Part shown: positions 1 through 57,118 of the stretch, piece by piece
Position numbering within the stretch: position 1 is the stretch's first letter
How the letters are laid out: every line of letters begins with the position of its first letter
Notes under the pieces: model-generated
The model's database searches: none
What the model was told of the DNA's origin: nothing
Seen by the model: the letters and a program-made list of their open reading frames with translations, nothing else
DNA from: Candidatus Omnitrophota bacterium
GTDB lineage: Bacteria > Omnitrophota > Omnitrophia > Omnitrophales > Omnitrophaceae
DNA: 57,118 bases
Direction: 5' to 3'
Assembly: GCA_029561555.1 (NCBI GenBank)
Contig: JAKQXH010000080.1
Location: 1-57,118, forward strand
Position numbers and translations under genes: made by a program

Positions 1-1170
1 CCCCGGGAAAAACGGGGCGTTGCCATGGCCGTTTTCGCGCTGGGAGTCATCGTCGCCCCGATCATCGGGCCCACGGTGGGAGGCTGGATCACCGACAATT
101 ATTCCTGGCGCTGGATATTTTTAATCAATCTTCCGGTCGGAATCTTGGCCGTGATCTTTTCCAGAATTTTCATCGAAGACCCTCCTTACATCCGGAAAAA
201 CCGCGCGTCCCGGATCGATTATGTGGGGTTCTCCCTCATGGCTCTCGGGCTCGGCCTTCTGCAAGTCGTCCTGGATAAAGGTCAGGAAGTGGACTGGTTT
301 TCGGCCCCTTGGATCTGCTGGTCCAGTGCCGTTGTGGTAACTTCCCTGACCGCGTTTGTGGTCTGGGAACTGAAAACGAAGGACCCGGTCGTCAATTTTC
401 ACGTCACACGGGACATCAATTTTTCGATCGGGACCCTGATCGTGACGATCATCGGCGCCGTTCTCTACAGCACCACCGCGCTTCTGCCGATTTTCCTCCA
501 GACTCTGATGGGCTATACCGCATATCTGAGCGGCCTGGCAATCAGCCCGCGGGGAATCGGCGCTTTTCTCACCGCCCTGATCGTCGGACGCATCATCGGG
601 AAGACGGACGCCCGCCTGCTGGTGGCGGGAGGTCTTACGCTGTTAGGTATTACCTGCTACAACCTCGGGGACATCAATCTGCAAATCGGTATCATGAACA
701 TCATCTGGCCCATCATCGGCACCGGAATCGGCCTCAGCTGTATTTTTGTCCCCCTGACAACGCTCACAATGGGGACGCTCCCCAAAGAAGACATGGGCAA
801 CGCGACGGGACTTTTCAATCTCATGCGTAATATCGGCGGCAGTATCGGGATCGCCCTCACAACGACCTTTCTGGCGCGCTTAAGCCAAGTGCATCAGAAT
901 ATTCTGGTCTCCCATCTGACTCCCTACGATCTCAATTATCAACAGGCGCTTCGGACCGTCCAAAACGTCCTTTCCGGAGCGGGGGCGACGGGTTTTCTGG
1001 GGCTCCGGCCGTACGAAATGATTTATCAAGAACTGCTCCGCCAGGCCTCCCTCATGGCCTTTGTGGACAATTTCCGCTGGCTGGGAATCCTTTGCGTCCT
1101 CTGCGTACCGGCAATCTTTCTGTTCCGAAAAGTGGATTTCGGGAAAAACGCGGCCGTCGCCGCGCATTGA
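1..1170 (+). CDS. DHA2-family MFS drug efflux transporter (EmrB/QacA), 5' end outside the window
   Basis: Frame is open from base 1 (PREKRGVAMAVFALGVIVAPIIGPTVGGWITDNYSWRWIFLINLPVG = MFS motif C region). Multiple TM helices; ATGLFNLMRNIGGSIGIA and AFVDNF motifs are typical of EmrB. Confidence 0.93.
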   Translation, partial: PREKRGVAMAVFALGVIVAPIIGPTVGGWITDNYSWRWIFLINLPVGILAVIFSRIFIEDPPYIRKNRASRIDYVGFSLMALGLGLLQVVLDKGQEVDWFSAPWICWSSAVVVTSLTAFVVWELKTKDPVVNFHVTRDINFSIGTLIVTIIGAVLYSTTALLPIFLQTLMGYTAYLSGLAISPRGIGAFLTALIVGRIIGKTDARLLVAGGLTLLGITCYNLGDINLQIGIMNIIWPIIGTGIGLSCIFVPLTTLTMGTLPKEDMGNATGLFNLMRNIGGSIGIALTTTFLARLSQVHQNILVSHLTPYDLNYQQALRTVQNVLSGAGATGFLGLRPYEMIYQELLRQASLMAFVDNFRWLGILCVLCVPAIFLFRKVDFGKNAAVAAH

Positions 1171-1308
1171 TTCCCGCACCTCTTCCCGGATTCCCGCCGT
1201 CAACCTATCTTGCGCGACTTTTCCCCTGATTCCGGTCCGGCTTAATGCTAGAATAAAGGGACGAAAAGAACCGAGGAATTAAAAAAACAGGGGGGGGGGA
1301 AACCCGGC

Positions 1309-2172
1309 ATGGACGAAAAAACGGTCTCGAAACTTCTTCAATTCCAGAAAAGCGAGCTCACGGAACATGTGATTTACGCCAAATTATCCGCTTCCCCCAA
1401 AAGCGGTAAAAACCGGGAAGTTCTGGAAAAAATATCCCGGGAAGAACTCAAGCATTACCAATTCTGGAAACAGATCACCCGGCGGGACATTGCCCCGGAC
1501 CGTTTTAAAATATGGTTTTACGTTTCCATCGCGAGAGTGTTCGGGCTGACCTTCGGCCTTAAACTGATGGAGCAGGACGAAGAAAAAGCCCAGGACTCCT
1601 ACGAAGAGATCGCATCGCTAATCCCCGACGCGAACATCGTGTACCGGGATGAAGTCGAACACGAAAAGCAGATCCTCAATATGATCGACGAGGAAATGCT
1701 CCGCTATCTGAGTTCCGCCGTCCTGGGGTTGAACGACGCCTTGGTCGAGTTTACGGGCGCGCTTGCCGGATTCACGCTTGCGCTGCAAAATTCGAGGACC
1801 ATCGCCATCGCGGGCCTCATCACCGGCATTGCGGCATCTCTCTCCATGGCCGCTTCGGAATATTTTTCCACTAAATCGGAAGAAGGGTCCGGGAAAAACC
1901 CTATTAAAGCGAGTTTTTACACCGGCGTGGCCTACGTCTTCACCGTCTCGGCTCTCGTCGCGCCGTTTCTGCTCATCGGGCAGATTTTCTGGGCCCTGGG
2001 CCTTTCGATTCTCGCCGCCGTCTTGATCATTCTGGCGTTTACCTTCTACATCTCAGTCGCCAAAGACCTTCCCTTCAAAAAGCGGTTTTTGGAAATGGTC
2101 ACGATCAGTCTCGGGGTTGCGGCGCTGTCATTCGGAATCGGCTATCTGGTCCGTCTGGCGCTTCACGTCTGA
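1309..2172 (+). CDS. VIT1/CCC1 family iron transporter with N-terminal ferritin/rubrerythrin-like domain (MbfA-like)
   Basis: N-terminal ExxH di-iron-type motifs (SELTEH, EELKH, DEVEHE) followed by the CCC1 signature VLGLNDALV...SMAASEY and TM helices. Confidence 0.88.
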   Translation: MDEKTVSKLLQFQKSELTEHVIYAKLSASPKSGKNREVLEKISREELKHYQFWKQITRRDIAPDRFKIWFYVSIARVFGLTFGLKLMEQDEEKAQDSYEEIASLIPDANIVYRDEVEHEKQILNMIDEEMLRYLSSAVLGLNDALVEFTGALAGFTLALQNSRTIAIAGLITGIAASLSMAASEYFSTKSEEGSGKNPIKASFYTGVAYVFTVSALVAPFLLIGQIFWALGLSILAAVLIILAFTFYISVAKDLPFKKRFLEMVTISLGVAALSFGIGYLVRLALHV

Positions 2173-2200
2173 CCGGTTTAAAGGGAGTTCTCCGGCCGGC

Positions 2201-2839
2201 TCATTTGGCCGCATGCTTGAGGACGATAAATCCGCCGATCAGGAGAACGATAAAAACGATCGAAAAAACGTCAAAATACTTTTCGATGGTCTTTTCGATC
2301 CGCTCACCGAAAATTCTTAAAGCTCCCGCAACGATGAAAAACCGCGCGCCGCGGCCCAGCACGGACGCGACAAATAAAACGGACAGGGGGATCCGGAAAA
2401 GACCGCCCGCGATCGTAATCACTTTATACGGGATCGGCGTGAACGCGGCCGTAAAAACGGTGAGGAAGGCGTTTTCGGCGTATTTCTGCCCGACCAGTTT
2501 CACGGCCGCTTCGAGATGATACGTCTCGACGATTATTTTCCCGACCGTTTCAAAAAAGCACCATCCGATGAAATATCCGAGAAACGCGCCGCACACGGAA
2601 CCCGCGGTGCAAACGGCGGCTTTCCGGATCCAGCCTTTTTTGTCGGCGATCACCGTCGGAATCAAAAGCACGTCGGGCGGGATCGGAAAAAAGGAGCTTT
2701 CCGCAAAGGCAATGCCGAACAGGGCATAGGGGGCTTGGCGGGTTTTGCTCCAATGAAGGGTCCAGTTATAGAGTTTTCTCATCCAGCGAACCGGAGCCAT
2801 TACAATATTGATGAGCGCTTGAGCCATTTTCTCCTCCAA
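2201..2839 (-). CDS. YqaA/DedA (VTT domain) membrane protein
   Basis: FAESSFFPIPPDVLLIP and FTPIPYKVITIAGG motifs of the YqaA family. The start may be the second Met, 12 nt downstream. Confidence 0.9.
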   Translation of the reverse strand: MEEKMAQALINIVMAPVRWMRKLYNWTLHWSKTRQAPYALFGIAFAESSFFPIPPDVLLIPTVIADKKGWIRKAAVCTAGSVCGAFLGYFIGWCFFETVGKIIVETYHLEAAVKLVGQKYAENAFLTVFTAAFTPIPYKVITIAGGLFRIPLSVLFVASVLGRGARFFIVAGALRIFGERIEKTIEKYFDVFSIVFIVLLIGGFIVLKHAAK

Positions 2840-2985
2840 AAAACATGCGTTTCAATTTGTTCCCGCAAAAACGAGCGCTGCATTATACCTCATTGCGGCG
2901 AAATAAAGAAAAAAGCCGGAAAGCCAAATTCGGCTCTCCGGCTTTTCCCGAATCACACGGAAATAAACGGGCTAAACCGCTTCGC

Positions 2986-3993
2986 TCAGGCCTTCCCCGC
3001 CGATCCCAGCACTTCCTGATTTTTGTGCTTGTACATCGCGATCAGGGCGTCGCGCGCGGGACCGAGATACTTGCGGGGATCGAATTCCGCCGGTTTTTCC
3101 GCAAACACTTTCCGGATCGCGGCCGTCATCCAAAGTCTGCCGTCCGAATCGATATTCACCTTGCAAACCGCCGATTTCGCGGCGCGGCGTAATTGTTCTT
3201 CGGGAATACCGACGGAATCCTTCAGTCCGCCTCCGAATTGATTGATCATTTTTACGGCCTCCGCCGGAACGGAAGACGCCCCGTGAAGCACGATGGGGAA
3301 ACCGGGAATCTTCTTCTCGATCTCTTCCAAGATGTCGAAACGAAGCTCGGGGGGGATATAAATGCCGTCCGCGTTTTTGGTGCATTGCTCGGGTTTGAAT
3401 TTATTCGCGCCGTGCGAAGTCCCGATGGAAATCGCGAGCGAATCCACTCCCGTCTTTCCGACAAAATCCACGACTTCTTCGGGCTGAGTGTAGGTGGAAT
3501 GTTCGGCGTGCACATCATCCTCGATGCCGGCCAGGACGCCCAGTTCGCCTTCCACCGTCACGTCATGCCGATGCGCGAAATCCACGACCTGCTTGGTCAA
3601 TTTGATATTTTCCGCATAGGGATGATGAGAACCGTCGATCATCACGGAAGAAAACCCCGACTCGACGCAGGACTTCGCCAATTCAAACGTGTCCCCGTGA
3701 TCCAAATGGAGCGCGACCGGGACGGGCTTCAGACCCTTGGCTTTCGCGTGCTCTCTCATCATTTCAATCGCCCCCTGCGCCATGTAGCGCAATAGAGTCT
3801 GGTCCGCGTATTTCCGCGCGCCGCTTGACACCTGAAGGATGACGGGAGACTGCGTTTCCACGCAAGCCACGATAATGGCCTGAATCTGTTCCATGTTATT
3901 GAAGTTGTACGCGGGAACGGCATACTGCCCCGCCATGGCTTTTTTGAACATTTCGCGGGTATTGACAAGGCCCAACTCTTTGTACGAAATCAT
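2986..3993 (-). CDS. fba: Class II fructose-bisphosphate aldolase
   Basis: YAVPAYNFNN, LHLDHG, SVMIDGS, VEGELG, GTSHGA, VLHGASS and KVNIDSD motifs; FDPRKYLGP C-terminus. Confidence 0.96.
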   Translation of the reverse strand: MISYKELGLVNTREMFKKAMAGQYAVPAYNFNNMEQIQAIIVACVETQSPVILQVSSGARKYADQTLLRYMAQGAIEMMREHAKAKGLKPVPVALHLDHGDTFELAKSCVESGFSSVMIDGSHHPYAENIKLTKQVVDFAHRHDVTVEGELGVLAGIEDDVHAEHSTYTQPEEVVDFVGKTGVDSLAISIGTSHGANKFKPEQCTKNADGIYIPPELRFDILEEIEKKIPGFPIVLHGASSVPAEAVKMINQFGGGLKDSVGIPEEQLRRAAKSAVCKVNIDSDGRLWMTAAIRKVFAEKPAEFDPRKYLGPARDALIAMYKHKNQEVLGSAGKA

Positions 3994-4097
3994 TTTTCTT
4001 TCTCCTTCGTTTGTTTATGAGTTCCGATTTCTTCCGTCCGGAAAATTTTCCCCGGAAGCGCTTTCATTTTACTAGAAATGCGAAAAAGCGGCAATGA

Positions 4098-5924
4098 TCA
4101 GGGTCGGGATTCGCCTGTCCGAAGCGTCTTGCGCCCGTCCGGACGGAACAGGCCGCGAAAAGCACCGAAGAAAACGACAAACGAACACCCCACCATTAAA
4201 AAAATAAGGATCGTGTTCAGCCGGACAATAAACGGCGTCGCCGATTTCGGCCAATAGTGATGCGCCATCATCTGATACGCCGCCGCAAGCGTCGTCACCG
4301 TCACAAAAACGAACGGAAGAGCCGTCACCCAAACATACCGGGCTTTTCCGGTTTTCACCAGCATCGCCGACCCTACCGCCAGGGCGATACCGGCCAACAG
4401 CTGGTTGGCAATCCCGAACATCGGCCAAATCGTGCTGATGCTCGAATTCCAGATCATATAGCCCCAGGCAAGGACGATCAGAAAACTTGCCAAAACATTG
4501 CCGGGAAGCCAATCCGTCCGCTTGAAAGGTTTCCAAACGTTTCCCAGAAGCTCCTGAAGAATAAAGCGGGCGATCCGCGTTCCCGCGTCCACCGTCGTCA
4601 AAATAAACAGCGCTTCGAACATGATCGCGAAATGATACCAGTATTTCATCAAACCGGTCAGTCCGGGAATCGCGCTGAAAATCTGCGCCATCCCCACCGC
4701 AAGCGACACGGCTCCTCCCGTCCGGCCGACCAGCGTCTCTTCCCCCACCGCGCGGGTCAGCGCGTCCAGATGCACCGGTGCGATTCCGAGCATTCCGGAG
4801 ACTTTCGCGTAAATTTCGGGCGACACATTGATCGCGTAATAATCACCGGGATGCATCGCGGAAACCGCGATCAGGCAAACAATGCTGACCAGGGCTTCCA
4901 CCAGCATCGCGCCGTACCCGATCGGACGGGCCTCCAGTTCGTTCTCCATCATTTTCGGCGTCGTTCCCGAAGACACCAGGGCGTGAAATCCCGAAATCGC
5001 CCCGCACATGATCGTGATGCAGCAGAACGGCCACGCTTTCCCGGGAATAATCGGTCCCCCGCCGTTTACAAAGCAGGAAAGCGGGGGAAACTCGAGTCTC
5101 GGGTTCACGTAAATAATCCCCGCGATCAGGATCAGGACCGTCCCGAGTTTCATGTAGGAACTCAGATAATCCCGGGGAGCGAGCAAAAGCCAAACGGGCA
5201 GCACCGAGGCAAAAAAGCCGTAAACCATCATGGCAATCACGATCTGGTGACGGTCCAAAAGAAAAATCGCGTGCAAAAACGGGATTTCCGGAATTTGTTT
5301 CCCGAAAATAACGGCCAGAAAAAGGGCCGTTACCCCGGCGATACTGGCCGTGCGCACCGCCGCATGCGCCCCTTTCCGCCACGCGTAAGTGTAAACCCCC
5401 ATCAGCATGGCGATCGGAATGGACGCCGCGATCGCGAAAGTCCCCCACGAACTCTCCGCCAGCGCGTTCACCACGACAAATCCGAGCCCCGCCAACGCCA
5501 CGATAATGATGAAAAGAATCGCAATCGCGCAGGCAACGCCCGCAACCGGTCCGAATTCGGTTTTGACGATCTCCGCCAGGGATTTCCCTTCCCGCCTGAC
5601 GGAAAAAACCAGAATCACGAAGTCGTGAACGGCGCCGCCCAAAACCGTCCCGACCACCATCCACAGCAAGCCGGGAAAATATCCGAATTGTGCCGCCAAG
5701 ACGGGTCCGATCAGCGGACCGGCTCCCGCGATTGCCGCGAAATGATGGCCGAACAGCACCCATTTCGACATCGGATAGTAATTCTGCCCGTCGCGCAAAC
5801 GGTAAGCCGGCGTTTGCCGGGAACCGTCCAGCGCAAGCACCTTGGAAGCCAGAAATGCGCTATAGTACCGGTATGCCAAAGTAAAAAGGCAAAGAGTTGT
5901 GACGATGATCGGAAGCGCGTTCAT
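4098..5924 (-). CDS. cstA: Carbon starvation protein A family (peptide/pyruvate transporter)
   Basis: [51 protein letters not shown] signatures. Confidence 0.95.
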
Positions 5925-5956
5925 AAATTTATTGAGTTTCTATAATCCTACGAGGT

Positions 5957-5986
5957 ATTATAAGAGCTCTTGCTGAAAGCCTACAA
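5957..5986 (-). promoter_or_regulatory. Putative sigma70 promoter of cstA
   Basis: Minus strand TTGTAG-18 nt-TATAAT, about 33 nt upstream of the cstA ATG. Confidence 0.5.
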
Positions 5987-6069
5987 GCGGATAATTATCT
6001 TAAAAAAACGGATCGAACAGCTGCGCGCATCGGTCCATCGGCATCTGTCGGAAAAAGAGGAGAATGCTC

Positions 6070-6753
6070 ATGAAAAAATCGGTTTTTATGAAATTTTCGA
6101 TTTTGCTCACGCTGGTTTCGCTCGTCGCGGGCTGTGCCGGTCTGTCGGAGACCTCTCCGTCTGGATTCCTTCAAAACTACTCGGAGATGAGCAAAGGGAC
6201 CTATTTCGTACAGGAGCACGCTTCCCCGACCGCCAATTTCTCGAAATACGATTCGGTCAAAATCGCCCCCGTCAACTTTGACTACTTGACGGATAAAACC
6301 GTCTGCAGCGCCGACGACCTGGAAGACCTCGGCCACGCGTTCCGCAAAGATCTCGAGGAACAGCTCACGGCGCAGGGATTCAAAATCACGGCGGTCCCGA
6401 CCGAAAAAACTCTGGTCCTCAGCATCGCCATCACCAACGTGGAATTACCGGCCAGGGTCTTCAACGCGGCAAAAAGCCTCGCCCCGTTTCCGTTCAGCAT
6501 GATCCCGACCGACACGGACGGGACAACCGCGTTTGAAGGCAAAATAACCGACGGGCCGTCCGGGAAAGTCCTTGCCCAGTTTGCGGAACAGGCTTCGGGC
6601 GCGGGAGATTCTCATGACGTCAAGGCCATGATCGTCGGAGGGTACGCCAAATTCATGAACGCCGAAACGGTCTTCAAGCGCTGGGCGGAAAAAATCGCGG
6701 AAATGCTCAGCAATCTGAAGGAACTTTCACAGGAATCCAAAACCGGGAAATAA
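6070..6753 (+). CDS. Lipoprotein, DUF3313-like
   Basis: Signal peptide with lipobox VAGC; SGFLQNYS, YDSVKIAPV, LSIAITNV and FEGKITDG pattern of DUF3313 proteins. The start may be 6064. Confidence 0.7.
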   Translation: MKKSVFMKFSILLTLVSLVAGCAGLSETSPSGFLQNYSEMSKGTYFVQEHASPTANFSKYDSVKIAPVNFDYLTDKTVCSADDLEDLGHAFRKDLEEQLTAQGFKITAVPTEKTLVLSIAITNVELPARVFNAAKSLAPFPFSMIPTDTDGTTAFEGKITDGPSGKVLAQFAEQASGAGDSHDVKAMIVGGYAKFMNAETVFKRWAEKIAEMLSNLKELSQESKTGK

Positions 6754-6758
6754 AAACC

Positions 6759-7112
6759 ATGAGCGACATCGCGCAAGAACAGAAAATCCTCGAAGAATTA
6801 AAAACCAAGCTGGTCGAACGGCACAAAGAGCTGTCGGGCGAAATGATTTCGCACCGGAAGGAACTTCGGGATGAGGCTTCTCCCGAAGATGCCGCCCAGA
6901 TCCGGGAAGACGCGGAAATGCTGGAGGAGGAAAGTTTTCTCGAGGAGCAGGAAATTCATCTGATCGAAGAAGCGGTCCAGAGAATCGCGGACGGGTCTTA
7001 CGGGCAATGTCTGGATTGTAAAAACCGGATCCCCGTCGCTAGGCTTCGGGTCCTGCCTTACGCAAAATTTTGCGTCCCCTGCGAAACAAAACGGGAACGG
7101 ACAAAAAAATAA
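6759..7112 (+). CDS. TraR/DksA family C4 zinc-finger protein
   Basis: Coiled coil followed by GSYGQCLDC...IPVARL...YAKFCVPC. Confidence 0.92.
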   Translation: MSDIAQEQKILEELKTKLVERHKELSGEMISHRKELRDEASPEDAAQIREDAEMLEEESFLEEQEIHLIEEAVQRIADGSYGQCLDCKNRIPVARLRVLPYAKFCVPCETKRERTKK

Positions 7113-7207
7113 TTTCATTTGGGACCGGAAGGCCGCTTGCGAAAGCTTGGCACGCCCATGATCCCAAAACCATTCGGAAGGCTTCCGAAAAAGCGAAAGG
7201 AACGGTC

Positions 7208-7780
7208 ATGAAGTACCTGGTGATTTATGCGCATCCGAATCCGCGGAGTTTCAACCATGCCGTCAAGGAGGTGGTTCTCTCGAAACTGCGGGGTCACGCG
7301 GAAAAATTCGAAGTGCGAAACCTTTACGAATTAAAATTTGATCCGGTCCTGAGCGCCGGAGACTTTATCCTGTTGCAACAGGGAAAAACCTCCCCGGACA
7401 TTCTCAAAGAACAGGCGTATGTCAAAGAATCGGATGTTCTGATTTTCATTTATCCGGTTTGGTGGTACGGTATGCCGGCAATCCTGAAAGGTTATATTGA
7501 CCGGGTCTTTTCCCACGGATTCGCGTACCGGATCACCGAAAAAGGGATTGAAGGCCTTTTGAAGGGGAAAAAAGTCGTGATTTTCAACACGACGGGGGGA
7601 CCGGAAGAACATTTCCGGGAAGCCGGTTACTTGGACGCATTGAACAAAACGGCCGATGCCGGAATTTTCGGGTTTTGCGGAATGGAAGTGATTTTGCATC
7701 AATATCTCTACGCCGTCCCCTCGATTTCCCAGGAACAACGGCTGGAAATGCTCCGGGAAGTCGAAAACAGCCGTTTTTAG
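7208..7780 (+). CDS. NAD(P)H-dependent quinone oxidoreductase (flavodoxin-2 fold, KefF/MdaB-like)
   Basis: YAHPNPRSFN, FIYPVWWYGMPAILKGYIDRVF, NTTGG motifs. Start reassigned to ATG 7208. Confidence 0.92.
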   Translation: MKYLVIYAHPNPRSFNHAVKEVVLSKLRGHAEKFEVRNLYELKFDPVLSAGDFILLQQGKTSPDILKEQAYVKESDVLIFIYPVWWYGMPAILKGYIDRVFSHGFAYRITEKGIEGLLKGKKVVIFNTTGGPEEHFREAGYLDALNKTADAGIFGFCGMEVILHQYLYAVPSISQEQRLEMLREVENSRF

Positions 7781-7793
7781 GGAGGTCGCGCCC

Positions 7794-8141
7794 ATGATCA
7801 AGCGGAAAGCCGAACAGGAAACCGAAATTCGCGAAAAGATGCGCGGAGGCGCGGGGCATGTCGCGATCCGGCATTATTTCAAACCCGAGGAAATCACGGC
7901 CAAAACCCGGCTTTGCGCCGAACTCACGCTTCCGCCGGGATCCGGAATCGGGCCGCACGAACACGCGGAAGAAGACGAAATTTACATCATTCAAAAAGGC
8001 AGGGGCATGATGACGGACGGCGGGAAAGAAATCGCGGTTTCCGCCGGGGATGCCATCCTGACCGGCGGAGGGGCTTCGCATTCGATTCGGAACACCGGCG
8101 AAGAAGATCTCGTCGTCACCGCCGTCATCATGAAATACTGA
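7794..8141 (+). CDS. Cupin domain protein
   Basis: GSGIGPHEH...EIYII..G.G and GDAILT.GGASHSIRN cupin motifs; GGAGG RBS upstream. Confidence 0.9.
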   Translation: MIKRKAEQETEIREKMRGGAGHVAIRHYFKPEEITAKTRLCAELTLPPGSGIGPHEHAEEDEIYIIQKGRGMMTDGGKEIAVSAGDAILTGGGASHSIRNTGEEDLVVTAVIMKY

Positions 8142-8143
8142 CC

Positions 8144-9250
8144 ATGGATTTCCCCGTTGAAACCGTCATTCCGCAAAAAACCCTTTTCCGGCCGGGCGCT
8201 TTGACGGCATTGATCCCGGAATGCCTGGAATTCGGCCCGCGCGGAATTCTGGTGCACGGGCCGTCTCTCGAAAAGAACGGGCAGAAAGACCTCCTGTCGA
8301 AAACCGTGCCATCGGACGCATCCGTCCGCTATTTCCGCCGGAAATCCGGCGAGCCCGAACTTTCCGAGATCGGCGACCTCATCCGGGCGGGACGCGAATT
8401 CAAGGCAGACTGGATCGCCGGAATCGGCGGGGGAAGCGTCCTGGATCTCGCGAAAGCGGCAGCCGGTCTTTTCAACGCCAAAGAGAAGCCCGTCTACTAT
8501 CAGGAAGGCGGCGAGTTGAAAGAGCCCGGCATCCCTTTTATCGCCGTTCCCACCACGGCCGGGTCCGGCTCCGAAGCGACCGTCAACGCCGTCATCATCA
8601 ATCCCGAAAAAAAAGCTAAACTTTCCATCCGTGACAAAACATTCATGGCCCGGAAAGTCATTTTGGATCCGGACCTCCTCCGGAAAGCGCCTCCGGCGGT
8701 TCTGCGTTTCTCGGCCATGGATGCCCTGGTCCAGGCGTACGAATCTTTTATTTCAAAAAACGCGACTTGGTTCAGCGAAACCTTCGCGTTGAAAGCCGTC
8801 GAACTGCTTGCGCATCACCTGCCGCCCGGCCTCGAGTCGCGCGCCGAAGAACACTTGTCGTCTCTTCTTCTGGGCAGTTATTTTTCGGGGATCGCGTTCA
8901 ACGCCTCCCGGCTCGGCGTAATCCACGGCATCGCGCATCCTCTGGGCGCGCTTTATCACGAACCTCACGGCCTGATTTGTTCGGTCTGCCTCCCGGCCTC
9001 GATCAAAATCAACCGGCGGGTGATGGGCCGGAAATACGACGTGATGACCTATGTCGTAAAAAAGGACTTCCTGGAAAAAACCGAAGAATTGCTGTCCCTT
9101 CTCAAAATCGAATCCCCCTTCAGAGGGAAACCGCTCATCGAAAAAGAAAAAATTATCGCGGAAACCCTCCGGTCGGGATCCACCGCCGCCAATCCCAAAC
9201 CGATTACCCGGGAAGACGTCGAATTCATTCTTGAAGAAATTTTTAAATGA
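8144..9250 (+). CDS. Iron-containing alcohol dehydrogenase
   Basis: GIGGGSVLDLAK, AVPTTAGSGSE, MDALVQAYE, IHGIAH and HG metal ligands. Start reassigned to ATG 8144. Confidence 0.92.
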   Translation: MDFPVETVIPQKTLFRPGALTALIPECLEFGPRGILVHGPSLEKNGQKDLLSKTVPSDASVRYFRRKSGEPELSEIGDLIRAGREFKADWIAGIGGGSVLDLAKAAAGLFNAKEKPVYYQEGGELKEPGIPFIAVPTTAGSGSEATVNAVIINPEKKAKLSIRDKTFMARKVILDPDLLRKAPPAVLRFSAMDALVQAYESFISKNATWFSETFALKAVELLAHHLPPGLESRAEEHLSSLLLGSYFSGIAFNASRLGVIHGIAHPLGALYHEPHGLICSVCLPASIKINRRVMGRKYDVMTYVVKKDFLEKTEELLSLLKIESPFRGKPLIEKEKIIAETLRSGSTAANPKPITREDVEFILEEIFK

Positions 9251-10035
9251 ACGGGCGACCGAAACGATTTGACCGGAAAAAATTTCCTTTCCGTTCCTTT
9301 CTCAAAAATCTTCATGTAGTGCTGGTCCGTGCCGAAAATCCCGTCAACATCGGCCAAAGCGCCCGGGCCATGAAAAATTTCGGCGTCTCCCGTTTGATCC
9401 TCGTAAACTGCGCGCCCCACAAAACCCCCGAAGCGTACACGCCGGGCTGGAAAGCGCGGGACATTCTCGATTCTGCGAAACAGGAGGAGGATCTCGGCCG
9501 GGTTACCGCACAATCCTCCTTCTCAGTCGGCTTCACGACCCGGATCGGAAAACGTCGGGGCGAAGCGCGCCCTTTCCCCGAATGGCTTCCCCGGATTCTG
9601 GACGCCCTCCGGTCCAAAAAAGTCCATTTGGTTTTCGGCAACGAAAAAAACGGCCTGTCGAATGAAGAACTCGAAAAATGCCATGCCATCGCGATAATTC
9701 CCGCAAACCGGGACTATTCTTCCCTGAATCTTTCGCATGCCGTTGCCGTCGCGCTGTACGGAATCTTTTCTTCAAGCCCGGAAGCAATCCGTGCCGGCGA
9801 AAAGCCCCGGGAGGTGTATCCGTCCCCCGGAGAATTGGAAATTTTTTCCCGCCGTCTTTTGGAAACCCTCGAAGCCGCGGGATACGGACAATCAGAACGG
9901 GACGGATTCGTTTTTCAGATTCATGAGAAAATGCAGCGGTTCTTCCGGAAATCCGCCCCGGACCGGCGGGAATTGCATCTTTTTCAGTCTTTTCTGTCAC
10001 GAATCCTGCGACGGATTCCCGCGATTAAACGTTGA
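9247..10035 (+). CDS. SPOUT RNA methyltransferase, TrmJ/LasT subfamily
   Basis: NIGQSARAMKNFG, VFGNEKNGLSNEEL and SSLNLSHAVAV motifs; ATGA overlap with the upstream gene. Confidence 0.9.
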   Translation: MNGRPKRFDRKKFPFRSFLKNLHVVLVRAENPVNIGQSARAMKNFGVSRLILVNCAPHKTPEAYTPGWKARDILDSAKQEEDLGRVTAQSSFSVGFTTRIGKRRGEARPFPEWLPRILDALRSKKVHLVFGNEKNGLSNEELEKCHAIAIIPANRDYSSLNLSHAVAVALYGIFSSSPEAIRAGEKPREVYPSPGELEIFSRRLLETLEAAGYGQSERDGFVFQIHEKMQRFFRKSAPDRRELHLFQSFLSRILRRIPAIKR

Positions 10036-10091
10036 AAGGTTCCGCGGGACCTTTTAAAATGTCCCGGTCGCTTCGTCGAAAGGAATATGGA

Positions 10092-10349
10092 ATGCCCACT
10101 TATGTTTATGAAACCGTCCGGACGGACGGGAAACCCGGCCGGCGGTTTGAAATCAGGCAAAAGATAACCGAACCGCCGCTCAAAAAAGACCCCAAAACGG
10201 GGCGCCCCCTGCGGCGGGTTATCGTGCCTTTCGCGTTCCTGAATAACCGTTTTGATAAAACCGTAAGGTTCTTCGAAAAAAAAGACCGGCGGGAAGCCGG
10301 AATCAAAAAAGAAGAAAAATCCAAAAAAAAGCGAAAGGCCCGAGCATGA
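10092..10349 (+). CDS. FmdB-like small protein (cysteine-less zinc-ribbon variant)
   Basis: MPTYVYE...RFEIRQKITEPPLKKDPKTGRPLRRVI follows the FmdB pattern, but the CxxC positions are not Cys. Confidence 0.65.
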   Translation: MPTYVYETVRTDGKPGRRFEIRQKITEPPLKKDPKTGRPLRRVIVPFAFLNNRFDKTVRFFEKKDRREAGIKKEEKSKKKRKARA

Positions 10350-11695
10350 AATCCGCCCGTGATTTCCGAAAATGGCTATGCCTCATCCTGATCCAAACGC
10401 TGATCCTGCCGGGCTGCGTCTCCTATCATCCCCACTCGTTTCAAGAAGTCCAATTCATGAGGCGGGCCCAAACCAAGGAAACCAACGGCATCCGCGTCAC
10501 GACCGCCGTCTTGACCGACAAGGAGAGCAAAAAACTTTTCGGCGTGAACATCGCTAAAAAAGGCATTCAAGCCGTCTGGCTTAAAATCGAAAACAGCCGG
10601 GAGGAGCCTTATATTTTTCTCCAGCAAAATCTGGACCCCGATTACTATTCGCCGGAAGAAGCGGCTTATATCTGTCATTATTCCACCGCGCAGCGGTTTA
10701 TCGAGTTGGGGGTGGTCGCGATCGTTTTCTTCCCGGTTCTATTTGCGGCGCCGGTTACGTATTTCAGCGCGCGGTATTCGAATAAAAAAATGGACTCGGA
10801 TTTCGAAGAAAAAGGGCTGCACAACAATATCGTGATGCCCAAAAGCACGTTCCAGGGATTCGTGTTCACGCCCCTGGATGAAGGGACTAAAGAAGTGAAA
10901 ATCGCCCTTCACGGAGACGAGGGGGATGAAATATTCAATTTCTTTTTTAAAGTCCCTGGCATCCGCGCGGACTATCGCAAGCGGAAGTTTGACGCGCTTT
11001 ATCCCGAGAACGAAATCCGGGAATGCAGCGAAGCGGAACTGCAAAGCGAGCTTCTGAAAATCGCGGCGACGACCACCAACAAGAAAGGAACCGCCCGCGG
11101 CGACCCTTTAAACCTGGTTATCATCGGAGAATTAAACGATATTCTGAACGCGTTTGCTTCCGCGCGCTGGAGCGAAACCGAATCGCTCGGATTCAAATCC
11201 TCCTACAAAACGGCCAAGGCTTTTCTCTTCGGTAAAACCTACCGGTATTCCCCCGTCAGCCCTCTTTATTACGACGGCCGGAGCCAGGACATCGCCCTGC
11301 AAAAGCCCCGTAAGAAAATCGATCAGCGCCTCCATCTCCGCCTCTGGTTTTCCCCGCTCCGCGTCAATTCAAAACCCGTCTGGATCGGGGCCATCAGCCG
11401 GGATATCGGGGTCCGCTTCACGCTGAAAACCTGGAACCTGACGACTCACAAAATCGATCCGTACGTCGACGACGCGCGCGATTATGTCATTCAGGACCTT
11501 GCCAGCGTGGAGAAAGTCGTCCATTACGGATTCGCGGGAGGCGTCGGAGTTTCAACGAAAGAAAAACCCGGGAAAAACCTGACCGGAGACCCTTATATCA
11601 CGGACGGCTACCGGATGGTCATCGAGGTCTCCGAGCACCGTTCTCCGCTTACTTCTTTTAACTGGAAGTTTCCCGATTTTGAAAAAGAAGACTAA
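10346..11695 (+). CDS. Lipoprotein with LssY-like C-terminal domain
   Basis: Lipobox LPGC; C-terminal GDPLNLVIIG, LYYDGRSQDIALQK, RLHLRLW, WIGAISRDIG, THKIDPYVDDARDY. Confidence 0.75.
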   Translation: MKSARDFRKWLCLILIQTLILPGCVSYHPHSFQEVQFMRRAQTKETNGIRVTTAVLTDKESKKLFGVNIAKKGIQAVWLKIENSREEPYIFLQQNLDPDYYSPEEAAYICHYSTAQRFIELGVVAIVFFPVLFAAPVTYFSARYSNKKMDSDFEEKGLHNNIVMPKSTFQGFVFTPLDEGTKEVKIALHGDEGDEIFNFFFKVPGIRADYRKRKFDALYPENEIRECSEAELQSELLKIAATTTNKKGTARGDPLNLVIIGELNDILNAFASARWSETESLGFKSSYKTAKAFLFGKTYRYSPVSPLYYDGRSQDIALQKPRKKIDQRLHLRLWFSPLRVNSKPVWIGAISRDIGVRFTLKTWNLTTHKIDPYVDDARDYVIQDLASVEKVVHYGFAGGVGVSTKEKPGKNLTGDPYITDGYRMVIEVSEHRSPLTSFNWKFPDFEKED

Positions 11696-11708
11696 ACTCA
11701 AGAATTTC

Positions 11709-13505
11709 TCAACGTTTCCCCCGAAACGAGTGCCCGCATAAAACAACCTGAAGATCGCGCCGGTTCAAGCGGCTCAATGCCTCCAAAACCCATTTCCGGT
11801 TTTTCTCCTGCCGGGGCTGTAACAACGCCCGCTGCATCTGCCGTTCCGCGTAACTTTTGGCCGCGTAAACCTTCTCTCCCGTGAACGGGTTTCGCCCCGT
11901 GTGATACATGCAGGCCGAAGCCGTCATCGGCAGGGGGATAAAATCCTGAACCTGCTCGGGCCGGGCATGCCGCTTTGCCATACACAGCGCAAGATCCAAC
12001 GCCTCGTTCAATCCGGCGCCGGGATGCGCGCTGATCAAGTAGTTGACCAGGTATTGTTCTTTCCCTAAAGCCTTGTTCATTTCCTTGAACCGCCGCACGA
12101 ATTTCTCATAAGCGGAAAAAGGCGTTTTATTCATCTGCTCCAAAACCGAAGGCACGCAATGTTCGGGCGCCACTTTCAGGCGTCCGCTGACATGCTTTTC
12201 ACAAAGCGCTTTCAGATACGCGTCGGAATATTTCTCGATCAAAAGGTCGTAACGAAGGCCGCTGGACACAAATAAATGTTTCACGCCCGGAACGGCCAGG
12301 ACTTCTTCCCACAGCGCAATGGCCTCGTCGTAACCCAATCTGAGGTTCGCGCATTTCCCGGGCATCAGGCATTGCCTGTCCCGGCAGGCACCGCCGGCGG
12401 CCCATTTTTCACAGGAAGCCGCGTACAAATTGGCGGTAGGACCGCCGATATCCGTGATCGTCCCCCTGAAATCTTCGCGCGCCGCGAGAAGCCGGACCTC
12501 CCGCAAAATGGATTTCCGGCTGCGGCTCTGAATCATTCTCCCCTGATGCGAATACAGCGAACAAAAACTGCATTCCGCGGAGCATCCCCGGTGCGAGACG
12601 ACGGAAAATTTTACCGTTTCGAATCCCGGGACGCCTCCCGCCCGGTCATACGCCGGATGCCATGCCCGCAAATACGGCAGCTCATAAATCCGGTCCATTT
12701 CCGATTCGGCCAGAGGAAGAGGCGGCGGGAGCTGGATCACAAAGCGGTCGCCGTGTTTTTGAATCACCGTCCTTCCGCGGAACGGATCGGCTTCCCGGTA
12801 GGCGGCCGTAAACGCCTCGTTGAATTTCCCGGAATCAGCCTTTGTCTCGTCGAAAGAAGGAATCGTAACGGCATTTTCAAATCCGTCCGTTCCGCTCCGC
12901 GCAACGACCGTTCCCCGGATGTCATTCAGTTCGTTAATTTTTTCGCCGCAGCGCAGGCGGACCGCAATCTCCGTGACGGGTTTTTCGCCCATCCCGTAAA
13001 CCAGGATGTCCGCCTTTGCGTCCAGCAAAACGGACCTCCGGACGGCATCGTCCCAATAGCAGTAATGCGCGAGCCGTCTCAGGCTTGCTTCGATCCCGCC
13101 CAGGACAAGCGGGACGCCGGGAAACAGTTCCCGAAGGCGGTTGGCATAGACAATCACCGCACGATTCGGCCTCAGGCCGGCCTTTCCGCCCGGAGAATAT
13201 TCGTCTTCCCGCCTCGGCTTCTTGCTTGCCGTGTAATTCGCAAGCATGGAATCGAGATTCCCGGCCGTTATGCCGAAAAAAAGACGGGGCCTGCCGAATT
13301 CTAGAAAATCGTCCGGCTTCCGCCAGTCCGGTTGGGCGATGATTCCGACTTTAAAGCCGGAATCCTCAAGCATTCTCCCGATCACCGCCGTCCCATAAGA
13401 CGGGTGATCCACATAGGCGTCTCCGGAAACCAAAATGACGTCCGGTTCTTTCCATCCCCGGATGCGGAAGTCCTGTTTTGAAACCGGCAAAAAAAGATTT
13501 TTCAT
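11709..13505 (-). CDS. ygiQ: YgiQ/UPF0313 family radical SAM protein
   Basis: DVILVSGDAYVDHPSYG N-terminus, HRGCSAECSFC (CxxxCxxC), DIGGPTANLY, LKVAPEH, QVQDFIPLPMT. Confidence 0.92.
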   Translation of the reverse strand: MKNLFLPVSKQDFRIRGWKEPDVILVSGDAYVDHPSYGTAVIGRMLEDSGFKVGIIAQPDWRKPDDFLEFGRPRLFFGITAGNLDSMLANYTASKKPRREDEYSPGGKAGLRPNRAVIVYANRLRELFPGVPLVLGGIEASLRRLAHYCYWDDAVRRSVLLDAKADILVYGMGEKPVTEIAVRLRCGEKINELNDIRGTVVARSGTDGFENAVTIPSFDETKADSGKFNEAFTAAYREADPFRGRTVIQKHGDRFVIQLPPPLPLAESEMDRIYELPYLRAWHPAYDRAGGVPGFETVKFSVVSHRGCSAECSFCSLYSHQGRMIQSRSRKSILREVRLLAAREDFRGTITDIGGPTANLYAASCEKWAAGGACRDRQCLMPGKCANLRLGYDEAIALWEEVLAVPGVKHLFVSSGLRYDLLIEKYSDAYLKALCEKHVSGRLKVAPEHCVPSVLEQMNKTPFSAYEKFVRRFKEMNKALGKEQYLVNYLISAHPGAGLNEALDLALCMAKRHARPEQVQDFIPLPMTASACMYHTGRNPFTGEKVYAAKSYAERQMQRALLQPRQEKNRKWVLEALSRLNRRDLQVVLCGHSFRGKR

Positions 13506-13595
13506 TTTGAAATCGGATATTTATTGAAGATTAACGGCATGGCGGCGAAAAACTAGCGCGAAGGGAACCGGACAAGCAAAAATCCGTCTTTTACC

Positions 13596-14141
13596 CTAAT
13601 ATCCCGCTTCCATTTCGCGGATTTGATTTTCGATCTTTCGCCTCTGTCTTTCCGCGGCGGCCTTTGCGGCTTGGGCGGCCGCCAACGCGGATGAATCAAC
13701 GGAGGTCAGGGTATTCCCGGGAGAAAGCGCCGTCAAAGGCTTTTGCGACAAAGCCGGCCCGGGCGATTTTCGGGCATTCCCGATGAAAATATTTTTTTCG
13801 GGATGATAGCTCACCAAAGGTTCGCGGGTCCTTCCGTAGGACTTCAAGGCCTTTCCGGACGCATCGATTTCCTGAGCAGTGGCCTTTGCGATATTTTTGA
13901 TCTCCCGTTTCGAAAACGTCATCATCCCTTCCGGGAGTTTGATTTGAATCGAATCGCCGGTTTGACTTAAAATTTCCCCCGTGAAAACCGCGCCGGAAGT
14001 GAGTTCGACTTTCCGGTACTCCTTTTCCTCTCCCTTGAGGGCGCGCAGCAGCACGTCGGGATGAAATCGGACCCCCGCCGCCCAGGCCGCAAGGCCGGCC
14101 AACGCGGTCCAAAGCAGCAATCGCGATAAAATTCTCCCCAT
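13596..14141 (-). CDS. Hypothetical membrane-anchored protein
   Basis: N-terminal hydrophobic helix, then a small beta domain (VELTSGAVFTGEI...FSKREIKNI) and a C-terminal coiled coil. Start set at ATG 14141, just downstream of the deaminase stop. Confidence 0.6.
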   Translation of the reverse strand: MGRILSRLLLWTALAGLAAWAAGVRFHPDVLLRALKGEEKEYRKVELTSGAVFTGEILSQTGDSIQIKLPEGMMTFSKREIKNIAKATAQEIDASGKALKSYGRTREPLVSYHPEKNIFIGNARKSPGPALSQKPLTALSPGNTLTSVDSSALAAAQAAKAAAERQRRKIENQIREMEAGY

Positions 14142-14154
14142 GTTCTGATCCTCC

Positions 14155-14715
14155 TCAAAGTTCCCGGAACTTTTTGTCGAGCGCCCGGGCCGTATAGGCA
14201 AACGTTTCGCGCGCAAGTCCGCGAAGGACGGGAGAACACCGGGCCGTCCGGTAAATTCTCCCCTTCGCAAACTGCCGGAAAACAATCGGAAGTTTTTTCA
14301 TGTGCCGGACCATCCCCCCGGTCGGATCCTCCGCAAGATAATAAACTTTTTTCACGCCGGTATAAATAATGCGGGTCAGGCACATCGGACACGGTTCAAG
14401 GCTTGAATACAAAATAAAATCCCGCATCCGGGGCGCCGGGGTTTTGACGTGAGTTTCATACCGCGTGAGCACGTTCATCTCGGCATGCTGGTCCGTCCGG
14501 GAATAAGGATGAACCATGTGATTATGCCCGCGTTGAATGATTCTGCCGTTGGGGCCGATAAGACAAGCGCCGACGCCGTAATTCCCCTGCCGGGCGGCGG
14601 CCAACGCTTCCTTCACCGTAATCCAGCCGAACGAGTCGTCCGGGAATCCCGGATCCGGCCTGAAAGAATAAATTTTCTTCTCAAGCTCGCGCAGGGAGAT
14701 TCTTTTAATCGTCAC
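14155..14715 (-). CDS. Cytidine/adenosine deaminase family protein (TadA-like fold)
   Basis: HAE and LYSSLEPCPMC zinc motifs; GVGACLI and RGHN. Confidence 0.88.
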   Translation of the reverse strand: MTIKRISLRELEKKIYSFRPDPGFPDDSFGWITVKEALAAARQGNYGVGACLIGPNGRIIQRGHNHMVHPYSRTDQHAEMNVLTRYETHVKTPAPRMRDFILYSSLEPCPMCLTRIIYTGVKKVYYLAEDPTGGMVRHMKKLPIVFRQFAKGRIYRTARCSPVLRGLARETFAYTARALDKKFREL

Positions 14716-15457
14716 GGCTTTCTTTCTTCGTCAGAAATTGTTTCAGGTCACGGACCTCGGGGCCTTTCAGGAAACGCCCCATCCCCAATTCCAGGTCCCC
14801 CAGCTTCAAGGGCCCGAAGGAAACGCGGCAGAGTGAAATAACTTTATATCCCGTTGCCGAGAAAATTCTCCTCACTTCCCTTTTCTTCCCCTCCCGGATC
14901 ATGACCCTCAAAACCCGTTGGGATATTTTGTGAAATTCCTGAATTTTGACAAATCCTTCGGGCAGGTGAACCCCGCCGAGCAGGCGTTTGCCGTCCCGGG
15001 GATCAAACGCGCGGTTCAGTTTCGCGACATACCATTTTTCGGCTCCGTAGCGGGGATGCGTCAGAGCGTTGGCAAGATCCCCGTCATTCGTGAAAAGCAG
15101 GAGCCCCGTTGAATCTTTATCCAGCCGCCCGACCGGAAAAACCCTCGTCCGGTTCGATCCGGGCTGGGATGCTTTGTGCGTCAAGGCTCTCGGCAGGAGG
15201 TCGTATACCGTCCTCTTGGCGTGCGGGTCCGCCGCCGTGGTCACGTACCCTTTCGGCTTGTTCAAAACAAAATACACGCGCTCGTCGAAAACAACGGGTT
15301 CGCCCCGGAAAAAAACGACGTCCGTTTCGGGATCAACCTGACGGCCGAGATCGTAGACGGTCTCTCCGTTCACTTTGACATAACCGCTCTGGACATACGT
15401 TTCGCATTTTCGCCTCGAGTCAATGCCCGCCAAGGCCAACGCGCGTGAAATTCTCAT
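14705..15457 (-). CDS. rRNA pseudouridine synthase, RsuA/RluB family, with S4 domain
   Basis: SRRKCE...VKVNG S4 domain, LNKPKGYVTT, PVGRLDKDSTGLLLFTNDG (catalytic Asp), EGKKREVRR. Confidence 0.93.
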   Translation of the reverse strand: MRISRALALAGIDSRRKCETYVQSGYVKVNGETVYDLGRQVDPETDVVFFRGEPVVFDERVYFVLNKPKGYVTTAADPHAKRTVYDLLPRALTHKASQPGSNRTRVFPVGRLDKDSTGLLLFTNDGDLANALTHPRYGAEKWYVAKLNRAFDPRDGKRLLGGVHLPEGFVKIQEFHKISQRVLRVMIREGKKREVRRIFSATGYKVISLCRVSFGPLKLGDLELGMGRFLKGPEVRDLKQFLTKKESRDD

Positions 15458-15481
15458 GGTCTCGCCCAAACGCAGCACTCC

Positions 15482-16462
15482 TCAGGATGGAATCAAAACG
15501 ACTTTCAGGGACTCTTTCGCTCCGGCCACCAGATTAAACCCTTTCTGGATGTCCTCCAGCGGAAGCGTGTGAGTAATGAGATCTTTAACCGGGATCGATC
15601 CGTCGCGAATCAGATTCAGCGCCTCTTCCAGGTCCGCAGGGGCCGCACCGTAAGAAGACGTAACGGTGATTTCGTTCCGCCAAACGTCCGCCGTCGGAAT
15701 CTCGATATTTCTATCCGGAATCGCAAACAGTAGAATCGTTCCCTTCCGTTTGACGCAGCGAAAAGCCTGCCCGACCGCGCTAAGCGCTCCGGTGCAAAGA
15801 ATCACGTGATTTGCGCCAAAATCCAGCGGCGAGGAAGCGTGAATCGCCTCATCGGCCCCGCAAGCTTTTGCTTTCTTCAAACGGTATTCGTCGACATCCG
15901 TGGCGATCACTCCGGCTCCGAGCTTTTTCGCCATCCGGATATTCAGGAGCCCCGACACTCCGCTTCCCAAAATCAGGACCGTCTGCCCCTTTTTCACACC
16001 GATCAGGCGCTGGCCCCGTACCACGCAAGCCAGCGGTTCAATCATGGTCCCTTCTTCGTAGGAAACTTCGTCCGGCAAAAGATACGTTCCCCGCTCGACA
16101 TTGATCGCGGGAACGCGCACGAATTCGCTGTAGCCGCCCGGATCGTAATTCCCGCCGTGAAGCGTTTCGCAGGCGGTATGATTCCCTTCCAGACAGAATT
16201 CGCATTGATTGCAGGGGACATGATGACTCACAAACACCCGCTGGCCGGGCTTGAAACCGGGGGACCGGGATTCGGCGATATCGCCCGCAATTTCATGGCC
16301 TAAAATCCGCGGGGCCTTTTTGATACGATACCATTCCATCACGTCCGTCCCGCAAATCCCGCTGGCCCGGACCCGGACCAGGATTTCACCCTCTCGAATC
16401 TCGGGACGCGGAATTTCCTGTATCCGGATATCGCTGTTCCGGTAATAAACCGCTACTTTCAT
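15482..16462 (-). CDS. Zn-dependent alcohol/polyol dehydrogenase (MDR family)
   Basis: GICGTD, GHE, structural zinc CNQCEFC..C, GSGVSG Rossmann motif. ATGA overlap with lsrF gives a start at 16462. Confidence 0.9.
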   Translation of the reverse strand: MKVAVYYRNSDIRIQEIPRPEIREGEILVRVRASGICGTDVMEWYRIKKAPRILGHEIAGDIAESRSPGFKPGQRVFVSHHVPCNQCEFCLEGNHTACETLHGGNYDPGGYSEFVRVPAINVERGTYLLPDEVSYEEGTMIEPLACVVRGQRLIGVKKGQTVLILGSGVSGLLNIRMAKKLGAGVIATDVDEYRLKKAKACGADEAIHASSPLDFGANHVILCTGALSAVGQAFRCVKRKGTILLFAIPDRNIEIPTADVWRNEITVTSSYGAAPADLEEALNLIRDGSIPVKDLITHTLPLEDIQKGFNLVAGAKESLKVVLIPS

Positions 16463-17238
16463 GAACGGCTTTGATAGATTTTGTAAGCTTCGGCGACGGA
16501 AACGTTTTCGTGCACAATCGCCCGGACGGCCCGGATCATCCCGACCGGGTTGTCGGACTGAAACACATTGCGCCCCATGTCCACTCCGACCGCTCCCGCT
16601 TTGATGGCATTTGACGCCATCTCCAACGCGGCCTTTTCCTCGATCTTCTTCCCGCCCGCAATCACAACCGGGACTTTCCCGCAGGCTTCGACGATTTTTT
16701 CGAAATTCTCGCAGTAATACGTTTTCACCATATGCGCGCCGATTTCGACGCAAATCCGGCAGGCGAGCCCCAAATAACGGGCATCCCGGACCATTTCTTT
16801 CCCGACTGCCGTCACGGCAAGAACGGGAATGCCGTAATTTTCCCCTTCGTTTACGATCTGCGACAGATTTCCGATCGTCTCCTTTTCGTATTCCCCTCCG
16901 ACATAAACCGAACAGGTGACGGCCGACGCGTTGATCCGGACGGCGTCCTGAATCGAAGTGGTGATGATTTCGTTCGACAATTCCTTGAGGATGCTCTGTC
17001 CTCCCGACACCCGGAGCACCACCGGCTTGTCCGTTTCGGCCGGGATCCAGGTCCTCAAAGCGCCCCGAGTGATCATCAGGGCATCCGAATACGGAAGAAT
17101 CGGATTGACCATTTTCCCCAAGTTTTCAAGACCGGTCGTCGGCCCCTGAAAATAACCGTGGTCCACCGCCAGCATGAGGCAGCGGCCCGTTTTCGCGTTC
17201 AAAATTCTGGAAAATCTGTTTTTCATTCCCCAATCCAT
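16459..17238 (-). CDS. lsrF: 3-hydroxy-5-phosphonooxypentane-2,4-dione thiolase (class I aldolase fold)
   Basis: MDWGMKNR, LAVDHGYFQGPTTGLE, GAHMVKTYY, PVVIAGGKK, GVDMGRNVFQS. Confidence 0.9.
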   Translation of the reverse strand: MDWGMKNRFSRILNAKTGRCLMLAVDHGYFQGPTTGLENLGKMVNPILPYSDALMITRGALRTWIPAETDKPVVLRVSGGQSILKELSNEIITTSIQDAVRINASAVTCSVYVGGEYEKETIGNLSQIVNEGENYGIPVLAVTAVGKEMVRDARYLGLACRICVEIGAHMVKTYYCENFEKIVEACGKVPVVIAGGKKIEEKAALEMASNAIKAGAVGVDMGRNVFQSDNPVGMIRAVRAIVHENVSVAEAYKIYQSRS

Positions 17239-17295
17239 CGCTAAAAACCTCCGTTTTAATATTTGATGTCTTCGGGCCGATTCCCGGCGCAAAAA

Positions 17296-17727
17296 TTATC
17301 CTTCCCTCAAAATTTTCAGAAGAAGCTTGAGCATGTCAATCGCCGTCACAATCCCGACCACGCGCCTCTTCCCGTCGACGATAGGAACGCATCCCAATTT
17401 CTTCTCCGCCATCAGCTCCACGGCCTTTTCGACCGTGTCTTCGGGCTGAAGCGTGATGACTTCCTGAATAATGTACTGCTCCAGAATGTATTTGGCCAGT
17501 TTGTCCATATCGTAGACGTATTCCCCCTTCTCGTTCTTCCTGGGAGAAGTGATGCGGTTAAAATCCCTCTGGGACATGACGCCCACGATTTCGTTCTGGG
17601 AATTCACGATCGGCAGATGCCGAATGCCTTTCTCCTGAAAAATCTGAGCGATTTTGAAAAAGGGTTCGTCGATATTCAGCGTCACGGGGTTGGCAATCAT
17701 CACATCTTTCAAAGGTCTGTTTTTCAT
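17296..17727 (-). CDS. CBS-pair domain protein
   Basis: Two CBS repeats (IRHLPIVN...VGVMSQRD; LGCVPIVD...VGIVTAID); AGGAG RBS 8 nt upstream of ATG 17727. Confidence 0.9.
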   Translation of the reverse strand: MKNRPLKDVMIANPVTLNIDEPFFKIAQIFQEKGIRHLPIVNSQNEIVGVMSQRDFNRITSPRKNEKGEYVYDMDKLAKYILEQYIIQEVITLQPEDTVEKAVELMAEKKLGCVPIVDGKRRVVGIVTAIDMLKLLLKILREG

Positions 17728-18023
17728 GTCCACCGCTCCTTTTCAACTTGCGCGATCAAAATCCCGTTCCAAAAATGATTCGCCGTATTTTACGCTCACT
17801 TCCATGCGAGGTCAAACCCTGCTTTTGCGCTGAAACCCGGGCCCGGCGGGATCGCGGCTTCCCGGTCCGTTAGATTGTGATTTTATTTTTAATTTGATTT
17901 CGCGCCTTTTGATGACTAAACTTGCTTTGTTTCACTTCATGTTTTTCATTGTTTTTAGCTTTCTCGCGTTTCATCCATGCAAACAAAGCTTACGCTTAAA
18001 ATCGAATGGAAGGGAGAATCCCC

Positions 18024-18593
18024 ATGCGCGTTATTCATATCTTCGGATTTTTGATCATCGGTTTTTGTCTTTTATGCCCCGCCTGCTCAAAACAGGATGA
18101 AAAAAAATCGGTTCCGGCTCAAAAATCCGCTTCTCCCGCCGCGGGAACGATACAAAAGATTTCGGACAATCCCGAATTCTTTACGGCCAAAGATCTTGCC
18201 CCTCAAGCTCCGAACGCCAAAGAATTGGACGGGCTGATTCGCCCCGCGCTGCGGAAACTTTTTGAAGACGCAAAGCTCGTTTCGGAAACGGGCCCCCAGC
18301 CGCCGCGAATGGACGGAGAGGTGGAAGAAAATAAGCTGGTCTACGTCGTGCGGCGGTTGGCGGATGCCAAAGACGGAGATGCGCTTCATGCCGCGCTTCG
18401 AGAACAGGAAGGTTTCAGCTCCTCGCCCCGTCTCGGAGCAAAGCCCGTTCATGCGCGGACTCAGGTCGGAATGTCTCTAGCCAAATCCACGGGACGCCGG
18501 GGCTATTCGCTGGTGATTACGGTCAATTTAAGCCGCCAGCGGATCGAAGTTATTTCCTATAAGCTGGGCTCAAAATACGACCGTCTGTCTTAA
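18024..18593 (+). CDS. Hypothetical lipoprotein
   Basis: Hydrophobic signal ending in PAC-S, then a low-complexity linker; GGAG RBS. Confidence 0.65.
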   Translation: MRVIHIFGFLIIGFCLLCPACSKQDEKKSVPAQKSASPAAGTIQKISDNPEFFTAKDLAPQAPNAKELDGLIRPALRKLFEDAKLVSETGPQPPRMDGEVEENKLVYVVRRLADAKDGDALHAALREQEGFSSSPRLGAKPVHARTQVGMSLAKSTGRRGYSLVITVNLSRQRIEVISYKLGSKYDRLS

Positions 18594-18603
18594 CCTTCCG
18601 GCT

Positions 18604-18633
18604 TTGACTTTCAAGATCCGGAAATAGTATAGT
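18604..18633 (+). promoter_or_regulatory. Putative sigma70 promoter of the CoA-disulfide reductase fusion gene
   Basis: TTGACT-18 nt-TATAGT, 45 nt upstream of ATG 18679. Confidence 0.6.
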
Positions 18634-18678
18634 GATCCGGCGGCACACAAAGGCTTAATTCGAAAGGGAGATTTCATC

Positions 18679-21126
18679 ATGCGTCTTTTGATCGTAGGCG
18701 GAGTGGCGGGCGGAGCGTCCGCGGCGGCCCGTGCCCGGAGATTATCGGAAAGCGCGGAAATCGTTTTGCTGGAGCGGGGCGAGCATATCTCGTTTGCCAA
18801 TTGCGGGCTTCCTTACCATATCGGCGGCGCCATCCCGGACCGGACGCGCTTGCTGGTTCAAACCCCCGAATCCATGAAAAAACGTTTCCGGATCGATGTG
18901 CGGACCCAAAGCGAGGCCGTTAAAATCAACCGGGAAAAACGGCGGCTGACCGTCCGAAATCTTGTGACCGGAAAGGAAACGGAAGAGCCCTACGACGCCT
19001 TGATTCTCAGCCCCGGGGCGGAACCGATTAAACCTCCCGTTCCCGGCATCGATTCCGCAAAAATCTTCACGCTTCGCAACCTGGCCGATATGGATGCCAT
19101 TCAAAAAGCGCTTGCCTCGGCCGGCCCTCAAAAAGCGGTCGTCGTGGGAGGCGGCTATATCGGCCTGGAAGTGGCCGAGGCCCTGCGCGAACGGAACATC
19201 CCGGCAACGCTGGTTGAATTGACCGGGCAAGTCATGGGACCCATCGATCCCGAAATGGCGACTCCGCTTCACCAGGAACTGGTCTCGCGGGGAGTCGACC
19301 TCAGGCTCGGCGTTTCGGTCAAATCCTTCCGGGAGGAAAAAACTCATCTTGCCGTTGAATTGAGTTCGGGGGAAATTATTCCGTGCGGGTTTGCCGTTCT
19401 CGCCGTCGGGGTTAAACCGGAAATCAAGCTCGCAAAAGAATCCGGTCTTGAAATCGGCGAGCGGGGAGGAATCACGGTTGATGCTTCCCTGCGCACGAGT
19501 GATCCGTATATTTTCGCGGTGGGAGACGCCGTGGAAGTGACCGATTTCGTGGGGGACGTCAAAACCACGATTCCTCTCGCGGGCCCCGCCAACCGTCAGG
19601 GACGGATTGCGGCGGACAATATTTTCGGGCGGAAATCCGTCTACAAAAAAACGCAGGGAACGGCTATTTGCAAAGTATTCGGCCTTGCCGCCGGAATGAC
19701 GGGATTGAACGAAAAAATTTTGAAGCGTCTCGGGACTCCGTACGAGAAAATTTACATTCACGCGGCTTCTCACGCAAGTTACTATCCGGGCGCCTTTCCC
19801 ATCAGCCTGAAACTTATTTTCAGTCCCGAAAACGGGAAAATACTGGGGGCGCAGGCTGTCGGCCGGGACGGAATCGACAAACGCATCGATGTGCTGGCGG
19901 TCGCCCTGAGAGCGGGGCTTACCGTCTACGATCTGGAAGACCTGGAACTTTCCTACGCCCCGCCTTACGGCTCGGCCAAAGATCCGATCAATTACGCGGG
20001 GTTTGTCGCTTCAAACCTTCTGCGGGGGGACGTTTCCGTCTGTCATGCGGAAACGGTAAAAACCCCGGAGGCCCATCAGCTGATTCTGGACGTCCGGACG
20101 GTTGAAGAAACCAAAAGCGGCATGATCCCCGGCGCGGTCAATATCCCCGTCGACACGCTTCGGGATCGCATGAAAGAACTCCCCCGGGACAAGGAAATCC
20201 TCGCGTATTGCAAAGTCGGCCTGCGGGGATATCTCGCCTGCCGCATCCTCGCGCAAAACGGTTTTCGGTGTCGGAATCTTTCCGGAGGCTACACGACCTA
20301 TCAGGCGGCCCTCGGGATTATAAACAGGCCCAAGGAGGCGGAAAAAGAAATGAAAGACGATACGGGTGCTCAGGACATTCGGGAATCCTCGAATCTAAAA
20401 ATCGCCTTGCGAATCGATGCCTGCGGACTTCAATGCCCCGGCCCGATCCTGAGGCTTAAAACCGAGCTCGACAAAATCCGTCCCGGAGAGGCGCTTGAAA
20501 TCTCCTCGACGGACCCCGCCTTCGCAAAAGACGTCGAGGGATGGGTAAAAAGCACGGGAAACCGGCTCGTAAACTTTAAAGCGGAAAACGGGATCTTGAC
20601 CGCCACGGTAGCGAAACAGATAAATGCTCCCGGGCAAAATACCTCTTTCGATTACTCCAAAAAGAAAACGATTATCGTATTCAGTAACGACTTCGACAAA
20701 GCCATCGCCGCGTTTATCATCGCAAACGGCGCTCTTGCGATGGGAAGCGAAGTCACGATGTTTTTCACGTTTTGGGGGCTCAATGTCCTCCGCAGACCCA
20801 ATCCGGTCCTCGTCAAAAAAAACCTGATCGAAAAAATGTTCGGCCGGATGATGCCCCGGGGCGCGGAAAAACTTTCCCTTTCGAAAATGAACATGGGCGG
20901 CATGGGGACCTGGATGATCAAGGGCATTATGAAAAAGAAAAACGTGGCTTCCCTGCCCGAACTCATCGAAACGGCAAAAAAGGCGGGCGTGCGCCTCGTC
21001 GCCTGTACCATGTCCATGGATTTAATGGGCATCAAAAAGGAAGAGCTGGTTGACGGAATCGAAGAGGGCGGAGTCGCGATGTATCTTTCCCACGCCGAGG
21101 GCGGAAACGTCAACTTGTTTATCTAA
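18679..21126 (+). CDS. CoA-disulfide/persulfide reductase fused to rhodanese, TusA/SirA and DsrE2 domains
   Basis: GGVAGG FAD motif, SFANCGLPY redox Cys, GGGYIG NAD motif, SYAPPY; rhodanese YCKVGLRG; TusA DACGLQCPGP; DsrE2 FFTFWG...VACTMSMDLMG. Confidence 0.92.
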   Translation: MRLLIVGGVAGGASAAARARRLSESAEIVLLERGEHISFANCGLPYHIGGAIPDRTRLLVQTPESMKKRFRIDVRTQSEAVKINREKRRLTVRNLVTGKETEEPYDALILSPGAEPIKPPVPGIDSAKIFTLRNLADMDAIQKALASAGPQKAVVVGGGYIGLEVAEALRERNIPATLVELTGQVMGPIDPEMATPLHQELVSRGVDLRLGVSVKSFREEKTHLAVELSSGEIIPCGFAVLAVGVKPEIKLAKESGLEIGERGGITVDASLRTSDPYIFAVGDAVEVTDFVGDVKTTIPLAGPANRQGRIAADNIFGRKSVYKKTQGTAICKVFGLAAGMTGLNEKILKRLGTPYEKIYIHAASHASYYPGAFPISLKLIFSPENGKILGAQAVGRDGIDKRIDVLAVALRAGLTVYDLEDLELSYAPPYGSAKDPINYAGFVASNLLRGDVSVCHAETVKTPEAHQLILDVRTVEETKSGMIPGAVNIPVDTLRDRMKELPRDKEILAYCKVGLRGYLACRILAQNGFRCRNLSGGYTTYQAALGIINRPKEAEKEMKDDTGAQDIRESSNLKIALRIDACGLQCPGPILRLKTELDKIRPGEALEISSTDPAFAKDVEGWVKSTGNRLVNFKAENGILTATVAKQINAPGQNTSFDYSKKKTIIVFSNDFDKAIAAFIIANGALAMGSEVTMFFTFWGLNVLRRPNPVLVKKNLIEKMFGRMMPRGAEKLSLSKMNMGGMGTWMIKGIMKKKNVASLPELIETAKKAGVRLVACTMSMDLMGIKKEELVDGIEEGGVAMYLSHAEGGNVNLFI

Positions 21127-21481
21127 ATGAGACCGGAACTTACGGAGTCCCGCAGGGACGACGTCAAGTTCCCCGGTCGAATTTACTCCAGGAGCCTCCG
21201 GCCCAGGAGGCGACGTGGAGTTACCTAAATGAGCACAGAACTTACGCGACTCAAGGGAGCGTCAAGTTCTCCGTGCGAATTTATCCCGGGAGGCCCCGGC
21301 CCAGGGGCCGACGTGGGATTCTTCCAATGAGACCGGAGTGCCGGAGTTATGAAACTCCGGCCGGGGGCCCATCCAGTTTTGACTCGCCGTCCGTTACCAA
21401 TGAATCGCCGATTCGTTTTAGCTCCGGAGGCGAATTAATCCCCCGCTTTTTTGCGGATTCTGAGGCGAAGGAGCTAAAGCG
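21124..21481 (+). repeat. Tandem degenerate ~100-bp structured repeats plus further hairpins
   Basis: Units 21124-21225 and 21226-21324 share TAAATGAG...GAACTTACG...CGTCAAGTTC...CGAATTTA...GGCCCAGG...GACGTGG with compensatory stem changes. A third partial unit starts near 21325, and an additional hairpin spans 21414-21481. Confidence 0.85.
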
Positions 21482-21532
21482 AATTTTCAGTAAAGCGGTC
21501 TCCGGAAGATTTTTTCATTACAAGCTGAGAGC

Positions 21533-22735
21533 TCACCCGGCCGCGGCAGCCCCCGCCGTCCAACCCGATGCCCAGGCCCAAGCCAGATTGTAGCCGCCTC
21601 GACGCCCCTGGACGTTCAGGATTTCTCCCGCGAGGTAAAGCCCTTTCCGCCGTTTTGATTCAAGCGTCTCCGCTACGACTTCATCCGTATCGATTCCTCC
21701 GGCGGTAAATTCGGCCTCATTCCATCCCCTTGTCCCGACAATTTTAAATCGCCGGTTCTTGAGAAAATTCGCGAGCCCCGGTACGTCAAGCTCCCGAAGC
21801 TCCCGCTCCAGGGCCGCGGAAAATTTCCCCGGCAAAATCCCCGTCACCAAATCCTTTTTCTCGAATCCCCGGCGCAGTCTTCCGGATAATTCATCCCGCA
21901 ATTCGTTTTCTTCCATAAAAGGGATTAAATCAACGGAAACGAAAATGTCCTTCTCCCCGTTCCGGTGTATGGCGATCGAAAGCTCTTCACTTACGTCAAG
22001 GATGGCGGTCCCGGAAAGCCCGTACTTTGTGAACAAAACCTCCCCCGAGGCCTTCCCGGTCTCCCGTCCCCCGGCAAATCCGTAAACCGCCGCCCGGATC
22101 TTCTGTCCCTGAAGGGTGTGGCACCAAGAATCCTTTGCCAACAACGGAACCGTGCTCGGAACGGGTTCAATGATCCGATGGCCGAAATGCCGGGCCAATA
22201 AATAACCGCTCCCGTCGGCGCCCAGGGCCGGATAGGATTTTCCCCCGCCGCAAAGGACTGCTTTCCGGCACGGAAAAACCTCCCGGAGCTTTGTCCTCAA
22301 AACAAACCCGTCGCCCGAAGCCGATAAGCCGCCGATATCACAGTGAAATTTGCAAGAAATCCGAAGGCGCTTAATTTCCATCTCGAGCACGCTTACGACG
22401 GATGAGGCCTGATTGCTCGCGGGAAAAATGCGGCCGTTATCCGAATGCCCGACAAGCCCGAGTTCCCTGAAAAACCGTTCGATTGAGCTTTGGCCGAACC
22501 GTTCAAAAACCGATTTCACCAGCGCACGGCTTTCCGGGTTGTAAAATGCGGGATCCAGTCTCTCGTTCGATAAATTGCAGCGCCCGGCGCCGGAAGCCAG
22601 AATTTTCTTTCCCAAACGGGGCATTTTCTCGCAAAGAACCACCCTTGCGCCTTTTCGCGCGGAACAGATAGCCGCAACGATTCCCGCCGCACCTCCCCCG
22701 ATTACCGCAATATCATACTGTTCCATAGGTTGCAT
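21533..22735 (-). CDS. HI0933/YhiN/BaiN family flavoprotein
   Basis: GGGAAG, GKKILASGAGRCNLSN, GEVLFTKYGLSG, AEFTAGG, GEILNVQGRRGGYNLAWAWASG. Confidence 0.93.
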   Translation of the reverse strand: MQPMEQYDIAVIGGGAAGIVAAICSARKGARVVLCEKMPRLGKKILASGAGRCNLSNERLDPAFYNPESRALVKSVFERFGQSSIERFFRELGLVGHSDNGRIFPASNQASSVVSVLEMEIKRLRISCKFHCDIGGLSASGDGFVLRTKLREVFPCRKAVLCGGGKSYPALGADGSGYLLARHFGHRIIEPVPSTVPLLAKDSWCHTLQGQKIRAAVYGFAGGRETGKASGEVLFTKYGLSGTAILDVSEELSIAIHRNGEKDIFVSVDLIPFMEENELRDELSGRLRRGFEKKDLVTGILPGKFSAALERELRELDVPGLANFLKNRRFKIVGTRGWNEAEFTAGGIDTDEVVAETLESKRRKGLYLAGEILNVQGRRGGYNLAWAWASGWTAGAAAAG

Positions 22736-22840
22736 CCTTTTTACTTCCTGGTGTCTATTCTAAAAAAATACCTTTCTTATTGCCATTGTTTTATTTACGC
22801 TTTCGTGCCGGAGGAAACCGGAGCAACTATTTCGTATTTC

Positions 22841-22869
22841 CTGGCAAAAGCGGGAATATATGCTAAAAT
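22841..22869 (+). promoter_or_regulatory. Putative extended -10 promoter of the ETF:QO-etfBA operon
   Basis: CTGGCA-17 nt-TAAAAT with TG immediately 5' of the -10 spacer position. Confidence 0.45.
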
Positions 22870-22909
22870 GTCCGCTCAATTCTTTCGTTACAATCAACGG
22901 GGATCCGGA

Positions 22910-24598
22910 ATGGAACGTGAAGTCATCGAAACGGATGTTTTAATCGTCGGCGGCGGCCCTGCGGGGCTTTCCGCCGCTATTCACCTCTCGGACTTGATCC
23001 GGACGCACAATGAAAAAGTGCAAAAAGGCGAAATCAAAGAGGCTTCGCTTGCGTTCAATGTCCTGCTGATCGAGAAAGGGTCTTCGTTCGGAAGCCATTC
23101 CATTTCCGGCGCCGTCATCAATCCGAAAACCCTGAAAGAACTCCTGCCCGACATCCCGGAAAAAGAAATGCCCTTTGATTCTCCCGTCACGCACAGCGAT
23201 CTTTTTCTCCTTGCCGGGAAACAATCTTTCAAGCTTCCCTTTCACCCCCCCTACATGGACAATCGCGGCTATTATGTCGCCAGTCTCGGGAAAATCACGC
23301 GCTGGCTGGCCGGAATTGCCGAAAAAAAAGGGGCCCAGATCTTCCCGGGCTTTACCGGTCATGAACCGATTTATCAGAAAGGATGCGTCGCCGGCATTCA
23401 AACGGGTGATTCCGGAATCGACCTCCACGGGAAAAAGAAAGAAAACTACCAGCCGGGAACGGCCGTTTATTCCAAGCTGACTATTCTTGCCGAAGGTGCG
23501 CGCGGGCATCTTACCAAGCAGATCGTTCAGAAACTGGGGCTTGACCGGAATCGTAATCCTCAAATTTACTCGGCGGGCGTTAAGGAGCTTTGGGAAGTTC
23601 CGCCCGGGACGCTGGAGCCGGGGCGCGTTATTCATACCATGGGATATCCCTTGGGATTCGATCAGTTCGGCGGCGGTTTCATTTACGGGCTTTCCGGTAA
23701 TCTCGTCGCCCTGGGGCTGGTGGTCGGCCTTGATTATAAAGATCCGACCTTTGACCCTCATCGCGCGTTTCAAACGTACAAACAGCATCCGTTCGTGACA
23801 AAATTCCTCGAGAAGGGAAAAATGCTCCGCTATGGCGCAAAAGCCCTTCCGGAAGGCGGTCTTTTTTCGATGCCGCAATTCTACCACGACGGCCTGATGA
23901 TCGTGGGCGACAGCGCGTCATTCCTGAGCATGCCGAGCTTGAAAGGCATTCATTTGGGAATCGAATCCGGCATGCTCGCGGCAAAAACCGCGTTTGAGGC
24001 TTTGCGAAAGGGCGATTACTCAAAAAACCAGCTTGCGCTTTACGAAACCCTTTTCAAAAAAAGCTCCGCTTACAAGGATCTCCGGCCGGTCCGAAATTTC
24101 CGCCAGGGGTTCAAGCGAAACCTTTTCTTCGGGGCCGTTCATTTCGCCGCTCAGTTGATAACCGGCGGATGGGGCCTTTCGCCGGCCGGACGCCTCAAAA
24201 TCGGGGAAGACTGCCGGCATTTAAGAAAACTTTCCCCGAAAAAGCGGGAGGCCGTTAGAAATCTCCCGGATTTCGACAAAAAACTAACGTTCGACAAGGC
24301 AACCGACGTTTTCTTCTCCGGGACTCAGCATGACGAAGATCAGCCGTGCCATTTGATCGTGCCGGACCCGGATCTCTGCCGGAACGTCTGCATCCCGACT
24401 CACGGAGGACCGTGCCAGTATTTCTGCCCGGCGGAAGTTTATGAAATCGTAACGGATCCCAAGACAGGGAAAAAAGATTTGCACCTTCACCCGACCAATT
24501 GCGTGCATTGCAAGACCTGCGACATCAAGGATCCTTTCAAGAATATCACCTGGGTCACTCCCTGCGGGGGAGACGGTCCGGAATATGAAATCTTATAA
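22910..24598 (+). CDS. Electron transfer flavoprotein-quinone oxidoreductase (FAD plus C-terminal 4Fe-4S)
   Basis: DVLIVGGGPAGLSAA, SHSISGA, GVKELWEV, YGAKALPEGG, KGIHLGIESG, CQYFCPAEVY...NCVHCKTCDIKDP. Start set at ATG 22910. Confidence 0.93.
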   Translation: MEREVIETDVLIVGGGPAGLSAAIHLSDLIRTHNEKVQKGEIKEASLAFNVLLIEKGSSFGSHSISGAVINPKTLKELLPDIPEKEMPFDSPVTHSDLFLLAGKQSFKLPFHPPYMDNRGYYVASLGKITRWLAGIAEKKGAQIFPGFTGHEPIYQKGCVAGIQTGDSGIDLHGKKKENYQPGTAVYSKLTILAEGARGHLTKQIVQKLGLDRNRNPQIYSAGVKELWEVPPGTLEPGRVIHTMGYPLGFDQFGGGFIYGLSGNLVALGLVVGLDYKDPTFDPHRAFQTYKQHPFVTKFLEKGKMLRYGAKALPEGGLFSMPQFYHDGLMIVGDSASFLSMPSLKGIHLGIESGMLAAKTAFEALRKGDYSKNQLALYETLFKKSSAYKDLRPVRNFRQGFKRNLFFGAVHFAAQLITGGWGLSPAGRLKIGEDCRHLRKLSPKKREAVRNLPDFDKKLTFDKATDVFFSGTQHDEDQPCHLIVPDPDLCRNVCIPTHGGPCQYFCPAEVYEIVTDPKTGKKDLHLHPTNCVHCKTCDIKDPFKNITWVTPCGGDGPEYEIL

Positions 24599-24613
24599 TC
24601 GCGGAAACCTTTT

Positions 24614-26578
24614 ATGAGCCTGAAAATCATCGCGTTAATGAAGCAGGTGCCGCTCCCGACCGAGATGCGGATGGGGGCCGACGGGTTAATGGACCGCACG
24701 ACGGCCAAATCGAGAATCAACATTGACTGCGCCTTCGGCCTCGAAGAGGGCCTTCAGATCAAGAGCCGGGTAAAAGACGCGGAGTTGTTCGTTATTTCGA
24801 TGGGGCCCCCGAGTTTCGAGCAATCCCTGCGCAAAGCGTTGGCCATGGGATATGACCGGGCCATTCTTCTTTCCGACCGGAAACTGGGAGGATCGGACAC
24901 TTATTCGACGGGACTCGCAATTGCGATGCTTCTTAAAAAATTGGGCTTCAGCGCCGAAAGCAAAGAGCCCTTTATTGTTTTTTCGGGCCGGCAGACCAGC
25001 GACGGGGACACGGCCCATGTCCCGTCCCAAGTCGCGGAAAACCTGAAAATCCCGCAGGCAACGTTTATCGAGAAAGTGGATTGGAAAGGCGACAGTCTCG
25101 TCGTCCGCCGGATCATTGAAGGCGGGCATCAGTCCTTAAAACTCCCGATCCCCTGCCTGATTTCCGTCGCGCCCACGGCGATTCCGCCGAGACGGCCCAC
25201 GCTAAAAGGCGCCATCAAGGCGAAAGACGCGAAAATCGAAATCTGGTCGCTGGATCAGGTCGGCTTGGGCCCCGAACACGTCGGACTGACGGGATCCCCC
25301 ACCATTGTGGCAAAAGTCGTGAACATTGAACGGGACCGGCCTCCGATCCGGATGATTCCGGGAACGACGCCTGAAGCTCTTGCCTCAAATTTAATCTCTG
25401 AAACGGGGGATATCTCTTCGGGAGAAACTTTCCATAAAAAAGATTCTGCGGATTCCAAAAAAGACTCCGCGTCAGCGGGAAGCGCGCCAAAGCCCGAATT
25501 CCCGAGAATCGATTTCCGGCAAGGCGCACGGGGCATTCTCGCCTGGATCGAAATGCACGGAAAAATACCCGCGCGGTCTTCCCTTGAAATTTTAAATCCT
25601 GCCCGGAAACTGGCGGATCAGCTTTCCACCAAAGTCACGGCTCTGATGATCGGGGACGATATCGGTTCGGCGGCTCCGGAAATTATCGCGCACGGCGCGG
25701 ATGAAGTGGTCATCGTCAATGACAGGCGCCTCGCGGAATACGCGATTCTCCCCTTTACCTCCGTTTTCGCTCAAGTCATCGAAAACGAACGCCCCGAAAT
25801 CGCCCTTTTCGGCGCCACCACTTCCGGGCGCGAGCTGGCGCCCCGTATCGCAAGCCGCGTGAAAGCCGGCGTTACCGCGGACTGCACGAGTCTTGAGGTC
25901 GGCGAATTCGTGCATCGCGCCAAAAAAAGCATCATGTACCCCTGCCTGGAATCCATCCGCCCGACTTACGGCGAAAGCAAGCTGGCCACTATTGTGGGAT
26001 TCTGGTGCCCGCAGATGGCAACGGCCCGGCCGGGGACGTTTGAAAAACTCGTCCCGGATCCCGCCCGAAAAGGCAAAATAATCGAAATCGTTCCCAAATT
26101 GAACGAAGGAGATTTTAAAACCGAAATCCTGGAAACGGTACGGGTCGAAACCGGAGGACAGAATCTTTTCGCCGCCGACATCATCGTGTCCGGAGGGCGT
26201 CCCTGCGGAGAATTGGACGAATTCAAACTCATCAAAGAATTGGTCGAAGCCCTGCGGGAAAAAGGAATCAACGCCGATTGGGGAGCAAGCCGCCGGGCCG
26301 TCGACGGGGATTTCGCGCCTTATGCCCGGCAAATCGGGCAAACGGGAAAAACCGTTCGTCCTAAAATTTATATTGCGGTCGCCATTTCGGGCGCGATTCA
26401 GCATATCGCCGGCATCAAGGAATCCGGGAAAATCATCGCGATCAATAAAGACCCTCAGGCAAACATCTTCCGTCACGCGGATTACGGGATTGCCCGGGAT
26501 TATCTTGAATTTCTTCCTGAACTGATCAAAAAAGTTAAAGCCGGTTTTATTTTCGGACTAACCGCCGGGAAAAAATAA
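24614..26578 (+). CDS. etfBA: Fused electron transfer flavoprotein beta-alpha subunits
   Basis: N-terminal EtfB (MKQVP, GSDTYSTG, GRQTSDGDTAHVP) joined by a Ser/Asp/Lys linker to EtfA (GRELAPRIA, GVTADCT, GASRRAVD, QIGQTGKTVRP, ISGAIQHIAG) in one ORF with no internal stop. Confidence 0.9.
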   Translation: MSLKIIALMKQVPLPTEMRMGADGLMDRTTAKSRINIDCAFGLEEGLQIKSRVKDAELFVISMGPPSFEQSLRKALAMGYDRAILLSDRKLGGSDTYSTGLAIAMLLKKLGFSAESKEPFIVFSGRQTSDGDTAHVPSQVAENLKIPQATFIEKVDWKGDSLVVRRIIEGGHQSLKLPIPCLISVAPTAIPPRRPTLKGAIKAKDAKIEIWSLDQVGLGPEHVGLTGSPTIVAKVVNIERDRPPIRMIPGTTPEALASNLISETGDISSGETFHKKDSADSKKDSASAGSAPKPEFPRIDFRQGARGILAWIEMHGKIPARSSLEILNPARKLADQLSTKVTALMIGDDIGSAAPEIIAHGADEVVIVNDRRLAEYAILPFTSVFAQVIENERPEIALFGATTSGRELAPRIASRVKAGVTADCTSLEVGEFVHRAKKSIMYPCLESIRPTYGESKLATIVGFWCPQMATARPGTFEKLVPDPARKGKIIEIVPKLNEGDFKTEILETVRVETGGQNLFAADIIVSGGRPCGELDEFKLIKELVEALREKGINADWGASRRAVDGDFAPYARQIGQTGKTVRPKIYIAVAISGAIQHIAGIKESGKIIAINKDPQANIFRHADYGIARDYLEFLPELIKKVKAGFIFGLTAGKK

Positions 26579-26629
26579 TCTTTCGCGGAAAAAGGGGTCT
26601 AACATTCCCGGCCTCTCCGGCAGAAAGGA

Positions 26630-27091
26630 ATGATGTCCATGCGCCTCCTCTTCAAATGCCTGCTTGCTTTATCATTTCTCGGCTTGCTTGCGGCTCCGGG
26701 CTTTACGGAAGAAAATCCCGCCGAATCCCCCTATCTGAAAGTAATTGTTTGTAACGCGAGCGGTTCCGAAAAAATCGCCGGCGCGGAAGTCGTGATTCAG
26801 GACATTTCCGATTTCGGTGAACCCGGCCCGGAAAATATGCTCAGCACGGATTCGAACGGACTGGCCGCTTTCGGGAAACGGGCTTTTGACGGATTTTTCA
26901 TGGAATCGGCGGACGGCGGGGAGAAAATTCCTTTCGACGCGGAGGCCGAAAATTCCTCTCTCCGCGGGAGTTTTAAAATCCGGGTTACCGTCCGGTCAGA
27001 GGGGCTCGTTTCGCAATCTTCGGATATTACCGTTCCGCTGGGCGGCCCGATGGAATTCACCGTCCAGCTCGGTTCCGACGAAGGCTCCTGA
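26630..27091 (+). CDS. Hypothetical secreted protein (possible beta-sandwich)
   Basis: Signal-peptide-like N-terminus (LLALSFLGLLAAPGF); IAGAEVVI and TDSNGLA carboxypeptidase-regulatory-like pattern; AGAAAGGA RBS. Confidence 0.6.
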   Translation: MMSMRLLFKCLLALSFLGLLAAPGFTEENPAESPYLKVIVCNASGSEKIAGAEVVIQDISDFGEPGPENMLSTDSNGLAAFGKRAFDGFFMESADGGEKIPFDAEAENSSLRGSFKIRVTVRSEGLVSQSSDITVPLGGPMEFTVQLGSDEGS

Positions 27092-27135
27092 AAAAAACAA
27101 AAAGGGCCGCCGGTTTTTGACCGATGGCCCTTTCC
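27091..27135 (-). terminator. Intrinsic terminator of the giant gene, probably bidirectional
   Basis: AAAGGGCC...CGGT-loop-ACCG...GGCCCTTT hairpin (27101-27133). On the minus strand it is followed by TTTTTGTTTTTTT, about 28 nt after the giant-gene stop, between convergent genes. Confidence 0.8.
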
Positions 27136-27160
27136 AAAAATCCCCCTGCCTCGTTTGAAA

Positions 27161-30100
27161 TTATGCGGCCCGCAGAATGGCCAAGAATCCCTGAAATTCG
27201 CCCGTCAGCTGGCTGATCCGTTCGGCCAGACTGTCCGTATTGAAACGGAAAAGATCCACTCGCCCCGTTTTCCGGAGCGCCTGATCCATGCCGGGAACCT
27301 TGCTTAATTTTTCGGCATCCCCCGCCAGTCGCGCAAGGGCAAATCCCACGGTATTGCCGTAAAGCCTGAAGTCTTCCCGGGAGATTCCTTCGAGATCTTC
27401 CTCGGCAGGCGTAGCCAATTTGACCGATTGACTGGCAATCAATCCGTTCACGATATCCGGCGAAGCAAGATAAGTGATGTGCGGGGCCAGTTCGGTTTGG
27501 CTCAAAACGGTCTTTCCCGCGCCGCCGAGACTTCTCAGCCTGGGATTCGCGGCAAGACCGTTAAGGAACTTAACCGCCTCGTCCCGAGAAGCAACTTTCG
27601 TCAGCTCAACGCGGCCGAACAAATCCCCGAGTTCCCGTTTCAGGTCCGATTCGAACTTCTCATACCCGGTATCTCCGACGTAAACCACTTCCGCATAGGC
27701 AAGTTTGTTGACGCCCAATTGCACTTTCAAAGCGGAAACGGAAATGTCCTCCGCGGTTGCGGCCAAAACGGCAAATTCGCCCTCGGAACTTTCTTCCCGA
27801 TAGTATGCCGTACGGCCCAATCCCGGATTCAAAGATTCCGCCTGCATCTGAAGCGCGCCCGAAAGTTCGTCCGAGATTCCCGCATCCGGCACCTCTTCGG
27901 CTCCGAAGTAAAGCGCGTGGAAAAACCCGCCGGCTTCACCCGTTTCATGAATCCACCCGGTCAATGTCCTGTTCACGCCGTCCGCCTCAAAAAGGCGCCG
28001 GCCCTGAGCCGACAGAATTCCCATCAGTTGGGCCGCGGCTTCAAATCCCAGACTTTGACCCGAAATATCGTGCCTCTTGTCCAGAGCTTCCATCGCTCTC
28101 ATCGTCCGGAGAACTTCTTCGTCCGGCAGGGAAAGGGCTCCCCATCCGCGCTTCTGCATTTCCCCGGAAAAAGCTTCCCGTGTTGTCTGAACTTTGGCGT
28201 CCGCTTGTCTTAACGCGTCCTGAGATACGCCTTTTGTTCCCTTCAAAGCGTCTCTTTCCTTTAGGGCCGCCTCATACGCGGAAAAGGTCTTCCCCAATTC
28301 GGAAGGCCCGGTTACGCCGAGACTTGCCCCGACCGTCTCCCCGGGCTTAATCAACTCATACATCCCCCGGACCAGAGTATTCACCTGAAACCCGGCCTGC
28401 CGGAAATGTTCAAGCGCCGGATCGGCATTGTCGCCGGTCACGAGATAAAATCTTCCGTCCGGGCGGAGGATTCTGAAAATTTCACGGGCGATCCGTTCGT
28501 AAAAATCTTTCGGATATTTCTCGTAGAAAAGATCGTCCTGCAGAAAATTGGTAATGAACACGACGTCAACCGTTCCGCTTTCGATCATATCGAGATTCCG
28601 CATATCGCCCTGAAGAAGATAAGGCATTACCGTATTCACGGCAACGTCTACCCCCCGGACATAGCTGAACCCGAGTCCGCGCAATGTCCGGACCAGATGC
28701 GCATCCCGGCCGGCTCCGAGATCCAGAATGGTTTTGTCCATCATGCTCAAAAGCGCGTGCATCCGGTCTCCGCTGTATTTCCTCGCCAAATGCGCAAGGA
28801 GAAGCCTGAATTCGGCAACGCTCGGCACCAGCCGCTTAAAAGAAGGCCGGTCCACGTAATCCCGGATCAGTTCAAGGATTCTGTCGTCCACCTGCCGTTC
28901 CATTTCCATGCGAATCAGAGGATAATGATCCAGCAAAGTCATCAACTGCTCCCGGGTAAACACCAAAACATCCAAATCGGTACCCGCAACCACATTGGCC
29001 GTCCGCTCCACGTCCCTCAAAAGGGCAATTTCGCCGAAACTCTCGCCGGGTTGAATGGACGCGATAAAGTGCTGGGCCTCTTCCTCGCCTTTGACCACAT
29101 CGGCCCGGCCGCGCTTCACGATAAAAAATTCCCGCCCGGTCGTTCCTTCGCGGATAACCGTTTCCCCGGCCTTGTATTTTCTTTCGGCGGCTTCCCCGGC
29201 CAGAACGATCAACGCAAAATCGCTCAGGTCCTGGAAGAACTGGCTGGTCTTGGTCGTGTTTTGGCTCCAAGCCTCCAGCGTCTCCAGGTTTTCCCGAAGC
29301 CACTGGACGCGTTCGATGGTTGCCGGACTCCCGAACAGGGCCAGATAAGCCGCCGGCGTCAGGCTGTAAACCTCAAGAGGCTCTTCCGCCACCACCGTCG
29401 CCGTACGCGGTTCCCCGGTCACAATCGACCAGTCCCCGAAATGCGTGCTGGGCCCGAGTTCCGCGACTTTTTTCCCGTCCACATAAACCCCCGCAACCCC
29501 GCTGACGATAAAATAGGCACGCCCCCTGTCTCCTTCGATCTCGGGTCCTTCCGCGCTCAACCCCCTGAATCCGTTGAATGCCATCACGTGGATGCGATGC
29601 CCCTGAATGGTGAGGGTCTGTCCTTTTTGGACCGTTTCGCGGCGGGCAAGACGCTGGAACACATCGTAAAAATCGCCCGATTTATCCTTCATGAGCGCAT
29701 TGGAAGTCAGTACGCCGATTTCATGCAACTGCTGGCGCTCGGTATCCGAGGAAATAAAAGGCGTCGTTTCAAACATTCTGCCCTTAGCCAGACCGAACTT
29801 TTCTTCGACCTTGGAGTCCGGCACATGATACACATTCATACGCTGCCGGACGTCATCCGGCAACTGCGCCAACATCTCAAGCGTGGTGTGAATCGGAGCC
29901 CCTCCCGCTTCATGGTCGATAAAATCGAATTTGGAAGTCCCGTCTTTTTTCACAAACCGGTATTTCTGGGCCCGGCCCTCATTCGGAGTGATTTTTTTCT
30001 CCCGGACCAGCTTGTCGATGAAGGCGGGATCCCATTGTGTGTCCGAAGAATGCGCGTAACGGAACCCGTCATATTCGATGCTGAACCCGTTTGTCGGGAT

Positions 30101-33100
30101 GGAATGAAGATTCCACCAGCTTCTCAAGGTCGCTTCTTTTCCGCTGGGCAATTTTAATTTCAACGGCTTGCCCGGATCGAGCGGGACCCAATCGACGAGC
30201 GCGTGAGGATCCAGTTTTTTATCGATAAATTTCAACAGCAATTCCGCCTTTCTCATGAATTCTTCGTAAACAACCCGGGAAGCGATCAGGCGCACGCGTT
30301 TGCCCATGAGAATTCTTTTCAGCACGCCTCCGTCATGATCCTGATGCGCGTGAGTCAGAAGCACATAGGGGACATCCGCTTCTCCCAATCCCAGCTCTTT
30401 CATGTAATGAAGCCCTTCATGGGAAGGATCCACCCATATTCCCAACCCTTCAAGCCACAAAATCATGCTGGTCGTATCTCCCTGGGGATCAAAGCCGGTG
30501 CTGGTTCCGATCCATGTCCGGGCAAATCCGTCCCGCATCTGCTGAATCTGCGCGGCGGCCTGAGCCGGAACCGGATAATGTTTGGGTTCCGGTAAATCAT
30601 ACCGGACGGGAAGCTGGCCAAGGTCTTTATCGGCCCCGTCTTTCGTTTGGGTCACCTTATAACCGGCAATTTCCCCGTCTTCGGCGCGAACCCTTCTGAT
30701 GTTAATAACCCCCGCCGTCATTTGATTTTCGGCAGGGATAACGACTCTTGCCTGATCGTTCCGTTCCTCGAAAGGAATCATTTCAAGGTATCCCTCGACC
30801 GGAATGATTTTTCCGTCTTTGGAGCGAATCGCATAGTGGTTGTGCATGGCTTTCAGGAAATTCCGGTCTTTCTCCGAAAGCCAGGGGTAAACCGCCGGGT
30901 CGCTTAAATCCGGGCCGAAAAGGGTATGACTGAGATATTCCCTTAAAGCCTCTAGCTGCTCCTTCGTCCCCACCACCTGCGGTTTGGGAACATTCGGATT
31001 GAAAAGACTTCCCTTTACGAACGCGTTGAAATAAATCAAAAACTCCATTTCCCCGTATGCCCGGTTATTCACAAAAAGCTGGGGAGGCAGAACAAAAACA
31101 TACTGTTTTCCGGCGCTGAGATCGCCGAACCCGCGCATCATGTCCTTCAGCGTGTTGGAAACGGCACCCAGGAGAACTTCAACGCCAAGGTCTTCGCTCG
31201 GAACCTTCGGGTAACTTCCCTGACCTAAACTTGCCGCGACTGCAGCCGGCGCGACTTCGACAAAAGCCGCTCCTCCTTTGCTCCGCATCGTCACGATCGA
31301 CTTTAGAGTCCCCAACTTAAAGCCCGGAATGTTATGAACCGCTCTTCCCATCACCTGCAATCGATCGATATAGGGCATATAAAATTCCCTCCCGTTGCCG
31401 GAAAAATCGACGATGTAATACTCGCTGTCTCCCCGGAAAAAAGCAATCCCGACGCAAACCGGAACGGACTCTTCTTCCGTTAAAATAATCAATCTCGGAA
31501 GGGCAAAACTTCCTTTCGCATTGCTCCATCCGATAGATTCCAAACCGGCATTTCTCAGCAGGTCGGAAAACGCCTTTAATTCATTCCCTTCCAGTGAAAG
31601 CAGTTTCTCGCTCCAATTATTTCCGGCGAAGTCTTCTCCCAGGTCGCTTTTCCCGTCCCGTAAAGAAAATCTGTAGGCTTCTCCGCCCAGGCTCTGGCCG
31701 ACAAGAATTTCCGGCACAAAAAAGTCCGCGCCCGCCTCCGCACCGGCCGGTTCGACTGTCAATCGGTATGCGCCAATCCGGCTGGTTAACTCAAGCCGTA
31801 ATTGCCGTCTGACCGGACGCGCGGCCCGAGGAAAGTACACCGCAAAGGTTGTAGCGGCCTCAAACTGACCCATGTTTTGAACATCTGCCCTTTCACCCGT
31901 TTTCCCGTTAACCAAAGCGACGGAAACCCCCCGAAGACTGATCGAAGGATCAAAAACTCTCGCGCTGACCCGTAATGCCTGCCGCCCCACTCTCCAGGCG
32001 GTCAGCTCAATATGATCGCCGACTATTTGGTTCTCACCGCCCACGCCGGGAAACTGAAGTTGAGTGAGCATTGTACCCAGTTCGTTCAAGGCCGCTTCCA
32101 ACTCGTCGCCTTGATCCGCTTCCGTTCCCAGGCTTGACGCCTCGCCAAGAAAAATTTCCGGCTTAGGCTTTGCCGCCAAAAAGTCATCCAGTTTCCCGGC
32201 AAGAACGGGATATTGCCCGCGAAAATCCTCGTCGCCGCTTAACTCTTCATTATTTCTCCAAACCATATCCGTCGCCCGGGCAACCGCCCCGCTGTCCGTT
32301 TCGCTCAATCCTTCCAGATCCTTTCGTTCTCCTTCCTCAAGAACCGAAAGAGCCCGAGCGGCCCTGTCCAAGCGGGCCGAAAGGAAAGCGTCCCCGTAAG
32401 GCCCCATGCTGAAATCAAGAGCCCAATCCGCCACCTTTTGCAAATCGTCCAGATCATACTGAAATACCGCCTGCATCAAAGCGGTCAGCGGATCCGCTTT
32501 GGAGCAGTCCGCGTCCGGGTTGGCGTAATATTCGGTTTGAACCATGAAATAAACTTCCGTGCACCAGTAATCCCAGTAAAGCATCAGATAATTCGCCAGC
32601 GCATACATCGGCAGAGTCAGCTGGGTCAAGTCGACCAATTGATCGATCTGTTTACGGTTGTAACCGACCAACCGGCGGATATGTCCTTTTTCCACAATAT
32701 AGCGAACCCAGTCTTGAAGCCGCAGAGGGATAACTTCCTCGTCAATGGCTTGCGCCACATCGCCCCGGCGCCCTAACTGCACGAATTCATACAGCATTTT
32801 TTTGAGTTGAGAACGGTCCCAGGTGTCCTTCCCGCTCAGTTCGCCCAAAAGTTTGCGGAACCGCTCGTCAATTTCAGTGGGCGTCTCCTCGACCAATCCC
32901 CTCTCCTCCCGGATAACCGCCGGAATCTTGCCGACAAATTCTTCCACCGTCGCTTCATTGATGTTGTTCGCTTCGATAAATTCCTGCGTCTTTTTCATAA
33001 ACACAATCATGTCGCGGACGATTTCGGGATCCGTGATCTGATGCATCTGCTGGACCCGATCCAGCAAAATTTTGAATTCCCCCGTCAAGATCGGCAGATA

Positions 33101-36100
33101 CGCATAAAACACGTCCGATGACCCGCCGGCCATAAAACGATTCGCCAAAGGCAACGCCTGCCCCATCAGATTCATCAATTCCTCAAACTGGCGCGGAATA
33201 ATCCTGAAAAGGACGCCCCAGTCCTCTTTTAAAAGATGCTCAACCCATTCGTCCGCCGAATTAGGAAGCCTCTCGGGTTCCATGATGCGGATCCCGTCCC
33301 GTTCGACTTTCACGGCTTCCCTTAAAATTTCGGTGATCCGGTCTTTGGAAAGATTCGGCGCGTTCAGCTGACTGAGAAAATACTGCGCCAGATCCCGTGT
33401 TTCCTCAAAAAGAGTCCCGCCCAGATATTGACCGACTTCCTGCGCGAACATGTCCGCATCCACCTTATGATCCATCCCAAGCGGCAGGCTGGCGGCCCCG
33501 TAAACATGGGCATCCGTCACATAGTGATAGGCTAAAGTTTTTCTTTCATCATAAACGCTTCCTTTTTCCGCCGCGGCAATCAGGATGTCCGCGTAAACAT
33601 GCCGCCCGTCAATCAGGGCTTCTTTTGCACGCAAAAACTCGGTGATTTTTGCCTGTTCGTCCGTCCTCAGCGCCCGGAAACGGACCAGGTCTCTCAGAAT
33701 CGCCACATATTCCACGGTACCGGACTCCTTGGCCTGCCGCTTTGCGGGATCCGTGATATCCCTCTGGGCAGATTGATTCAACGTGTATTTCAGGCGGTAA
33801 CGGTCGATGTGATGCGGAAGCAATTGATTCGCAAGGAAAAGTTCAATGGCCTCGACATCGGGATAATCAAAAATTCTCCAGTTGATCTCAATAACATTGT
33901 CCTGGCGTTTGGATCGTCCCATCACATCAAGATCGTTTGTAAAACGGATCAGCCGAGTCGCAAAAATCCTCTTGGCGTCGCCGTTCTGCGCTTCAACTGC
34001 CCTCAAGAAAGCCTCGGCTCTCTCGGTGCCGACAAAACCAGCCAATTGTTCCTGGACCTGCGTAAAAAGCCCTTCTAAGTCTTCGAGCTCTTCCGCCGGT
34101 TTTGGGAGAAACCCTTCCGCGCCGGCTTCCGGCCCCGCAAGTTGGAGATGTCCCTTTTCCCCTCCTAAGCTCGCGGCCTGCGCCAGTTTCCGGACCCAGG
34201 CTTCTTTCACGCCTCCGGAGCCCTCGATTCTTTGCCCTTCAGGCGTTTGCCTCCAAGCTTCTTCGATCCGTTCTCCCGTCAAAAGCGCGGCGTTCGGATT
34301 GTCGGAGGTGAAAAACCACGCGCCCGTTTTATCCATTTTTTTCGCGCCCAATTCGGTCGCGATCAGAACCGTCCGCGGCGCAAGATACAACGCGCTCGGC
34401 GTGAACGGAGGGTTCGGTCTGCCGGGAAAAGAGTCCGCGGCACTTTCGAGTTTATGCGTTTGATCCCCCACCATAACAATGTTCACCGTGTCCGGATTCA
34501 TCGACCGCTCGATCACGTTCCCGGTCTTCTGTGTCATGGACCACGGCGGAGTGCCGATGCCCGACGGATCGCGTTCGGCCGAAAAATAATTCAGTAACTT
34601 CTGGAATTCCCGGATAAATTCCTCCTCCGATTCAAAGCGGTAATCCCGTTCCAGATAGTTTTGGATATCCTCGAAGCGGTGCGTCATCGAGAAATTCAGG
34701 AGGTCACTCACAAAATTGATCCCGAGTTTTCCCATCAGACGCAAAAATCCCTTGTGAAATTTCATGTCTCCGCCAAAATGGCCGAAGTTCTGCACCTGCG
34801 TCGTCTCGCTGTGCCGCTGCAAACCATCCGCCTGAAGAATCGAAGCCGGATAATCGAAACGCGTGAGCGTGTCGGGGAGATCAAGCATTTTCCGGAGATC
34901 CGTTATAATCTCCCCCATTAAAGCGATCATCCGAAGCTGAGATTCGGTAAACCCGTCATGGCGGCCCGTCCCCAGCCCTCTTAAATTAACCAAAGAGGTT
35001 TCGGGCTCAAGCGCAAATCGCGACATGTTTCTGATAAAACGGTCCTCCGCCTCCCCGTAGGACCCGAACAAAACCGGGGGCGACACAAATCGCCGGTCAA
35101 GCTCTTCTTCCGTCCAATGCGGAAGCGCGTTGCGAAGCAGCATGTATTTCTGCTCGTTCCGGTAGGCGCCGAGTTCATATTTCAAACGATAGGCTTCTTC
35201 GTCGAATTTCTCCCGATCCCAGGGATGAGGTGCCGGCCACCAAAAGTCATCCAACCCCAATTTTTTCAGCACCTCCGGATCCCGCCAGACATAATCGTCC
35301 AATGTATGAACGCCCCGGGCCTTGCCCCACTCGGGATGCTGGTTAAAAACTTCTTTGGCCAGATTCATAAGCCCTAACACTTTGCGAAGAGACTCTGTCG
35401 TCCCGCCCGTCGCGAGTCCGAATGTGAATTCCCTCTGCGCCATTTCCATAAGACGCAAGATGACATACATTGCGGCATAGGTCATCGCATTATCGTCTTC
35501 AACGATAATTTTGATAAACCCCGGCCGGGGATCCAGCACCAGAGCCAGAAGCTTTTCTTCGTTGATGTATTCAAGTCCTTTGCCCTTCGGAACCAACAGG
35601 CCCGTTGCGCGATACCCCTTGCCGTTGAAGCGATAGACTTTCTCATGAGTCGGATTCATGATCAGGCGCTTCGCGTCCGGGAATTCCTTCCGCACATTGG
35701 CCGGAAGAATCAATCCCGACGTCGCCGCGCTTCCCAAACTGCCGGCGTCAACCAGCCGGACTGCGTTGTCCCAACTTGCGGGAGTGTCTTCGGCTCCTTG
35801 ATATGGTTTTCCGGTTCTTTGCTCTTCGCTTGATCTCACAAAAGCGATTTGCATCGACATTAAAATATCCCGATACAAAGCCCTGAAAGCTTCGATCACA
35901 TCATTGATTAATTGATTGCGCTGTTCATTGCCGGGATTCCCGAAAACATTGAATATCGCGTTCAAAGCCAGAAAAGACTCTTTTAATTTCGGCAAATATC
36001 TTTCGACCACTTTCCCGTCAAAGCCTTTCTCCGTTTTAAAGCGTTCGAGCACGGAAATAATCACCCTTTGTTCTGCGATTTCTTCACCCAGAGTCGCTTC

Positions 36101-39100
36101 TTCTGACGTCAATATTTGGGCCATCGCTTCCACTGTCATCCGAACTCTCTCCGGAAGTCGGGCTTTCGCTTCCTCCCAGGAAAGTCTTGCCCCCAGGCTT
36201 GAAGCAGATTCGGTTTTAGCGGCCTGCAAGATTTCCCGAAGTTGCCGCCGATCCGACATTAACGCTTTAACTGCCCCGGTAATTTGCTCGCCCGTTACGG
36301 ATTCCGTGAGATCTTTTCTCTCCGCAACCGCACCGGAAACTTTCACCTGAAACGCTTCCGCCCCCATTTCTTCAATGGTGGTCGTCAGCAATGCGCCGGT
36401 CAGAAAATTGAGCCCTATTTCGCGGCGGCCAAACATCCTCTCCTCTAGCCCTTCACTCGCGGCCCGTTCTTTCACGGCCTTCGCGATCTCCTGCGCCGCT
36501 GCCGTTTTCAAATTTACATTGCCCAAAGACGACGCCGCTGCTTTTCTGAAAGCGTCCCGGAGCATCGCCCGGTTTCCCGCGTTGTCCACAAGACGCATGA
36601 AAACACCCTGGCCGCCCTGCTCCGCTCTTAAATCCGTCAGCGCCTGATAAGACGCCTCCGCAAAATAATCCCTCACCAAATTCGGGCTCACACGATCAAG
36701 ATACCCCTTGGCAAATCCGATCGCGGGCTTTCCCGGAATCGGATCTTCCGAGACAAAGGAAATAATGAACGGCATGTATTTCTGAGGTTGCGCGAGGACC
36801 TGCTGGTAGCTGATATGCTGATCCCCCGTCCCCTGCATGACCCACTCGATGCCCATGGCGATCAATGCGTCCCGCAAGTCAATGAATTTCCCCCCCTCTA
36901 AATAAATGAAGGGCACCAGTTTTCTTCCGCTTGCACGCGCGGTATCCATTGCCGTTCGGATCAAAAGGGTCAAAACAGCCGACGCATTTTGCGCATTGAT
37001 TTTAGGCATGGAAAGAGTCGCGATTTCCGGGACATTGCTCAAAATATGATGCCCCTGAGCCAAAGACAAAACCTCCCCCAAAGCATTTTGAACCGCTTCC
37101 GGATCGGTTTGGGCCGCCTCTTGCAGGGCCTTCAGGCGTTTCTCCAGAAGTCCTTTTCCCAGCTCCACGTAAGGCTGCCGGACATAAAGATTCTGCTGGA
37201 GAATCTTGGTTGCGTCCTTATCCAGATTGCCAACATCAACGTCTTCCACTCTCAGGCCCGCTTTTTCTATCGCGCGCGCGATCAGGCGATTGCCGACCGT
37301 GGCCGTCATACCGTAAAAAATCGTGTTGAGTTCCGCAAACGCTTCGGCTAACGCCTGCTTGTCCCGGGTTTGAAGATCCGGGAGGCGGAAATAATAGGTC
37401 GGATAATCCGCCTCGGAAATCATGCGCGATGAGAGATTGATCACCAACTTATTCTTTGCCCCGCGATAATGTTTTTCCTGGGCATCCCAATCGCTTTGAC
37501 GAATCGCAACGAGATTCGCGAATCCTTCCTGCCAAATGCTTTCGTTAAAATTCTGCTCGATCGATTTTCCAAACCAGAAATACTCGTCGGGAACGACCAG
37601 CGCGATATCCGTGACCTCCCGGTCGAGGACCGCGTTCCCGAGCCTCACGCCCGCATGAATCCCTTCCCGGACCTGCTCGACATTTTCATGCCGCACCCTC
37701 CAATACCGCTCCGCATCCAAATCATGAAACGCGAGAAAGGTCATCATATGGAGGTCTCCCGTCCAGCGCCCTCCCACATTATCGAACATGGCCCCGAACC
37801 CCGGCGCGTCTCCTCCCAATTCCCCGTCCAATCCGGAATTCCGGATAAACGCGGACAAACGGCTCTGTTCCGGACGATCCGTCGTTTCAAAAAACATATT
37901 CCCGAGAACGATTCCGAAAATCTTCCTTACCTGCTCGGGCGTAACGCTTAATCCCCTCGCTTGCGCTTTTTGCGAAATCAACGCAAGCAGACTCGTCGTG
38001 CCGAAACGCTCCTCATCCACTTTAAAAAGGTCTTTTCCCGGCCGTTCTTTCCCGTTAACGAAATTCACTTCATGCAATGTCGCAAGTACGGTATCCGCGA
38101 ATTGTTTCCCGGCGATTCCTTGTTTTTCCGAAATATTTTTCAGGATCGCATAGAAAATATCGGTAAAAATCATCATTGTTTCGTCCGTCGAACCCGATTT
38201 CGAACTGGGAATGACCGCGATTTGGTCCCAATCCGCCCCAATCGCTTTCAACGCCGCTGCGATAGATTCCTCATAATTTTTCCCAAGTTCATATTCGCCG
38301 ATAATCAGGCCCGTTGTTGGGTCAATTACCTGAAAGACATCCGCAATCCCCTGAAAAGGCGTGTGCTGGCCGCCGATTCCCGGTTTGATCACATAACGAA
38401 TGGGTTTTCCGAGTCTTTCGGCGCGCCTTGCAAAAAATTGCTTCATGCCCGTTACGGTATCAAGAAACGCCTGTCTCCCCGTTTCTTTTCCGCCGGCATC
38501 GACCGTAAAATATCCCTGATTTCCTTCGAAGGCAAACGAACCGGCCACGGCCGCCCCTTCCGCAACGCCGTAACCGTCCTGTTCGTATCCGCCCTTCTCA
38601 TAGCGTTTTGCCGTTTCCGCATTTCCATGAGCATCAAGCGGGGTGCTCAATGCTTCGGCAATCATCGCGCCTTTTACGGCTTCCGCGCCAAGACTGGATG
38701 CGGCGGCAACCAAAGCGATCAGTTTTTCCACGTCCGGACGAATTAAAGCAAATCCTCCGGATACCGCGGCGGCGTCCCGGCTCATTTCCAAAAACGGCCT
38801 TAAATTTTCCAAAGCCCTTGCCGCGGCGGCAAAATCCTCCCGCGTCCCTTGCCGTGCAAACGCTTCCACCGAATAGAGGACGCCATCCGTTGTCTGACTG
38901 GCCGTGTCAGAGTTAAAATCCGGACCTTTCATGGTTGCCCGGATCGTTTCGACCCATGTTAAAATTTCTTCTCCGAGGGCCGCGCCGGAAGCCAAAGCAT
39001 AAGCCCGCTGCCGATTTCTCTCCAGCTGATCGACCAGCAATTTAATTTGTCCGGCAGTCGGTTTTTCCCTTAAATCCGTTCTCGCCATCACCGCATCCGT

Positions 39101-42100
39101 CACATCGCGAGTCAATTGTTCAAAACCCGGCTTGGCCAAACTGCTCGTCAATAATGCGCCGACCAACAGATTTAACCCGCTGTTTCCTTTCAAAACGTTT
39201 TTCGGGACTCCTCCGCCGATCGCGTATTGTCTGACGATATTTACCATTTCCGCCGCAACGGCCGTTTCCAAACTCACCTGTCCTTCCGCGCCAAGACTCG
39301 CGGCCTGGGCAGGAGGCTGATAAGTGTCCTCCGGCAGTCCGTCACGGTAATACTCCTGATACGCGTCCCACCCCTTCTCCATCCCGTTCGTCACATACTC
39401 TTCGGGCACAAATCTCCCGTGCAAAGCCGTAATCTCCCCGCTGTAGCCTCCCAACACCGCCGCAAACCTCGCCAGCTCCTTCTTATTATCCCCCATCGCG
39501 TATGACTTCGACTTCGCGTCCGTCCCGGACGGCCGGATCTCCAGCACCTTGTTCGGGAACTTGAAAAACACCCCGTCTCCCACAAAATATATCCCCTCCA
39601 GGTCGCTGAAATCCAACCCCTCGTCCCGGAACGCGTCATTCAATATCTCGATCACCTGCTCCTTCGTGAGCTTCCCGTCCCGGTGCGCCAGCGCCATACT
39701 CAGGAAAAATACGTAATTCTTCGTACGTCTCCCTTCCCCTTCCTTCTTATCCGCCTTCAGCGCGTCAGGATCGGGATTGTTCTGATTGTAATAAACCGTG
39801 TCCTCTCTCACGTCAAACCGCGCCTTGATGTCGTTCGCGTCAAACAGCTCCTGCAGATAATCCGACAGCATCTTCCCCTGCGACTCCAAATGCGCCGCCA
39901 TCGCTGCCTGGATCACCAACGCCTCTCCCGCGCTCTTCTCCCGCATCGCGATCGCCTTACGGCCCCCGACGCTCTCGATCAGCTCCTCGGGACCGATAAT
40001 CATCCCTCCCGACTCTTCTCCCGCGAACAGCATCCTCGGATCCACTCCCAGATTCACCTCTTTCCCGAATACGTCTCTCACGATCACGGGCTCGCCCGGG
40101 TGATCCGCCATCTGCGCCTCAACCTTCTTCATCATCGCCGCGATTTCCTTGAAGCCTACCGGCACGCTCAGCACCTTCACCCCGTTCTTCTCCGCCCATT
40201 CAACCCATGCCGCGGACGACGCCGTCGTCGTGATGATAAATCTCGGATGGTCCCACCACTTCCTCGGCTCCGTGTACCCCAGCGCTTTCTCTTCTTCCGT
40301 CAAGGCCCTCTTCTTATCGCTCTTCGCCGCCTTCAACGCCTCAGCCTGATACACCATCGTCATGAAAAACGACTGGTTCGGCGTGTACAACGCCACAATC
40401 CTCTTCTCATCCAATACCAGATAATCCACTCCCACAGACCTCAAAAACTCTATGCGGTCTGCCGACTCCACCTGCGCCGTCACCAACCGGTCCCCGTCGG
40501 GGTCCGTCATCAATATCGTCGTCCCAACAGGCTTGTCCGCCAGCAGCTTGTCGTAGCCCATTCGCTCCATGACCGGGATCGACTTCACCTCTCCCGTCTT
40601 TTTGTCCCGCTTGATAATCGTCGTATCCTGCGTGTAGTCGTTATACTTCCCGTCTTCCGTCAATTCCTTGCCGATCCCGTGAAAATACGGGTCCTCCTCA
40701 ACGTGCAGCCACTCGAACGAGTCACCGATCCCGAGCCGCTCAAATATCTTCGTCATCGTCCGGTGCATCGACCCTCCGACGCTGTCGATCAGGATCTTCG
40801 AACGCGCGTCACGGATTCGGCCCAGATTCACCTCCGTCGCAACTCCCTTCCTTAAATACTCCACGTACGGAATAATCCCATTCTCAATCGACTTCATGAA
40901 CTCATCGTCAATCAACGCGTCATCCGCAGCCCCGATCTCAAACGTGAACTCCCCTTCGTCGTCCGCTCTCTGAAACGCCTCATGGATCTTCGACACGAAC
41001 TGCACGGACTCCTCAGGCAGATATTGGCTCCCCTGATTGTTGATGTCCTTCGTCGCCGCGAAACTCGACCCCGCGTGTGAACTCGTCGCGTGCTCCGCCC
41101 CAACCAGGTCATACATGAACGCCAAATACGACACCATCCAGATCGGAAGCGGCACCCGCCTCATCACCTTCCCGTGCGCGTCCTCCATCTCCTCGATCCC
41201 GTACGGAACATACGTCCGTATCCCGAGCGCCGCGTTGATACGCGCGATCATGTCCACAAAACGGCCCGTGTTGTATCGGACTTCCCCTCCGGCCATCTTA
41301 CGCAATGCCGCTCCGGGAAACTTCTCATTCACCACCACTCCTTTCGCCCAGGTCGCGAACGCGATTCCGATTTCATTAATACGGTTCCGCGTGTCCCATG
41401 GGTACAGCACGTTCTGCGTCAGCCGGATTCCCGCCGTCGCAACTTTTGCCTCGGCCTCATAATCCTCAAGCCATTTCCACAATCCCAATCCTTCGGGATT
41501 CGTCACAGGATCATAATCGTACAAATGCTCCTTCTTCAACCGGGCCACAATCCGCCCGTCATCCGTAATGTCAAATACGGGGTTCCCGGCCTTGATATGC
41601 GCCGGTGTCTTCTCGTCCACCTGCGCTAAATACACGTCCCGCAAATTGGGCCTGACGGGGCCCAGTACCGGCGCTCCGCCCAGCGATGCGCCTTTTGAAG
41701 GAATAAAAGGATCTACCAATCGAATATCCCTGCGAATGTCTTCGAGAGAACGCGCGCTTGCTCTTGTTGTGCTGAAAATCTGAACGGTACCGGTCCTTAT
41801 CCCTTCAACAATAGCCGGTGCGCCCATCAAGCGCCTAAAAACACTTTGCGCGGACGGCCCATCCCCCGGTAAAAATTGATCGACAAAGAGTTCTTCCCCC
41901 CTGCTGCCCGCCAACAGTTTCGTCAAGCCTTCAAGTTCTTTTCCTTCGATTAACCGAAACCGATCCCGATCTTCTTCTGAAATCGGACCCACTAAAAGCA
42001 ACTTTCCCTCTTCATTTTTATAAACCGCGACCCATCCATTTTGAATGCGCGGAATAACCCGGTTTCGGGCAAGCACCGACGCAATTTCGCTGTCTTTTTT

Positions 42101-44305
42101 GGGAAGAGCTTGATGCACGGCGAGCCTCGGATAAGTCTGTGCGGGATATCGTGAAAAAAACACCTGCAATCCTTCTTCCCGGCTCAAGGGAGAATAATCG
42201 CCGAGAGACGCCGCTTGGGGAAGGTTTTGAATGCCGGCGGGTTGTAAAACGGCCGGCGGCAATGACCCCAAATTCAATCTTCGGAGTTCGTCGTTCGTCG
42301 AAACAGCCTGAACGTCTCCGGCCGGAGAAAGTTTTCTATCGAGAGGCTGAATCAAAACCAGCGGATAATTCCCCCTGACGCGCAAAACATCCGAGGGAAT
42401 CAGCGCAACGGCACGGTTTCCGGTATCTCCGTACGCCGGGATAATCCGTACCCCGTCGTCACGGACCAAAGGATTTTGCTTCAGTTCGTCAAAATAACGG
42501 TTTAAAGCATCGACAAAAGCATTCGGATCGGTTTGCAGGGAAGGGTTTGTGTTGAGCAAATGCTCGGCAAGAGGCGCCACCGCATAAATCAAGGCGCCTA
42601 AAGCGACCTTTTCCTGCCGGATCGGATCGCCCGGGTTCAGCTCCGCATAGACTTTTTGATCCACCGCCTTCAAGGCCGCCACGATTTTGCCTGCCGCAGC
42701 GGATTCGCCGGATTTCGGCGCCGTTTCCCCGAGAAATTCTTCAAGCCGGGTTTTCCCGTTGAGAATTGTTTTATGATAATTTCCCGTTTTGTCTTCCTTT
42801 GATAATTTGGGCTCGATCACCACATGGGCGATATTTTGATCCTCGAGAATTTTCTGAATTCCCTGCGTATGGAACCCGCCCGAAATCAAGACAGCGTTTT
42901 TGAGTTTCTTTTCCCGCGCTTTTCCGAGCAACCGCTCGATAAAGGCGTGTTCGCGCTCCATGGCAAGATCGTAAAATGCCTGCGCGTCCTGAATCGCCCG
43001 ATCGGTTCCGCCGAGGGACTCCTTTTCTTCCGAATCCGAAAGGGTATTCAATGAAGCTATTTTTGCCGCCAAACACGAGGCAGTCAGTTCTTTCTCTCGC
43101 GATTTAAACGAAAGATATTCTTCCCTCGAAACCTCGAGGCGGAGGAATTTCTCAAGAAGCTTCAGATCCCGGCTGATTCCGACGATGGTCCGTTCTTCTT
43201 CCGTCCGGATCAAGAATTCATAGATCCCGGCTTCCAGGGCGGTGATTTCGTCGAAGAAATCTTTCGCGTCGATTTCATCCTGAAGAATGAGATATTTGGC
43301 GAAATTCCCGAATGCCGGATAGGTCTCCGGGGAAATATTCCGTTCGGCGCAGATCCCGTAAAGCGCTTCGAAAAAATATCTCGCCGGAAGCGGCCGGTCC
43401 CAACCGAGGCCTTTCAAATCTTTCAGCGTGGCAAGAACAAATTCCCGTTCGGGGTCTTTTCCCGAAACGCCGTCCTGAATCGCCCGAATCAACGCTTCCT
43501 TTTCTCTCAGGGCCCGATCCGTGTTCTTCTTCAATTCCGGCTCTAACCGCGCGAGAACCGACAAACGGACCAGATTGGGGAATTCACCCTGCTCTTTGGG
43601 GTCCGTAAGGTCCAGCTTCAAAAATCTTTCGGCGGCCTTCCTTAAGTAGCGGCCGTAGTGGAAAAGCGTGTCTTTCCCGTCGCCGAACGCGTTTTTCTTC
43701 GCGTCAAATTTTCTGAGATCGGAGGAAAATTTCTTTGTTTTCAGCGCGATTAAATCTTTTCCGGCTTTCTCGAAAAATGCCCGGTGGGAATTCCATTTCT
43801 CTAAAGTGGCCCGGTAAATCGCAAGGTCTTTGCGGTAACCGTCCTTGTCCTCAAGACCGATCCAGTCAATATCGGCCCGGCCGTTTTCCACCGCAAAAGA
43901 TTCCGCGCCGGTCAATTCCCCGTCTCTGACCAATGAATCAATAACGGCGGCATTGGCCTTTTCCACGGGGAAGAACCGGAAAAGTTCCGGCCGAAGACTG
44001 CCGGACGCCCCTTCGAGACCGATCAAGCGAACCTGATATTTTTCGACCAACTCATTCAAAATGTTTTTAATATGAAGTTGGGCCTCGTAATTGGCGTGCG
44101 CGTCCTGAATATGAATAATCAAAGGAAGCTCGCCCTCGGCGCGGTAGTTGACCGATCCGGCCTCATCGGAAATCCGGATGATCGAATTCCGGTCGACGAG
44201 TTTTTGGAAACGCAAAGGCATTTCCGCCGGATAAGGCGCCGCTCCAAAAACGTTGGTGACCGTAAAGAAAAAAATAACCCCCGAAGAAAGAATTTTCTTA
44301 AACAT
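27161..44305 (-). CDS. Giant (~5714 aa) exported modular multi-enzyme protein
   Basis: Uninterrupted 17.1 kb ORF. GAGGAGG RBS 7 nt before ATG 44305; signal-peptide-like MFKKILSSGVIFFFTVTNVFGA; 14 xxSLG-type linkers; several recognisable enzyme domains. Confidence 0.95.
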   Translation of the reverse strand: MFKKILSSGVIFFFTVTNVFGAAPYPAEMPLRFQKLVDRNSIIRISDEAGSVNYRAEGELPLIIHIQDAHANYEAQLHIKNILNELVEKYQVRLIGLEGASGSLRPELFRFFPVEKANAAVIDSLVRDGELTGAESFAVENGRADIDWIGLEDKDGYRKDLAIYRATLEKWNSHRAFFEKAGKDLIALKTKKFSSDLRKFDAKKNAFGDGKDTLFHYGRYLRKAAERFLKLDLTDPKEQGEFPNLVRLSVLARLEPELKKNTDRALREKEALIRAIQDGVSGKDPEREFVLATLKDLKGLGWDRPLPARYFFEALYGICAERNISPETYPAFGNFAKYLILQDEIDAKDFFDEITALEAGIYEFLIRTEEERTIVGISRDLKLLEKFLRLEVSREEYLSFKSREKELTASCLAAKIASLNTLSDSEEKESLGGTDRAIQDAQAFYDLAMEREHAFIERLLGKAREKKLKNAVLISGGFHTQGIQKILEDQNIAHVVIEPKLSKEDKTGNYHKTILNGKTRLEEFLGETAPKSGESAAAGKIVAALKAVDQKVYAELNPGDPIRQEKVALGALIYAVAPLAEHLLNTNPSLQTDPNAFVDALNRYFDELKQNPLVRDDGVRIIPAYGDTGNRAVALIPSDVLRVRGNYPLVLIQPLDRKLSPAGDVQAVSTNDELRRLNLGSLPPAVLQPAGIQNLPQAASLGDYSPLSREEGLQVFFSRYPAQTYPRLAVHQALPKKDSEIASVLARNRVIPRIQNGWVAVYKNEEGKLLLVGPISEEDRDRFRLIEGKELEGLTKLLAGSRGEELFVDQFLPGDGPSAQSVFRRLMGAPAIVEGIRTGTVQIFSTTRASARSLEDIRRDIRLVDPFIPSKGASLGGAPVLGPVRPNLRDVYLAQVDEKTPAHIKAGNPVFDITDDGRIVARLKKEHLYDYDPVTNPEGLGLWKWLEDYEAEAKVATAGIRLTQNVLYPWDTRNRINEIGIAFATWAKGVVVNEKFPGAALRKMAGGEVRYNTGRFVDMIARINAALGIRTYVPYGIEEMEDAHGKVMRRVPLPIWMVSYLAFMYDLVGAEHATSSHAGSSFAATKDINNQGSQYLPEESVQFVSKIHEAFQRADDEGEFTFEIGAADDALIDDEFMKSIENGIIPYVEYLRKGVATEVNLGRIRDARSKILIDSVGGSMHRTMTKIFERLGIGDSFEWLHVEEDPYFHGIGKELTEDGKYNDYTQDTTIIKRDKKTGEVKSIPVMERMGYDKLLADKPVGTTILMTDPDGDRLVTAQVESADRIEFLRSVGVDYLVLDEKRIVALYTPNQSFFMTMVYQAEALKAAKSDKKRALTEEEKALGYTEPRKWWDHPRFIITTTASSAAWVEWAEKNGVKVLSVPVGFKEIAAMMKKVEAQMADHPGEPVIVRDVFGKEVNLGVDPRMLFAGEESGGMIIGPEELIESVGGRKAIAMREKSAGEALVIQAAMAAHLESQGKMLSDYLQELFDANDIKARFDVREDTVYYNQNNPDPDALKADKKEGEGRRTKNYVFFLSMALAHRDGKLTKEQVIEILNDAFRDEGLDFSDLEGIYFVGDGVFFKFPNKVLEIRPSGTDAKSKSYAMGDNKKELARFAAVLGGYSGEITALHGRFVPEEYVTNGMEKGWDAYQEYYRDGLPEDTYQPPAQAASLGAEGQVSLETAVAAEMVNIVRQYAIGGGVPKNVLKGNSGLNLLVGALLTSSLAKPGFEQLTRDVTDAVMARTDLREKPTAGQIKLLVDQLERNRQRAYALASGAALGEEILTWVETIRATMKGPDFNSDTASQTTDGVLYSVEAFARQGTREDFAAAARALENLRPFLEMSRDAAAVSGGFALIRPDVEKLIALVAAASSLGAEAVKGAMIAEALSTPLDAHGNAETAKRYEKGGYEQDGYGVAEGAAVAGSFAFEGNQGYFTVDAGGKETGRQAFLDTVTGMKQFFARRAERLGKPIRYVIKPGIGGQHTPFQGIADVFQVIDPTTGLIIGEYELGKNYEESIAAALKAIGADWDQIAVIPSSKSGSTDETMMIFTDIFYAILKNISEKQGIAGKQFADTVLATLHEVNFVNGKERPGKDLFKVDEERFGTTSLLALISQKAQARGLSVTPEQVRKIFGIVLGNMFFETTDRPEQSRLSAFIRNSGLDGELGGDAPGFGAMFDNVGGRWTGDLHMMTFLAFHDLDAERYWRVRHENVEQVREGIHAGVRLGNAVLDREVTDIALVVPDEYFWFGKSIEQNFNESIWQEGFANLVAIRQSDWDAQEKHYRGAKNKLVINLSSRMISEADYPTYYFRLPDLQTRDKQALAEAFAELNTIFYGMTATVGNRLIARAIEKAGLRVEDVDVGNLDKDATKILQQNLYVRQPYVELGKGLLEKRLKALQEAAQTDPEAVQNALGEVLSLAQGHHILSNVPEIATLSMPKINAQNASAVLTLLIRTAMDTARASGRKLVPFIYLEGGKFIDLRDALIAMGIEWVMQGTGDQHISYQQVLAQPQKYMPFIISFVSEDPIPGKPAIGFAKGYLDRVSPNLVRDYFAEASYQALTDLRAEQGGQGVFMRLVDNAGNRAMLRDAFRKAAASSLGNVNLKTAAAQEIAKAVKERAASEGLEERMFGRREIGLNFLTGALLTTTIEEMGAEAFQVKVSGAVAERKDLTESVTGEQITGAVKALMSDRRQLREILQAAKTESASSLGARLSWEEAKARLPERVRMTVEAMAQILTSEEATLGEEIAEQRVIISVLERFKTEKGFDGKVVERYLPKLKESFLALNAIFNVFGNPGNEQRNQLINDVIEAFRALYRDILMSMQIAFVRSSEEQRTGKPYQGAEDTPASWDNAVRLVDAGSLGSAATSGLILPANVRKEFPDAKRLIMNPTHEKVYRFNGKGYRATGLLVPKGKGLEYINEEKLLALVLDPRPGFIKIIVEDDNAMTYAAMYVILRLMEMAQREFTFGLATGGTTESLRKVLGLMNLAKEVFNQHPEWGKARGVHTLDDYVWRDPEVLKKLGLDDFWWPAPHPWDREKFDEEAYRLKYELGAYRNEQKYMLLRNALPHWTEEELDRRFVSPPVLFGSYGEAEDRFIRNMSRFALEPETSLVNLRGLGTGRHDGFTESQLRMIALMGEIITDLRKMLDLPDTLTRFDYPASILQADGLQRHSETTQVQNFGHFGGDMKFHKGFLRLMGKLGINFVSDLLNFSMTHRFEDIQNYLERDYRFESEEEFIREFQKLLNYFSAERDPSGIGTPPWSMTQKTGNVIERSMNPDTVNIVMVGDQTHKLESAADSFPGRPNPPFTPSALYLAPRTVLIATELGAKKMDKTGAWFFTSDNPNAALLTGERIEEAWRQTPEGQRIEGSGGVKEAWVRKLAQAASLGGEKGHLQLAGPEAGAEGFLPKPAEELEDLEGLFTQVQEQLAGFVGTERAEAFLRAVEAQNGDAKRIFATRLIRFTNDLDVMGRSKRQDNVIEINWRIFDYPDVEAIELFLANQLLPHHIDRYRLKYTLNQSAQRDITDPAKRQAKESGTVEYVAILRDLVRFRALRTDEQAKITEFLRAKEALIDGRHVYADILIAAAEKGSVYDERKTLAYHYVTDAHVYGAASLPLGMDHKVDADMFAQEVGQYLGGTLFEETRDLAQYFLSQLNAPNLSKDRITEILREAVKVERDGIRIMEPERLPNSADEWVEHLLKEDWGVLFRIIPRQFEELMNLMGQALPLANRFMAGGSSDVFYAYLPILTGEFKILLDRVQQMHQITDPEIVRDMIVFMKKTQEFIEANNINEATVEEFVGKIPAVIREERGLVEETPTEIDERFRKLLGELSGKDTWDRSQLKKMLYEFVQLGRRGDVAQAIDEEVIPLRLQDWVRYIVEKGHIRRLVGYNRKQIDQLVDLTQLTLPMYALANYLMLYWDYWCTEVYFMVQTEYYANPDADCSKADPLTALMQAVFQYDLDDLQKVADWALDFSMGPYGDAFLSARLDRAARALSVLEEGERKDLEGLSETDSGAVARATDMVWRNNEELSGDEDFRGQYPVLAGKLDDFLAAKPKPEIFLGEASSLGTEADQGDELEAALNELGTMLTQLQFPGVGGENQIVGDHIELTAWRVGRQALRVSARVFDPSISLRGVSVALVNGKTGERADVQNMGQFEAATTFAVYFPRAARPVRRQLRLELTSRIGAYRLTVEPAGAEAGADFFVPEILVGQSLGGEAYRFSLRDGKSDLGEDFAGNNWSEKLLSLEGNELKAFSDLLRNAGLESIGWSNAKGSFALPRLIILTEEESVPVCVGIAFFRGDSEYYIVDFSGNGREFYMPYIDRLQVMGRAVHNIPGFKLGTLKSIVTMRSKGGAAFVEVAPAAVAASLGQGSYPKVPSEDLGVEVLLGAVSNTLKDMMRGFGDLSAGKQYVFVLPPQLFVNNRAYGEMEFLIYFNAFVKGSLFNPNVPKPQVVGTKEQLEALREYLSHTLFGPDLSDPAVYPWLSEKDRNFLKAMHNHYAIRSKDGKIIPVEGYLEMIPFEERNDQARVVIPAENQMTAGVINIRRVRAEDGEIAGYKVTQTKDGADKDLGQLPVRYDLPEPKHYPVPAQAAAQIQQMRDGFARTWIGTSTGFDPQGDTTSMILWLEGLGIWVDPSHEGLHYMKELGLGEADVPYVLLTHAHQDHDGGVLKRILMGKRVRLIASRVVYEEFMRKAELLLKFIDKKLDPHALVDWVPLDPGKPLKLKLPSGKEATLRSWWNLHSIPTNGFSIEYDGFRYAHSSDTQWDPAFIDKLVREKKITPNEGRAQKYRFVKKDGTSKFDFIDHEAGGAPIHTTLEMLAQLPDDVRQRMNVYHVPDSKVEEKFGLAKGRMFETTPFISSDTERQQLHEIGVLTSNALMKDKSGDFYDVFQRLARRETVQKGQTLTIQGHRIHVMAFNGFRGLSAEGPEIEGDRGRAYFIVSGVAGVYVDGKKVAELGPSTHFGDWSIVTGEPRTATVVAEEPLEVYSLTPAAYLALFGSPATIERVQWLRENLETLEAWSQNTTKTSQFFQDLSDFALIVLAGEAAERKYKAGETVIREGTTGREFFIVKRGRADVVKGEEEAQHFIASIQPGESFGEIALLRDVERTANVVAGTDLDVLVFTREQLMTLLDHYPLIRMEMERQVDDRILELIRDYVDRPSFKRLVPSVAEFRLLLAHLARKYSGDRMHALLSMMDKTILDLGAGRDAHLVRTLRGLGFSYVRGVDVAVNTVMPYLLQGDMRNLDMIESGTVDVVFITNFLQDDLFYEKYPKDFYERIAREIFRILRPDGRFYLVTGDNADPALEHFRQAGFQVNTLVRGMYELIKPGETVGASLGVTGPSELGKTFSAYEAALKERDALKGTKGVSQDALRQADAKVQTTREAFSGEMQKRGWGALSLPDEEVLRTMRAMEALDKRHDISGQSLGFEAAAQLMGILSAQGRRLFEADGVNRTLTGWIHETGEAGGFFHALYFGAEEVPDAGISDELSGALQMQAESLNPGLGRTAYYREESSEGEFAVLAATAEDISVSALKVQLGVNKLAYAEVVYVGDTGYEKFESDLKRELGDLFGRVELTKVASRDEAVKFLNGLAANPRLRSLGGAGKTVLSQTELAPHITYLASPDIVNGLIASQSVKLATPAEEDLEGISREDFRLYGNTVGFALARLAGDAEKLSKVPGMDQALRKTGRVDLFRFNTDSLAERISQLTGEFQGFLAILRAA
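28331..28800 (-). other. Domain of giant protein: class I SAM-dependent methyltransferase
   Basis: ILDLGAG (motif I), GVDV, QGDMRNL, VDVV, IFRILRPDGRF. Confidence 0.8.
28880..29730 (-). other. Domains of giant protein: two cyclic-nucleotide-binding domains
   Basis: AYFIVSG...HFGDWSIVTGEPRTATVVA and FFIVKRG...SFGEIALLRDVERTANVVA phosphate-binding cassettes. Confidence 0.9.
29770..31222 (-). other. Domain of giant protein: metallo-beta-lactamase-fold hydrolase (RNase Z / cNMP phosphodiesterase-like)
   Basis: WIGTSTGFD, IWVDP, LLTHAHQDHDGG (HxHxDH), LHSIPT, SSDT, HEA, IHTT, VYH. Confidence 0.85.
34178..35731 (-). other. Module of giant protein: glucosamine-6-phosphate deaminase (NagB)-like
   Basis: FGLATGGT (cf. 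GLATGST), TLDDY (cf. NLDEY), GLGTGRHDGFTE (cf. GIGxxGHIxFNE), IVMVGD. Confidence 0.65.
36536..38686 (-). other. Module of giant protein: glucose-6-phosphate isomerase-like (SIS fold)
   Basis: GIGGQ, SSKSGSTDET, ETTD, NVGGRWT, NES, GTGDQH, QPYVELGK. Confidence 0.8.
39305..41677 (-). other. Module of giant protein: alpha-D-phosphohexomutase (PGM/PMM)
   Basis: TAGIR, TSSH phosphoserine loop, DPDGDR metal loop, GEESGG sugar loop, IRPSGT phosphate loop. Confidence 0.9.
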
Positions 44306-44352
44306 GCAAAGCTTCCTCCTCATAATTTGATCTGAAAATTAGATGTGCTTAA

Positions 44353-44381
44353 AATATAACACCCAATTCCGTTGCAGTCAA
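44353..44381 (-). promoter_or_regulatory. Sigma70 promoter of the giant gene
   Basis: Minus strand TTGACT-17 nt-TATATT with extended TG, in an AT-rich intergenic island, about 48 nt upstream of the ATG. Confidence 0.75.
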
Positions 44382-44563
44382 ATCAAAGTGTTGAAAACTT
44401 TGCAACATATTTATAGTAAATGAGTTACATTAATCAAATAAATTTAATAAGTCGGTTTTTCGCAGATTGTTTTTAAAGATAAGAAAAAATGTTTTTAGCG
44501 CTCAAAAGACCTTGCTTTTGGGCGGGAAGCCGAAAAAAGGCAAAGAATTGTTCCGGAATGCCG

Positions 44564-45217
44564 TTATCGGGAGAAAAACAGAGCAAAAACCCCTTTTGCC
44601 AAATACCCCGATCCGACCAGCAGGGCGGTCATCGCCCCGACGGTCCTCAGCCGATCGCTCGAGAAAAGCGGCACAAGCAGAAACAAGGGCAGGAGATAAA
44701 GAGAGCTCGAAATAAAGAAGGCGAAAAAGAAAATCGTGCCGAGTGCGGGATTTCCGATTTCCAGAAGGCGATCAATCCCGATCAGAAAAGGCGGGCAAAC
44801 ATTCCATCCCATCAGAAAACCGAGTAAAAACGGAAATTGCCGGGACACGAACGGTTTGGGGGACCGGAGACAGGCGGTTTTTTTAAAAAAAAGCCTCTCT
44901 GAGGCGAAAAAAACCATTGCCCCGGCTAAAACAATCAACGCCCAATCGTGAAAAGATTCAGGAAAGCGGCCCCGAAATCGTCCTCCAAGCCAGCCTGCAA
45001 ATCCTCCGGCAAGAAGATAAGCAATCAGCCGGCCGGAAAAAAACTTTAAAAGAAGAAACGCCTGTTTCCGGAGACCGCTTTTCCCTTCCGTCATCAAATA
45101 AGGCAACAAAAACGGAAAACAAGTCGTGGCGCAAACCGATCCCGTAGACAGCCCTAACATCAATCCTTCAAAAGAGATAGAAACCAACGGGTTCATAAAA
45201 AATTCCGTATCAGCCAT
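44564..45217 (-). CDS. DsbD_2 / TauE-SafE-like membrane protein
   Basis: GLMLGLSTGSVCATTCFP and LMGWNVCPP membrane cysteine motifs; GRLIAY; about 6 TM helices. Confidence 0.75.
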   Translation of the reverse strand: MADTEFFMNPLVSISFEGLMLGLSTGSVCATTCFPFLLPYLMTEGKSGLRKQAFLLLKFFSGRLIAYLLAGGFAGWLGGRFRGRFPESFHDWALIVLAGAMVFFASERLFFKKTACLRSPKPFVSRQFPFLLGFLMGWNVCPPFLIGIDRLLEIGNPALGTIFFFAFFISSSLYLLPLFLLVPLFSSDRLRTVGAMTALLVGSGYLAKGVFALFFSR

Positions 45218-46376
45218 GAAAACCGGAAGAAACCCATCGGATGATTTTAAGAATGGCAGACGGCACGAAAAGAAGCGAAACCGACCCGCCGATGAGCCAG
45301 GCTGAAATCAGAAAAAGAATCCGGGGGAGCGGAGTTCCCGAAAGTCTCTTTCCGATGCTATAATCGATGGCGCCCGTCGGGCAGGCATCAAAACAATCGC
45401 CGCAGCGATTACAATAAGATGAAATTTTGTGTTCTTTGACGCCGGTCGCATCTATCGCGTAAATGGGGCATGCTTTCAGGCATTGCTGGCACAATGTGCA
45501 AACTTCGGGATTGATCGAAACCCGAAAAGGACTGATCCGGCCCACGATTGCCTGCCAGGCGCCGAACGGACAAAGAAAAGCGCAGAACGTCCTCTTTTTG
45601 ATCAGAACGGGAAGGGCGATAACAAAAAGGATCCCGGCCGCCGCAAAAATCGCGAATTGCCATTTCCGGATCACGGTGTCCGGATCGAGAAAGCCGGTTG
45701 AGATTTTGAGAGGGCAAAGCCAGAGACAATAAACGGGCTGCGTTTTGGCGAGAGACAAAAGCATCACGGCAATCAAAAGGGCCAGAGAAAAATCACGGGC
45801 GCCGCGGGGGAGATGAAACCATTTCAGAAAAGGTTCCTTTCGGAGACTTGAAAAAGTGGTGTCCAGGCCGCCGTAAAAACAGGCCCAGGAACACCAGCCC
45901 TGCCCGATCGAAAGCGTCGCCAAAAGCCAAAACAAAAGACCGGCCGCAAGCGGCGACCACTTGAGCCAATGCCCGCTCATCAGGGCTAAGTACTGGTAAT
46001 AAAGATGGTTAAGAAACGTGGAAACAATGGCGATATGACAGTAAGGGACTTCCCGGATTTCGGGGGTAACCCACACGCTGCCGCTTAATCCGAGCAGGGT
46101 CGCCTTGAATTCGAGAATAAACGCCCAGGCGAGAATGATAAAAAATAAAGATCGCCATCCGGAGACGCGGCCGGTTCGGAAAACACGGTAACTCGCGAAA
46201 CCGATGCCGGAAATCCAGGCCAATTTGGCCGCGAAAAGCGCGCCCCCGGCACCGGAAAAAACGGGCAATGACAGACACAGGACAATGACAACCGATAATC
46301 CGAAACTCAAACCGAAGGAAAGGCTTGAAGCGTGCCGGACCGCGTTTTGCTTTTGAAAAACAGACTCTTTTTTCAT
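45210..46376 (-). CDS. Membrane polyferredoxin (NapH/MauN/NosR-like 4Fe-4S binding protein)
   Basis: TM helices; WCSWAC, YCLWLCP and FCAFLCP motifs; two CxxCxxCxxxCP clusters (CTLCQQCLKACP, CNRCGDCFDACP). Confidence 0.88.
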   Translation of the reverse strand: MKKESVFQKQNAVRHASSLSFGLSFGLSVVIVLCLSLPVFSGAGGALFAAKLAWISGIGFASYRVFRTGRVSGWRSLFFIILAWAFILEFKATLLGLSGSVWVTPEIREVPYCHIAIVSTFLNHLYYQYLALMSGHWLKWSPLAAGLLFWLLATLSIGQGWCSWACFYGGLDTTFSSLRKEPFLKWFHLPRGARDFSLALLIAVMLLSLAKTQPVYCLWLCPLKISTGFLDPDTVIRKWQFAIFAAAGILFVIALPVLIKKRTFCAFLCPFGAWQAIVGRISPFRVSINPEVCTLCQQCLKACPIYAIDATGVKEHKISSYCNRCGDCFDACPTGAIDYSIGKRLSGTPLPRILFLISAWLIGGSVSLLFVPSAILKIIRWVSSGFHG

Positions 46377-48581
46377 GGGGCTATCGTCGTTTACGGATTC
46401 GCTTGTCTTGGCGCGCAGTTGCTTTTGTTGCGCGAACTGAGCGTTTTGTTTTACGGAAACGAACTTTTCCTCGGATACTCTCTCGGGATCTGGCTCTTAT
46501 GGGTCGGCCTGGGAAGTTTCCTTTTTCGGAAATATTCCGCATCCTCCAGAGGCCCGGTCCGCGGCGAAGAAGCGCCTGTTTTCCCCGTCCTGTTTCTGAC
46601 CCTGGGGCTTCTTGTCCCGTTTCAAATTATCCTGATCCGACTGTCAAAACTTCTATTCGGGTTCGGCATGACTTCCGGTCCCGTCGCGATGATTTTTCTG
46701 ACGGGGTTCCTGCTTTTTCCGGTCGGAAGCCTTGCCGGAGCGGTTTTCGGCGCGGGAACCGTGTTTTTCAAAAATCGCCTTGCCTCTCCTCCCGCGCAGG
46801 TCTATTTCCTGGAATCCGCCGGCGCGATCCTGTGCGGCATCTTTTACACCTTTTGCGCCGCCGGGCGTCTTTCCAATTTTGCCTCGGCCATTATCTTAAG
46901 CGCGCTGGTCCTGCTTGTAAACGTTCCTTTCGCGAAAGACCTTCCAAAAAAAAAGGTTTTTTCCGCCGCGGCCTTTCTGGTTTTCGTGTCCCTCGTTTTA
47001 TTGGCCGGTCTGAACGCGGACCGCTTCAGCCATCGCCTTCAATGGAAAGGTTACGAATTGCTCCGGGTCCGGGATTCCCGATTCGGAAATCTGGCGTTAA
47101 CCCAAACCGGCACTCTGAAAGAATTTTTCCAGGACGGCCTGATCGCCTCGCATTTTCCGGATCCCCAGGCGCACGAAGAAATCGTTCATCTCGCGCTCTT
47201 GTCCCACCCGGCGCCCAAAAAAGTTTTAATCATCGGCAGTGCCCTGACGGGCGAATTGAAGGAAATCTTAAAGCATCCCGTGCGCGCGGTGGACCACACG
47301 GAAATCGATCCGGATCTCGGGCCTTTCCTGTTTCCGTTTCTCGGCCCGGACGACCGGGAAGCGTTAACCGATCCCCGAGTCAGGATATACGAAGAAGACG
47401 GACGTGCTTATCTGAAGCGGGTTAACGGCCTTTACGACGTCGTGATTTTAAATCTGCCGGAACCCGCCAACGCCCAGATCAACCGTTATTACACGCGGGA
47501 ATTTTTTCTCGAAGCGCGGCAACGCCTGTCTCCCAAAGGTATTTTGGCCCTCAAAATTCCTTCGTCCGAAAATTACCTTCCGTCTCAAATCGCGTTTTTC
47601 AATCGCTCCGTCTACCGGACCCTGAAAACCGTCTTCAAGGAAGTATCCCTGGCTCCGGAACAGTCCTTAATCCTTCTCGCTTCCGAAACGCCGCCGGAAT
47701 TGGATCCGGAAACTCTCGCCATGCGCTACCGGGAGCGGAATCTCAACAATATCCGGGTTGTTCCGAGTTATTTCCCGTCCAGGCTTGATCCGGCCCGCAT
47801 CGCCTTTTTCAAAACGCGTCTTGAGGCGCCTCCTCTTCCCGCGATCAACCGCGATTTCACCCCCGTCAGTTATCTATACCTTTGGCGGGCCTGGCTTCTC
47901 AAATTTCAATCTCCGTCCGATTTTCTCTGGTTAATTCTCACGGGATTTCTGACCCTTTGGGGGCTGAGAACGCTTTTAAAAACGCGCCGCCGTTCCGTTT
48001 TCATCCCGGAACTCTCGGCTATTTTTTCACTCGGCTTTTCCGGCATTGTTTACGAAATTCTTTTGCTTCTCGTTTTCGAAGCAACGGTCGGTTATGTTTA
48101 CTGGCAAATCGGCATGCTTTTCGCCGCATTCATGACGGGACTTTCTCTCGGAAGTTTTTGGGGACAAAAGATTTTTGCGCATCGGCTCCTTGCCCCGCGA
48201 AAAATTTCAGGGTTGCTTTGCCTGGGGCAGGCCGGGTACGGAATATTGCTCTGGGGCTGCATTTTGGGCATTTCCCGGCTTCAGGAGAAAAATCTTTCTC
48301 CGGCCGAAATCGCGGTTTTGCTGAATTTATTGATGCTCCCCGCCGGACTGATTCCGGGTTTCGGGTTTTCCCTGCTCAGCCGGTCTTCTTCCGCCGGAAA
48401 TCTTTACGCGGCCGACCTTTGGGGCGGTTCCGTCGGCGCCGTTCTGACGGGTCTTTTCCTGGTTCCCTGGCTGGGATTGGCTAATTTGGCTTGGCTTGTT
48501 TCGACCGGTTTGATCTTCATCGGAATTTTAAGCTTTTTGCCGTTCCGAACCGCGAGAAACAAAATTTTCGTTTCTTCTTGA
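46332..48581 (+). CDS. Membrane-fused spermidine-synthase-like protein (TM - SpeE-like domain - TM)
   Basis: AQLLLLREL...YGNEL, DSRFGNL, HEEIVH, KKVLIIG, EIDP, EEDGRAYL, YDVVILNLPEP, YAADLWGG. The start codon (GTG/TTG) is uncertain. Confidence 0.85.
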   Translation: MPDRVLLLKNRLFFHGAIVVYGFACLGAQLLLLRELSVLFYGNELFLGYSLGIWLLWVGLGSFLFRKYSASSRGPVRGEEAPVFPVLFLTLGLLVPFQIILIRLSKLLFGFGMTSGPVAMIFLTGFLLFPVGSLAGAVFGAGTVFFKNRLASPPAQVYFLESAGAILCGIFYTFCAAGRLSNFASAIILSALVLLVNVPFAKDLPKKKVFSAAAFLVFVSLVLLAGLNADRFSHRLQWKGYELLRVRDSRFGNLALTQTGTLKEFFQDGLIASHFPDPQAHEEIVHLALLSHPAPKKVLIIGSALTGELKEILKHPVRAVDHTEIDPDLGPFLFPFLGPDDREALTDPRVRIYEEDGRAYLKRVNGLYDVVILNLPEPANAQINRYYTREFFLEARQRLSPKGILALKIPSSENYLPSQIAFFNRSVYRTLKTVFKEVSLAPEQSLILLASETPPELDPETLAMRYRERNLNNIRVVPSYFPSRLDPARIAFFKTRLEAPPLPAINRDFTPVSYLYLWRAWLLKFQSPSDFLWLILTGFLTLWGLRTLLKTRRRSVFIPELSAIFSLGFSGIVYEILLLLVFEATVGYVYWQIGMLFAAFMTGLSLGSFWGQKIFAHRLLAPRKISGLLCLGQAGYGILLWGCILGISRLQEKNLSPAEIAVLLNLLMLPAGLIPGFGFSLLSRSSSAGNLYAADLWGGSVGAVLTGLFLVPWLGLANLAWLVSTGLIFIGILSFLPFRTARNKIFVSS

Positions 48582-48595
48582 GTCCTGCTATTGTT

Positions 48596-49765
48596 TTACC
48601 GCCAAATGCCGGGAATTTTGGTGTTATCGTAAGGGCAATAGCCCCCGGGCTTGAGCCGGTTGGCGATCACCGCGTAACCATAGCGTTCGATCAGGGGTTT
48701 ATGACAGGTGGGACAATATGTATTTTCTCCGGGATCACCCGGATTGTTTCCGCTGTAAACGTAATGCAGCCCCTCTTCCATCCCGATTTCCCGGGCCCGC
48801 CGGAGGGTTTCGGGAAGCGTGGGCGGAAGGTTCGACAATTGATACTGAGGCGTAAAGCGGGAGAAAAAAACGGGCGTATCGGGCCCCAATTCCCGCCGGA
48901 TCCATTGACACATCTTCCGGATTTCGTCGGGATGATCGTTCAGCGTGGGAACGACTAAATTCACGACCTCGGTTAAAATTCCCAGCTTTGCCAGCAAAAC
49001 CAGCGTATTGAGAACGAACCGCAATTCTCCTTTCACCACGCGCCGATAGAATTTTTCGTTGAACCCCTTGAGGTCCACTTTCATCACATCGATAAAAGGC
49101 GCAAGCCCTCGGAGGGGCTTTTCGTTGATATACCCCGCGGAAATCACCACGTTCCGGATGTTTTGACGTTTTGCGAGCTTCATCGTATCCAGCATATACT
49201 CATAAAAAACCGTCGGCTCTCCGTAAGTGTACGCGATGGAAGCGCTCCGGGTTAGAACGGCGCCCCGCACGACCTCCTCCGGGGACATGGGTTTCCCTTC
49301 CGCCTGCTCGGGAAGGCTTTGCGAAATCTCCCAGTTCTGGCAAAACGCGCATCTCAAATTACATCCGACCGTTGAAATCGAAAAAGCGCGGGAACCGGGA
49401 TAGAGATGATAGACCGGTTTCTTCTCGATGGGATCCACATGAACGGCAACCGGTTGGGCGTAAACCAGCGTCATCAGGCGCCCGGAATTATTGACGCGGA
49501 CATTGCAAAGCCCGCGCATCCCTTCCGGCAAGAAACACCGGAACGGACAGAGGGTGCACTGAACGCCCGCGCAGGCGCTCTCCCACCACAGGGCCTCCCG
49601 AAGCAGCGGATTGGTTTCCCCGGGAAGACGACTTAGGGTTTTGGGGGGCGGATACAAAGAAATCAGCGAGGACACCGTTCCCGAAAGCGCGGGCCCCGCG
49701 ATAACCGCCCCCGTAATCGCCGCCGCTTTTTTCAGAAACTCAAGCCGGGTGATGGATTCAGACAT
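48596..49765 (-). CDS. AmmeMemoRadiSam-type radical SAM enzyme with Tat-like N-terminal extension
   Basis: CTLCPFRC, VDPIEKKPVYH, GCNLRCAFCQNWEISQ, AYTYGEP, VDLKGF, FSRFTPQY, YVYSGN, NTYCPTC. Confidence 0.92.
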   Translation of the reverse strand: MSESITRLEFLKKAAAITGAVIAGPALSGTVSSLISLYPPPKTLSRLPGETNPLLREALWWESACAGVQCTLCPFRCFLPEGMRGLCNVRVNNSGRLMTLVYAQPVAVHVDPIEKKPVYHLYPGSRAFSISTVGCNLRCAFCQNWEISQSLPEQAEGKPMSPEEVVRGAVLTRSASIAYTYGEPTVFYEYMLDTMKLAKRQNIRNVVISAGYINEKPLRGLAPFIDVMKVDLKGFNEKFYRRVVKGELRFVLNTLVLLAKLGILTEVVNLVVPTLNDHPDEIRKMCQWIRRELGPDTPVFFSRFTPQYQLSNLPPTLPETLRRAREIGMEEGLHYVYSGNNPGDPGENTYCPTCHKPLIERYGYAVIANRLKPGGYCPYDNTKIPGIWR

Positions 49766-50052
49766 AATTTATTTCGATACTAAAACAACGTTTCCCGCAA
49801 TGCCCTAAAAAATCTATCGCTTCCCTTCAGAAAATCAAGCTCGCGGTTCGGAGACGGATCGGATTTGCCGGCACTAAAAATTCTTAACTCTTCTCGGCAA
49901 ATCTTTGCGGCAAAGAGAACGACGGAAGCATTCCTCAGCCGAGACAACCTTGGCTTTTGCCCGAACCGCAGCATTTGAGTGAAGTCGGAAAATTAAGAAA
50001 TTTTCACCCCGCCCGGAAAATTTTTGCGCTAAAGAACCGCCGGCCTGCGTTT

Positions 50053-50430
50053 TCACTCCGCCTTCCAGACCACCACATACGGTTCCTGCATTTTAAAGTT
50101 TTTTTTGAGATATCGCTTCAGCTCCGTCGAAAAATTCCGGGGGGCCGTCACCCAAAAAGTGATGTTGTTGTCTTTTTCTACGGCGCCTTGGTGGCTGACC
50201 CATCCGCCCGCCGATGCCCCGAGAATCGTATAACCCCCGGCTGTTTTTAATAAATAGGTTTTCAAGTCCGAAACAGCGGCCTTATTTTGCGTCCCGCTGG
50301 CATCAACGGCGGGCACCACGAAAAAATGAACAAATGTCTCCTGTGTTTCCGCGAAAACCTTCGCGGGCGGCAACAGCAGGAATCCGCACAATGCAATGCT
50401 CAAAAGGATTTTAAAAGGAAAGGGTTTCAC
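50053..50430 (-). CDS. Hypothetical secreted protein (possible DUF3574/PII-like fold)
   Basis: Signal peptide ending in VFA; GGYT...GGW pattern; AGGAGG RBS. Confidence 0.65.
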   Translation of the reverse strand: MKPFPFKILLSIALCGFLLLPPAKVFAETQETFVHFFVVPAVDASGTQNKAAVSDLKTYLLKTAGGYTILGASAGGWVSHQGAVEKDNNITFWVTAPRNFSTELKRYLKKNFKMQEPYVVVWKAE

Positions 50431-50466
50431 AAAAACCTCCTTTTGCGTTGAAAAATCAAAAACCGA

Positions 50467-51912
50467 TTAGCGTTCTCCGATTTTATGAATTTTCACCATA
50501 TAGCGGGCGGCAGGCAAAGCTTGCCTGCCGGAAACAATGACGGTCGAGTCCCCCGGCTTGAGGAGCGCCATCCGAAGAATGCTCCGCTCTCCTTCATGCA
50601 GCATCGCATCGGTGCTTCTCCGATAATTCATCTGAAGCGGGGTCACGCCCCAAAACAAATTCAATCTGCGGCAAATCTTTTCCGAAGGCGCCATGGCAAT
50701 AATCTTCGCGGCCGGCCTTAATTTGGAAACCAACATGGCGGTTCCCCCGCTTGCCGTAAACGCAACGATCGCTTTGGCCTTCAAATCACCGACGGCATCA
50801 CAGGCCGCAACCGTAATCGCGTGCACGGGAAGATCTCTCTGCCTGAAAAAACGGCCGCGGTCATGTTCGTCTTCCGCCCGGATATGCTCTTCGGTCTCCC
50901 GGATAATGCGGGCCATGGTCCTGACGGACTCGGCGGGATACTTTCCCATCGCGGTTTCCCCTGAAAGCATAACGGCATCCGTTCCGTCAAACACCGCATT
51001 GGCAATATCCGAGGCTTCCGCCCGGGTCGGGCGGGGGTTTTCCATCATGGACTCCAGCATCTGTGTTGCCGTGATTACCGGAATTCCGGCCCGGTTGGCA
51101 AGAGCAATCAGATGTTTTTGCGTTACCGGAACTTTTTCGACGCCCATTTCGATCCCCAGATCGCCTCTCGCGACCATGATGCCGTCGGCTTCTTTCAGAA
51201 TAGAATTGAACCGTTCCACTGCCTGCGGTTTTTCAATCTTGGCGATAACGGGAATTTCCTTGCCGCGTTTTTTCATCCATCGTTTAACGGTCCGGATATC
51301 CTCTTCGGTCCGGACAAAAGACAGTCCGATATAATCCGCATTCATCGCGGTCGCGATCGAAAGGTCCTGAAGGTCTTTTTCCGTTACGGCGGGGAAATCA
51401 ACCCGCACATTGGGGAGGTTGATCCCTTTGTTTTCCCCCAATGTCCCTCCCGCGAGAATGCGTCCGACAATGCGGTTTTTTTGGAGGCGGATTACTTCGA
51501 CTTCCATCAATCCGTTGTCCAGAAGAATTCGGTCGCCTTTTCCTAAAATTTTGGCAAACTGCCGGCACGGAGTGGTGATGACGGAATCAAACCCGGGACC
51601 GGAAGAGGGCAGAATCGAAACTTCTTTCCCCTTCTCAAGCACGATGGGTTTTCCGCCTTTCAGGCGGCCGGTCCGGATTCTCGGCCCCTGCAGATCAACG
51701 AGTGTCGCAACGTGACGGCCGGCCCGGCGGGAAGCCTCCCGGACCAGATGAAGCCATCTCCGAAGTTCCGGGGGACTGCTGTGAGACGCGTTTATCCTGA
51801 AAACATTCACCCCTTCGCGGATCAGCGTTTTTAAATCCTCGAGGCGCCCGCACGCGGGCCCGACGGTCGCGACAATCTTTGTCCGTTTTTCTCTCAGGCT
51901 TTCGAAAGGCAT
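50467..51912 (-). CDS. pyk: Pyruvate kinase
   Basis: RTKIVATVGP, FRINASH, DLQGPRIR, AKIEK, MVARGDLG, TQMLESM, VFDGTDAVMLSGETAMG. The exact start is uncertain and overlaps the purF stop. Confidence 0.95.
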   Translation of the reverse strand: MPFESLREKRTKIVATVGPACGRLEDLKTLIREGVNVFRINASHSSPPELRRWLHLVREASRRAGRHVATLVDLQGPRIRTGRLKGGKPIVLEKGKEVSILPSSGPGFDSVITTPCRQFAKILGKGDRILLDNGLMEVEVIRLQKNRIVGRILAGGTLGENKGINLPNVRVDFPAVTEKDLQDLSIATAMNADYIGLSFVRTEEDIRTVKRWMKKRGKEIPVIAKIEKPQAVERFNSILKEADGIMVARGDLGIEMGVEKVPVTQKHLIALANRAGIPVITATQMLESMMENPRPTRAEASDIANAVFDGTDAVMLSGETAMGKYPAESVRTMARIIRETEEHIRAEDEHDRGRFFRQRDLPVHAITVAACDAVGDLKAKAIVAFTASGGTAMLVSKLRPAAKIIAMAPSEKICRRLNLFWGVTPLQMNYRRSTDAMLHEGERSILRMALLKPGDSTVIVSGRQALPAARYMVKIHKIGER

Positions 51913-53345
51913 TCCGCGCTCCCGCATTTTTCTCCGTTCGAAGCCGGCCGGGGACATTTTCCCGTCCAGCAATAAAGGCAAAGTTTTTCCCTGGGCAATC
52001 CCACGGCTTCCACCATATCATCAACGGTCTGATATCGAAGCGTCGTCACTCCCAAATCCTTGGCAATCCAATCCACCATTTTTTGATATTTCTCGGAGTT
52101 CGGATCCAGATATTCGCTCACGTCCTCCAAATCTTCCCCTTCGATCGCCCGAATTGCCTTGCGGGCCGCAAGCTCATGGATCGACCGAGTCGACAAGTTG
52201 AACTTGCAGGGAAACATCAGCGGGGGGCAGGCGGGGCGGACATGGATTTCCTTGGCTCCGGCGTCCCACAATTTCTTGACGGTAAAGTTTTTAAGCTGTG
52301 TTCCGCGCACGATGGAATCTTCGCAGACCACAATGCGGTTCCCGTCGATGATTTCTTCGATCGGGATCAGTTTCATCGTCGCGACAAGGTCCCGTGTTTC
52401 TTGGCTCGGCGGCGTATAACTCCTCCCGTAGCCGGGCGTGTATTTCACCAACGGCCTCCGGTACGGTTTTCCGCTTTCCATGGCGTAACCCAACGCATGC
52501 GCCGTACCCGAATCCGGAACACCCGTTACGACATCCGCTTCGATGTCTTTATCCTGCCGGGCCAAAAACCGGCCGCATCTTTCCCGGACCACTTCCGCGT
52601 TAATCCCCTCGTAATTGGAAGCCGGAAACCCCGTGTAAATCCAGAGAAAGGTGCAGATTTGATTTGTCTCTCCCCCCCGGACTTTTTGCGAAACGCCTTT
52701 CTCGTTAATGAGCACAATTTCCCCGGGTTCCAGGTATTTGACAATCTCAAACCCGTTATTCGGAAACGCGCAGGTCTCCGACGTCACGGCAACGGCATCT
52801 TCCCTCTGCCCGATCACAAGGGGGGTGTAACCGAACCGGTCCCGCGCGGCATAAATCCCGTCCCGATGCAGTAAAAGCAGAGAGCAGGATCCTTCGATGG
52901 CGTCGAACATTTTCTGAATCCCGTCAATGATGTCCTCGCCCTGATTGATGAGCTTTGCTATCAATTCGGTCGAATTGACGCCGTTTTCGCTCATTTCCGT
53001 GAACGAAATTCCTTTTTTCAGAAGTTCCCGCGTCAGGGATTCGGCATTCTCGATCAGCCCGTTTGTAACCAGGCAAAATTGCCCGAACCGCGAATTCAGG
53101 TAAATCGGCTGTTCATCCAGCGCGCTGACGACTCCGATTCCTTTGTTTCCCTGAATGTGGCGATATTCCTCGTAGAATTTCGATTTAAACTGGCTTTGGC
53201 TGATATTACGGATTTGCCGGATAAAGTCCTTGCCGAGGACAGCGATCCCCCCAAACTCCGTCCCCAAATGCGAATGATAATCCGTTCCGTAAAATAACGC
53301 GTTGATGCAATCCTTTTCTGAAACGACGCCGAAAATTCCGCTCAT
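51894..53345 (-). CDS. purF: Amidophosphoribosyltransferase-like protein (N-terminal Ser in place of Cys1)
   Basis: RDRFGYTPL, SETCAF, VPDSG, EDSIVRGTQL PRPP motif, CPPLMFPC and LCLYCWTG Fe-S ligands; AGGAG RBS. Confidence 0.9.
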   Translation of the reverse strand: MSGIFGVVSEKDCINALFYGTDYHSHLGTEFGGIAVLGKDFIRQIRNISQSQFKSKFYEEYRHIQGNKGIGVVSALDEQPIYLNSRFGQFCLVTNGLIENAESLTRELLKKGISFTEMSENGVNSTELIAKLINQGEDIIDGIQKMFDAIEGSCSLLLLHRDGIYAARDRFGYTPLVIGQREDAVAVTSETCAFPNNGFEIVKYLEPGEIVLINEKGVSQKVRGGETNQICTFLWIYTGFPASNYEGINAEVVRERCGRFLARQDKDIEADVVTGVPDSGTAHALGYAMESGKPYRRPLVKYTPGYGRSYTPPSQETRDLVATMKLIPIEEIIDGNRIVVCEDSIVRGTQLKNFTVKKLWDAGAKEIHVRPACPPLMFPCKFNLSTRSIHELAARKAIRAIEGEDLEDVSEYLDPNSEKYQKMVDWIAKDLGVTTLRYQTVDDMVEAVGLPREKLCLYCWTGKCPRPASNGEKCGSAECLSKA

Positions 53346-53526
53346 ATTCAGGACTCCTTTTAATCCGGTTTCTTTTGGATGTCAATCGTTACGCATTGCG
53401 AAAATACGCGGCCAGAAATTCCTGTCTCGACATGAAAACGCACGATCATCCTAACACAGAACGGGGTTTTTTTCCTTGCTTTTCGGTTCTTCCGATTCAT
53501 ACTATTCGGAACCTTTTCGAACGAAT

Positions 53527-54369
53527 ATGCGGAATGAAAATCGTCTTTTGCACAGATGGTGTTTCGGTTGCGGCCTGTCGGCGCTGTTCGTTGTTTTGGG
53601 CGTGTTGTTTTTATGGTTCGCTCTTCCGAAAGCGTTGCGGCACTACGAACATCAGGCTTCTCTCGCTTCTTCCCCGAAAACGGCCCAAAACCGGAACGGC
53701 CTTCCCAGCGACCCCCTGAACATTGCCTTAATCGGTTCCCGGGAAGAAATCTTGCGGGCGTTTCTTGCTTCGGGCTGGCGTCCCGCGGACCCGATTACCT
53801 TGAAATCCGGTCTGGAGATCGCTTCGAGTGTCTTGCTGAATTATCCATACCCTACGGCCCCCGTCAGCAATTTGTATCTGTGGGGAAGGCCCCAAGACCT
53901 GGCTTTTGAACAGGAGGTGGGAAAAAGCGCTCGTCACCGGCATCATGTTCGTTTGTGGAAAACCGATATCGCCGTTCCTCCCCAGGCCAGGCCTCTTTGG
54001 CTGGGCGCCGCGACATTCGATCAAAACGTCGGGTTCAAGCGGCGAAGCATTGAACCGACGCATCATATCGCGCCGGACATTGACGCGGAACGGGACGGCT
54101 TAATGCAAACGCTTCTCCGCGCCGGTTGTCTTGTCGAGATGTATCAGGTAACGGGACCGGGACAAACTTTGGCGGGCCGAAACGGAAGCGGAGATTGGTA
54201 TTATACGGACGGAGAGCTGACGGTCGGCGTGATTTCCCCCGGAAACACTATTTCGCCGACCCCGCCCGAAATGGCTCCCAACCCTCCCGTTGTTCGTTTT
54301 AAAAATACCGTCTGGATCGGGTTGAAAAAAGCCTTGCGCCGTTTGGAAAACGCGGGAAAATCAGCTTAA
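53527..54369 (+). CDS. Membrane-anchored LssY-like C-terminal domain protein
   Basis: N-terminal TM; SDPLNIALIG, GWRPAD, APVSNLYLWGRPQDLAFE, RHHVRLW, WLGAATFD, THHIAPDIDAERD, YYTDG. Confidence 0.85.
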   Translation: MRNENRLLHRWCFGCGLSALFVVLGVLFLWFALPKALRHYEHQASLASSPKTAQNRNGLPSDPLNIALIGSREEILRAFLASGWRPADPITLKSGLEIASSVLLNYPYPTAPVSNLYLWGRPQDLAFEQEVGKSARHRHHVRLWKTDIAVPPQARPLWLGAATFDQNVGFKRRSIEPTHHIAPDIDAERDGLMQTLLRAGCLVEMYQVTGPGQTLAGRNGSGDWYYTDGELTVGVISPGNTISPTPPEMAPNPPVVRFKNTVWIGLKKALRRLENAGKSA

Positions 54370-54893
54370 ATGAATCGCGGTCTCAGCAAATCGTCCACGG
54401 TCAGCAGCAATTGGTCCAAATCAACCGGTTTATTTAAAAAAACCTGAAATTCCCACGGTTCAAAAAAATCTTTCATGTCTCCCCGGGCCGACAAAATAAT
54501 CACGGGAACCGTTTCAAACCCCGTTTGCTCCCTGAGATGCCTCAGAAAATCGTATCCCGACATTTTGGGCATCAGGAGATCTACGATCATTAAATTCGGT
54601 CTTTCCCTCCGCGCGACTTCAAGCCCTTCCAGTCCGTCATACGCCGTTACCACATCATACTGATGCTCTTTCAGCAAATCCCCTATGGCCATAACCAGGG
54701 ATTTTTCGTCGTCGATAATGAGGATTTTTTGGGCCCGCCATTTTTCTTTTTCGATTTTCTTTCTTTCCTCGATTTTTTTTAATTCTTCCTGCGCGACGGG
54801 ATCCGGCTCGAGCTTGAGATTACAGCGGGAGCAAAAAATGCTGGCCGAATCGTTCAGGCAGCCGCAATAAAGGCAGGTTCTGGTTTTTCGCAC
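54366..54893 (-). CDS. Zinc-ribbon plus receiver-domain response regulator (no output domain)
   Basis: CLYC-x10-CSRC, then IIDDE, IVDLLMP, LSA, LNKP; GTG start with GGAGG upstream. Confidence 0.88.
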   Translation of the reverse strand: MRKTRTCLYCGCLNDSASIFCSRCNLKLEPDPVAQEELKKIEERKKIEKEKWRAQKILIIDDEKSLVMAIGDLLKEHQYDVVTAYDGLEGLEVARRERPNLMIVDLLMPKMSGYDFLRHLREQTGFETVPVIILSARGDMKDFFEPWEFQVFLNKPVDLDQLLLTVDDLLRPRFI

Positions 54894-54994
54894 GCCTTTC
54901 CCTCCCGGTTAAAAGGCTTCCCCAAAAAATGGCTCTTTAGAGTATCATCGGCCGGAGCGTGGGTTTCTTGGGAAGTTTTTTGGAGGGTCCGGCG

Positions 54995-55558
54995 CTACGC
55001 TGTTTTGGGTTTCAGGATTTCGTCCACCACATTCAGGAGGTTATCAAGATCGATCGGCTTGGTCATGAAAATTTTAAAGTCCCAGGGTTCGAAAAACCCC
55101 TGCATGTCCCCCCGTGCCGTCATGATAATGACCGGAATATCCCTCGCCCCGGTCTGCGTTTCCAAGTGTTTCAAAAATTCATAGCCGGTCATCTTCGGCA
55201 TCAAAACGTCGAGAATGATTAAGTCGGGCGCTTCTTTTTCGACTTCATCCAGCCCCTGCGCGCCGTTATGCGCAATCGCGATATCGTAACCCCGTTCCTG
55301 CAGTAAATCCGAAAGGGCCATGGTGAGGGCCTCTTCGTCGTCGATAATCAGAATCCTTTTCTTGGCTCTGCCGGATTCTTTTTTCTTCGGAGGTTCGGCG
55401 GGGGCTTTGGGCGCGGGAGTTTCCTCGATTTCGACAAATTCCGGACCGAAATCTTCCGGCTTGGATTCTTGTTGAACAATCGAACGGCAGCGAGGGCAGA
55501 ACAGCTCCTCGATTTCCGCCCATTTGCCGCATGCGGGACATTTTTTTTTAGGTGCCAT
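54995..55558 (-). CDS. Zinc-ribbon plus receiver-domain response regulator (paralogue of 54366-54893)
   Basis: CPAC-x10-CPRC, Pro/Glu-rich linker, IIDDE, ILDVLMP, MTA, MTKP. Confidence 0.9.
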   Translation of the reverse strand: MAPKKKCPACGKWAEIEELFCPRCRSIVQQESKPEDFGPEFVEIEETPAPKAPAEPPKKKESGRAKKRILIIDDEEALTMALSDLLQERGYDIAIAHNGAQGLDEVEKEAPDLIILDVLMPKMTGYEFLKHLETQTGARDIPVIIMTARGDMQGFFEPWDFKIFMTKPIDLDNLLNVVDEILKPKTA

Positions 55559-55702
55559 AGCCCTCGATCCGTTCCGGTCCGAAGCGGGAATCTCCCGTTA
55601 AATTTCGTTTTCCCGAAAATCGAACCCTTCCCCCGAAGCGGCGACCCGCTATCCGGGGTATTTTTCAAGAAGGTTTTATCAAAAAAAACGGTTTTCAGCA
55701 AA

Positions 55703-56866
55703 TCAATTTAGAATTTTTTCGATGAAATCCGTAACGGCATCCGCAACGATCTCATTGCCTTGCGGGCTGTAATGCAAAGGGATGAGTGCCTGGAGACGCT
55801 TTTGGTTCTCTTCTTTCGAAAAAATGCGGTCCGTCCGGACTAGCGGGGCGATGGCCTCCGCTTTTTCCAAAAAATCAGCGGGCAAGGAATTTAAATTGTC
55901 CCCGTACGGTAGCAGTACCGAAAAAAACATTGCCCCTTCCGCCTCCGCTTCTTTTTTAAATTCCGAAATAATCGCCAAACTAAGCGTTTCCGGTTTTTCG
56001 ATTCGTTCGGATTGTTCGCCGCTTTTGCCCTGAGAATAAATAAACGAGACCAGTTTGCTTCTTAAAAATATACTGTCCCGATATTTATCTTTGTCGTACC
56101 AGTATTCGTATTTTGAAAGCTCCCACGAATCAAAATCCCGGGCAATCCGGATCAGTTGATCCGGCGCCGGTACGGGCACGTTGATCAATCTCAACCGACC
56201 GCCTTCCAGAGTAAACCGGGATTTGGAAAAAGGCATTCCCGTCTTTGAATCGTAAATCGGTTTCATTAAATTAACGCATCGCCTGATGTTTTCAATCTGC
56301 AGGCCCAGTATCACGATTTTGGGCTTATGCAGCCGGCCCATTTTCTCCCAGCGGAGAAAGCTCTGATCGATCCCGTATCCTCCGACGCCAAAATTCAGAA
56401 CTTCCGCATTGAGACCGGTGCTTCTGAGTTTTTTTTCGAGAACATATCCCCAGGTGTCTTCAAAAGCGACGTCATCGCCGTGAGTAAAAGAATCTCCGAA
56501 AATCGCGATTCTCAAGATCCCCGGCCGGGGGTCTTCTAAAATAACGGTATCACAAGACGCCGTTCGGATCGCGTCCTCATTGTAGTGATAAAGCCCGTTC
56601 CCTGACGTGCTTTTGGGCCGAGGCGCCCAACCCAAAACAGGATCGTACTGAATCGATGCTTTGTCTTTCAGCGCAAGATATCTGTTTATTTTTCTTTCCC
56701 AGCTTCGGATGGGTATTCGATGGGGATAACAGCGGAGGTTGCCGACAAAAAAATTGCCGTCTTCGTCAAATCGTCCGTTGGCACGGACTAGCCACTCGCC
56801 TGCCGAAAAAGTAACCATTAGGACGAAAAAGAATAAAAGGAGGGCGTTTGGGAGGGATTTTCTCAC
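55703..56866 (-). CDS. Membrane-anchored SGNH/GDSL hydrolase family protein
   Basis: N-terminal TM; IAIFGDSFTHG (block I), NFGVGGYG (block II), HYSPQGN (block V). GTG start at 56866 is tentative. Confidence 0.8.
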   Translation of the reverse strand: MRKSLPNALLLFFFVLMVTFSAGEWLVRANGRFDEDGNFFVGNLRCYPHRIPIRSWERKINRYLALKDKASIQYDPVLGWAPRPKSTSGNGLYHYNEDAIRTASCDTVILEDPRPGILRIAIFGDSFTHGDDVAFEDTWGYVLEKKLRSTGLNAEVLNFGVGGYGIDQSFLRWEKMGRLHKPKIVILGLQIENIRRCVNLMKPIYDSKTGMPFSKSRFTLEGGRLRLINVPVPAPDQLIRIARDFDSWELSKYEYWYDKDKYRDSIFLRSKLVSFIYSQGKSGEQSERIEKPETLSLAIISEFKKEAEAEGAMFFSVLLPYGDNLNSLPADFLEKAEAIAPLVRTDRIFSKEENQKRLQALIPLHYSPQGNEIVADAVTDFIEKILN

Positions 56867-56982
56867 TTCAGGACATTTGCGTTGAGAAATTGCACGGATA
56901 AGGGTTTTCGGTTTGCATTCTAAAAAACCGCTGTTCTTGTCTTCCAATTTAAACGTTATCAATGATTCCAACGGAAAAGGGG

Positions 56983-57118
56983 GCCGCAACTTCTTAGTTG
57001 CGCCTGTGTCTTTGGTTCGTATTTTAAAAGCGCTTCAGCCGCAACTTCTTAGTTGCGCCTGTGCCTTTGGTTCGTATTTTAAAAGCGCTTCAGCCGCAAC
57101 TTCTTAGTTGCGCCTGTG
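56983..57118. repeat. 55-bp tandem repeat (2.5 copies, truncated by the window end) with palindromic core
   Basis: GCCGCAACTTCTTAGTTGCGCCTGTG at 56983, 57038 and 57093, separated by 29-nt segments that are identical except for the first base (T/C). Confidence 0.95.

Follow-up and report, generated by a model that had tools for sequence, protein, structure and literature searches.

The two tandem units that follow the cdr-like gene at 21124-21323 belong to a dispersed family of structured hairpin repeats in Omnitrophota. This family is most likely mobile hairpin DNA, for which no published description was found, rather than an RNA serving cdr. The mobile-DNA reading is based on the dispersal of copies beside unrelated genes and the lack of a copy at orthologous cdr loci, and on variation in array content between near-identical strains, nested hairpin modules and gene-carrying relatives. 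The units themselves are probably gene-less copies of a non-autonomous REPIN/MITE-like hairpin DNA, of which the partner is a GIY-YIG nuclease and not a tyrosine transposase. REPs and similar small hairpin repeats are a common feature of bacteria, and tyrosine transposases of Proteobacteria have so far provided the main explanation for them. The family described here, which is widespread in an uncultured phylum, combines an elaborate fold, an invariant tandem G.A, fixed bulges and placement at GGAG with a tiny nuclease as its only associated gene.

Repeat units in the spacer downstream of cdr

The features of interest in the window (the whole stretch of DNA that was analysed, 57,118 nt) are collected in Table 1. 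The cdr-like product is a CoA-disulfide reductase-type enzyme with rhodanese, TusA and DsrE domains, as assigned by Pfam on the identical protein from another sample. Its stop codon, TAA at 21124-21126, supplies the three bases with which hairpin A of unit 1 begins, as stated in the first-pass annotation, and the sequences given there for hairpins A and B agree with the sequence and the ORF list. Read 5' to 3', hairpin A of unit 1 is composed of TAAAT, GA, GACCGG, AACTT, ACG and an apical hairpin with another G.A tandem, followed by CGT, a bulged C, AAGTT, a bulged CC, CCGGTC, GA and ATTTA. Unit 2 differs in this hairpin by compensating stem changes (GCAC/GTGC and AG/CT). The partial third unit noted earlier is likewise present, reduced to its foot. 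It is interrupted by a hairpin of a second dispersed family, S, which has 19 copies in the genome versus 1 in a reversed-sequence control (pattern search with stem check). The outer hairpin encloses two direct GAGGCGAA copies and a small CCGC-T6-GCGG hairpin, and GAGGCGA could possibly self-pair within it; one other copy in the genome adjoins a unit on contig C57 and has its inner part inverted. Since cdr and the HI0933-like gene are convergent, the repeats fill the spacer between two gene ends.

Table 1 Features of the window around the cdr-like gene
Feature	Position	Strand	Description	Basis
cdr-like gene	18679-21126	+	815 aa	ORF list; Pfam on identical protein from another sample
Unit 1 hairpin A	21124-21185	+		Sequence; model R1 match 21122-21225, 98 bits; pair counts
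Unit 1 hairpin B	21186-21221	+	CTCCA-G-GA-GCCTCC, loop GGCCCA, GGAGGC-GA-C-(G bulge)-TGGAG	Sequence, core pattern, pair counts
Unit 2 hairpin A	21226-21283	+	Architecture as in unit 1	R1 match 21224-21323, 107 bits; pair counts
Unit 2 hairpin B	21284-21319	+	TCCCG-G-GA-GGCCCC, loop GGCCCA, GGGGCC-GA-C-(G)-TGGGA	Sequence, core pattern, pair counts
Truncated third unit	21326-21336	+	Only 5' foot of hairpin A left, AATGAGACCGG, identical to unit 1	Sequence, family D2
S-family hairpin	21338-21361	-	GCCG-stem-loop-stem-CGGCAC; interrupts third unit	Pattern and stem check
Outer hairpin	21411-21484	.	Arms of 15 nt (21411-21425 and 21470-21484), 93% complementary	I5
Convergent downstream gene	21533-22735	-	FAD-binding, HI0933-like	ORF list, Pfam

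Conservation of the structure

The earlier claim that the two units of about 100 nt keep their structure while changing sequence is confirmed by the sequence, by core patterns and by covariation on 16 copies. Each of two core patterns occurs twice in the window with an expectation of at most 0.01, and none of 100 shuffles gave two. Predicted fold z-scores are -5.5 for the plus strand and -4.2 for the minus strand. Over 16 full copies from the source genome, 87% of cells are paired, compared to 29-35% with the partners slid. Furthermore, 20 of the 35 base pairs are changed on both sides between these copies, and the observed score was reached by none of 500 shuffles. Tandem G.A mismatches and fixed bulges break up the stem of hairpin A, and the G.A tandem at its foot is kept in all 16 copies. 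Hairpin B is not invariant in the way that was first described: the GGCCCA loop reads GRCCYA in most copies across the family, and in the GGA/GACG internal loop 6 of 16 copies have Watson-Crick pairs in place of the G.A tandem (five C-G and one U-A at one position, A-U at the other). Folding predictions favour the G.A strand over its complement in stability for 35 of 40 copies under RNA parameters and for 32 of 40 under DNA parameters.

Three candidates had been put forward for these units, of which a REP/MITE-like single-stranded DNA mobile element fits best. Another, a protein-binding RNA array of the K-turn type, is unsupported, as the G.A tandems lack the 3-nt bulge: the tandem of hairpin A lies between two regular helices with no bulge at all, and hairpin B, besides its Watson-Crick replacements, has one bulged G on the opposite strand. 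The remaining one would make each unit an independent small RNA gene or array member, transcribed from the G.A strand and belonging to an undescribed structured ncRNA family. Strong covariation and the conservation of non-canonical motifs on one strand would suit such a gene, as would the frequent position of the G.A strand opposite to neighbouring genes and the lack of a matching Rfam family (a scan with E up to 10 gave noise only, with mir-1990 as the best hit at 18 bits vs a cut-off of 63, E = 0.66). We nevertheless consider it highly improbable, since the window region yielded no promoter-like site, related genomes differ in copy number between 0 and 38, and units occur in truncated, nested and chimeric forms. 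Moreover, the A hairpins are inverted in full elements, so that one transcript cannot hold both in G.A form, and a protein gene occupies the B loop of some copies. Tandem Repeats Finder returned nothing, because the units are too diverged, and loose regular-expression scans gave noise only.

Distribution and variation of the family

Searches with the covariance model gave 27 matches at 17 intergenic loci in the source genome, where the neighbours include the unrelated genes ilvN, katG, nuoM, L25, L31, thrS, pyrR and cdr. Within the order, 21 of 41 genomes carry 1 to 38 copies each, and within the phylum the family is found in 147 of 301 Omnitrophota genomes, about half. The two further genomes of the same taxonomic family in the sample hold 0 and 1 copies (G001 and G002, respectively). 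No repeat copy was found at the orthologous cdr loci of five other Omnitrophota-labelled MAGs and one Elulimicrobium MAG. In their placement the copies do not resemble integron attC sites, as they adjoin housekeeping genes on many contigs and not cassette arrays.

The content of one array differs between near-identical strains. The rho-rpmE spacer measures 334 nt in the source genome versus 690 nt in a contig encoding an identical L31 protein, and the difference of 356 nt consists of a unit of another subfamily and a duplicated composite. In exact-protein look-ups, the cdr, ilvN, L25 and pyrR loci were identical across samples and only rho-rpmE differed; no empty sites were recovered by these look-ups. 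Identity between source-genome copies is at most 89%, with a median of 62%, and nothing points to a very recent burst of copying in this genome. The intact pairing at a median identity of 62% suggests some continuing constraint, which could be a host function.

S-family hairpins are nested within the loops of A and B, and insertions of extra DNA are located in the apical loops of both hairpins. The source-genome units have A and B in direct tandem, and the gene-less form in other genomes consists of A, B and an inverted A. Several of the examined contigs end in or beside repeat arrays, which suggests that the repeats break assemblies.

Orientation and insertion sites

The first-pass annotation had read the structure as a strand-specific feature of the 3' transcript of cdr, which does not hold in general: relative to the neighbouring gene, the G.A strand is in antisense orientation at 12 of the 17 loci in the source genome and at 8 of 11 in relatives. 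Of 43 outer ends of hairpin A, 20 have a GGAG at a distance of no more than 5 nt, compared to 2.7% of intergenic positions (p = 2e-20), and on the G.A strand CTCC abuts the foot at these ends. This GGAG is usually a ribosome-binding site, and in four genomes it is the 5' end of a tRNA beginning GGAGAGG, probably tRNA-Ser as judged from its sequence. Target-site duplications of a fixed length were not found; among 30 units, 27 lack any flanking repeat of at least 8 nt, and long flanking duplications (15, 20 and 56 nt) occur in three units only. The hairpin feet read TAAATGAG and CGAATTTA, without a GTAG or CGTC tag, CGTC being found only inside hairpin A.

These positions bear on the possibility that the units act in cis as RNA, either as an mRNA 3' stabiliser or terminator, or as an intercistronic punctuation hairpin flush with stop codons and ribosome-binding sites that controls mRNA decay or translation starts. 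At four loci, cdr among them, the foot of hairpin A shares bases with the stop codon of a gene on the same strand, and in many copies from several genomes it lies a few nucleotides from a Shine-Dalgarno sequence and start codon. Copies also lie within operons, for example nuoL-nuoM, ilvB-ilvN and rho-rpmE, and the retention of pairing in such diverged copies would be in line with a function of this kind. However, the mRNA of most loci would contain not the G.A strand but its complement, in which the G.A tandems become pyrimidine mismatches, and tRNA 5' ends, which are untranslated, show the same adjacency to GGAG. In the window, the hairpins are not followed by a T-run terminator, and stem counts of G.U versus A.C, as a pointer to the transcribed strand, favour neither strand (38 vs 25, not significant). 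With orthologous cdr loci lacking the element, copy number varying between near-identical strains and a nuclease gene inside some copies, a cis-acting RNA is unlikely.

On the G.A strand, the placement of a strand-specific hairpin immediately 3' of the fixed tetranucleotide CTCC is reminiscent of IS200/IS605 and REP elements, and the inverted A pairs of other genomes look REPIN-like. The units might accordingly be REP/REPIN-type repeats that a Y1 tyrosine transposase (RAYT or IS200-like) mobilises in trans by recognising the one-strand hairpin and the flanking CTCC. Y1_Tnp genes are indeed present in 30 of the 41 genomes of the order, with one intact gene of 158 aa in the source genome. However, the flanks of that gene (contig C65) contain neither this repeat nor any repeated sequence, and among the matches listed for the 41 genomes no Y1 gene lies less than 14 kb from a model match. 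The presence of repeat and transposase does not track either, as 17 genomes have both, 4 the repeat only, 13 Y1 only and 7 neither. Given also the missing GTAG or CGTC tag at the foot and the absence of TnpB from 41 of 41 genomes, we find movement by a Y1 enzyme quite improbable, and the Y1/RAYT co-occurrence raised at the outset gave way to a link with a GIY-YIG nuclease. A TnpB/omega-RNA system was dismissed on the absence of PF07282 from all 41 genomes.

A GIY-YIG nuclease gene within the repeat

In other genomes, a gene-carrying form of the repeat encodes a GIY-YIG protein of 76-80 aa, the ORF of which occupies the loop of hairpin B and is flanked by two A hairpins in inverted orientation. 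On contig C9 of genome G016 and contig C138 of genome G035, the layout is A, left B arm, GIY-YIG ORF, right B arm and inverted A. Among the 30 closest homologues of the nuclease in the 301 genomes, at least 10 have inverted A matches on both sides and about 5 more have a one-sided or weak A match. Hairpin A can be aligned across gene-less and gene-carrying copies, and in G035 the gene-less copies have hairpin A and the arms of hairpin B in common with the gene-carrying copy. In the genomes compared, presence of the nuclease subfamily is associated with presence of the repeat (odds ratio 3.2, p = 2.6e-4).

The nuclease is the sole ORF in the gene-carrying copies and consists of the catalytic domain only (PF01541 at 46 bits). 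In a profile search against the PDB, it matched the UPF0213 proteins BH0048 (E = 1e-10) and EF2693 (9e-9) and, at E of about 1.5e-3, SLX1 endonucleases; by sequence it is a member of the UPF0213/SLX1 branch. Residues Y5, Y16, G18, R26 and E42 are invariant and H30 is nearly so, which we take to be the GIY-YIG core residues. NCBIfam holds no name for the protein, and the literature yielded no paper joining GIY-YIG with REP, REPIN or RAYT and none on Omnitrophota hairpin repeats. The one small GIY-YIG gene of the source genome (contig C76) was rejected as a partner, being flanked by a different repeat based on CAGGATGACA and GTCATTCTGAGCGAAGCGAAGGATC.

Proposed mode of spread

In the preferred explanation, a structure-specific nuclease would recognise the hairpins as folded DNA, either as an extruded cruciform or as a single strand, and the G.A tandems would be kept as part of the shape that it recognises. 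Nicking or cutting by this enzyme may then drive the copying of units into new sites beside GGAG, and the same activity may carry the nuclease gene into gene-less copies, at the loop of hairpin B. Next to cdr, the units would simply fill the spacer between two convergent genes, with any effect on the end of the cdr mRNA as a by-product. Against this explanation stand the direct A-B tandem of the source-genome units, in place of A-B-inverted A, the divergence of the copies (89% identity at most), the lack of a regular target-site duplication and the fact that no nuclease of the repeat-linked subfamily was found in the source genome, which is only 83% complete. To our knowledge, a GIY-YIG nuclease alone is not a known transposase.

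A further-reaching proposal, which we put forward tentatively and hold to be possible but doubtful, is that the A-B-inverted-A unit with its GIY-YIG gene of 76-80 aa constitutes a new class of autonomous mobile element with an SLX1/UPF0213-type nuclease as its only protein. The nuclease would recognise extruded G.A hairpins, place copies beside GGAG at ribosome-binding sites and tRNA 5' ends, and home into the B loops of copies that lack the gene, and the units beside cdr would be non-autonomous derivatives. If it is true that the nuclease moves the repeats, they would form a new and very small kind of mobile element and would offer a defined pair of protein and DNA hairpin for bench testing. 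Annotation of Omnitrophota genomes should mask the units as repeats instead of treating them as gene-specific regulatory RNAs.

Comparison with known systems

SLX1 cuts branched DNA, and homing endonuclease genes spread by cutting sites that lack them. IS200/IS605 elements transpose as single strands, and IS608 inserts 3' of TTAC. The Omnitrophota family shares with IS200/IS605 the hairpin structure of one strand and may also share a position directly 3' of a tetranucleotide, here CTCC on the G.A strand. It differs in that the repeat has no adjacent tnpA, that tnpB is absent from the order and that its ends are inverted repeats instead of same-strand hairpins.

The closest comparison set is formed by the REP/BIME and REPIN-RAYT systems of Proteobacteria (PMC3116915, PMC3337134, PMC3733652). 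Like these, the family consists of short imperfect hairpin repeats that are dispersed at intergenic and intercistronic positions and form mosaic clusters of variable content; the inverted doublets around a spacer in some genomes look REPIN-like, the source-genome units being A-B in direct tandem, and the family persists across its lineage. In contrast to REP and REPIN repeats, the unit is larger, with two hairpins in about 100 nt, lacks a GTAG/CGTC tag and has conserved G.A tandems, fixed bulges and GGAG adjacency. Furthermore, no repeat-flanked RAYT gene was found for this family, the sole gene inside it being that of the GIY-YIG nuclease.

The family also resembles MITEs such as Correia/NEMIS of Neisseria and ERIC/RU of enterobacteria, in which gene-less copies share their ends with a gene-carrying form, and which lie between genes and within operons, where they can affect neighbouring transcripts. 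Unlike in MITEs, there is neither a transposase nor a target duplication of fixed length, each end is a long hairpin, and the source-genome units are single-ended and in direct tandem.

The nuclease itself can be compared to UPF0213 proteins of the YhbQ type, SLX1 and I-TevI-like GIY-YIG homing endonucleases, with which it shares a conserved GIY-YIG catalytic core, UPF0213 and SLX1 being its nearest solved relatives. It differs in that it comprises only 76-80 residues, has no separate DNA-binding domain and no intron or intein context, and is encoded in a hairpin loop between two inverted G.A hairpins.

Architecture of the units downstream of cdr

The two repeat units that directly follow the stop codon of the cdr-like gene (Table) each consist of a hairpin A and a hairpin B, and the sequence at 20800-21800 confirms the two-unit element described in the first-pass annotation. 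The first arm of hairpin A reads TAAAT, GA, a stem of 4-6 bp, AACTT and ACG, leading into a variable apical hairpin, and the second arm reads CGT, a bulged C, AAGTT, a bulged CC, the return stem, GA and ATTTA. Hairpin B runs YCCCR, G, GA, stem, loop GGCCCA, return stem, GA, C, a bulged G and the closing stem. Each of the two core patterns has two matches in the window, a count that none of 100 shuffles gave, and folding gives z = -5.5 for the plus and z = -4.2 for the minus strand. An Rfam scan of the element returned nothing up to E = 10, and neither a promoter-like site nor a T-run terminator was found beside the window copies. A K-turn is not supported, as the G.A tandems occur without its defining bulge. 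The terminal hairpin (21411-21484) shares its outer stem with its second copy in the same genome (G000; contig C57, 13865-13915), while the inner segment (TGAGGCGAA...) is inverted between the two, as if flipped between the inverted arms.

Features at the cdr locus
Feature	Position (nt)	Description
cdr-like ORF	18679-21126	815 aa, TAA stop; two repeat units directly after the stop
Unit 1	21124-21225	Hairpin A + hairpin B
Unit 2	21226-21323	Hairpin A + hairpin B
Third unit	21326-21336	AATGAGACCGG alone left; unit interrupted by hairpin of another repeat family
Hairpin of other family (S)	21338-21361	Minus strand; inside third unit
Last hairpin	Arms 21411-21425 and 21470-21484	Second genome copy adjoins a unit on contig C57

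A dispersed family with a conserved fold

The G000 assembly, of which the window is contig C73, comprises 2.2 Mb at 83% completeness; its cdr gene has its nearest relatives in records labelled Candidatus Omnitrophota. BLAST together with R1, a covariance model built on 16 full copies, yielded 27 matches at 17 loci in this genome. The fold is conserved among the 16 copies, with standard pairs in 87% of cells compared to 29-35% when partners are slid by 1-3 columns. Both sides have changed in 20 of 35 base pairs, and no shuffle reached the observed covariation. All 16 copies retain the G.A tandem at the hairpin A foot. The loop and internal loop of hairpin B, initially called invariant, are so in the two window copies only: Watson-Crick pairs (C-G or U-A, then A-U) replace the hairpin B tandem in six of the 16 copies, and the loop is GRCCYA in most. 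Identity between loci is at best 89% (median 62%); the copies are old, or of varied sources.

The family is not tied to cdr. The 17 loci adjoin unrelated housekeeping genes (ilvN, katG, nuoM, L25, L31, thrS, hcp, pyrR and others), with the repeat lying between nuoL and nuoM at the nuoM locus, and it is absent from six orthologous cdr loci in other genomes. The proposed covariance search found the family in 21 of the 41 genomes from the order, at 1 to 38 copies, and in 147 of the 301 genomes sampled from the phylum (E <= 1e-6). The two other genomes of the same taxonomic family in the sample hold 0 and 1 copies. Furthermore, the rho-rpmE locus differs between near-identical strains, the spacer being 334 nt in G000 compared to 690 nt in a contig encoding an identical L31 protein; the extra 356 nt contain one unit from a different subfamily along with a duplicated composite. 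Four other loci showed no variation and were identical across samples.

Other hairpin modules and assembly breaks

The S family is a second dispersed hairpin family, with at least 19 strict copies in G000 compared to one in a reversed-genome control. Its parts are GCCG-stem-loop-stem-CGGCAC, then TYCGC, then a second covarying hairpin; besides the window it is found on contigs C16, C95, C103, C93, C45 and others, and it is often nested within an apical loop of hairpin A or B. On contig C52, a GTCATCCTGAGCG...CGAAGGATC hairpin related to the repeat that flanks the small GIY-YIG gene on C76 takes the place of hairpin A before a hairpin B, so modules of different families are mixed. At L074 (about 290-640), a locus of the same strain as contig C25 of G000, an RNase P RNA gene closely precedes a three-unit array and the pyrR leader, and C25 itself ends inside this region. 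The ends of several other contigs likewise fall in or next to repeat arrays, suggesting that the repeats break assemblies.

Strand and insertion site

With RNA parameters, the strand carrying the G.A mismatches is predicted to be the more stable of the two in 35 of 40 copies, and with DNA parameters in 32 of 40; the strand asymmetry noted in the first-pass annotation is therefore right. Its placing of the structure 3' of the cdr transcript does not carry over to the family: by crude gene calls, the G.A strand is antisense to the adjoining gene at 12 of 17 loci in G000 and 8 of 11 in relatives, and judging from these orientations the mRNA at most loci would carry the complement. This orientation appears to result from placement beside GGAG. 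At 20 of 43 distinct ends, GGAG lies no more than 5 nt outward of the hairpin A foot (...CTCATTnA), compared to 2.7% of intergenic positions (p = 2e-20); it usually serves as the Shine-Dalgarno sequence for a gene that points away from the element. In G000 (contig C20) and three other genomes it instead forms the 5' end of a tRNA whose first bases are GGAGAGG, by sequence probably tRNA-Ser, which speaks for insertion with a sequence preference and against a translational role. The tRNA-abutting units (C20:2979-3160 in G000; loci L022, L025 and L028) span three families of the order and reflect either a single old insertion or a site that was targeted more than once. Where genes, including cdr, read into the element, the TAA of TAAATGAG provides the stop codon (four loci).

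No regular target duplication was found around the units; three have flanking duplications, of 15 (C103), 20 (C18) and 56 nt (C98). On C98 (52354-52576; L009 about 1445-1667), one unit lies between 56-nt direct duplications with 2 mismatches. The duplicated segment covers the 17 final codons of a glycosyltransferase gene encoded on the opposite strand and restores its 3' end, so the gene is kept intact.

Candidate partner enzymes

A Y1 tyrosine transposase (RAYT or IS200-like), whose co-occurrence had been proposed as a check, is not supported as partner. Y1 genes are present in 30 of 41 genomes of the order, their presence does not track the repeat, and among the matches listed for these genomes none lies within 14 kb of a copy. 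G000 carries an intact gene for a 158-aa Y1 transposase of IS200-like or RAYT-like type (C65:59955-60430), with neither the repeat nor any repeated sequence in its flanks; contig C13 ends in a second, truncated copy. None of the 41 genomes has TnpB.

Across the order, small GIY-YIG ORFs occur in multiple copies, and two coincide with inverted pairs of R1 matches in other Omnitrophota genomes (G016 contig C9, G035 contig C138). The order on C9 is hairpin A, CCCCGCACCCAGAAA, a 76-aa ORF, TTTCTGGGTGCGGG and inverted hairpin A; the ORF lies between CCCCGCACCCAGAAA and TTTCTGGGTGCGGG and is therefore embedded in the loop of hairpin B. A 78-aa homologue has the same layout on C138. Proteins of this type were found in 53 of 301 phylum genomes. 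Among the 30 best nuclease loci, at least 10 have the ORF flanked on each side by inverted A matches, and a one-sided or weak match is present at about five others. A gene-less form (A, B, inverted A) is present in other genomes; hairpin A can be aligned across both forms, and gene-less three-hairpin copies in G035 have B arms in common with the gene-carrying copy. In addition, the repeat is present more often where a genome encodes this nuclease subfamily (odds ratio 3.2, p = 2.6e-4). The nuclease profile matches the UPF0213 proteins BH0048 (E = 1e-10) and EF2693 (E = 9e-9) in the PDB, and SLX1 structure-specific endonucleases at E about 1.5e-3. Y5, Y16, G18, R26 and E42 are invariant and H30 nearly so; these are the core residues of the GIY-YIG domain. 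The only small GIY-YIG gene of G000 (C76:32880-33560; L061 380-1060) is flanked by a different repeat, comprising CAGGATGACA-type units and GTCATTCTGAGCGAAGCGAAGGATC.

Nature of the repeat

Taken together, the best-supported reading is that the units beside cdr belong, as non-autonomous members, to a hairpin DNA repeat widespread in Omnitrophota. The data show its fold and dispersal, its variation between strains, its position next to GGAG and the nuclease gene embedded in it; the nuclease may recognise the folded G.A hairpins as DNA and could thereby drive copying of the repeat. Weighing against such a nuclease-driven model, no nuclease of this subfamily was found in the incomplete G000 genome, the G000 units have no inverted partner and target duplication is not regular. 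Pairing kept despite high divergence also weighs against it, and allows for a role at the level of the host or of RNA. The searchable literature yielded no published account of a repeat-nuclease system of this kind. On the best-supported reading, the repeat resembles REP/REPIN or MITE elements in kind but differs from these in being partnered with a tiny GIY-YIG nuclease of SLX1/UPF0213 type and in its placement beside GGAG.

Follow-up and report, generated by a model that had tools for sequence, protein, structure and literature searches.

The window analysed here, a 57,118-nucleotide stretch of Candidatus Omnitrophota DNA, contains on its minus strand an open reading frame at 27161..44323 that runs for 5,720 codons without a stop (translation table 11; about 17 kb in a single frame). 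From the ATG at 44305, the start on which the JGI and NCBI gene callers agree, the product is 5,714 aa long, and this giant coding sequence takes up 30% of the window. The gene and its flanking signals are as follows:

27161..44305, minus strand: coding sequence, 5,714 aa; TAA stop at 27161-27163; an alternative ATG at 44323 would give 5,720 aa
44353..44381, minus strand: sigma-70-like promoter candidate, TTGACT-17 nt-TATATT with a TG extension; 10/12 matches, a consensus match only
44315..44320, minus strand: Shine-Dalgarno sequence AGGAGG, 9 nt 5' of the ATG at 44305, read directly
27091..27136, minus strand: intrinsic-terminator-like hairpin with U-run, about 25 nt 3' of the stop

The terminator-like hairpin has the stem GGGCC-A-UCGGU/ACCGG-C-GGCCC followed by U5GU7 (-22 to -24.5 kcal/mol, z = -2.8), and a simple terminator scanner missed it because the stem has bulges. 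Rfam and tRNA scans of the window found nothing. A sequence-only reading of this DNA had described a single stand-alone ORF with its own promoter, ribosome-binding site and terminator, and this description held: 27161-44305 is open throughout, with a promoter-like site, an AGGAGG and a hairpin plus T-run around it. The source is a short-read metagenome assembly, as would suit an artefact in which assembly or gene calling fused separate genes. Against such a fusion are the 17 kb without stops in one table 11 frame, the near-identical full-length copies of the giant ORF in three independent assemblies (JGI, NCBI/ENA and Logan), the orthologous giants that have the same head and tail, and more than 120 known homologous giants. 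An artefact is exceedingly improbable, and we conclude that the 5,714-residue gene is real.

The protein consists of a head, about 13 cassettes and a tail, which we read as about 14 complete proteins behind a predicted export signal. From the N-terminus to the C-terminus its parts are:

44237..44305, minus strand: signal-peptide-like N-terminus MFKKILSSGVIFFFTVTNVFGAA, the sole strongly hydrophobic segment of the protein
42209..44236, minus strand: head unit, a conserved domain of about 490 aa with a helical insert of about 300 aa, then about 180 aa to the first strict motif
41687..42208, minus strand: cassette 2, 174 aa, no family match (Pfam)
39299..41686, minus strand: cassette 3, 796 aa, divergent alpha-D-phosphohexomutase
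38696..39298, minus strand: cassette 4, 201 aa, helical, paralogous to cassette 6
36530..38695, minus strand: cassette 5, 722 aa, predicted PGI-fold protein equivalent to a stand-alone family of about 700 aa end to end
36200..36529, minus strand: cassette 6, 110 aa, paralogue of cassette 4
35741..36199, minus strand: cassette 7, 153 aa, no family match, ending at the motif variant DAGSLG
34172..35740, minus strand: cassette 8, 523 aa, weakly NagB-like, 77% identity with giant P0003 from SLG to SLG
32135..34171, minus strand: cassette 9, 679 aa, no family match
31232..32134, minus strand: cassettes 10 and 11, 147 and 154 aa, no family match, with GQSLG at 31693 between them
28325..31231, minus strand: cassette 12, 969 aa, with an N-terminal region, an MBL hydrolase (HAHQDH), two cNMP-binding domains and a SAM methyltransferase
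28055..28324, minus strand: cassette 13, 90 aa, no family match
27164..28054, minus strand: tail, 297 aa, beginning at SLG and including the variant RLRSLG

The N-terminus is laid out as MFKK, 17 hydrophobic residues and VFGAA, and nowhere else in the 5,714-aa protein does hydropathy reach a Kyte-Doolittle value of 1.6. A hydrophobic signal-peptide-like N-terminus is conserved in 66 of the 72 scorable homologues, 65 of which have K/R ahead of the segment. The earlier proposal of an export signal thus agrees with a feature kept across the family. We also considered a hidden transmembrane helix behind the head, which would return the cargo to the cytoplasm. The strongest candidate, VALGALIYAVAPLAEHLLN, reaches only 1.44, and none of the punctuated paralogues has a hydrophobic segment between head and first motif, so we rejected this possibility for the punctuated subclass. 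In the wider head family, about half of the members have transmembrane segments following the head. We infer from the N-terminus that the chain would be exported via Sec.

Several of the enzymes named by the sequence-only reading were recovered by Pfam. In cassette 3, PGM_PMM domain III lies above the cut-off (35.6 bits), domains II and IV lie below it and domain I was not detected; the loops TSSHAG, DPDGDR, GEESGG and RPSGTD are readable in the sequence. Cassette 12 matches cNMP_binding twice (1e-32), Lactamase_B_2 and Methyltransf_11. Pfam thus supports a PGM-like module along with the MBL, cNMP-binding and methyltransferase domains. Cassettes 4 and 6 are paralogous (36% identity, E = 3e-13). 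The NagB-like assignment of cassette 8 is weak, with phmmer matches to two NagB (glucosamine-6-P deaminase) chains (E = 0.023 and 0.048) in three co-linear stretches, against nothing in Pfam; a search found no stand-alone relatives of this cassette. Elsewhere in this genome, paralogues carry HATPase_c, receiver, SNF2 and adenosine deaminase domains among their cargo, and the paralogue C36 carries glycogen-degrading cargo.

The PGI assignment, made earlier from sequence, stands by fold and fails by Pfam family. Cassette 5 has no match to Pfam PGI (PF00342) at E <= 1, and the profile of its family (32 members) matches no PDB sequence. Its AlphaFold model (pLDDT 91.8, pTM 0.92) is helical almost to both junctions, and the top 43 Foldseek matches in the PDB are all PGIs (probability 1.0, best E 1.5e-7, target TM about 0.5). 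Every member of the cassette 5 family keeps SSKSGSTDET and GGRWT. We conclude from the predicted structure that cassette 5 has the PGI (double SIS) fold.

Cassette borders coincide with the ends of whole proteins. Aligned over their full length, about 45 proteins of 650-790 aa that stand alone match cassette 5, starting 1-10 aa past its SLG and stopping 0-20 aa short of the following one. A 723-aa stand-alone paralogue in this genome gives the same end-to-end alignment at 57% identity. Similarly, the first ~785 aa of cassette 12 correspond to stand-alone proteins of 720-810 aa, beginning about 5 aa past the SLG. BLAST segments held in common with the orthologous giants P0003, P0004 and P0005 begin 3 aa before an SLG and stop just past the next one. 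Judged by these alignments, the cassettes are complete, independently folding proteins, with whole-protein matches for cassette 5 and for the first ~785 aa of cassette 12. The tail is kept only in P0003, P0004 and P0005, at the C-terminus or close to it, and we dropped it as a family-wide feature.

The peptide at the junctions between cassettes is [AG][ASQ]SLG, with the wider form [AV]-x-[AG]-[ASQ]-S-L-G. SLG occurs 15 times in the protein, compared with 2.3 expected, and the median distance between motifs is 437 aa. The strict motif has a density of 1.07-1.37 per kaa in the giants of this genome versus 0.013-0.014 in ordinary ORFs, a difference of about 75-100-fold. Its serines are encoded by both TCN and AGY, and the Leu and Gly codons vary; the motif is therefore kept at the protein level only, and this free variation of the S, L and G codons rules out a recombination site or repeat at the level of DNA. 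In other giants that share this head the motifs are different, among them R[SA]ExR, GAR[LM]A (for example GARLA) and RTSPM. Paralogues within one genome use a single motif (RSESR at three loci of CAZDVO, RSE at three of JBDRCT). On the head tree, two deep clades mix SLG proteins of this genome with RxExR proteins, from which we reason that recognition of the motif would be a property of the genome. The junction motif is probably a cut-site marker.

The head, of about 500 aa, is present at no fewer than 586 loci, almost all in Omnitrophota, and 23 times in this genome; its named relatives are nearly all Candidatus Omnitrophota MAGs. In 21 diverse heads H35, E63, R416, G441, G442 and H444 are invariant and H30 nearly so, giving the pattern H-x4-H, E, R, GGFH (HIQDAH ... 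E ... R ... GGFH). We take this conserved His/Glu/Arg/GxxH pattern to be equivalent to the TIKI motifs. Among Pfam families, PF04187 matches 5/21 and 6/19 members (best E = 2.3e-4) and PF05139, PF01963 and PF18950 match 1-2 members each, all below gathering scores. These sub-threshold matches converge on ChaN (placed by Pfam in the Tiki superfamily), erythromycin esterase, TraB/PrgY/GumN and DUF5694. The head model has a pLDDT of 88, and the 300-aa helical insert dominates its Foldseek search, in which EreC is the best related match (TM 0.20-0.25, E about 2); Foldseek against the PDB, PDB profile searches and NCBIfam gave no significant match. Like TIKI, ChaN, Ere and TraB-PrgY-GumN proteins, the head has a split alpha/beta core, His motifs near both ends, a helical insert and a predicted extracytoplasmic location, whereas its insert of about 300 aa, its Pfam scores and its Foldseek result set it apart from known members. 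We tentatively regard it as a candidate for a divergent TIKI/ChaN/Ere-like hydrolase.

The 23 heads of this genome have low mutual similarity (phmmer E 1e-22 to 1e-68 against this head) and fall in separate deep clades. In addition, C43, a 4,487-aa giant of the same genome with many transmembrane segments, has the head without enrichment of SLG, and head and motif are hence separable. We found no support for the head as a cis-protease whose specificity tracks its own phylogeny, since proteins with one type of motif do not form a single clade on the head tree and C43 lacks the motif.

Cysteine content distinguishes the giants from ordinary ORFs (0.10% in the 5,714-aa protein and 0.30% in giants, versus 1.23%). 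Cassette 12 has no Cys in 969 aa, against a median of 0.9-1.1% in its stand-alone homologues, which have no signal peptide. This purge of cysteine relative to stand-alone cytoplasmic homologues further supports export. The genome also has ordinary stand-alone genes for PGK, TIM, SecA, PGM/GlmM and a PGI-like protein, which makes the cassettes additional copies; for PGK, TIM, SecA, PGM and the PGI-like protein these genes rule out the cassettes as the sole cellular copies of central enzymes.

The kinship with giant multi-enzyme proteins of Omnitrophota proposed at the outset fits both West-Roberts 2023 and Nielsen & Lui 2026, and fits the distribution of the head. As in those giants, called 'multi-enzyme metabolic cluster' proteins, unrelated enzyme domains tile one ORF (PGM, methyltransferase, HATPase_c and glycogen enzymes across the set), and the predicted signal peptide resembles that of the 'SP-only' class. 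Class 1 of Nielsen & Lui 2026 has many enzyme families without a dominant one, as we found here (PGM, PGI fold, MBL, cNMP binding and methyltransferase). The catalogues use thresholds of >= 10 kaa and >= 30 kaa; at 5,714 aa this protein falls below 10,000 aa and is accordingly a smaller relative of the catalogued class. That glycolytic-type enzymes are predicted to be extracellular has already been noted as a paradox in this literature, in the text consulted (bioRxiv 10.1101/2023.11.21.568195; 10.64898/2026.06.07.730766).

The serial anatomy also invites comparison with systems outside the phylum. Viral polyproteins cut by picornavirus 3C or potyvirus NIa likewise hold several complete proteins per ORF, with a short consensus at every junction that differs between lineages and is uniform per genome. 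In contrast to these, the present gene is one of about 23 such genes on a cellular chromosome, its cargo is metabolic and signalling, it has a signal peptide, and both protease and cleavage are putative. MARTX toxins of Vibrio and relatives are giant exported proteins whose exchangeable enzyme modules are freed at short sites and shuffled between strains. The array of exchangeable enzyme modules in a giant, apparently exported bacterial protein is similar here, whereas we found no RTX repeats, C80 cysteine protease domain or type I secretion signal in this protein (no RTX or C80 Pfam family in the whole protein at E <= 0.01 or in its modules at E <= 1), and its N-terminal Sec-type signal, its head and its housekeeping-like cargo, as opposed to known toxins, also differ. 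TpsA/CdiA and Rhs proteins have a signal peptide, a conserved N-terminal domain and variable cargo with delimiter motifs such as VENN or DPxGL. They too border exchangeable parts behind a conserved N-terminal domain with short peptide motifs, with one terminal toxin cassette instead of the ~13 serial enzyme cassettes here and, in TpsA/CdiA, a beta-helical TPS domain instead of an alpha/beta-plus-helical head. No TpsB-like partner adjoins the giant gene.

With its head, SLG-delimited whole-protein cassettes and tail, the chain looks like a polyprotein that is probably split into its units. The earlier view of one giant surface protein is right about a giant gene with enzymes behind a signal-like N-terminus and is incomplete in treating the product as a single chain. 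Our preferred explanation, held with somewhat better than even confidence, is that the giant is a Sec-exported head-cassette-tail polyprotein cut at the junction motif. The signal peptide would send the chain through Sec, and after export an endopeptidase with per-genome specificity, which could be the head domain or a separate enzyme, would cut at the motif. Cutting would free cysteine-free copies of cytoplasm-type enzymes outside the cytoplasm: PGM-like, PGI-fold and NagB-like units, a cNMP-regulated MBL hydrolase with methyltransferase, and several unknowns. Export and proteolysis are inferred steps, as are the protease responsible and the site of cassette action. Several observations sit poorly with this explanation. 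In the periplasm the SAM methyltransferase and cNMP sensors would lack their ligands, as would the HATPase_c, receiver, SNF2 and adenosine deaminase cargo of the paralogues. The junctions do not appear to lie in long disordered linkers, because the cassette 5 model is helical almost up to them. The TIKI assignment of the head is weak, C43 carries a head without SLG enrichment, and the diversity of the 23 heads in their separate clades makes a shared cis-specificity awkward.

The helix-flanked, short junctions of the cassette 5 model would also suit an intact chain on the surface or in the periplasm, with SLG as a docking, hinge or modification site read by a partner particular to each genome, for instance a chaperone, a glycosyltransferase or the head itself. 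Published work handles such proteins as single giant membrane or surface proteins, and Pfam recognises no protease domain in this one. We nevertheless consider an uncut chain unlikely, since the cassettes match whole proteins that occur alone and whose natural N- and C-termini fall at the motif, are functionally unrelated and are shuffled at the motif between orthologous giants, and nothing we saw points to a modification sequon. A motif concerted across one genome is known from the protease sites of viral polyproteins, and the concerted, genome-wide motif here is the behaviour expected of such sites. Alternatively, the hydrophobic N-terminus might only tether or target the head to the membrane, and the cassettes would be freed inside the cell for its own metabolism and signalling. 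The cargo is cytoplasmic in type and needs SAM, cNMP or ATP, most stand-alone homologues of cassettes 5 and 12 have no signal peptide, canonical PGI (PF00342) was not found in the whole 83%-complete genome, and the transmembrane segments behind the head in about half of the wider family could return cargo inside. This protein and its punctuated paralogues have no second hydrophobic segment, however, and K/R before the hydrophobic core favours an N-in orientation that would leave the remaining chain outside. Release in the cytoplasm would also leave the strong cysteine purge unexplained, and the genome already has housekeeping copies, among them a stand-alone PGI-like paralogue; we judge such release very unlikely.

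A further alternative is that the exported polyprotein enters a host or prey cell and is cut there in the manner of MARTX, its sugar-phosphate enzymes and cNMP-gated hydrolase acting on host metabolism. Under such delivery, an export signal and a cysteine purge would no longer conflict with cargo dependent on cytoplasmic cofactors, and the sugar-phosphate cargo here together with the glycogen-degrading cargo of C36 would mobilise storage sugars. According to the text consulted of West-Roberts 2023, Omnitrophota include host-attached predators, and one giant protein is up-regulated on prey (bioRxiv 10.1101/2023.11.21.568195). On the other hand, Pfam found neither a module for translocation or pore formation nor RTX repeats or a C80 protease in the protein, no secretion-system genes adjoin the giant gene, and delivery is itself a sub-case of the Sec-exported, cut polyprotein; we think it quite unlikely. 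The suggestion of the sequence-only reading, cargo delivered to prey or host or displayed on the surface, thus stays a minority reading, although cargo that depends on SAM, cNMP and ATP would be better placed there than in the periplasm. In its boldest form, to which we attach a low probability, the lineage would spend about one fifth of its coding capacity on Sec-targeted polyproteins of cysteine-free enzyme and signalling duplicates. A dedicated protease would read a genome-specific pentapeptide code (A/G-A/S/Q-S-L-G), and the units would act in host or prey, draining storage sugars towards fructose-6-phosphate as MARTX-like cargo.

In the text consulted of West-Roberts 2023, cleavage of the Omnitrophota giants is suspected, the cut points are unknown, and whether the giants work as one chain or are cut is an open question; the missing cut points block module-wise analysis (bioRxiv 10.1101/2023.11.21.568195). 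A term search of that paper (bioRxiv 10.1101/2023.11.21.568195) brought up neither a conserved head nor a junction motif, and the searched text of Nielsen & Lui 2026 (bioRxiv 10.64898/2026.06.07.730766) has no mention of cleavage, polyprotein, linker or Tiki. The giant class itself is published; we found no published description of the punctuation and no paper linking Omnitrophota to a polyprotein. This protein and the 23 head-bearing paralogues provide candidate cut sites at residue level, and the stand-alone proteins that begin and end at the motif provide an independent check of the borders. The motif may also serve as a rule for splitting thousands of unannotated giants into foldable units. 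The PGI-fold family of about 700 aa, invisible to Pfam, may be the missing PGI of these genomes. Finally, the loss of cysteine and the duplication of housekeeping enzymes are relevant to the question of whether cytoplasm-type enzymes are exported by nanobacteria, and hence to their life on hosts.

The sequence-only reading had taken the giant ORF to be real and a stand-alone unit, and this held. An uninterrupted minus-strand reading frame runs from 44323 to 27161, with an ATG at 44305 and an AGGAGG 9 nt upstream of it, and the 5,714-aa product is also the call of the JGI and NCBI gene callers (5,720 aa in the Logan assembly). Upstream lies a promoter-like TTGACT-17-TATATT with a TG extension, and ~25 nt past the TAA stop a G+C hairpin with bulges (-22 to -24.5 kcal/mol, z = -2.8) precedes U5GU7. 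The neighbouring genes, DsbD_2-like and polyferredoxin upstream and a convergent 153-aa ORF, ETF and ETF-QO downstream, are unrelated to the giant. Given the promoter-like site, the terminator-like hairpin and the unrelated neighbours, a stand-alone transcription unit is a reasonable description. Near-identical full-length copies are present in three assemblies, which is evidence against a chimera and makes an artefact extremely improbable.

18679-21126 (+): 815-aa fusion of pyridine-nucleotide-disulphide oxidoreductase, rhodanese, TusA and DsrE-like domains, resembling an enzyme of sulfur trafficking
22730-26578 (+): ETF-ubiquinone oxidoreductase (622 aa), then a protein of 654 aa that has two ETF domains plus ETF_alpha, apparently ETF beta and alpha fused
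27161-44305 (-): giant gene
36200-36529 (-): cassette 6, helical unit
38696-39298 (-): cassette 4, helical unit
44564-49765: DsbD_2-like membrane protein, membrane polyferredoxin, 749-aa spermidine-synthase-like protein and radical SAM enzyme, adjoining the giant gene; no connection to it was seen

The enzymes listed earlier stood in part. Pfam confirmed PGM_PMM III (II and IV fell below the cut-off), two cNMP-binding domains, the MBL hydrolase and the methyltransferase. The PGI-like module (cassette 5) found no match in Pfam or in PDB sequence searches and is identified by its fold: structure prediction, which the earlier reading had called for, was run on an alignment of 32 relatives and gave a model (pLDDT 91.8) whose top 43 Foldseek PDB matches are glucose-6-phosphate isomerases. 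Matches of the NagB-like module (cassette 8) to glucosamine-6-P deaminases are weak and co-linear, and the remaining ~2,500 residues are mostly without any match. The paralogous cassettes 4 and 6 share 36% identity over 94 aa (E = 3e-13), each starting at an SLG directly 3' to an enzyme cassette, PGM-like and PGI-like respectively.

The giant has 15 SLG tripeptides where 2.3 are expected. Of these, twelve conform to [AG][ASQ]SLG, and a further two, DAGSLG and RLRSLG, deviate from it slightly; the logo over the giants of the same genome is [AV]-x-[AG]-[ASQ]-S-L-G, and they carry the strict motif at 75-100 times the density of ordinary ORFs. Both TCN and AGY codons are used for its serine, and those for leucine and glycine vary too, so the constraint is on the peptide. 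The first motif, at residue 590-730 in nearly all head-bearing paralogues, closes the head unit, and the median inter-motif distance is 437 aa.

Segments common to the giant and its orthologues P0003, P0004 and P0005 extend from 3 residues before an SLG to just past the next. P0003 shares the head (55% identity), the NagB-like cassette (77%) and the tail (55%), P0004 and P0005 share the PGI-like cassette (55%), and the middle cassettes differ among the orthologues. Some 45 stand-alone proteins (650-790 aa, 50-61% identity) align over their full length with cassette 5, exactly between its two SLGs; one of them, from a 723-aa gene on contig C107 of the same genome, matches it from SLG+3 to SLG-3 (57% identity). 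The first ~785 residues of cassette 12 correspond to stand-alone MBL-cNMP proteins of 720-810 aa; a search for stand-alone relatives of cassette 8 found none. Judged by these alignments, the SLG motifs are true cassette borders.

Many Omnitrophota and Elusimicrobiota MAGs encode members of the ~700-aa PGI-fold family in stand-alone genes (relatives P0126-P0186; the C107 gene is C107_-0_530_817, or P0147). Neither Pfam nor PDB sequences match the family, and its SSKSGSTDET, GGRWT and NES motifs are invariant. Since canonical PF00342 PGI is absent from the giant's own genome (83% complete), this family may supply its real PGI. Members are also fused to transaldolase (P0177), 6PGD plus PF01182 (P0180) and PGM domains (P0150, P0184). 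Three stand-alone relatives (P0129, P0139, P0161) carry a ~50-aa signal-peptide-like or lipobox-like N-terminal extension (...FLMAC in P0139), which hints at an exported PGI-fold enzyme outside the giants.

With residues 30-705 as query, we recovered 124 giants of 3-8 kaa, mostly annotated as Candidatus Omnitrophota, with some from Auribacterota and Elusimicrobiota. This N-terminal head is their sole common part; their very different cargo includes PPDK, PGK, TIM, PFK, hexokinase, SecA-like domains, kinases and Lon. At least 586 head loci turned up when GTDB representative genomes were scanned. In the giant's own 2.2-Mb genome, 23 ORFs carry the head, N-terminal in all. Its 46 ORFs of at least 1,500 aa make up ~22% of coding residues (109 contigs, 2.22 Mb), and contig C95 holds three head-bearing giants and a truncated fourth giant ORF. 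The head model (pLDDT 88) shows a split alpha/beta core with a ~300-aa helical insert, and H35, E63, R416 and GGxH441-444 are invariant. Foldseek returned no significant match, the best-superposing related one being erythromycin esterase EreC. In Pfam, ChaN (in the 'Tiki superfamily' by Pfam's naming), erythromycin esterase, TraB/PrgY/GumN and DUF5694 all scored below threshold, and this signal rose after removal of the insert. These similarities suggest a TIKI-superfamily hydrolase, a probable but unproven candidate. Two of the 23 ORFs, C63_-1_17292_710 (710 aa) and C104_+1_1216_663 (663 aa), consist of the head with neither cargo nor SLG motif; should the head be a protease or carrier, they could be free-standing versions acting in trans.

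Elsewhere, giants with the head have R[SA]ExR, GAR[LM]A or RTSPM as their punctuation. Paralogues of one genome agree in motif, including its variable fourth residue (RSESR at three loci in genome CAZDVO, RSE at three in JBDRCT). In a tree of 140 heads, SLG proteins of the giant's own genome fall in two deep, well-supported clades, mixed with RxExR proteins of other genomes. A third large clade, mostly without detectable motif, contains that genome's C43 giant (P0058, a 4,487-aa ORF), which bears many TM-like segments and 2 SLGs against 2.1 expected; the genome thus has two architectural subclasses. On this sequence comparison, the junction motif is a property of the genome. Such concerted change of a short peptide signal is expected where each genome has a single factor that recognises it, most simply an endopeptidase. 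The pattern also speaks against heads that each set their specificity independently.

The earlier claim of an export signal was borne out as a signal-peptide-like N-terminus, kept in 66 of 72 scorable homologues (K/R ahead of the hydrophobic core in 65 of the 66); export itself is a topology reading. The giant and its punctuated paralogues have no second hydrophobic segment, a topology that would take the entire chain across the membrane. Export is also in keeping with two other findings. Well-conserved, normal stand-alone PGK, TIM, SecA and PGM/GlmM and a PGI-like gene exist in the genome, making the cassettes extra, more divergent copies. Cysteine is also scarce: 6 of 5,720 residues, with none in 12 of 15 SLG-bounded segments; 0.30% in giants versus 1.23% in 1,323 ordinary ORFs; and none in the 969 residues of cassette 12, versus a median of 0.9-1.1% in signal-less stand-alone homologues. 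Cargo needing SAM and cNMP, and paralogue cargo with HATPase_c, receiver, SNF2, HD and adenosine deaminase domains, argues against a periplasmic role. Alongside glycogen-degrading GDE_C and GH77 amylomaltase, one punctuated paralogue, the C36 giant (L083), has an SNF2-related ATPase domain and the C-terminal fragment of a fumarase, a strange combination if the protein is exported.

Taken together, the observation of a giant multi-enzyme gene is confirmed and its earlier interpretation is partly supported. We lean, by a little, towards a Sec-exported polyprotein cut at the motif, to which the N-terminus, the cysteine purge and the genome-wide motif point. An uncleaved scaffold is rather unlikely. 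A cytoplasmic polyprotein would suit the cofactor-dependent cargo, sits poorly with the lack of a second hydrophobic segment and with the cysteine purge, and is quite unlikely.

The giant belongs, as a smaller member, to the multi-enzyme giants published from Omnitrophota. West-Roberts et al. 2023 (bioRxiv 10.1101/2023.11.21.568195) suspects cleavage and states that the cut points are unknown. Nielsen & Lui 2026 (bioRxiv 10.64898/2026.06.07.730766) describes a multi-enzyme class and an 'SP-only' topology class; its text mentions neither cleavage, polyprotein, linker nor Tiki. A search pairing Omnitrophota with 'polyprotein' found no paper in the library used, and we found no published description of the head-cassette-tail anatomy, the genome-specific junction pentapeptide or cassettes as whole proteins. 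The tension between export and cytoplasm-type cargo was already remarked in West-Roberts et al. 2023. It allows for action in another cell, or for a return route to the cytoplasm that has gone unrecognised; within the exported, cut polyprotein that we favour, delivery into a host cell is an unlikely special case.

Follow-up and report, generated by a model that had tools for sequence, protein, structure and literature searches.

The main finding of this study is that a long-form phosphohexomutase, a long-form phosphoglucose isomerase (PGI), and a long-form NagB-like enzyme lie together in one giant protein predicted to be exported. Our preferred explanation, held with slightly more confidence than doubt, is that these are three active hexose-phosphate enzymes carried as separate cassettes of an exported modular giant, extra copies that act on another cell's sugar phosphates. 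In the window—the whole stretch of DNA that was analysed, 57,118 nucleotides from a Candidatus Omnitrophota bacterium—the region of interest (34178-41677) corresponds to residues 883-3382 of one unbroken minus-strand ORF (Table 1), and both its ends coincide with two of the giant's 15 "SLG" linker sites. The modules are set apart by A-[AS]-S-L-G linkers, a motif that occurs 15 times in the giant against 2.3 expected from amino-acid composition; because synonymous codons vary among the copies, the linker is selected as a peptide, not as DNA. The genome encodes more than 20 giants that are built alike; at least 22 of its giants share the head domain, as do 19 of 29 homologues, which are labelled Omnitrophota or Elusimicrobia. 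An AlphaFold2 model of the head (pLDDT 78) had no significant match among PDB folds, and the spacer modules (4, 6, and 7) had no family match. The giant's neighbours in the window are ETF, ETF-QO, DsbD_2, ferredoxin, and radical-SAM genes.

Table 1. Features of the giant ORF and of its three enzyme modules (positions are those of the window; residues are those of the giant)
Feature	Position	Strand	Residues and remarks
Giant ORF	27161..44323	-	5,720 aa; signal peptide, conserved head, ~15 linker-bounded modules, tail ending ...LRAA
Sec-type signal peptide (predicted)	44240..44323	-	1-28; MRRKLCMFKK, hydrophobic core, VFG/AAP
Conserved head domain	42209..44239	-	29-705; IHIQDAH.NYEAQ ... LEG ... 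GGFH
Module 3, long-form alpha-D-phosphohexomutase	39299..41686	-	880-1675; 796 aa
Phosphoserine loop TSSHAG	41069..41086	-	TSSH 1080-1083
Metal-binding loop DPDGDR	40487..40504	-	1274-1279
Sugar-binding loop GEESGG	40004..40021	-	1435-1440
Phosphate-binding loop RPSGTD	39518..39535	-	RPSGT 1597-1601
Spacer module 4	38696..39298	-	1676-1876; partly similar to spacer 6
Module 5, long-form PGI-fold enzyme	36530..38695	-	1877-2598; 722 aa
PGI-type SIS phosphate-binding loop SSKSGSTDET	38177..38206	-	2040-2049; invariant in relatives
PGI signature-1-like NVGGRWTGD	37754..37780	-	NVGGRW 2182-2187; invariant; canonical DDVGGRFS
EQNFNES	37538..37558	-	2256-2262; putative catalytic Glu 2261; invariant
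QPYVELGK	37154..37177	-	2383-2390; putative catalytic Lys 2390; invariant
QGTGDQHISYQQ	36800..36835	-	GTGDQH 2498-2503; putative catalytic His 2503, after the Lys motif; invariant
Spacer modules 6 and 7	35741..36529	-	2599-2861
Module 8, long-form NagB-like glucosamine-6-phosphate deaminase/isomerase	34172..35740	-	2862-3384; 523 aa
NagB-type phosphate loop GLATGGTTE	35393..35419	-	GLATGGT 2969-2975; invariant; aligns with NagB GLPTGGT
TLDDY	35291..35305	-	3007-3011; putative catalytic Asp 3009; T-L-D-x-Y invariant; equivalent of NagB N-M-D-E-Y
GLGTGRHDGFTES	34940..34978	-	3116-3128; His 3122, Glu 3127; equivalent of NagB G-x-G-x-D-G-H-x-A-F-N-E

The three enzyme assignments proposed by an earlier sequence-only reading hold—by Pfam for the mutase, AlphaFold2/Foldseek for the PGI, and a family profile against the PDB for NagB—as does their order from N to C terminus, and every motif it quoted is present exactly once and kept in relatives down to 24-31% identity. 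In the mutase module, Pfam matches PGM_PMM_III (1e-8, exceeding the curated cut-off), domain II (6e-5), and domain IV (9e-3) in the correct order; domain I had no Pfam match, and a search with a narrow family profile brought up no relative in the PDB. The module thus has domains II to IV in common with PGM, PMM/PGM, and GlmM, together with four signature loops that are invariant among its relatives, but it is longer (796 aa versus 450-560) and has a phosphoserine loop TSSHAG where other alpha-D-phosphohexomutases have T[AG]SHNP. The corresponding loops of the canonical enzyme encoded on another contig of this genome, C92, are TGSHNP, FDGDADR, GEMSGH, and RASNTQP, unlike those of the giant. The sequence does not distinguish between glucose, mannose, and glucosamine phosphates as the mutase's substrate.

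The PGI module, the cassette found most widely across the giant family, is not matched by PF00342 even at E = 1; the ~44 best PDB matches of its AlphaFold2 model (pLDDT 89, pTM 0.90) in Foldseek are all glucose-6-phosphate isomerases, with probability 1.00. Its phosphate loop aligns with canonical SKSGTTTET (profile-profile, 85-89% probability), and when three subregions were searched separately the best local profile match of each was a canonical catalytic motif: EQNFNES, with the Q+4=E-S spacing of Q..ES, QPYVELGK with QPGVE..K, and QGTGDQHISYQQ with GT.D.HS..Q. Like canonical PGI (PF00342; short bacterial 3IFS, 7NSS, and 1ZZG), the module has a double-SIS fold, GIGG and the phosphate loop SKSG[ST]T.ET, and the motif GGR[FYW][ST], and its Glu, His, and Lys motifs are internally spaced as in the canonical enzyme. 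The differences are its length (720 aa versus 420-550), a profile alignment restricted to the first SIS domain, and a His placed on an additional C-terminal alpha/beta subdomain, so that the motif order is Glu-Lys-His rather than Glu-His-Lys. The NagB-like module likewise has no Pfam match to PF01182. Its family profile retrieves 12 distinct GlcN6P-deaminase sequences from the PDB (E 1e-13 to 1e-9 for 11 of them), with no significant match to any other enzyme family. Compared with NagB (PF01182; 4R7T, 2BKV, and 1CD5), it matches these 12 structures in three collinear blocks and keeps GLATGGT, (T/N)-x-D-x-Y, G-x-G-x-x-G-H-x-x-F-x-E, and a C-terminal Lys, but has 523 aa instead of ~266, with insertions. 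The Asp in TLDDY is one that we take to correspond to NagB Asp72. In GLGTGRHDGFTES, which aligns with GVGNDGHIAFNEP of NagB, the His is invariant and the Glu at least 90% conserved in the alignment of relatives, while the Asp two positions ahead of the His, presumably the equivalent of Asp141 (E. coli numbering), is not conserved. This family is very rare, with 26 matches among 1.84 billion representative proteins, mostly within giants. The three modules are enlarged 1.4- to 2-fold relative to ordinary enzymes of their kind. Nearly all of the expected catalytic residues are kept among relatives, the Asp141 equivalent being the exception, and the modules are genuine and probably active enzymes. 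Their chemistry or substrates may differ from the canonical ones, because the PGI His motif is out of order and that Asp is unconserved.

The second important finding is that the long-form PGI seems to be an unannotated enzyme family that replaces normal PGI in many relatives. The ~700-aa unit also occurs as a signal-less stand-alone "hypothetical protein" (41 of 44 such proteins are without a hydrophobic N terminus), and any PF00342 match is absent from 9 of the 10 genomes with a stand-alone copy (Fisher p = 2e-4) and from 16 of the 17 genomes of the clade closest to the window (Fisher p = 2e-7), against a background in the phylum of 44 of 151; these statistics correct neither for shared ancestry nor for how incomplete metagenome-assembled genomes are. 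Natural fusions join the long-form PGI to transaldolase, to 6PGL plus 6PGDH, or to PGM, partners that all act at the glucose-6-phosphate/fructose-6-phosphate node. Transaldolase is a partner shared with canonical PGI, for which such fusions exist; ~960-aa ORFs would fit the same arrangement. Together, motif matches, stand-alone proteins, phyletic pattern, and fusions suggest that the family works as a real PGI. On the tree, embedded copies are intermingled with stand-alone ones; at least 11 switches are counted, and well-supported branches force 4 or more of these. Branch lengths are similar for the two, which argues that embedded copies are under enzyme-like constraint.

Where the enzymes act is a matter of prediction. 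The giant's N terminus has five positive charges followed by a single hydrophobic core, no second segment in the whole protein scores as high, and similar signal peptides, several ending QTV..[SA]AP, are found on paralogous giants of the genome. In the scheme that we prefer, each cassette has its source in an enzyme family with ordinary members that lack a signal peptide, and cassettes have moved several times between stand-alone genes and giants. The mutase would convert hexose-1-phosphate to hexose-6-phosphate, the PGI glucose-6-phosphate to fructose-6-phosphate, and the NagB-like enzyme glucosamine-6-phosphate to fructose-6-phosphate and ammonia, with flux presumably directed towards fructose-6-phosphate. 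The enzymes most likely leave the producer's cytoplasm, perhaps after being cut apart at the linkers, and would interconvert another cell's hexose phosphates. The setting could be a cell-cell interface, an enlarged periplasm, or the interior of a host, and it is plausible that sugar phosphates of host origin are the target. The sequence-only reading went as far as action inside prey and a draining of cell-wall precursors, which is inference; the sequence itself shows a Sec-type signal peptide with a strongly positive N terminus. Sugar phosphates are not expected outside cells, and other cargo of the giant family requires ATP, S-adenosylmethionine (SAM), or cyclic nucleotides; a cytoplasm must therefore be needed somewhere, possibly the producer's own.

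Were it the producer's own, the giant would be a polyprotein located in or at that cytoplasm, or in a metabolically active enlarged periplasm, and would serve, whole or cleaved, the cell's own upper glycolysis and amino-sugar catabolism. We consider this unlikely. In its favour, this genome has neither a canonical PGI nor a canonical NagB, and searches of 12 other genomes found the PGI-like unit solely in embedded form and no canonical PGI, so that the embedded unit could be the only PGI of those cells. The near-complete glycolytic sets of homologous giants, ATP-dependent kinases included, and the evolution of embedded modules in the manner of stand-alone enzymes point the same way. Against it, the positive N terminus with a lone hydrophobic core predicts that the bulk of the protein is translocated out of the cytoplasm, the paralogues have similar signal peptides, and a separate PGI-family gene accompanies the embedded PGI-like module in most genomes that have such a module. 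The sequence-only reading had named it as contrary to its view if the modules were the only pgm/pgi copies; in this genome they are not: a canonical PMM/PGM (459 aa) lies on C92 and a stand-alone, signal-less long-form PGI on contig C107, which makes the giant's mutase and PGI extra copies rather than the housekeeping set. A stand-alone pyruvate kinase is also present, so that the giant duplicates housekeeping functions.

The three reactions do meet at the glucose-6-phosphate/fructose-6-phosphate node, and the "funnel" to fructose-6-phosphate that had been proposed for them is coherent biochemistry; as a conserved unit it does not stand, since P0003, the closest relative, is alone in keeping the trio. 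In other giants the PGI cassette adjoins many different enzymes, among them PFK, hexokinase, TIM, PGK, enolase, PPDK, UGPase, and transaldolase, and the trio is therefore best seen as one combination in a family of shuffled cassettes. Consistent with shuffling, modules of giants with other linker types reach 63-67% identity to the mutase module, while the C-terminal mutase piece that survives in the sister giant is only 47% identical over 66 aligned residues, which suggests cassette replacement. Taken with the very different partners and the switches counted above, these data would also fit a co-occurrence of active modules without pathway logic, the giants being shuffled cassettes, possibly passengers of mobile elements, and PGM, PGI, and NagB a single draw. 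We regard so coincidental an origin as improbable: the cargo of related giants is almost all central sugar-phosphate metabolism, not a random proteome sample, and a phosphohexomutase, sometimes adjacent, occurs in ~19 of 25 giants with the PGI cassette—a sample selected with a query containing both modules—compared with ~11% of long Omnitrophota proteins generally (bioRxiv 10.64898/2026.06.07.730766).

Finally, a re-use of the enzyme folds in a surface or adhesion protein, as non-catalytic domains that bind sugar phosphates or serve as a scaffold, as might be read from the enlarged modules with their large insertions, the failure of Pfam on two of the three, the displaced PGI His, the unconserved NagB Asp, and the adhesin role proposed for giant proteins of the phylum (PMC10066038), is very improbable given substrate-binding and catalytic residues that are invariant across deep divergence, a long-form PGI that is also a cytoplasmic stand-alone protein in genomes without the canonical enzyme, and embedded copies whose branches are no longer than those of stand-alone ones.

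Multi-enzyme giants of Omnitrophota have already been described, as "Archaeovorins" (West-Roberts et al. [quoted passage not shown] Both preprints list PGM/PMM and glucose-phosphate-isomerase domains and predict an extracellular location, with function unresolved. The giant in this study resembles these proteins in combining a signal peptide with many different domains of metabolic enzymes in a single chain. It differs in size (5.7 kaa, under the cut-offs of 10 kaa and 30 kaa), in having no internal transmembrane helices or dockerins, and in having no secretion or pilus genes beside it within the window. The Pfam-based surveys used in the two preprints cannot detect its PGI and NagB modules, and term searches of both texts, which covered the linker motif, returned nothing on it. 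The new part relative to the known giants is the long-form enzyme variants. In working principle only, a parallel can also be drawn with modular secreted multi-effector proteins and viral polyproteins. The cargo here consists of central-metabolism enzymes and not toxins, cleavage at the linkers is only putative, and the head is without a significant fold match; what is shared is a conserved delivery part joined to an array of enzyme cassettes that varies from one relative to the next, with short recurring inter-module peptides conserved as amino acids.

The main finding of this analysis is that the giant protein encoded in the window carries three recognizable sugar-phosphate enzymes, a phosphohexomutase (module 3), a glucose-6-phosphate isomerase (PGI)-like module (module 5) and a NagB-like module (module 8), and that it is predicted to be an exported protein. 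The presence of these three enzymes, which the sequence-only reading had noticed, is correct and well beyond chance. The giant is a single uninterrupted reading frame (see the table) in which the tripeptide S-L-G is present 15 times, whereas its amino-acid composition would predict 2.3 copies, nearly always in the context [AG]-[ASQ]-S-L-G-[GASTN], and these linkers split it into ~15 modules. The linker codons are synonymous variants (Ser TCN/AGY, Leu CTN/TTR, Gly GGN), so the motif is maintained as peptide and not as DNA, and a role for the linkers as DNA recombination signals was rejected. The two spacers that flank the PGI-like module are similar to one another (34-36% identity over ~95-120 aa). 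Elsewhere in the protein, module 12 combines a metallo-beta-lactamase (MBL) fold, two cNMP-binding domains (E = 2e-32) and an S-adenosylmethionine (SAM)-methyltransferase by Pfam, which is an odd cargo if the protein is exported. Module 9 (aa 3385-4063), which follows the NagB-like module directly, matched nothing in Pfam or the PDB, and for modules 13 to 15 no paralogue could be detected in the genome's other giants, the shared ...AA ending excepted.

Coordinates of the giant gene, its parts and related loci
Feature	Location	Strand	Description
Giant ORF	27161-44323	minus	5,720 residues
Signal peptide	44240-44323		ends TVTNVFGAAP
Region of the three enzymes	34178-41677		linker at aa 880 to linker at aa 3385; 3 large modules and 3 small spacers
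Mutase module (module 3)	39299-41686		796 aa (aa 880-1675)
Spacer flanking the PGI-like module	38696-39298
Spacer flanking the PGI-like module	36200-36529
Module 12 cargo	28325-31231 (aa 4365-5333)	minus	one linker-bounded module
C-terminus of the giant	27164-27175		...LRAA
Stand-alone pyruvate kinase	50467-51981	minus	Pfam PK 1e-108
Stand-alone module 5 homologue	C107:2049-4217, another contig of the source genome, outside the window	minus	723 aa, 57% identical
Canonical PGI module and nearby broken long-form PGI copy in another Omnitrophota genome (G088 = G194)	C42:156846-163869		canonical module within an 11,858-aa frame

Module 3 can be placed securely in the alpha-D-phosphohexomutase superfamily, a sequence-based assignment made at the superfamily level, because Pfam domains and four ordered, invariant loops coincide. 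PGM_PMM domain III was found at 1e-8 (35.6 bits against a curated cut-off of 20.7), while domain II (6e-5, 23.9 bits) and domain IV (9e-3, 16.5 bits) fall under their cut-offs of 29.3 and 23.1, respectively; the three stand in the correct order, and domain I was not detected by Pfam. The phosphoserine (TSSH), metal (DPDGDR), sugar (GEESGG) and phosphate (RPSGT) loops each occur once, in canonical order, and are invariant in five aligned sequences, one of which is only 31% identical. Module 3 is ~1.5x the normal length; as a single sequence it has no match in the PDB, and a narrow five-sequence family profile found no relative there at E <= 0.01. Its sequence suggests that it arrived by cassette exchange, because its GC skew is stronger (-0.25 to -0.30, against -0.13 to -0.19 across the remaining gene), because it is 63-67% identical to modules in giants with other linker types, and because in P0003, the closest relative of the giant, only a C-terminal remnant is left (66 aligned residues, 47% identity, the lowest among shared modules).

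Module 8, which covers aa 2862-3384 and is twice the normal NagB size, has no match to PF01182, and as a single sequence it found two NagB structures in the PDB at E = 0.023. Searched exhaustively, a set of 1.84 billion representative proteins contained 26 relatives, of which a few are stand-alone and most lie inside giants. A 19-sequence profile matched 12 distinct glucosamine-6-phosphate deaminase sequences in the PDB, with E values of 9e-14 to 1e-9 for eleven and 5e-4 for the twelfth; the aligned regions form three collinear blocks, and matches to other families were not significant. Invariant in this family are GLATGGT, T-L-D-x-Y, G-x-G-x-x-G-H-x-x-F and a C-terminal Lys.

The PGI-like module, ~720 residues long, spans aa 1877-2598. 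It has no match to PF00342 at E <= 1, and against the PDB it found nothing by sequence and only a chance match with a family profile. However, an AlphaFold2 model built from an alignment of 25 relatives (pLDDT 89.4, pTM 0.90) retrieved glucose-6-phosphate isomerases at all of ranks 1-44 when compared by Foldseek with the PDB (probability 1.00, E 1e-7 to ~3e-5, target-normalised TM-score up to 0.58), and the model thus has the double-SIS fold of PGI. Profile-profile comparison at full length with canonical PGIs (14 sequences from Omnitrophota genomes) aligned the first SIS domain only, at 85-89% probability, including GIGG and SKSG[ST]T.ET. Three later sub-regions, searched separately, gave matches that are weak singly (E = 0.64, 0.0023 and 0.0075), the best local match of EQNFNES being the Glu motif Q...ES, that of QPYVELGK the Lys motif QPGVE..K and that of GTGDQHIS..Q the His motif GT.D.HS..Q. 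The internal spacing of these motifs is identical to that of canonical PGI, and their residues (putatively catalytic Glu2261, Lys2390 and His2503) are invariant, together with the phosphate loop, within what we call the long-form PGI family. Their order along the chain differs, being Glu-Lys-His in module 5 and Glu-His-Lys in canonical PGI. In canonical PGI, which is dimeric, the catalytic His is contributed by the partner subunit, whereas in the model the His motif of module 5 lies on an extra C-terminal alpha/beta subdomain, which makes it attractive to think that the His is supplied in cis. The Glu-Lys-His order would represent a new way of building a PGI active site. The motif residues named in the sequence-only reading are present in all three modules. 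In the NagB-like family the TLDDY Asp and the His do not vary, and the Glu of H-x-x-F-x-E is conserved to 90% or more; the position two residues ahead of the His, an Asp in classical NagB, is variable in the family and Gly in the window.

Long-form PGI is a widespread family that has escaped annotation. A search with the stand-alone protein of the source genome returned 60 further protein clusters. Forty-four proteins, query included, are 650-800 aa long; 41 of them lack a hydrophobic N-terminus, none (0/44) has a precomputed Pfam domain, and wherever the source gives a name to a member of the family it is "hypothetical protein". Scanning a single genome for each species yielded 55 loci, in records of Omnitrophota, Elusimicrobiota, Goldiibacteriota, Sumerlaeota and records labelled Planctomycetales or Planctomycetia, with ~10 of the 55 in a stop-to-stop frame of their own. 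Canonical PGI (PF00342) is missing in 9/10 genomes with a stand-alone copy (Fisher p 2e-4) and in 16/17 genomes with a copy closest to that of the window (Fisher p 2e-7), against 44/151 in a sample of the phylum, p values that are uncorrected for shared ancestry and assembly completeness. This exclusion is confined to stand-alone copies and the closest clade; a clean mutual exclusion between the PGI-like module and canonical PGI was rejected in the 151 genomes, most genomes with an embedded copy having a PGI-family gene. Several members are fused to other enzymes, all of which work around glucose-6-P and fructose-6-P: P0106, a 1,235-aa protein from a public assembly without a signal peptide, has a C-terminal transaldolase domain, paralleling the transaldolase-PGI fusions known for canonical PGI; P0109 carries 6-phosphogluconolactonase and 6-phosphogluconate dehydrogenase; and P0079 and P0113 carry PGM domains. 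The complementary distribution of PF00342 and these fusions lend indirect support to a G6P/F6P isomerase activity. A maximum-likelihood tree of 61 sequences does not separate embedded from stand-alone copies: they interleave, the state has changed 11 times or more, with four or more of these changes forced by well-supported branches, and branch lengths are alike in the two groups. This argues that cassettes have been exchanged repeatedly between ordinary genes and giants under enzyme-like constraint. In the genome G088 = G194, a long-form PGI broken by stops and frameshifts lies ~3 kb on from a canonical PGI module, a locus where one form of PGI may be replacing the other. No paper describing a long-form or permuted PGI was found in the literature. 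This ~700-residue unit is present in at least 55 species genomes and dozens of protein clusters; should it prove to be an active PGI, it would account for part of the "missing upper glycolysis" described in these phyla and deserve inclusion in annotation pipelines. PGI has been found in only 67/176 complete genomes (10.64898/2026.06.07.730766).

The source genome (2.22 Mb in 109 contigs, 83% complete) has further copies of two of the giant's three enzymes. That its modules might be the only pgm and pgi copies, which the sequence-only reading had named as one case against its own proposal, was rejected, because there are second copies on two other contigs. Although neither PF00342 nor PF01182 has a match anywhere in this genome, contig C92 encodes a canonical 459-aa PMM/PGM (with TGSHNP, FDGDADR, GEMSGH and RASNTQP), and contig C107 encodes a stand-alone long-form PGI with all module 5 motifs, a hydrophilic N-terminus and no signal peptide, between PdxA-like and helicase-like genes (neighbours assigned by eye). 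The latter is probably the cell's own PGI. The window itself has an ordinary pyruvate kinase gene, and single-gene glycolytic enzymes therefore coexist with giants. These giants are numerous: more than 30 open frames exceed 2,400 aa (for example on C38, C65, C96, C36 and C95) and make up ~19% of the DNA. At least 22 of them start with a paralogue of the giant's ~500-700-aa head, a conserved domain after the signal peptide in which the motif IHIQDAH starts ~70-80 residues after the start of the protein. The head has no Pfam or PDB-sequence match and no significant fold match; the best hint of a relative, the erythromycin esterase EreC, was set aside at E = 1.3. Giants with complete N-termini carry Sec-type signal peptides, which in ~10 paralogues have a similar end, commonly QTV-x-x-[SA]-A-P. 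At the other extremity, 19 of the 34 largest frames listed, most of those without a contig-edge cut, terminate in Ala-Ala (for instance RIAA, ARAA, AVAA, AAAA, QKAA, ETAA, RTAA), typically preceded by one hydrophobic and then one variable residue, a tail that looks like a common C-terminal sorting or recognition signal.

The giant of the window belongs to a large family whose members are 3-8 kaa long and encoded in metagenome-assembled genomes of Omnitrophota and Elusimicrobiota. Their Pfam domains vary around central sugar-phosphate enzymes: hexokinase, PFK, TIM, PGK, enolase, PPDK, UGPase, transaldolase, galactokinase, PEPCK and others. Among 29 homologues, no cassette is shared more widely than module 5 (25/29, 48-83% identity), the head is found in 19, this type of mutase in few and the NagB-like module in two. 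Some phosphohexomutase module occurs in ~19/25 giants with the PGI cassette, sometimes adjacent to it, a count that is biased because the query contained both modules. In other lineages the peptides at module borders are [AG]-A-R-L-A (up to 19 copies) or R-S-E-[VLAT]-R (up to 17 copies), as seen among P0004, P0007, P0008, P0023, P0025, P0028, P0033 and P0039, and some homologues have no recurring border peptide at all.

What is at stake for the metabolic giants of Omnitrophota is whether they are housekeeping polyproteins or exported enzymes using another cell's metabolites. The N-terminal segment of the giant, its sole strongly hydrophobic stretch, is preceded by five positive charges, and by the positive-inside rule the bulk of the protein is predicted to leave the cytoplasm. 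However, sugar phosphates are cytoplasmic, as are the ATP, SAM and cyclic nucleotides on which other cargo would depend, namely the module 12 domains and the kinases of homologous giants. This implies either that the modules act on another cell's contents, as the sequence-only reading proposed, or in an unusual compartment, or that the export prediction is wrong. We lean slightly towards the modules being extra-copy, exported and active enzymes. The main rival, that the export prediction is wrong and the modules serve the producer's own metabolism, is distinctly less probable in our view, and is kept alive by 12 genomes in which only the embedded unit was seen and canonical PGI was not found; in the source genome, second copies of pgm and pgi exist outside the giant. 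That the three modules are a combination without pathway logic appears improbable. The sequence-only interpretation is supported in part: the enzymes and the convergence of their reactions are real, while a dedicated funnel to fructose-6-phosphate and delivery to prey are hypotheses. Among the 29 homologues, P0003 alone has the three modules together with the same spacers. Least credible is that the modules are non-catalytic, because the repeated moves of the PGI cassette under enzyme-like constraint speak against a purely structural or binding role.

If the modules are indeed exported and active, the signal peptide, head, cargo and Ala-Ala tail would form a dedicated export chassis for normally cytoplasmic hexose-phosphate enzymes. 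These would be released by cleavage at lineage-specific linkers (A-S-S-L-G here, G-A-R-L-A or R-S-E-V-R elsewhere) and, once freed in or at a host cell, would shift its G1P/G6P/GlcN6P pool to fructose-6-phosphate, the PGI being self-contained as a cassette through a catalytic His supplied in cis by the added C-terminal subdomain. That export chassis, linker cleavage, re-routing of host hexose phosphates and self-contained PGI should all hold jointly is unlikely. Having the same enzyme both as a stand-alone protein without a signal peptide and embedded in a giant with an export signal, this genome offers a clean experimental handle on the purpose of the giants.

How does this protein compare with giants already described? 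Giant ORFs are regarded as poorly understood (Seymour et al. 2023). Omnitrophota giants with TIM, glucose-phosphate isomerase, FBPase, PGM/PMM and aldolase domains have been reported, their metabolic domains being predicted to be extracellular, with post-translational cleavage suggested and extracellular pre-processing of sugars also considered (West-Roberts et al. 2023, 10.1101/2023.11.21.568195). A "multi-enzyme metabolic cluster" class has since been defined, with PGM among the commonest domains, and the metabolic content of a 147,155-aa multi-enzyme giant was placed in the periplasm or outside the cell by topology prediction, its function being left open (10.64898/2026.06.07.730766). The giant of the window shares with these proteins the lineage (its homologues are named Omnitrophota or Elusimicrobia), a signal peptide and many tiled enzyme domains, in its case mutase, PGI-like, NagB-like, MBL-fold, two cNMP-binding and methyltransferase domains; no dockerin or cell-wall-degrading domain was found in it by Pfam. 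It differs in size, as it is shorter than the proteins of at least 10 kaa in the 2026 catalogue and than the Archaeovorins of at least 30 kaa, and in its surroundings: Omnitrophota giants with secretion or pilus neighbours are on record, whereas here the neighbours are ETF, ETF-QO, DsbD_2, polyferredoxin, radical-SAM and pyruvate kinase. The multi-enzyme giant architecture is therefore already known, and what is new are the long-form PGI and NagB-like modules as variants within it.

What the first reader, a model, noticed from the sequence alone, without database searches (positions are those of the whole stretch)
39305..41677. Codon-usage switch confined between two linkers marks a recently inserted module
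Inside the phosphohexomutase module, Lys and Glu are mostly AAG/GAG and third positions are G-rich (e.g. AAG TCG AAG ... AAT AAG AAG GAG CTG GCG). The flanking modules and the housekeeping genes favour AAA/GAA (e.g. GAA GGA AAA GAA CTT GAA just upstream). The switch coincides with the GASLG (41678) and AASLG (39290) linkers. The plus strand becomes visibly C-rich and yields long antisense ORFs. This suggests the giant grows by in-frame capture of linker-bounded cassettes from other genomes or other giant genes.
Basis: partly seen in the sequence, partly recalled or inferred. Interest (0 to 1): 0.7.

Follow-up and report, generated by a model that had tools for sequence, protein, structure and literature searches.

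The report
Odd-codon enzyme cassette in giant gene
One complete sugar-phosphate enzyme module inside a 5720-residue Omnitrophota giant protein is written in a codon dialect found nowhere else in the genome and bounded by two peptide linkers, and a close relative shows that such linker-bounded modules are swapped in and out of these giants.

Summary
In the giant ORF (window 27161-44323, minus strand) the phosphohexomutase cassette (aa 883-1675) uses G-ending codons: AAG 0.89, GAG 0.80, CAG 0.95, G3 0.54. The rest of the gene has about 0.35-0.40 for those codons and G3 0.34. An unsupervised change-point falls between aa 877/901 and 1673/1680, bracketing the GASLG and AASLG linkers (LLR 53.9; shuffle maximum 11.2). 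The cassette is the single outlier among 184 linker-bounded modules and ties for the most deviant of 1708 genome windows.

Cassette turnover at linkers is directly visible against a close ortholog (L045): unrelated content in a second slot, a one-module indel, and one PGM cassette joined to two different downstream contexts, with DNA identity ending at the linker. The same enzyme shows no codon step in 11 other host giants, so the style is not intrinsic to it.

"Recent insertion" is not shown. No donor was found (best relative 70% identical). The sister organism has a 55%-identical PGM cassette in the same slot with the same G-ending style, and a different genus shows a weaker step. Repeated import from an unsampled G-rich pool (0.5) and an actively maintained cassette-specific style (0.3) both remain open. 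Misassembly is unlikely.

The parts
27161..44323 (-). Giant ORF of 5720 aa. It has an N-terminal hydrophobic leader, a conserved N-terminal domain of about 500 aa, and then 15 modules separated by [AGSQ][AS]SLG-type peptide linkers.
   Evidence: Independent assembly records carry the same protein: P0281 (Logan, 1 aa different) and L063 (JGI, 100% nt identity over 16,352 nt).
39299..41677 (-). Phosphohexomutase (PGM/PMM-like) cassette, aa 883-1675, written in an extreme G-ending codon style.
   Evidence: Codon statistics. Pfam PGM_PMM_III passes its cut-off, while II and IV fall below theirs. Catalytic loops TSSH 1080, DPDGDR 1274, GEESGG 1435 and RPSGTD 1597. AlphaFold model pLDDT 87, and all top PDB fold hits are PGM/PMM/GlmM.
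41678..41692 (-). N-side linker GASLG (aa 878-882).
   Evidence: The codon step occurs across it at 40-codon resolution. The K/E/Q change-point lies between aa 877 and 901.
39290..39304 (-). C-side linker AASLG (aa 1674-1678).
   Evidence: The right edge of the codon-model segment is at aa 1661-1671. The same 'YQPP..AQAASLG' ending is found after the sister's PGM cassette in L045 and L047.
38972..39289 (-). X domain of about 100 aa (aa 1679-1779) plus the degenerate linker GAALG (aa 1780-1784). It has native codon style. It is present here but absent at this place in the ortholog L045.
   Evidence: It is a paralog of aa 2602-2711 (37-39% identity).
36521..38686 (-). PGI-like module (aa 1880-2601) with native codon style. 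It is 83% identical to the L045 ortholog.
   Evidence: Stand-alone homologs occur in G002, G027 and this genome's own C107:2052-4184 (59-60%), and embedded copies occur in the giants of G008 and G020.
31223..32125 (-). Slot 2: two modules (aa 4067-4213 and 4214-4367) between conserved linkers. The ortholog L045 holds an unrelated 317-aa module here.
   Evidence: best E = 0.08 between the slot contents, while the flanks are near-identical right up to the ASLG motifs. Codon style is native in both.
39683..40855 (+). Antisense ORF (390 aa from GTG; 449 aa stop-to-stop from 39506). It is a by-product and not a gene.
   Evidence: It is in exact reverse-complement codon register with the sense frame. 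It has no Pfam match. Longer antisense frames exist outside the cassette.
41090..41629 (+). Second antisense ORF (179 aa), also a by-product.

Best explanation
The cassette is a complete, catalytically intact phosphohexomutase unit whose DNA has a different history from the rest of the giant gene. It was placed in frame between two peptide linkers by recombination with cassette-bearing DNA from outside this genome. Most likely it replaced a resident PGM cassette in the same slot. Its G-ending codon style is then the background composition of the source, not yet blended into the host's.

Shown: the compositional discontinuity and its coincidence with the linkers. Shown: the cassette corresponds to one stand-alone gene. 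Shown: cassettes differ between orthologous giants exactly at linkers. Shown: the style is not intrinsic to the enzyme.

Inferred: the direction of the event (import), the recombination mechanism, and the existence of a G-rich donor pool. Because the linkers are conserved as peptide and not as DNA, the breakpoints probably appear to sit at linkers through selection. Only joins that preserve whole modules and intact linkers would survive.
For: (1) The step is highly significant and brackets the linkers.

(2) The cassette is the only outlier among 184 modules. It exceeds every ORF of at least 200 aa, and its RSCU distance to the genome mean is 5.20, against a maximum of 4.43 for ORFs of at least 600 aa and 1.55 for the rest of the giant. 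It is tied for first of 1708 windows in tetranucleotide distance.

(3) It is not an expression style. EF-G-like, enolase and DnaK genes have AAG/GAG 0.44-0.53 and G3 0.34-0.43.

(4) G-ending use is the same at conserved and variable residues (0.69 vs 0.74; Mantel-Haenszel z = -0.5). That pattern fits a background composition.

(5) The same enzyme shows no step in 11 other host giants (L024, L026, L027, L028, L058, L059/L069, L060, L067, L068, L070, L071). It tracks host style in about 70 stand-alone copies.

(6) Distribution is patchy. There is no paralog in this genome, none in 40 relatives of the same family or order, and 9 of 401 genomes of the phylum carry it.

(7) Cassette mobility is directly seen. 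The enzyme sits at different positions and orders in different giants. L045 and L047 share 98.7% identity that ends at the linker. Slot 2 is replaced and the X domain is an indel between orthologs.

(8) The PGM tail of ours versus the sister's has dN 0.35, against 0.06-0.17 in six of the seven flank modules (0.32 in the seventh, a 99-codon spacer). Ours is 62-68% identical to cassettes of unrelated giants but 55% identical to its positional counterpart.

(9) Both junctions are present in an independent Logan assembly that differs by one residue. The C-side junction is also present in a second JGI record.
Against: No donor was found. The nearest relative is 70% identical. No lineage among 80 species-representative loci, nor any other locus examined, has this G-ending style natively. 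No viral copies were found.

Three G-rich cassettes (ours, the sister's PGM', and L057 in another genus) are mutually 55-69% identical. The pool would therefore have to be a diverse yet uniformly G-rich clade that donated three times into one order.

An AU test does not reject ours and PGM' being sisters (p = 0.11, 194 columns, long PGM' branch). Vertical descent with acceleration therefore remains possible.

The style is an exaggeration of the host's own preferences, since the host already favours ACG, GCG, CCG, CGG and CTG. The host also has C34 tRNAs for the G-ending codons.
Confidence: 0.5

Rival explanations
1. The G-ending style is generated or maintained in place. In this clade of ASLG-linker giants the PGM cassette would be under a cassette-specific pressure that keeps third positions at G through long divergence. 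That pressure could be selection on translation or mRNA, or a targeted biased mutation or conversion process. The cassette would then have been resident since before the split from the L045 organism and would have evolved fast in the sister.
For: The same slot carries the same style in the sister organism: G3 0.61-0.63 and AAG 0.86-0.88, against 0.27-0.39 just past the linker. This holds although flank dS is 0.8-2.2.

By inference, neutral decay over that distance would require an implausibly extreme ancestral G3 (about 0.75 or more).

A weaker step begins exactly at the RSExR linker before the PGM cassette of L057 in another genus (LLR 38). The AU test does not reject sisterhood of ours and PGM'. 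The style amplifies host preferences. No donor exists in the databases.
Against: No mechanism is known that would act on one module of an ORF. Other conserved enzyme modules in the same ORF (PGI-like, NagB-like, MBL) show nothing.

There is no link between residue conservation and G-ending codons. There is no step in 11 other host giants, including close relatives of the L057 cassette.

C3 falls while G3 rises, which GC-biased gene conversion would not produce. The scenario also needs a 3-6-fold protein-rate acceleration.
Confidence: 0.3
2. The cassette derives from a native, very highly expressed stand-alone gene of this or a closely related genome. It was fused into the giant and keeps its 'optimal codon' style.
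For: Highly expressed genes lean slightly toward G-ending codons. A stand-alone homolog with a signal peptide (P0002) sits directly upstream of a giant in another metagenome. The PGI-like module does have a native stand-alone paralog.
Against: There is no paralog of the PGM cassette in this genome or in 40 relatives. The cassette is far more biased than any gene found, including DnaK, enolase and the EF-G-like gene. The bias is not concentrated at conserved sites.

Ribosomal-protein and EF-Tu genes are missing from this 83%-complete MAG, so the native 'optimal' set is poorly defined.
Confidence: 0.07
3. Assembly chimera: the contig joins DNA of two organisms at the linkers.
For: The window comes from a metagenome-assembled genome. 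The step coincides with short conserved motifs. Reads could not be inspected.
Against: The linker DNA is not conserved, since its synonymous codons vary, so it offers no repeat for a false join. The frame is kept across both junctions.

An independent Logan assembly with one amino-acid difference contains both junctions. A second JGI record is 100% identical across the C-side junction. The sister organism has the same PGM-AQAASLG arrangement, with the same step, on two contigs.
Confidence: 0.02
4. An overlapping antisense gene on the plus strand constrains sense third positions.
For: Antisense ORFs of 390 and 179 aa lie inside the cassette.
Against: They are in exact reverse-complement codon register, so their openness follows from the low use of TTA, CTA and TCA. 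The longest such frame (630 aa) lies in another module with ordinary codon style. They have no Pfam match.
Confidence: 0.02

Closest known systems
Omnitrophota giant proteins ('Archaeovorins' and related; West-Roberts et al. 2023, bioRxiv 10.1101/2023.11.21.568195; 2026 preprint 10.64898/2026.06.07.730766)
   Same: The host phylum is the same. Both are multi-thousand-residue, membrane-anchored proteins carrying sugar-phosphate enzyme domains, including PGM/PMM, PGI and TIM. Those authors already proposed post-translational cleavage.
   Different: Term searches of the two papers found no mention of 'linker' or 'recombination'; codon-usage steps and cassette exchange are not described in the passages found. 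West-Roberts et al. state that cleavage points are unknown and that the incorporation of new domains remains open. This case adds linker-bounded cassettes, lineage-specific linker peptides, ortholog-level cassette turnover and a codon discontinuity.
Mosaic genes and module exchange in multi-modular proteins, such as NRPS/PKS module swapping, Rhs/polymorphic-toxin tip replacement and mosaic pbp genes (from general knowledge)
   Same: An in-frame segment of one ORF has a different history from its flanks. Breakpoints recur at module borders.
   Different: The exchanged unit here is a whole housekeeping-type metabolic enzyme. The border is a 5-residue peptide motif that is conserved as protein and not as DNA. 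The codon signature recurs in divergent cassettes of the same enzyme.
Compositional detection of horizontally acquired DNA and amelioration (Lawrence and Ochman framework; see also PMC3002238 on native codon-usage axes)
   Same: Atypical codon and oligonucleotide composition relative to the genome is read as foreign origin.
   Different: The signal is confined to one sub-gene segment. Its persistence in a sister lineage across near-saturated synonymous divergence is not what simple amelioration predicts.
alpha-D-phosphohexomutase superfamily (PGM, PMM/PGM, GlmM)
   Same: It has the four-domain fold and the four catalytic loops in canonical order.
   Different: It is 793 aa long, against 440-570 aa, and only 11-15% identical to solved structures. 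No PDB match is found by sequence. It belongs to a long-form family found stand-alone in Poribacteria and Gastranaerophilales.

Membership tests
alpha-D-phosphohexomutase superfamily | Four-domain alpha/beta fold | tested here: met
   AlphaFold model pLDDT 87, pTM 0.88. All 50 top Foldseek PDB hits are PGM/PMM/GlmM/phosphopentomutase, with E down to 3e-19 and TM (target-normalised) up to 0.79.
alpha-D-phosphohexomutase superfamily | Phosphoserine loop, metal loop (DxDxDR), sugar loop (GEESG) and phosphate loop (RxSGTE/D) in this order | tested here: met
   TSSH at aa 1080, DPDGDR at 1274, GEESGG at 1435, RPSGTD at 1597. All four are invariant in a 20-sequence alignment.
alpha-D-phosphohexomutase superfamily | Pfam domain models above gathering score | tested here: inconclusive
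   PGM_PMM_III scores 35.6, above its cut-off of 20.7. PGM_PMM_II scores 23.9 (cut-off 29.3) and PGM_PMM_IV 16.5 (cut-off 23.1). Domain I is not detected. NCBIfam Arch_GlmM scores 42.6 bits, far below its cut-off of 439.
alpha-D-phosphohexomutase superfamily | Phosphosugar mutase activity and substrate | not testable with these tools
   Needs an enzyme assay of the expressed cassette.
Horizontally acquired segment (compositional and phylogenetic criteria) | Composition atypical for the host genome | tested here: met
Horizontally acquired segment (compositional and phylogenetic criteria) | Patchy distribution; absent from close relatives | tested here: met
   0 of 40 relatives and 9 of 401 genomes of the phylum carry it. 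The exception is that the metagenomic sister (L045/L047) has a divergent cassette in the same slot.
Horizontally acquired segment (compositional and phylogenetic criteria) | Gene tree conflicts with host relationships | tested here: inconclusive
   The tail tree puts PGM' outside a 12-cassette clade that contains ours (87/82 support). However, the AU test gives p = 0.11 and PGM' sits on a long branch.
Horizontally acquired segment (compositional and phylogenetic criteria) | Identifiable donor lineage with matching sequence and composition | tested here: not met
   The best relative is 70% identical. No locus shows a native G-ending style.
Mosaic gene formed by cassette exchange | Orthologous genes differ by whole segments, with breakpoints at shared boundaries | tested here: met
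   Slot 2 content is unrelated between conserved linkers. The X domain is an indel. The L045/L047 identity ends at the linker.
Omnitrophota giant multi-enzyme proteins | Omnitrophota host, ORF of more than 5000 aa, N-terminal membrane or leader segment, embedded sugar-metabolism enzyme domains | tested here: met
   The shared N-terminal domain is found in giants of all 41 genomes searched. The formal domain definition of 'Archaeovorin' was not checked.

The most novel reading that the evidence does not exclude
The G-ending codon style is an actively maintained property of PGM cassettes in this clade of giants. It would be a module-specific translational or mRNA programme, or a targeted biased mutation or conversion process, acting on one segment of a 17-kb ORF. 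It would persist through saturating synonymous divergence while the protein evolves several-fold faster than its flanks.
Probability: 0.27. Interest if true: 0.8.

Novelty: new variant of a known kind. Interest (0 to 1): 0.6.

Why it matters
How Omnitrophota giant genes arise and take up new domains is explicitly listed as open in the literature. This locus gives concrete, testable evidence. Whole metabolic enzymes behave as cassettes bounded by short, lineage-specific peptide linkers (ASLG here, RSExR in another genus), and they are gained, lost and replaced between close orthologs.

The linkers also give candidate cleavage points for the proposed processing of giants, which the published work lacked.

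The recurrence of one codon dialect in divergent copies of one enzyme cassette is unexplained. If it is maintained in place, it would be a rare case of sub-gene codon control.

Tried and rejected
1. Searches contained a scripting bug: plus-strand ORFs were reverse-complemented. They were discarded and redone.

2. P0122 (5945 aa, cassette at the same relative position) is not a collinear ortholog. Only the N-terminal domain and the cassette match.

3. Empty-site search. The modules flanking the cassette have no orthologs in 40 relatives. L047's giant has no ortholog in this genome.

4. Donor search. The single-protein scan of genome contigs found nothing. The viral contig scan found nothing. 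The alignment-based scan of species representatives found hosts but no G-rich lineage. The closest fragment with DNA (L062, 71% identity) is AT3-rich like its neighbour gene.

5. DNA for P0122, P0125 and P0273 could not be fetched because of the 5000-aa limit. P0002 has no DNA on file and P0003 is not on record.

6. Linker DNA as a recombination site was rejected, because its synonymous codons vary freely.

7. GC-biased gene conversion was rejected as the sole cause, because C3 falls.

8. Translational-accuracy selection was rejected.

9. An antisense gene was rejected.

10. tRNA mismatch: the host has C34 tRNAs for the G-ending codons, so this test does not discriminate.

12. Slot-2 cassettes have no Pfam matches and no relatives in this genome or any fetched locus.
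Full report
WHAT IS THERE

The window is a contig of a 2.2-Mb Candidatus Omnitrophota MAG. A single ORF on the minus strand (27161-44323, 5720 aa) carries a hydrophobic N-terminal leader and 15 'SLG' motifs, mostly [AGS][AS]SLG. These motifs divide it into modules.

The genome has 29 ORFs of at least 1500 aa. [AGS]SLG occurs 114 times in their 100,273 residues, against 49 times in 482,690 residues of shorter ORFs, which is an 11-fold enrichment.

The flagged segment (aa 883-1675, window 39299-41677) lies between GASLG and AASLG. It is a divergent, enlarged alpha-D-phosphohexomutase:
- Pfam PGM_PMM_III passes its cut-off.
- The four catalytic loops are present in canonical order.
- A confident model (pLDDT 87) matches only PGM/PMM/GlmM structures, at 11-15% identity.
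- There is no PDB match by sequence.

Inside the cassette AAG/Lys is 0.89, GAG/Glu 0.80, CAG/Gln 0.95, GC3 0.76 and G3 0.54. The other modules have GAG 0.07-0.50, GC3 0.45-0.64 and G3 0.27-0.40, and AAG 0-0.43 apart from one 90-aa module with 7 Lys.

The bias is G-ending in nearly every family: RSCU for ACG is 3.55, GCG 3.15, TCG 2.66 and GTG 2.59. C-ending four-fold codons collapse (ACC 0.15, CGC 0.19). First and second codon positions are unchanged.

An unsupervised change-point on K/E/Q codons picks aa 901-1673, with the neighbouring outside codons at 877 and 1680. This brackets the linkers at 880-882 and 1676-1678. Its LLR is 53.9, against 6.4 +/- 1.5 (maximum 11.2) in synonymous shuffles. 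Fisher p is 5e-25.

At 40-codon resolution the step sits on both linkers. A full codon model shows that the first 80 or so codons are less extreme, so the N-side edge is softer than the C-side edge.

Genome-wide the cassette is unique:
- It is beyond every ORF of at least 200 aa.
- It is the only outlier of 184 linker-bounded modules.
- Its RSCU distance to the genome mean is 5.20, against a maximum of 4.43 for ORFs of at least 600 aa.
- It is tied for first of 1708 windows in tetranucleotide distance.

The remark about antisense ORFs is true but not specific. Such frames are in reverse-complement codon register, and the longest lies in another module.

NOT AN ARTEFACT, NOT AN EXPRESSION STYLE, NOT INTRINSIC TO THE ENZYME

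Artefact. An independent Logan assembly differing by one residue contains both junctions. A second JGI record is 100% identical over 16.3 kb, including the C-side junction. The linker DNA is not a repeat.

Expression style. The highly expressed genes that could be found (EF-G-like, enolase, DnaK) have AAG/GAG 0.44-0.53 and G3 0.34-0.43. G-ending use does not differ between conserved and variable residues.

Intrinsic to the enzyme. The same enzyme shows no step in 11 other host giants. It tracks host style in about 70 stand-alone genes of Poribacteria and Gastranaerophilales.

THE CASSETTE IN ITS FAMILY

Stand-alone homologs of 705-760 aa align to residues 17-776 of the 793, so the cassette equals one gene.

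Its closest relatives (61-70% identity) are embedded in other Omnitrophota giants at different positions: aa 868 of 5945, 2686 of 4781, 1224 of 2349 and 4808 of 7416. The order relative to a PGI-like module also differs. Apart from such modules these giants share only an N-terminal domain of about 500 aa.

The cassette has no paralog in this genome. It is absent from 40 relatives and occurs in 9 of 401 genomes of the phylum.

In another genus the giants use a different linker, R[SA]ExR, with 21-24 copies per protein. There the cassette is bounded by that motif instead.

DIRECT EVIDENCE FOR CASSETTE TURNOVER AT LINKERS

A metagenomic contig (L045) encodes a close, collinear ortholog of the giant from aa 1778 to the end. 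It is 65-89% identical, with flank dS 0.8-2.2 and dN 0.06-0.17 in six of seven modules, 0.32 in a 99-codon spacer. Against it, three differences stand out.

(a) Slot 2. Between two conserved linkers whose flanks are near-identical, ours has two modules (aa 4067-4367). The ortholog has an unrelated 317-aa module there (best E = 0.08).

(b) X-domain indel. A 100-aa X domain plus a degenerate GAALG linker follows the PGM cassette in ours and is missing at that place in the ortholog.

(c) PGM'. L045 begins, at its contig end, in the tail of a PGM cassette (PGM') in the same slot. A second contig of the same sample (L047) carries the same tail at 98.7% DNA identity. That identity stops at the last linker codon, after which a different giant continues.

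So linker-bounded modules are gained, lost, replaced and copied between giants.

THE TWIST

PGM' is only 55% identical to our cassette over its 190 known residues (dN 0.35). Ours is 62-68% identical to cassettes of unrelated giants over the same stretch.

Yet PGM' carries the same G-ending style in both contexts: G3 0.61-0.63, AAG 0.86-0.88 and GAG 0.85-1.0. This drops to 0.27-0.39 immediately after the linker.

In a different genus, L057 shows a weaker step (G3 0.48 vs about 0.30, LLR 38). Its left edge coincides with the RSExR linker in front of its PGM cassette. Cassettes 84-85% identical to it in sister species show none.

A tail tree puts PGM' outside the clade containing ours (87/82), but on a long branch. 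An AU test does not reject their sisterhood (p = 0.11).

READING

Two explanations survive.

Favoured (0.5): the slot has been refilled, in this lineage and in the sister, from a pool of PGM cassettes that reside in a G-rich background. The codon style is the unblended mark of that origin. This fits the uniqueness of the signal, its background-like uniformity, the patchy distribution, the elevated dN and the demonstrated cassette traffic. Its weakness is that no such donor is visible anywhere that was searched.

Alternative (0.3): the style is kept in place by a cassette-specific pressure. This explains the shared slot and style across near-saturated synonymous divergence. By inference, neutral decay over dS of about 1 would demand an ancestral G3 of about 0.75 or more. 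Its weaknesses are the lack of a known mechanism, its restriction to one enzyme in a few hosts, and the absence of any signature of selection at conserved sites.

Less likely: a fusion of a native highly expressed gene (0.07), a chimera (0.02) and an antisense gene (0.02).

RELATION TO THE LITERATURE

Omnitrophota giants with PGM/PMM, PGI and TIM domains, and the idea that they are cleaved, are published. In term searches of those papers I found no mention of linkers or recombination, and the passages found do not describe cassette exchange between orthologs or codon discontinuities. One of them states that cleavage points are unknown and that domain incorporation is an open question.

VERDICT

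The general idea of linker-bounded cassette exchange is supported by independent evidence. 'Recent insertion that makes the giant grow' is not shown, and replacement within an existing slot or long-maintained bias fits better. This is a new variant of a known kind (mosaic, modular genes), with one unexplained feature.

Noticed in passing
L024 (P0123), L026 (P0124), L057/L064, L058, L061: Giants of another genus in the same order use a different recurrent linker, R[SA]ExR (for example ARSEARA), with 21-24 copies per protein. Their PGM cassette is bounded by it. Linkers are therefore lineage-specific peptide motifs, which fits recognition by a lineage-specific factor such as a processing protease.
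   Followed up: partly
L045:1-226 and L047:361-585: Two contigs of one metagenome share the tail of a PGM cassette at 98.7% DNA identity. The identity ends at the last linker codon and the downstream giants differ. This means either two recent copies in one genome or two strain arrangements.
   Followed up: partly
window 31223-32125 vs L045:7508-8449: A second slot between conserved linkers holds unrelated content in the two orthologs. Neither content has Pfam matches or relatives in the material fetched.
   Followed up: partly
window 41678-43006 (aa 439-530 part): The first 90 or so residues after the first ESLG motif match hundreds of giant ORFs in all 41 genomes searched (up to 41 matches per genome). 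They form part of a shared N-terminal domain of Omnitrophota giants.
   Followed up: no
G000 C107:2052-4184: This genome has a stand-alone paralog (817-aa ORF, 59% identity) of the giant's PGI-like module. The same module is stand-alone in G002 and G027 and embedded in the giants of G008 and G020.
   Followed up: no
G000 C58:6149-17932 (first 200 codons), C37:597-12140 (aa 3440-3847), C66 giants: Other, milder G3-rich tracts occur in this genome's giants: G3 0.62 over the first 200 codons of the C58 giant, and G3 0.46 with K/E/Q G-ending 0.72 in the last module of the C37 giant. Their content was not examined.
   Followed up: no
L060 (G265:C40): The cassette also lies inside an open frame of 40,752 aa in a genome of another family, with no codon step.
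   Followed up: no
L070: The whole giant has G3 0.22 and C3 0.23, while the other long ORFs of the locus have G3 0.32 and C3 0.39 by a crude ORF call. An entire giant may differ in codon style from its neighbours.
   Followed up: no
L067, L068, L071: MAGs labelled Nanoarchaeia and Elusimicrobia carry the same giant-type cassette (62-63% identity) inside ORFs of 6000-6800 aa. L067 and L068 give identical module statistics, which suggests mislabelled or duplicated bins.
   Followed up: no
P0002 (ENA ERZ1426847 contig): A 1057-aa stand-alone form of the cassette, with a signal-peptide-like N-terminus and RAEAR/RAEER motifs at both ends, sits directly upstream of a giant gene of more than 4605 aa. 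It may be an intermediate between the free and the embedded state.
   Followed up: no
L074-L143: The long-form phosphohexomutase is a conserved stand-alone gene in dozens of Candidatus Poribacteria genomes (45-48% identity to the cassette).
   Followed up: no
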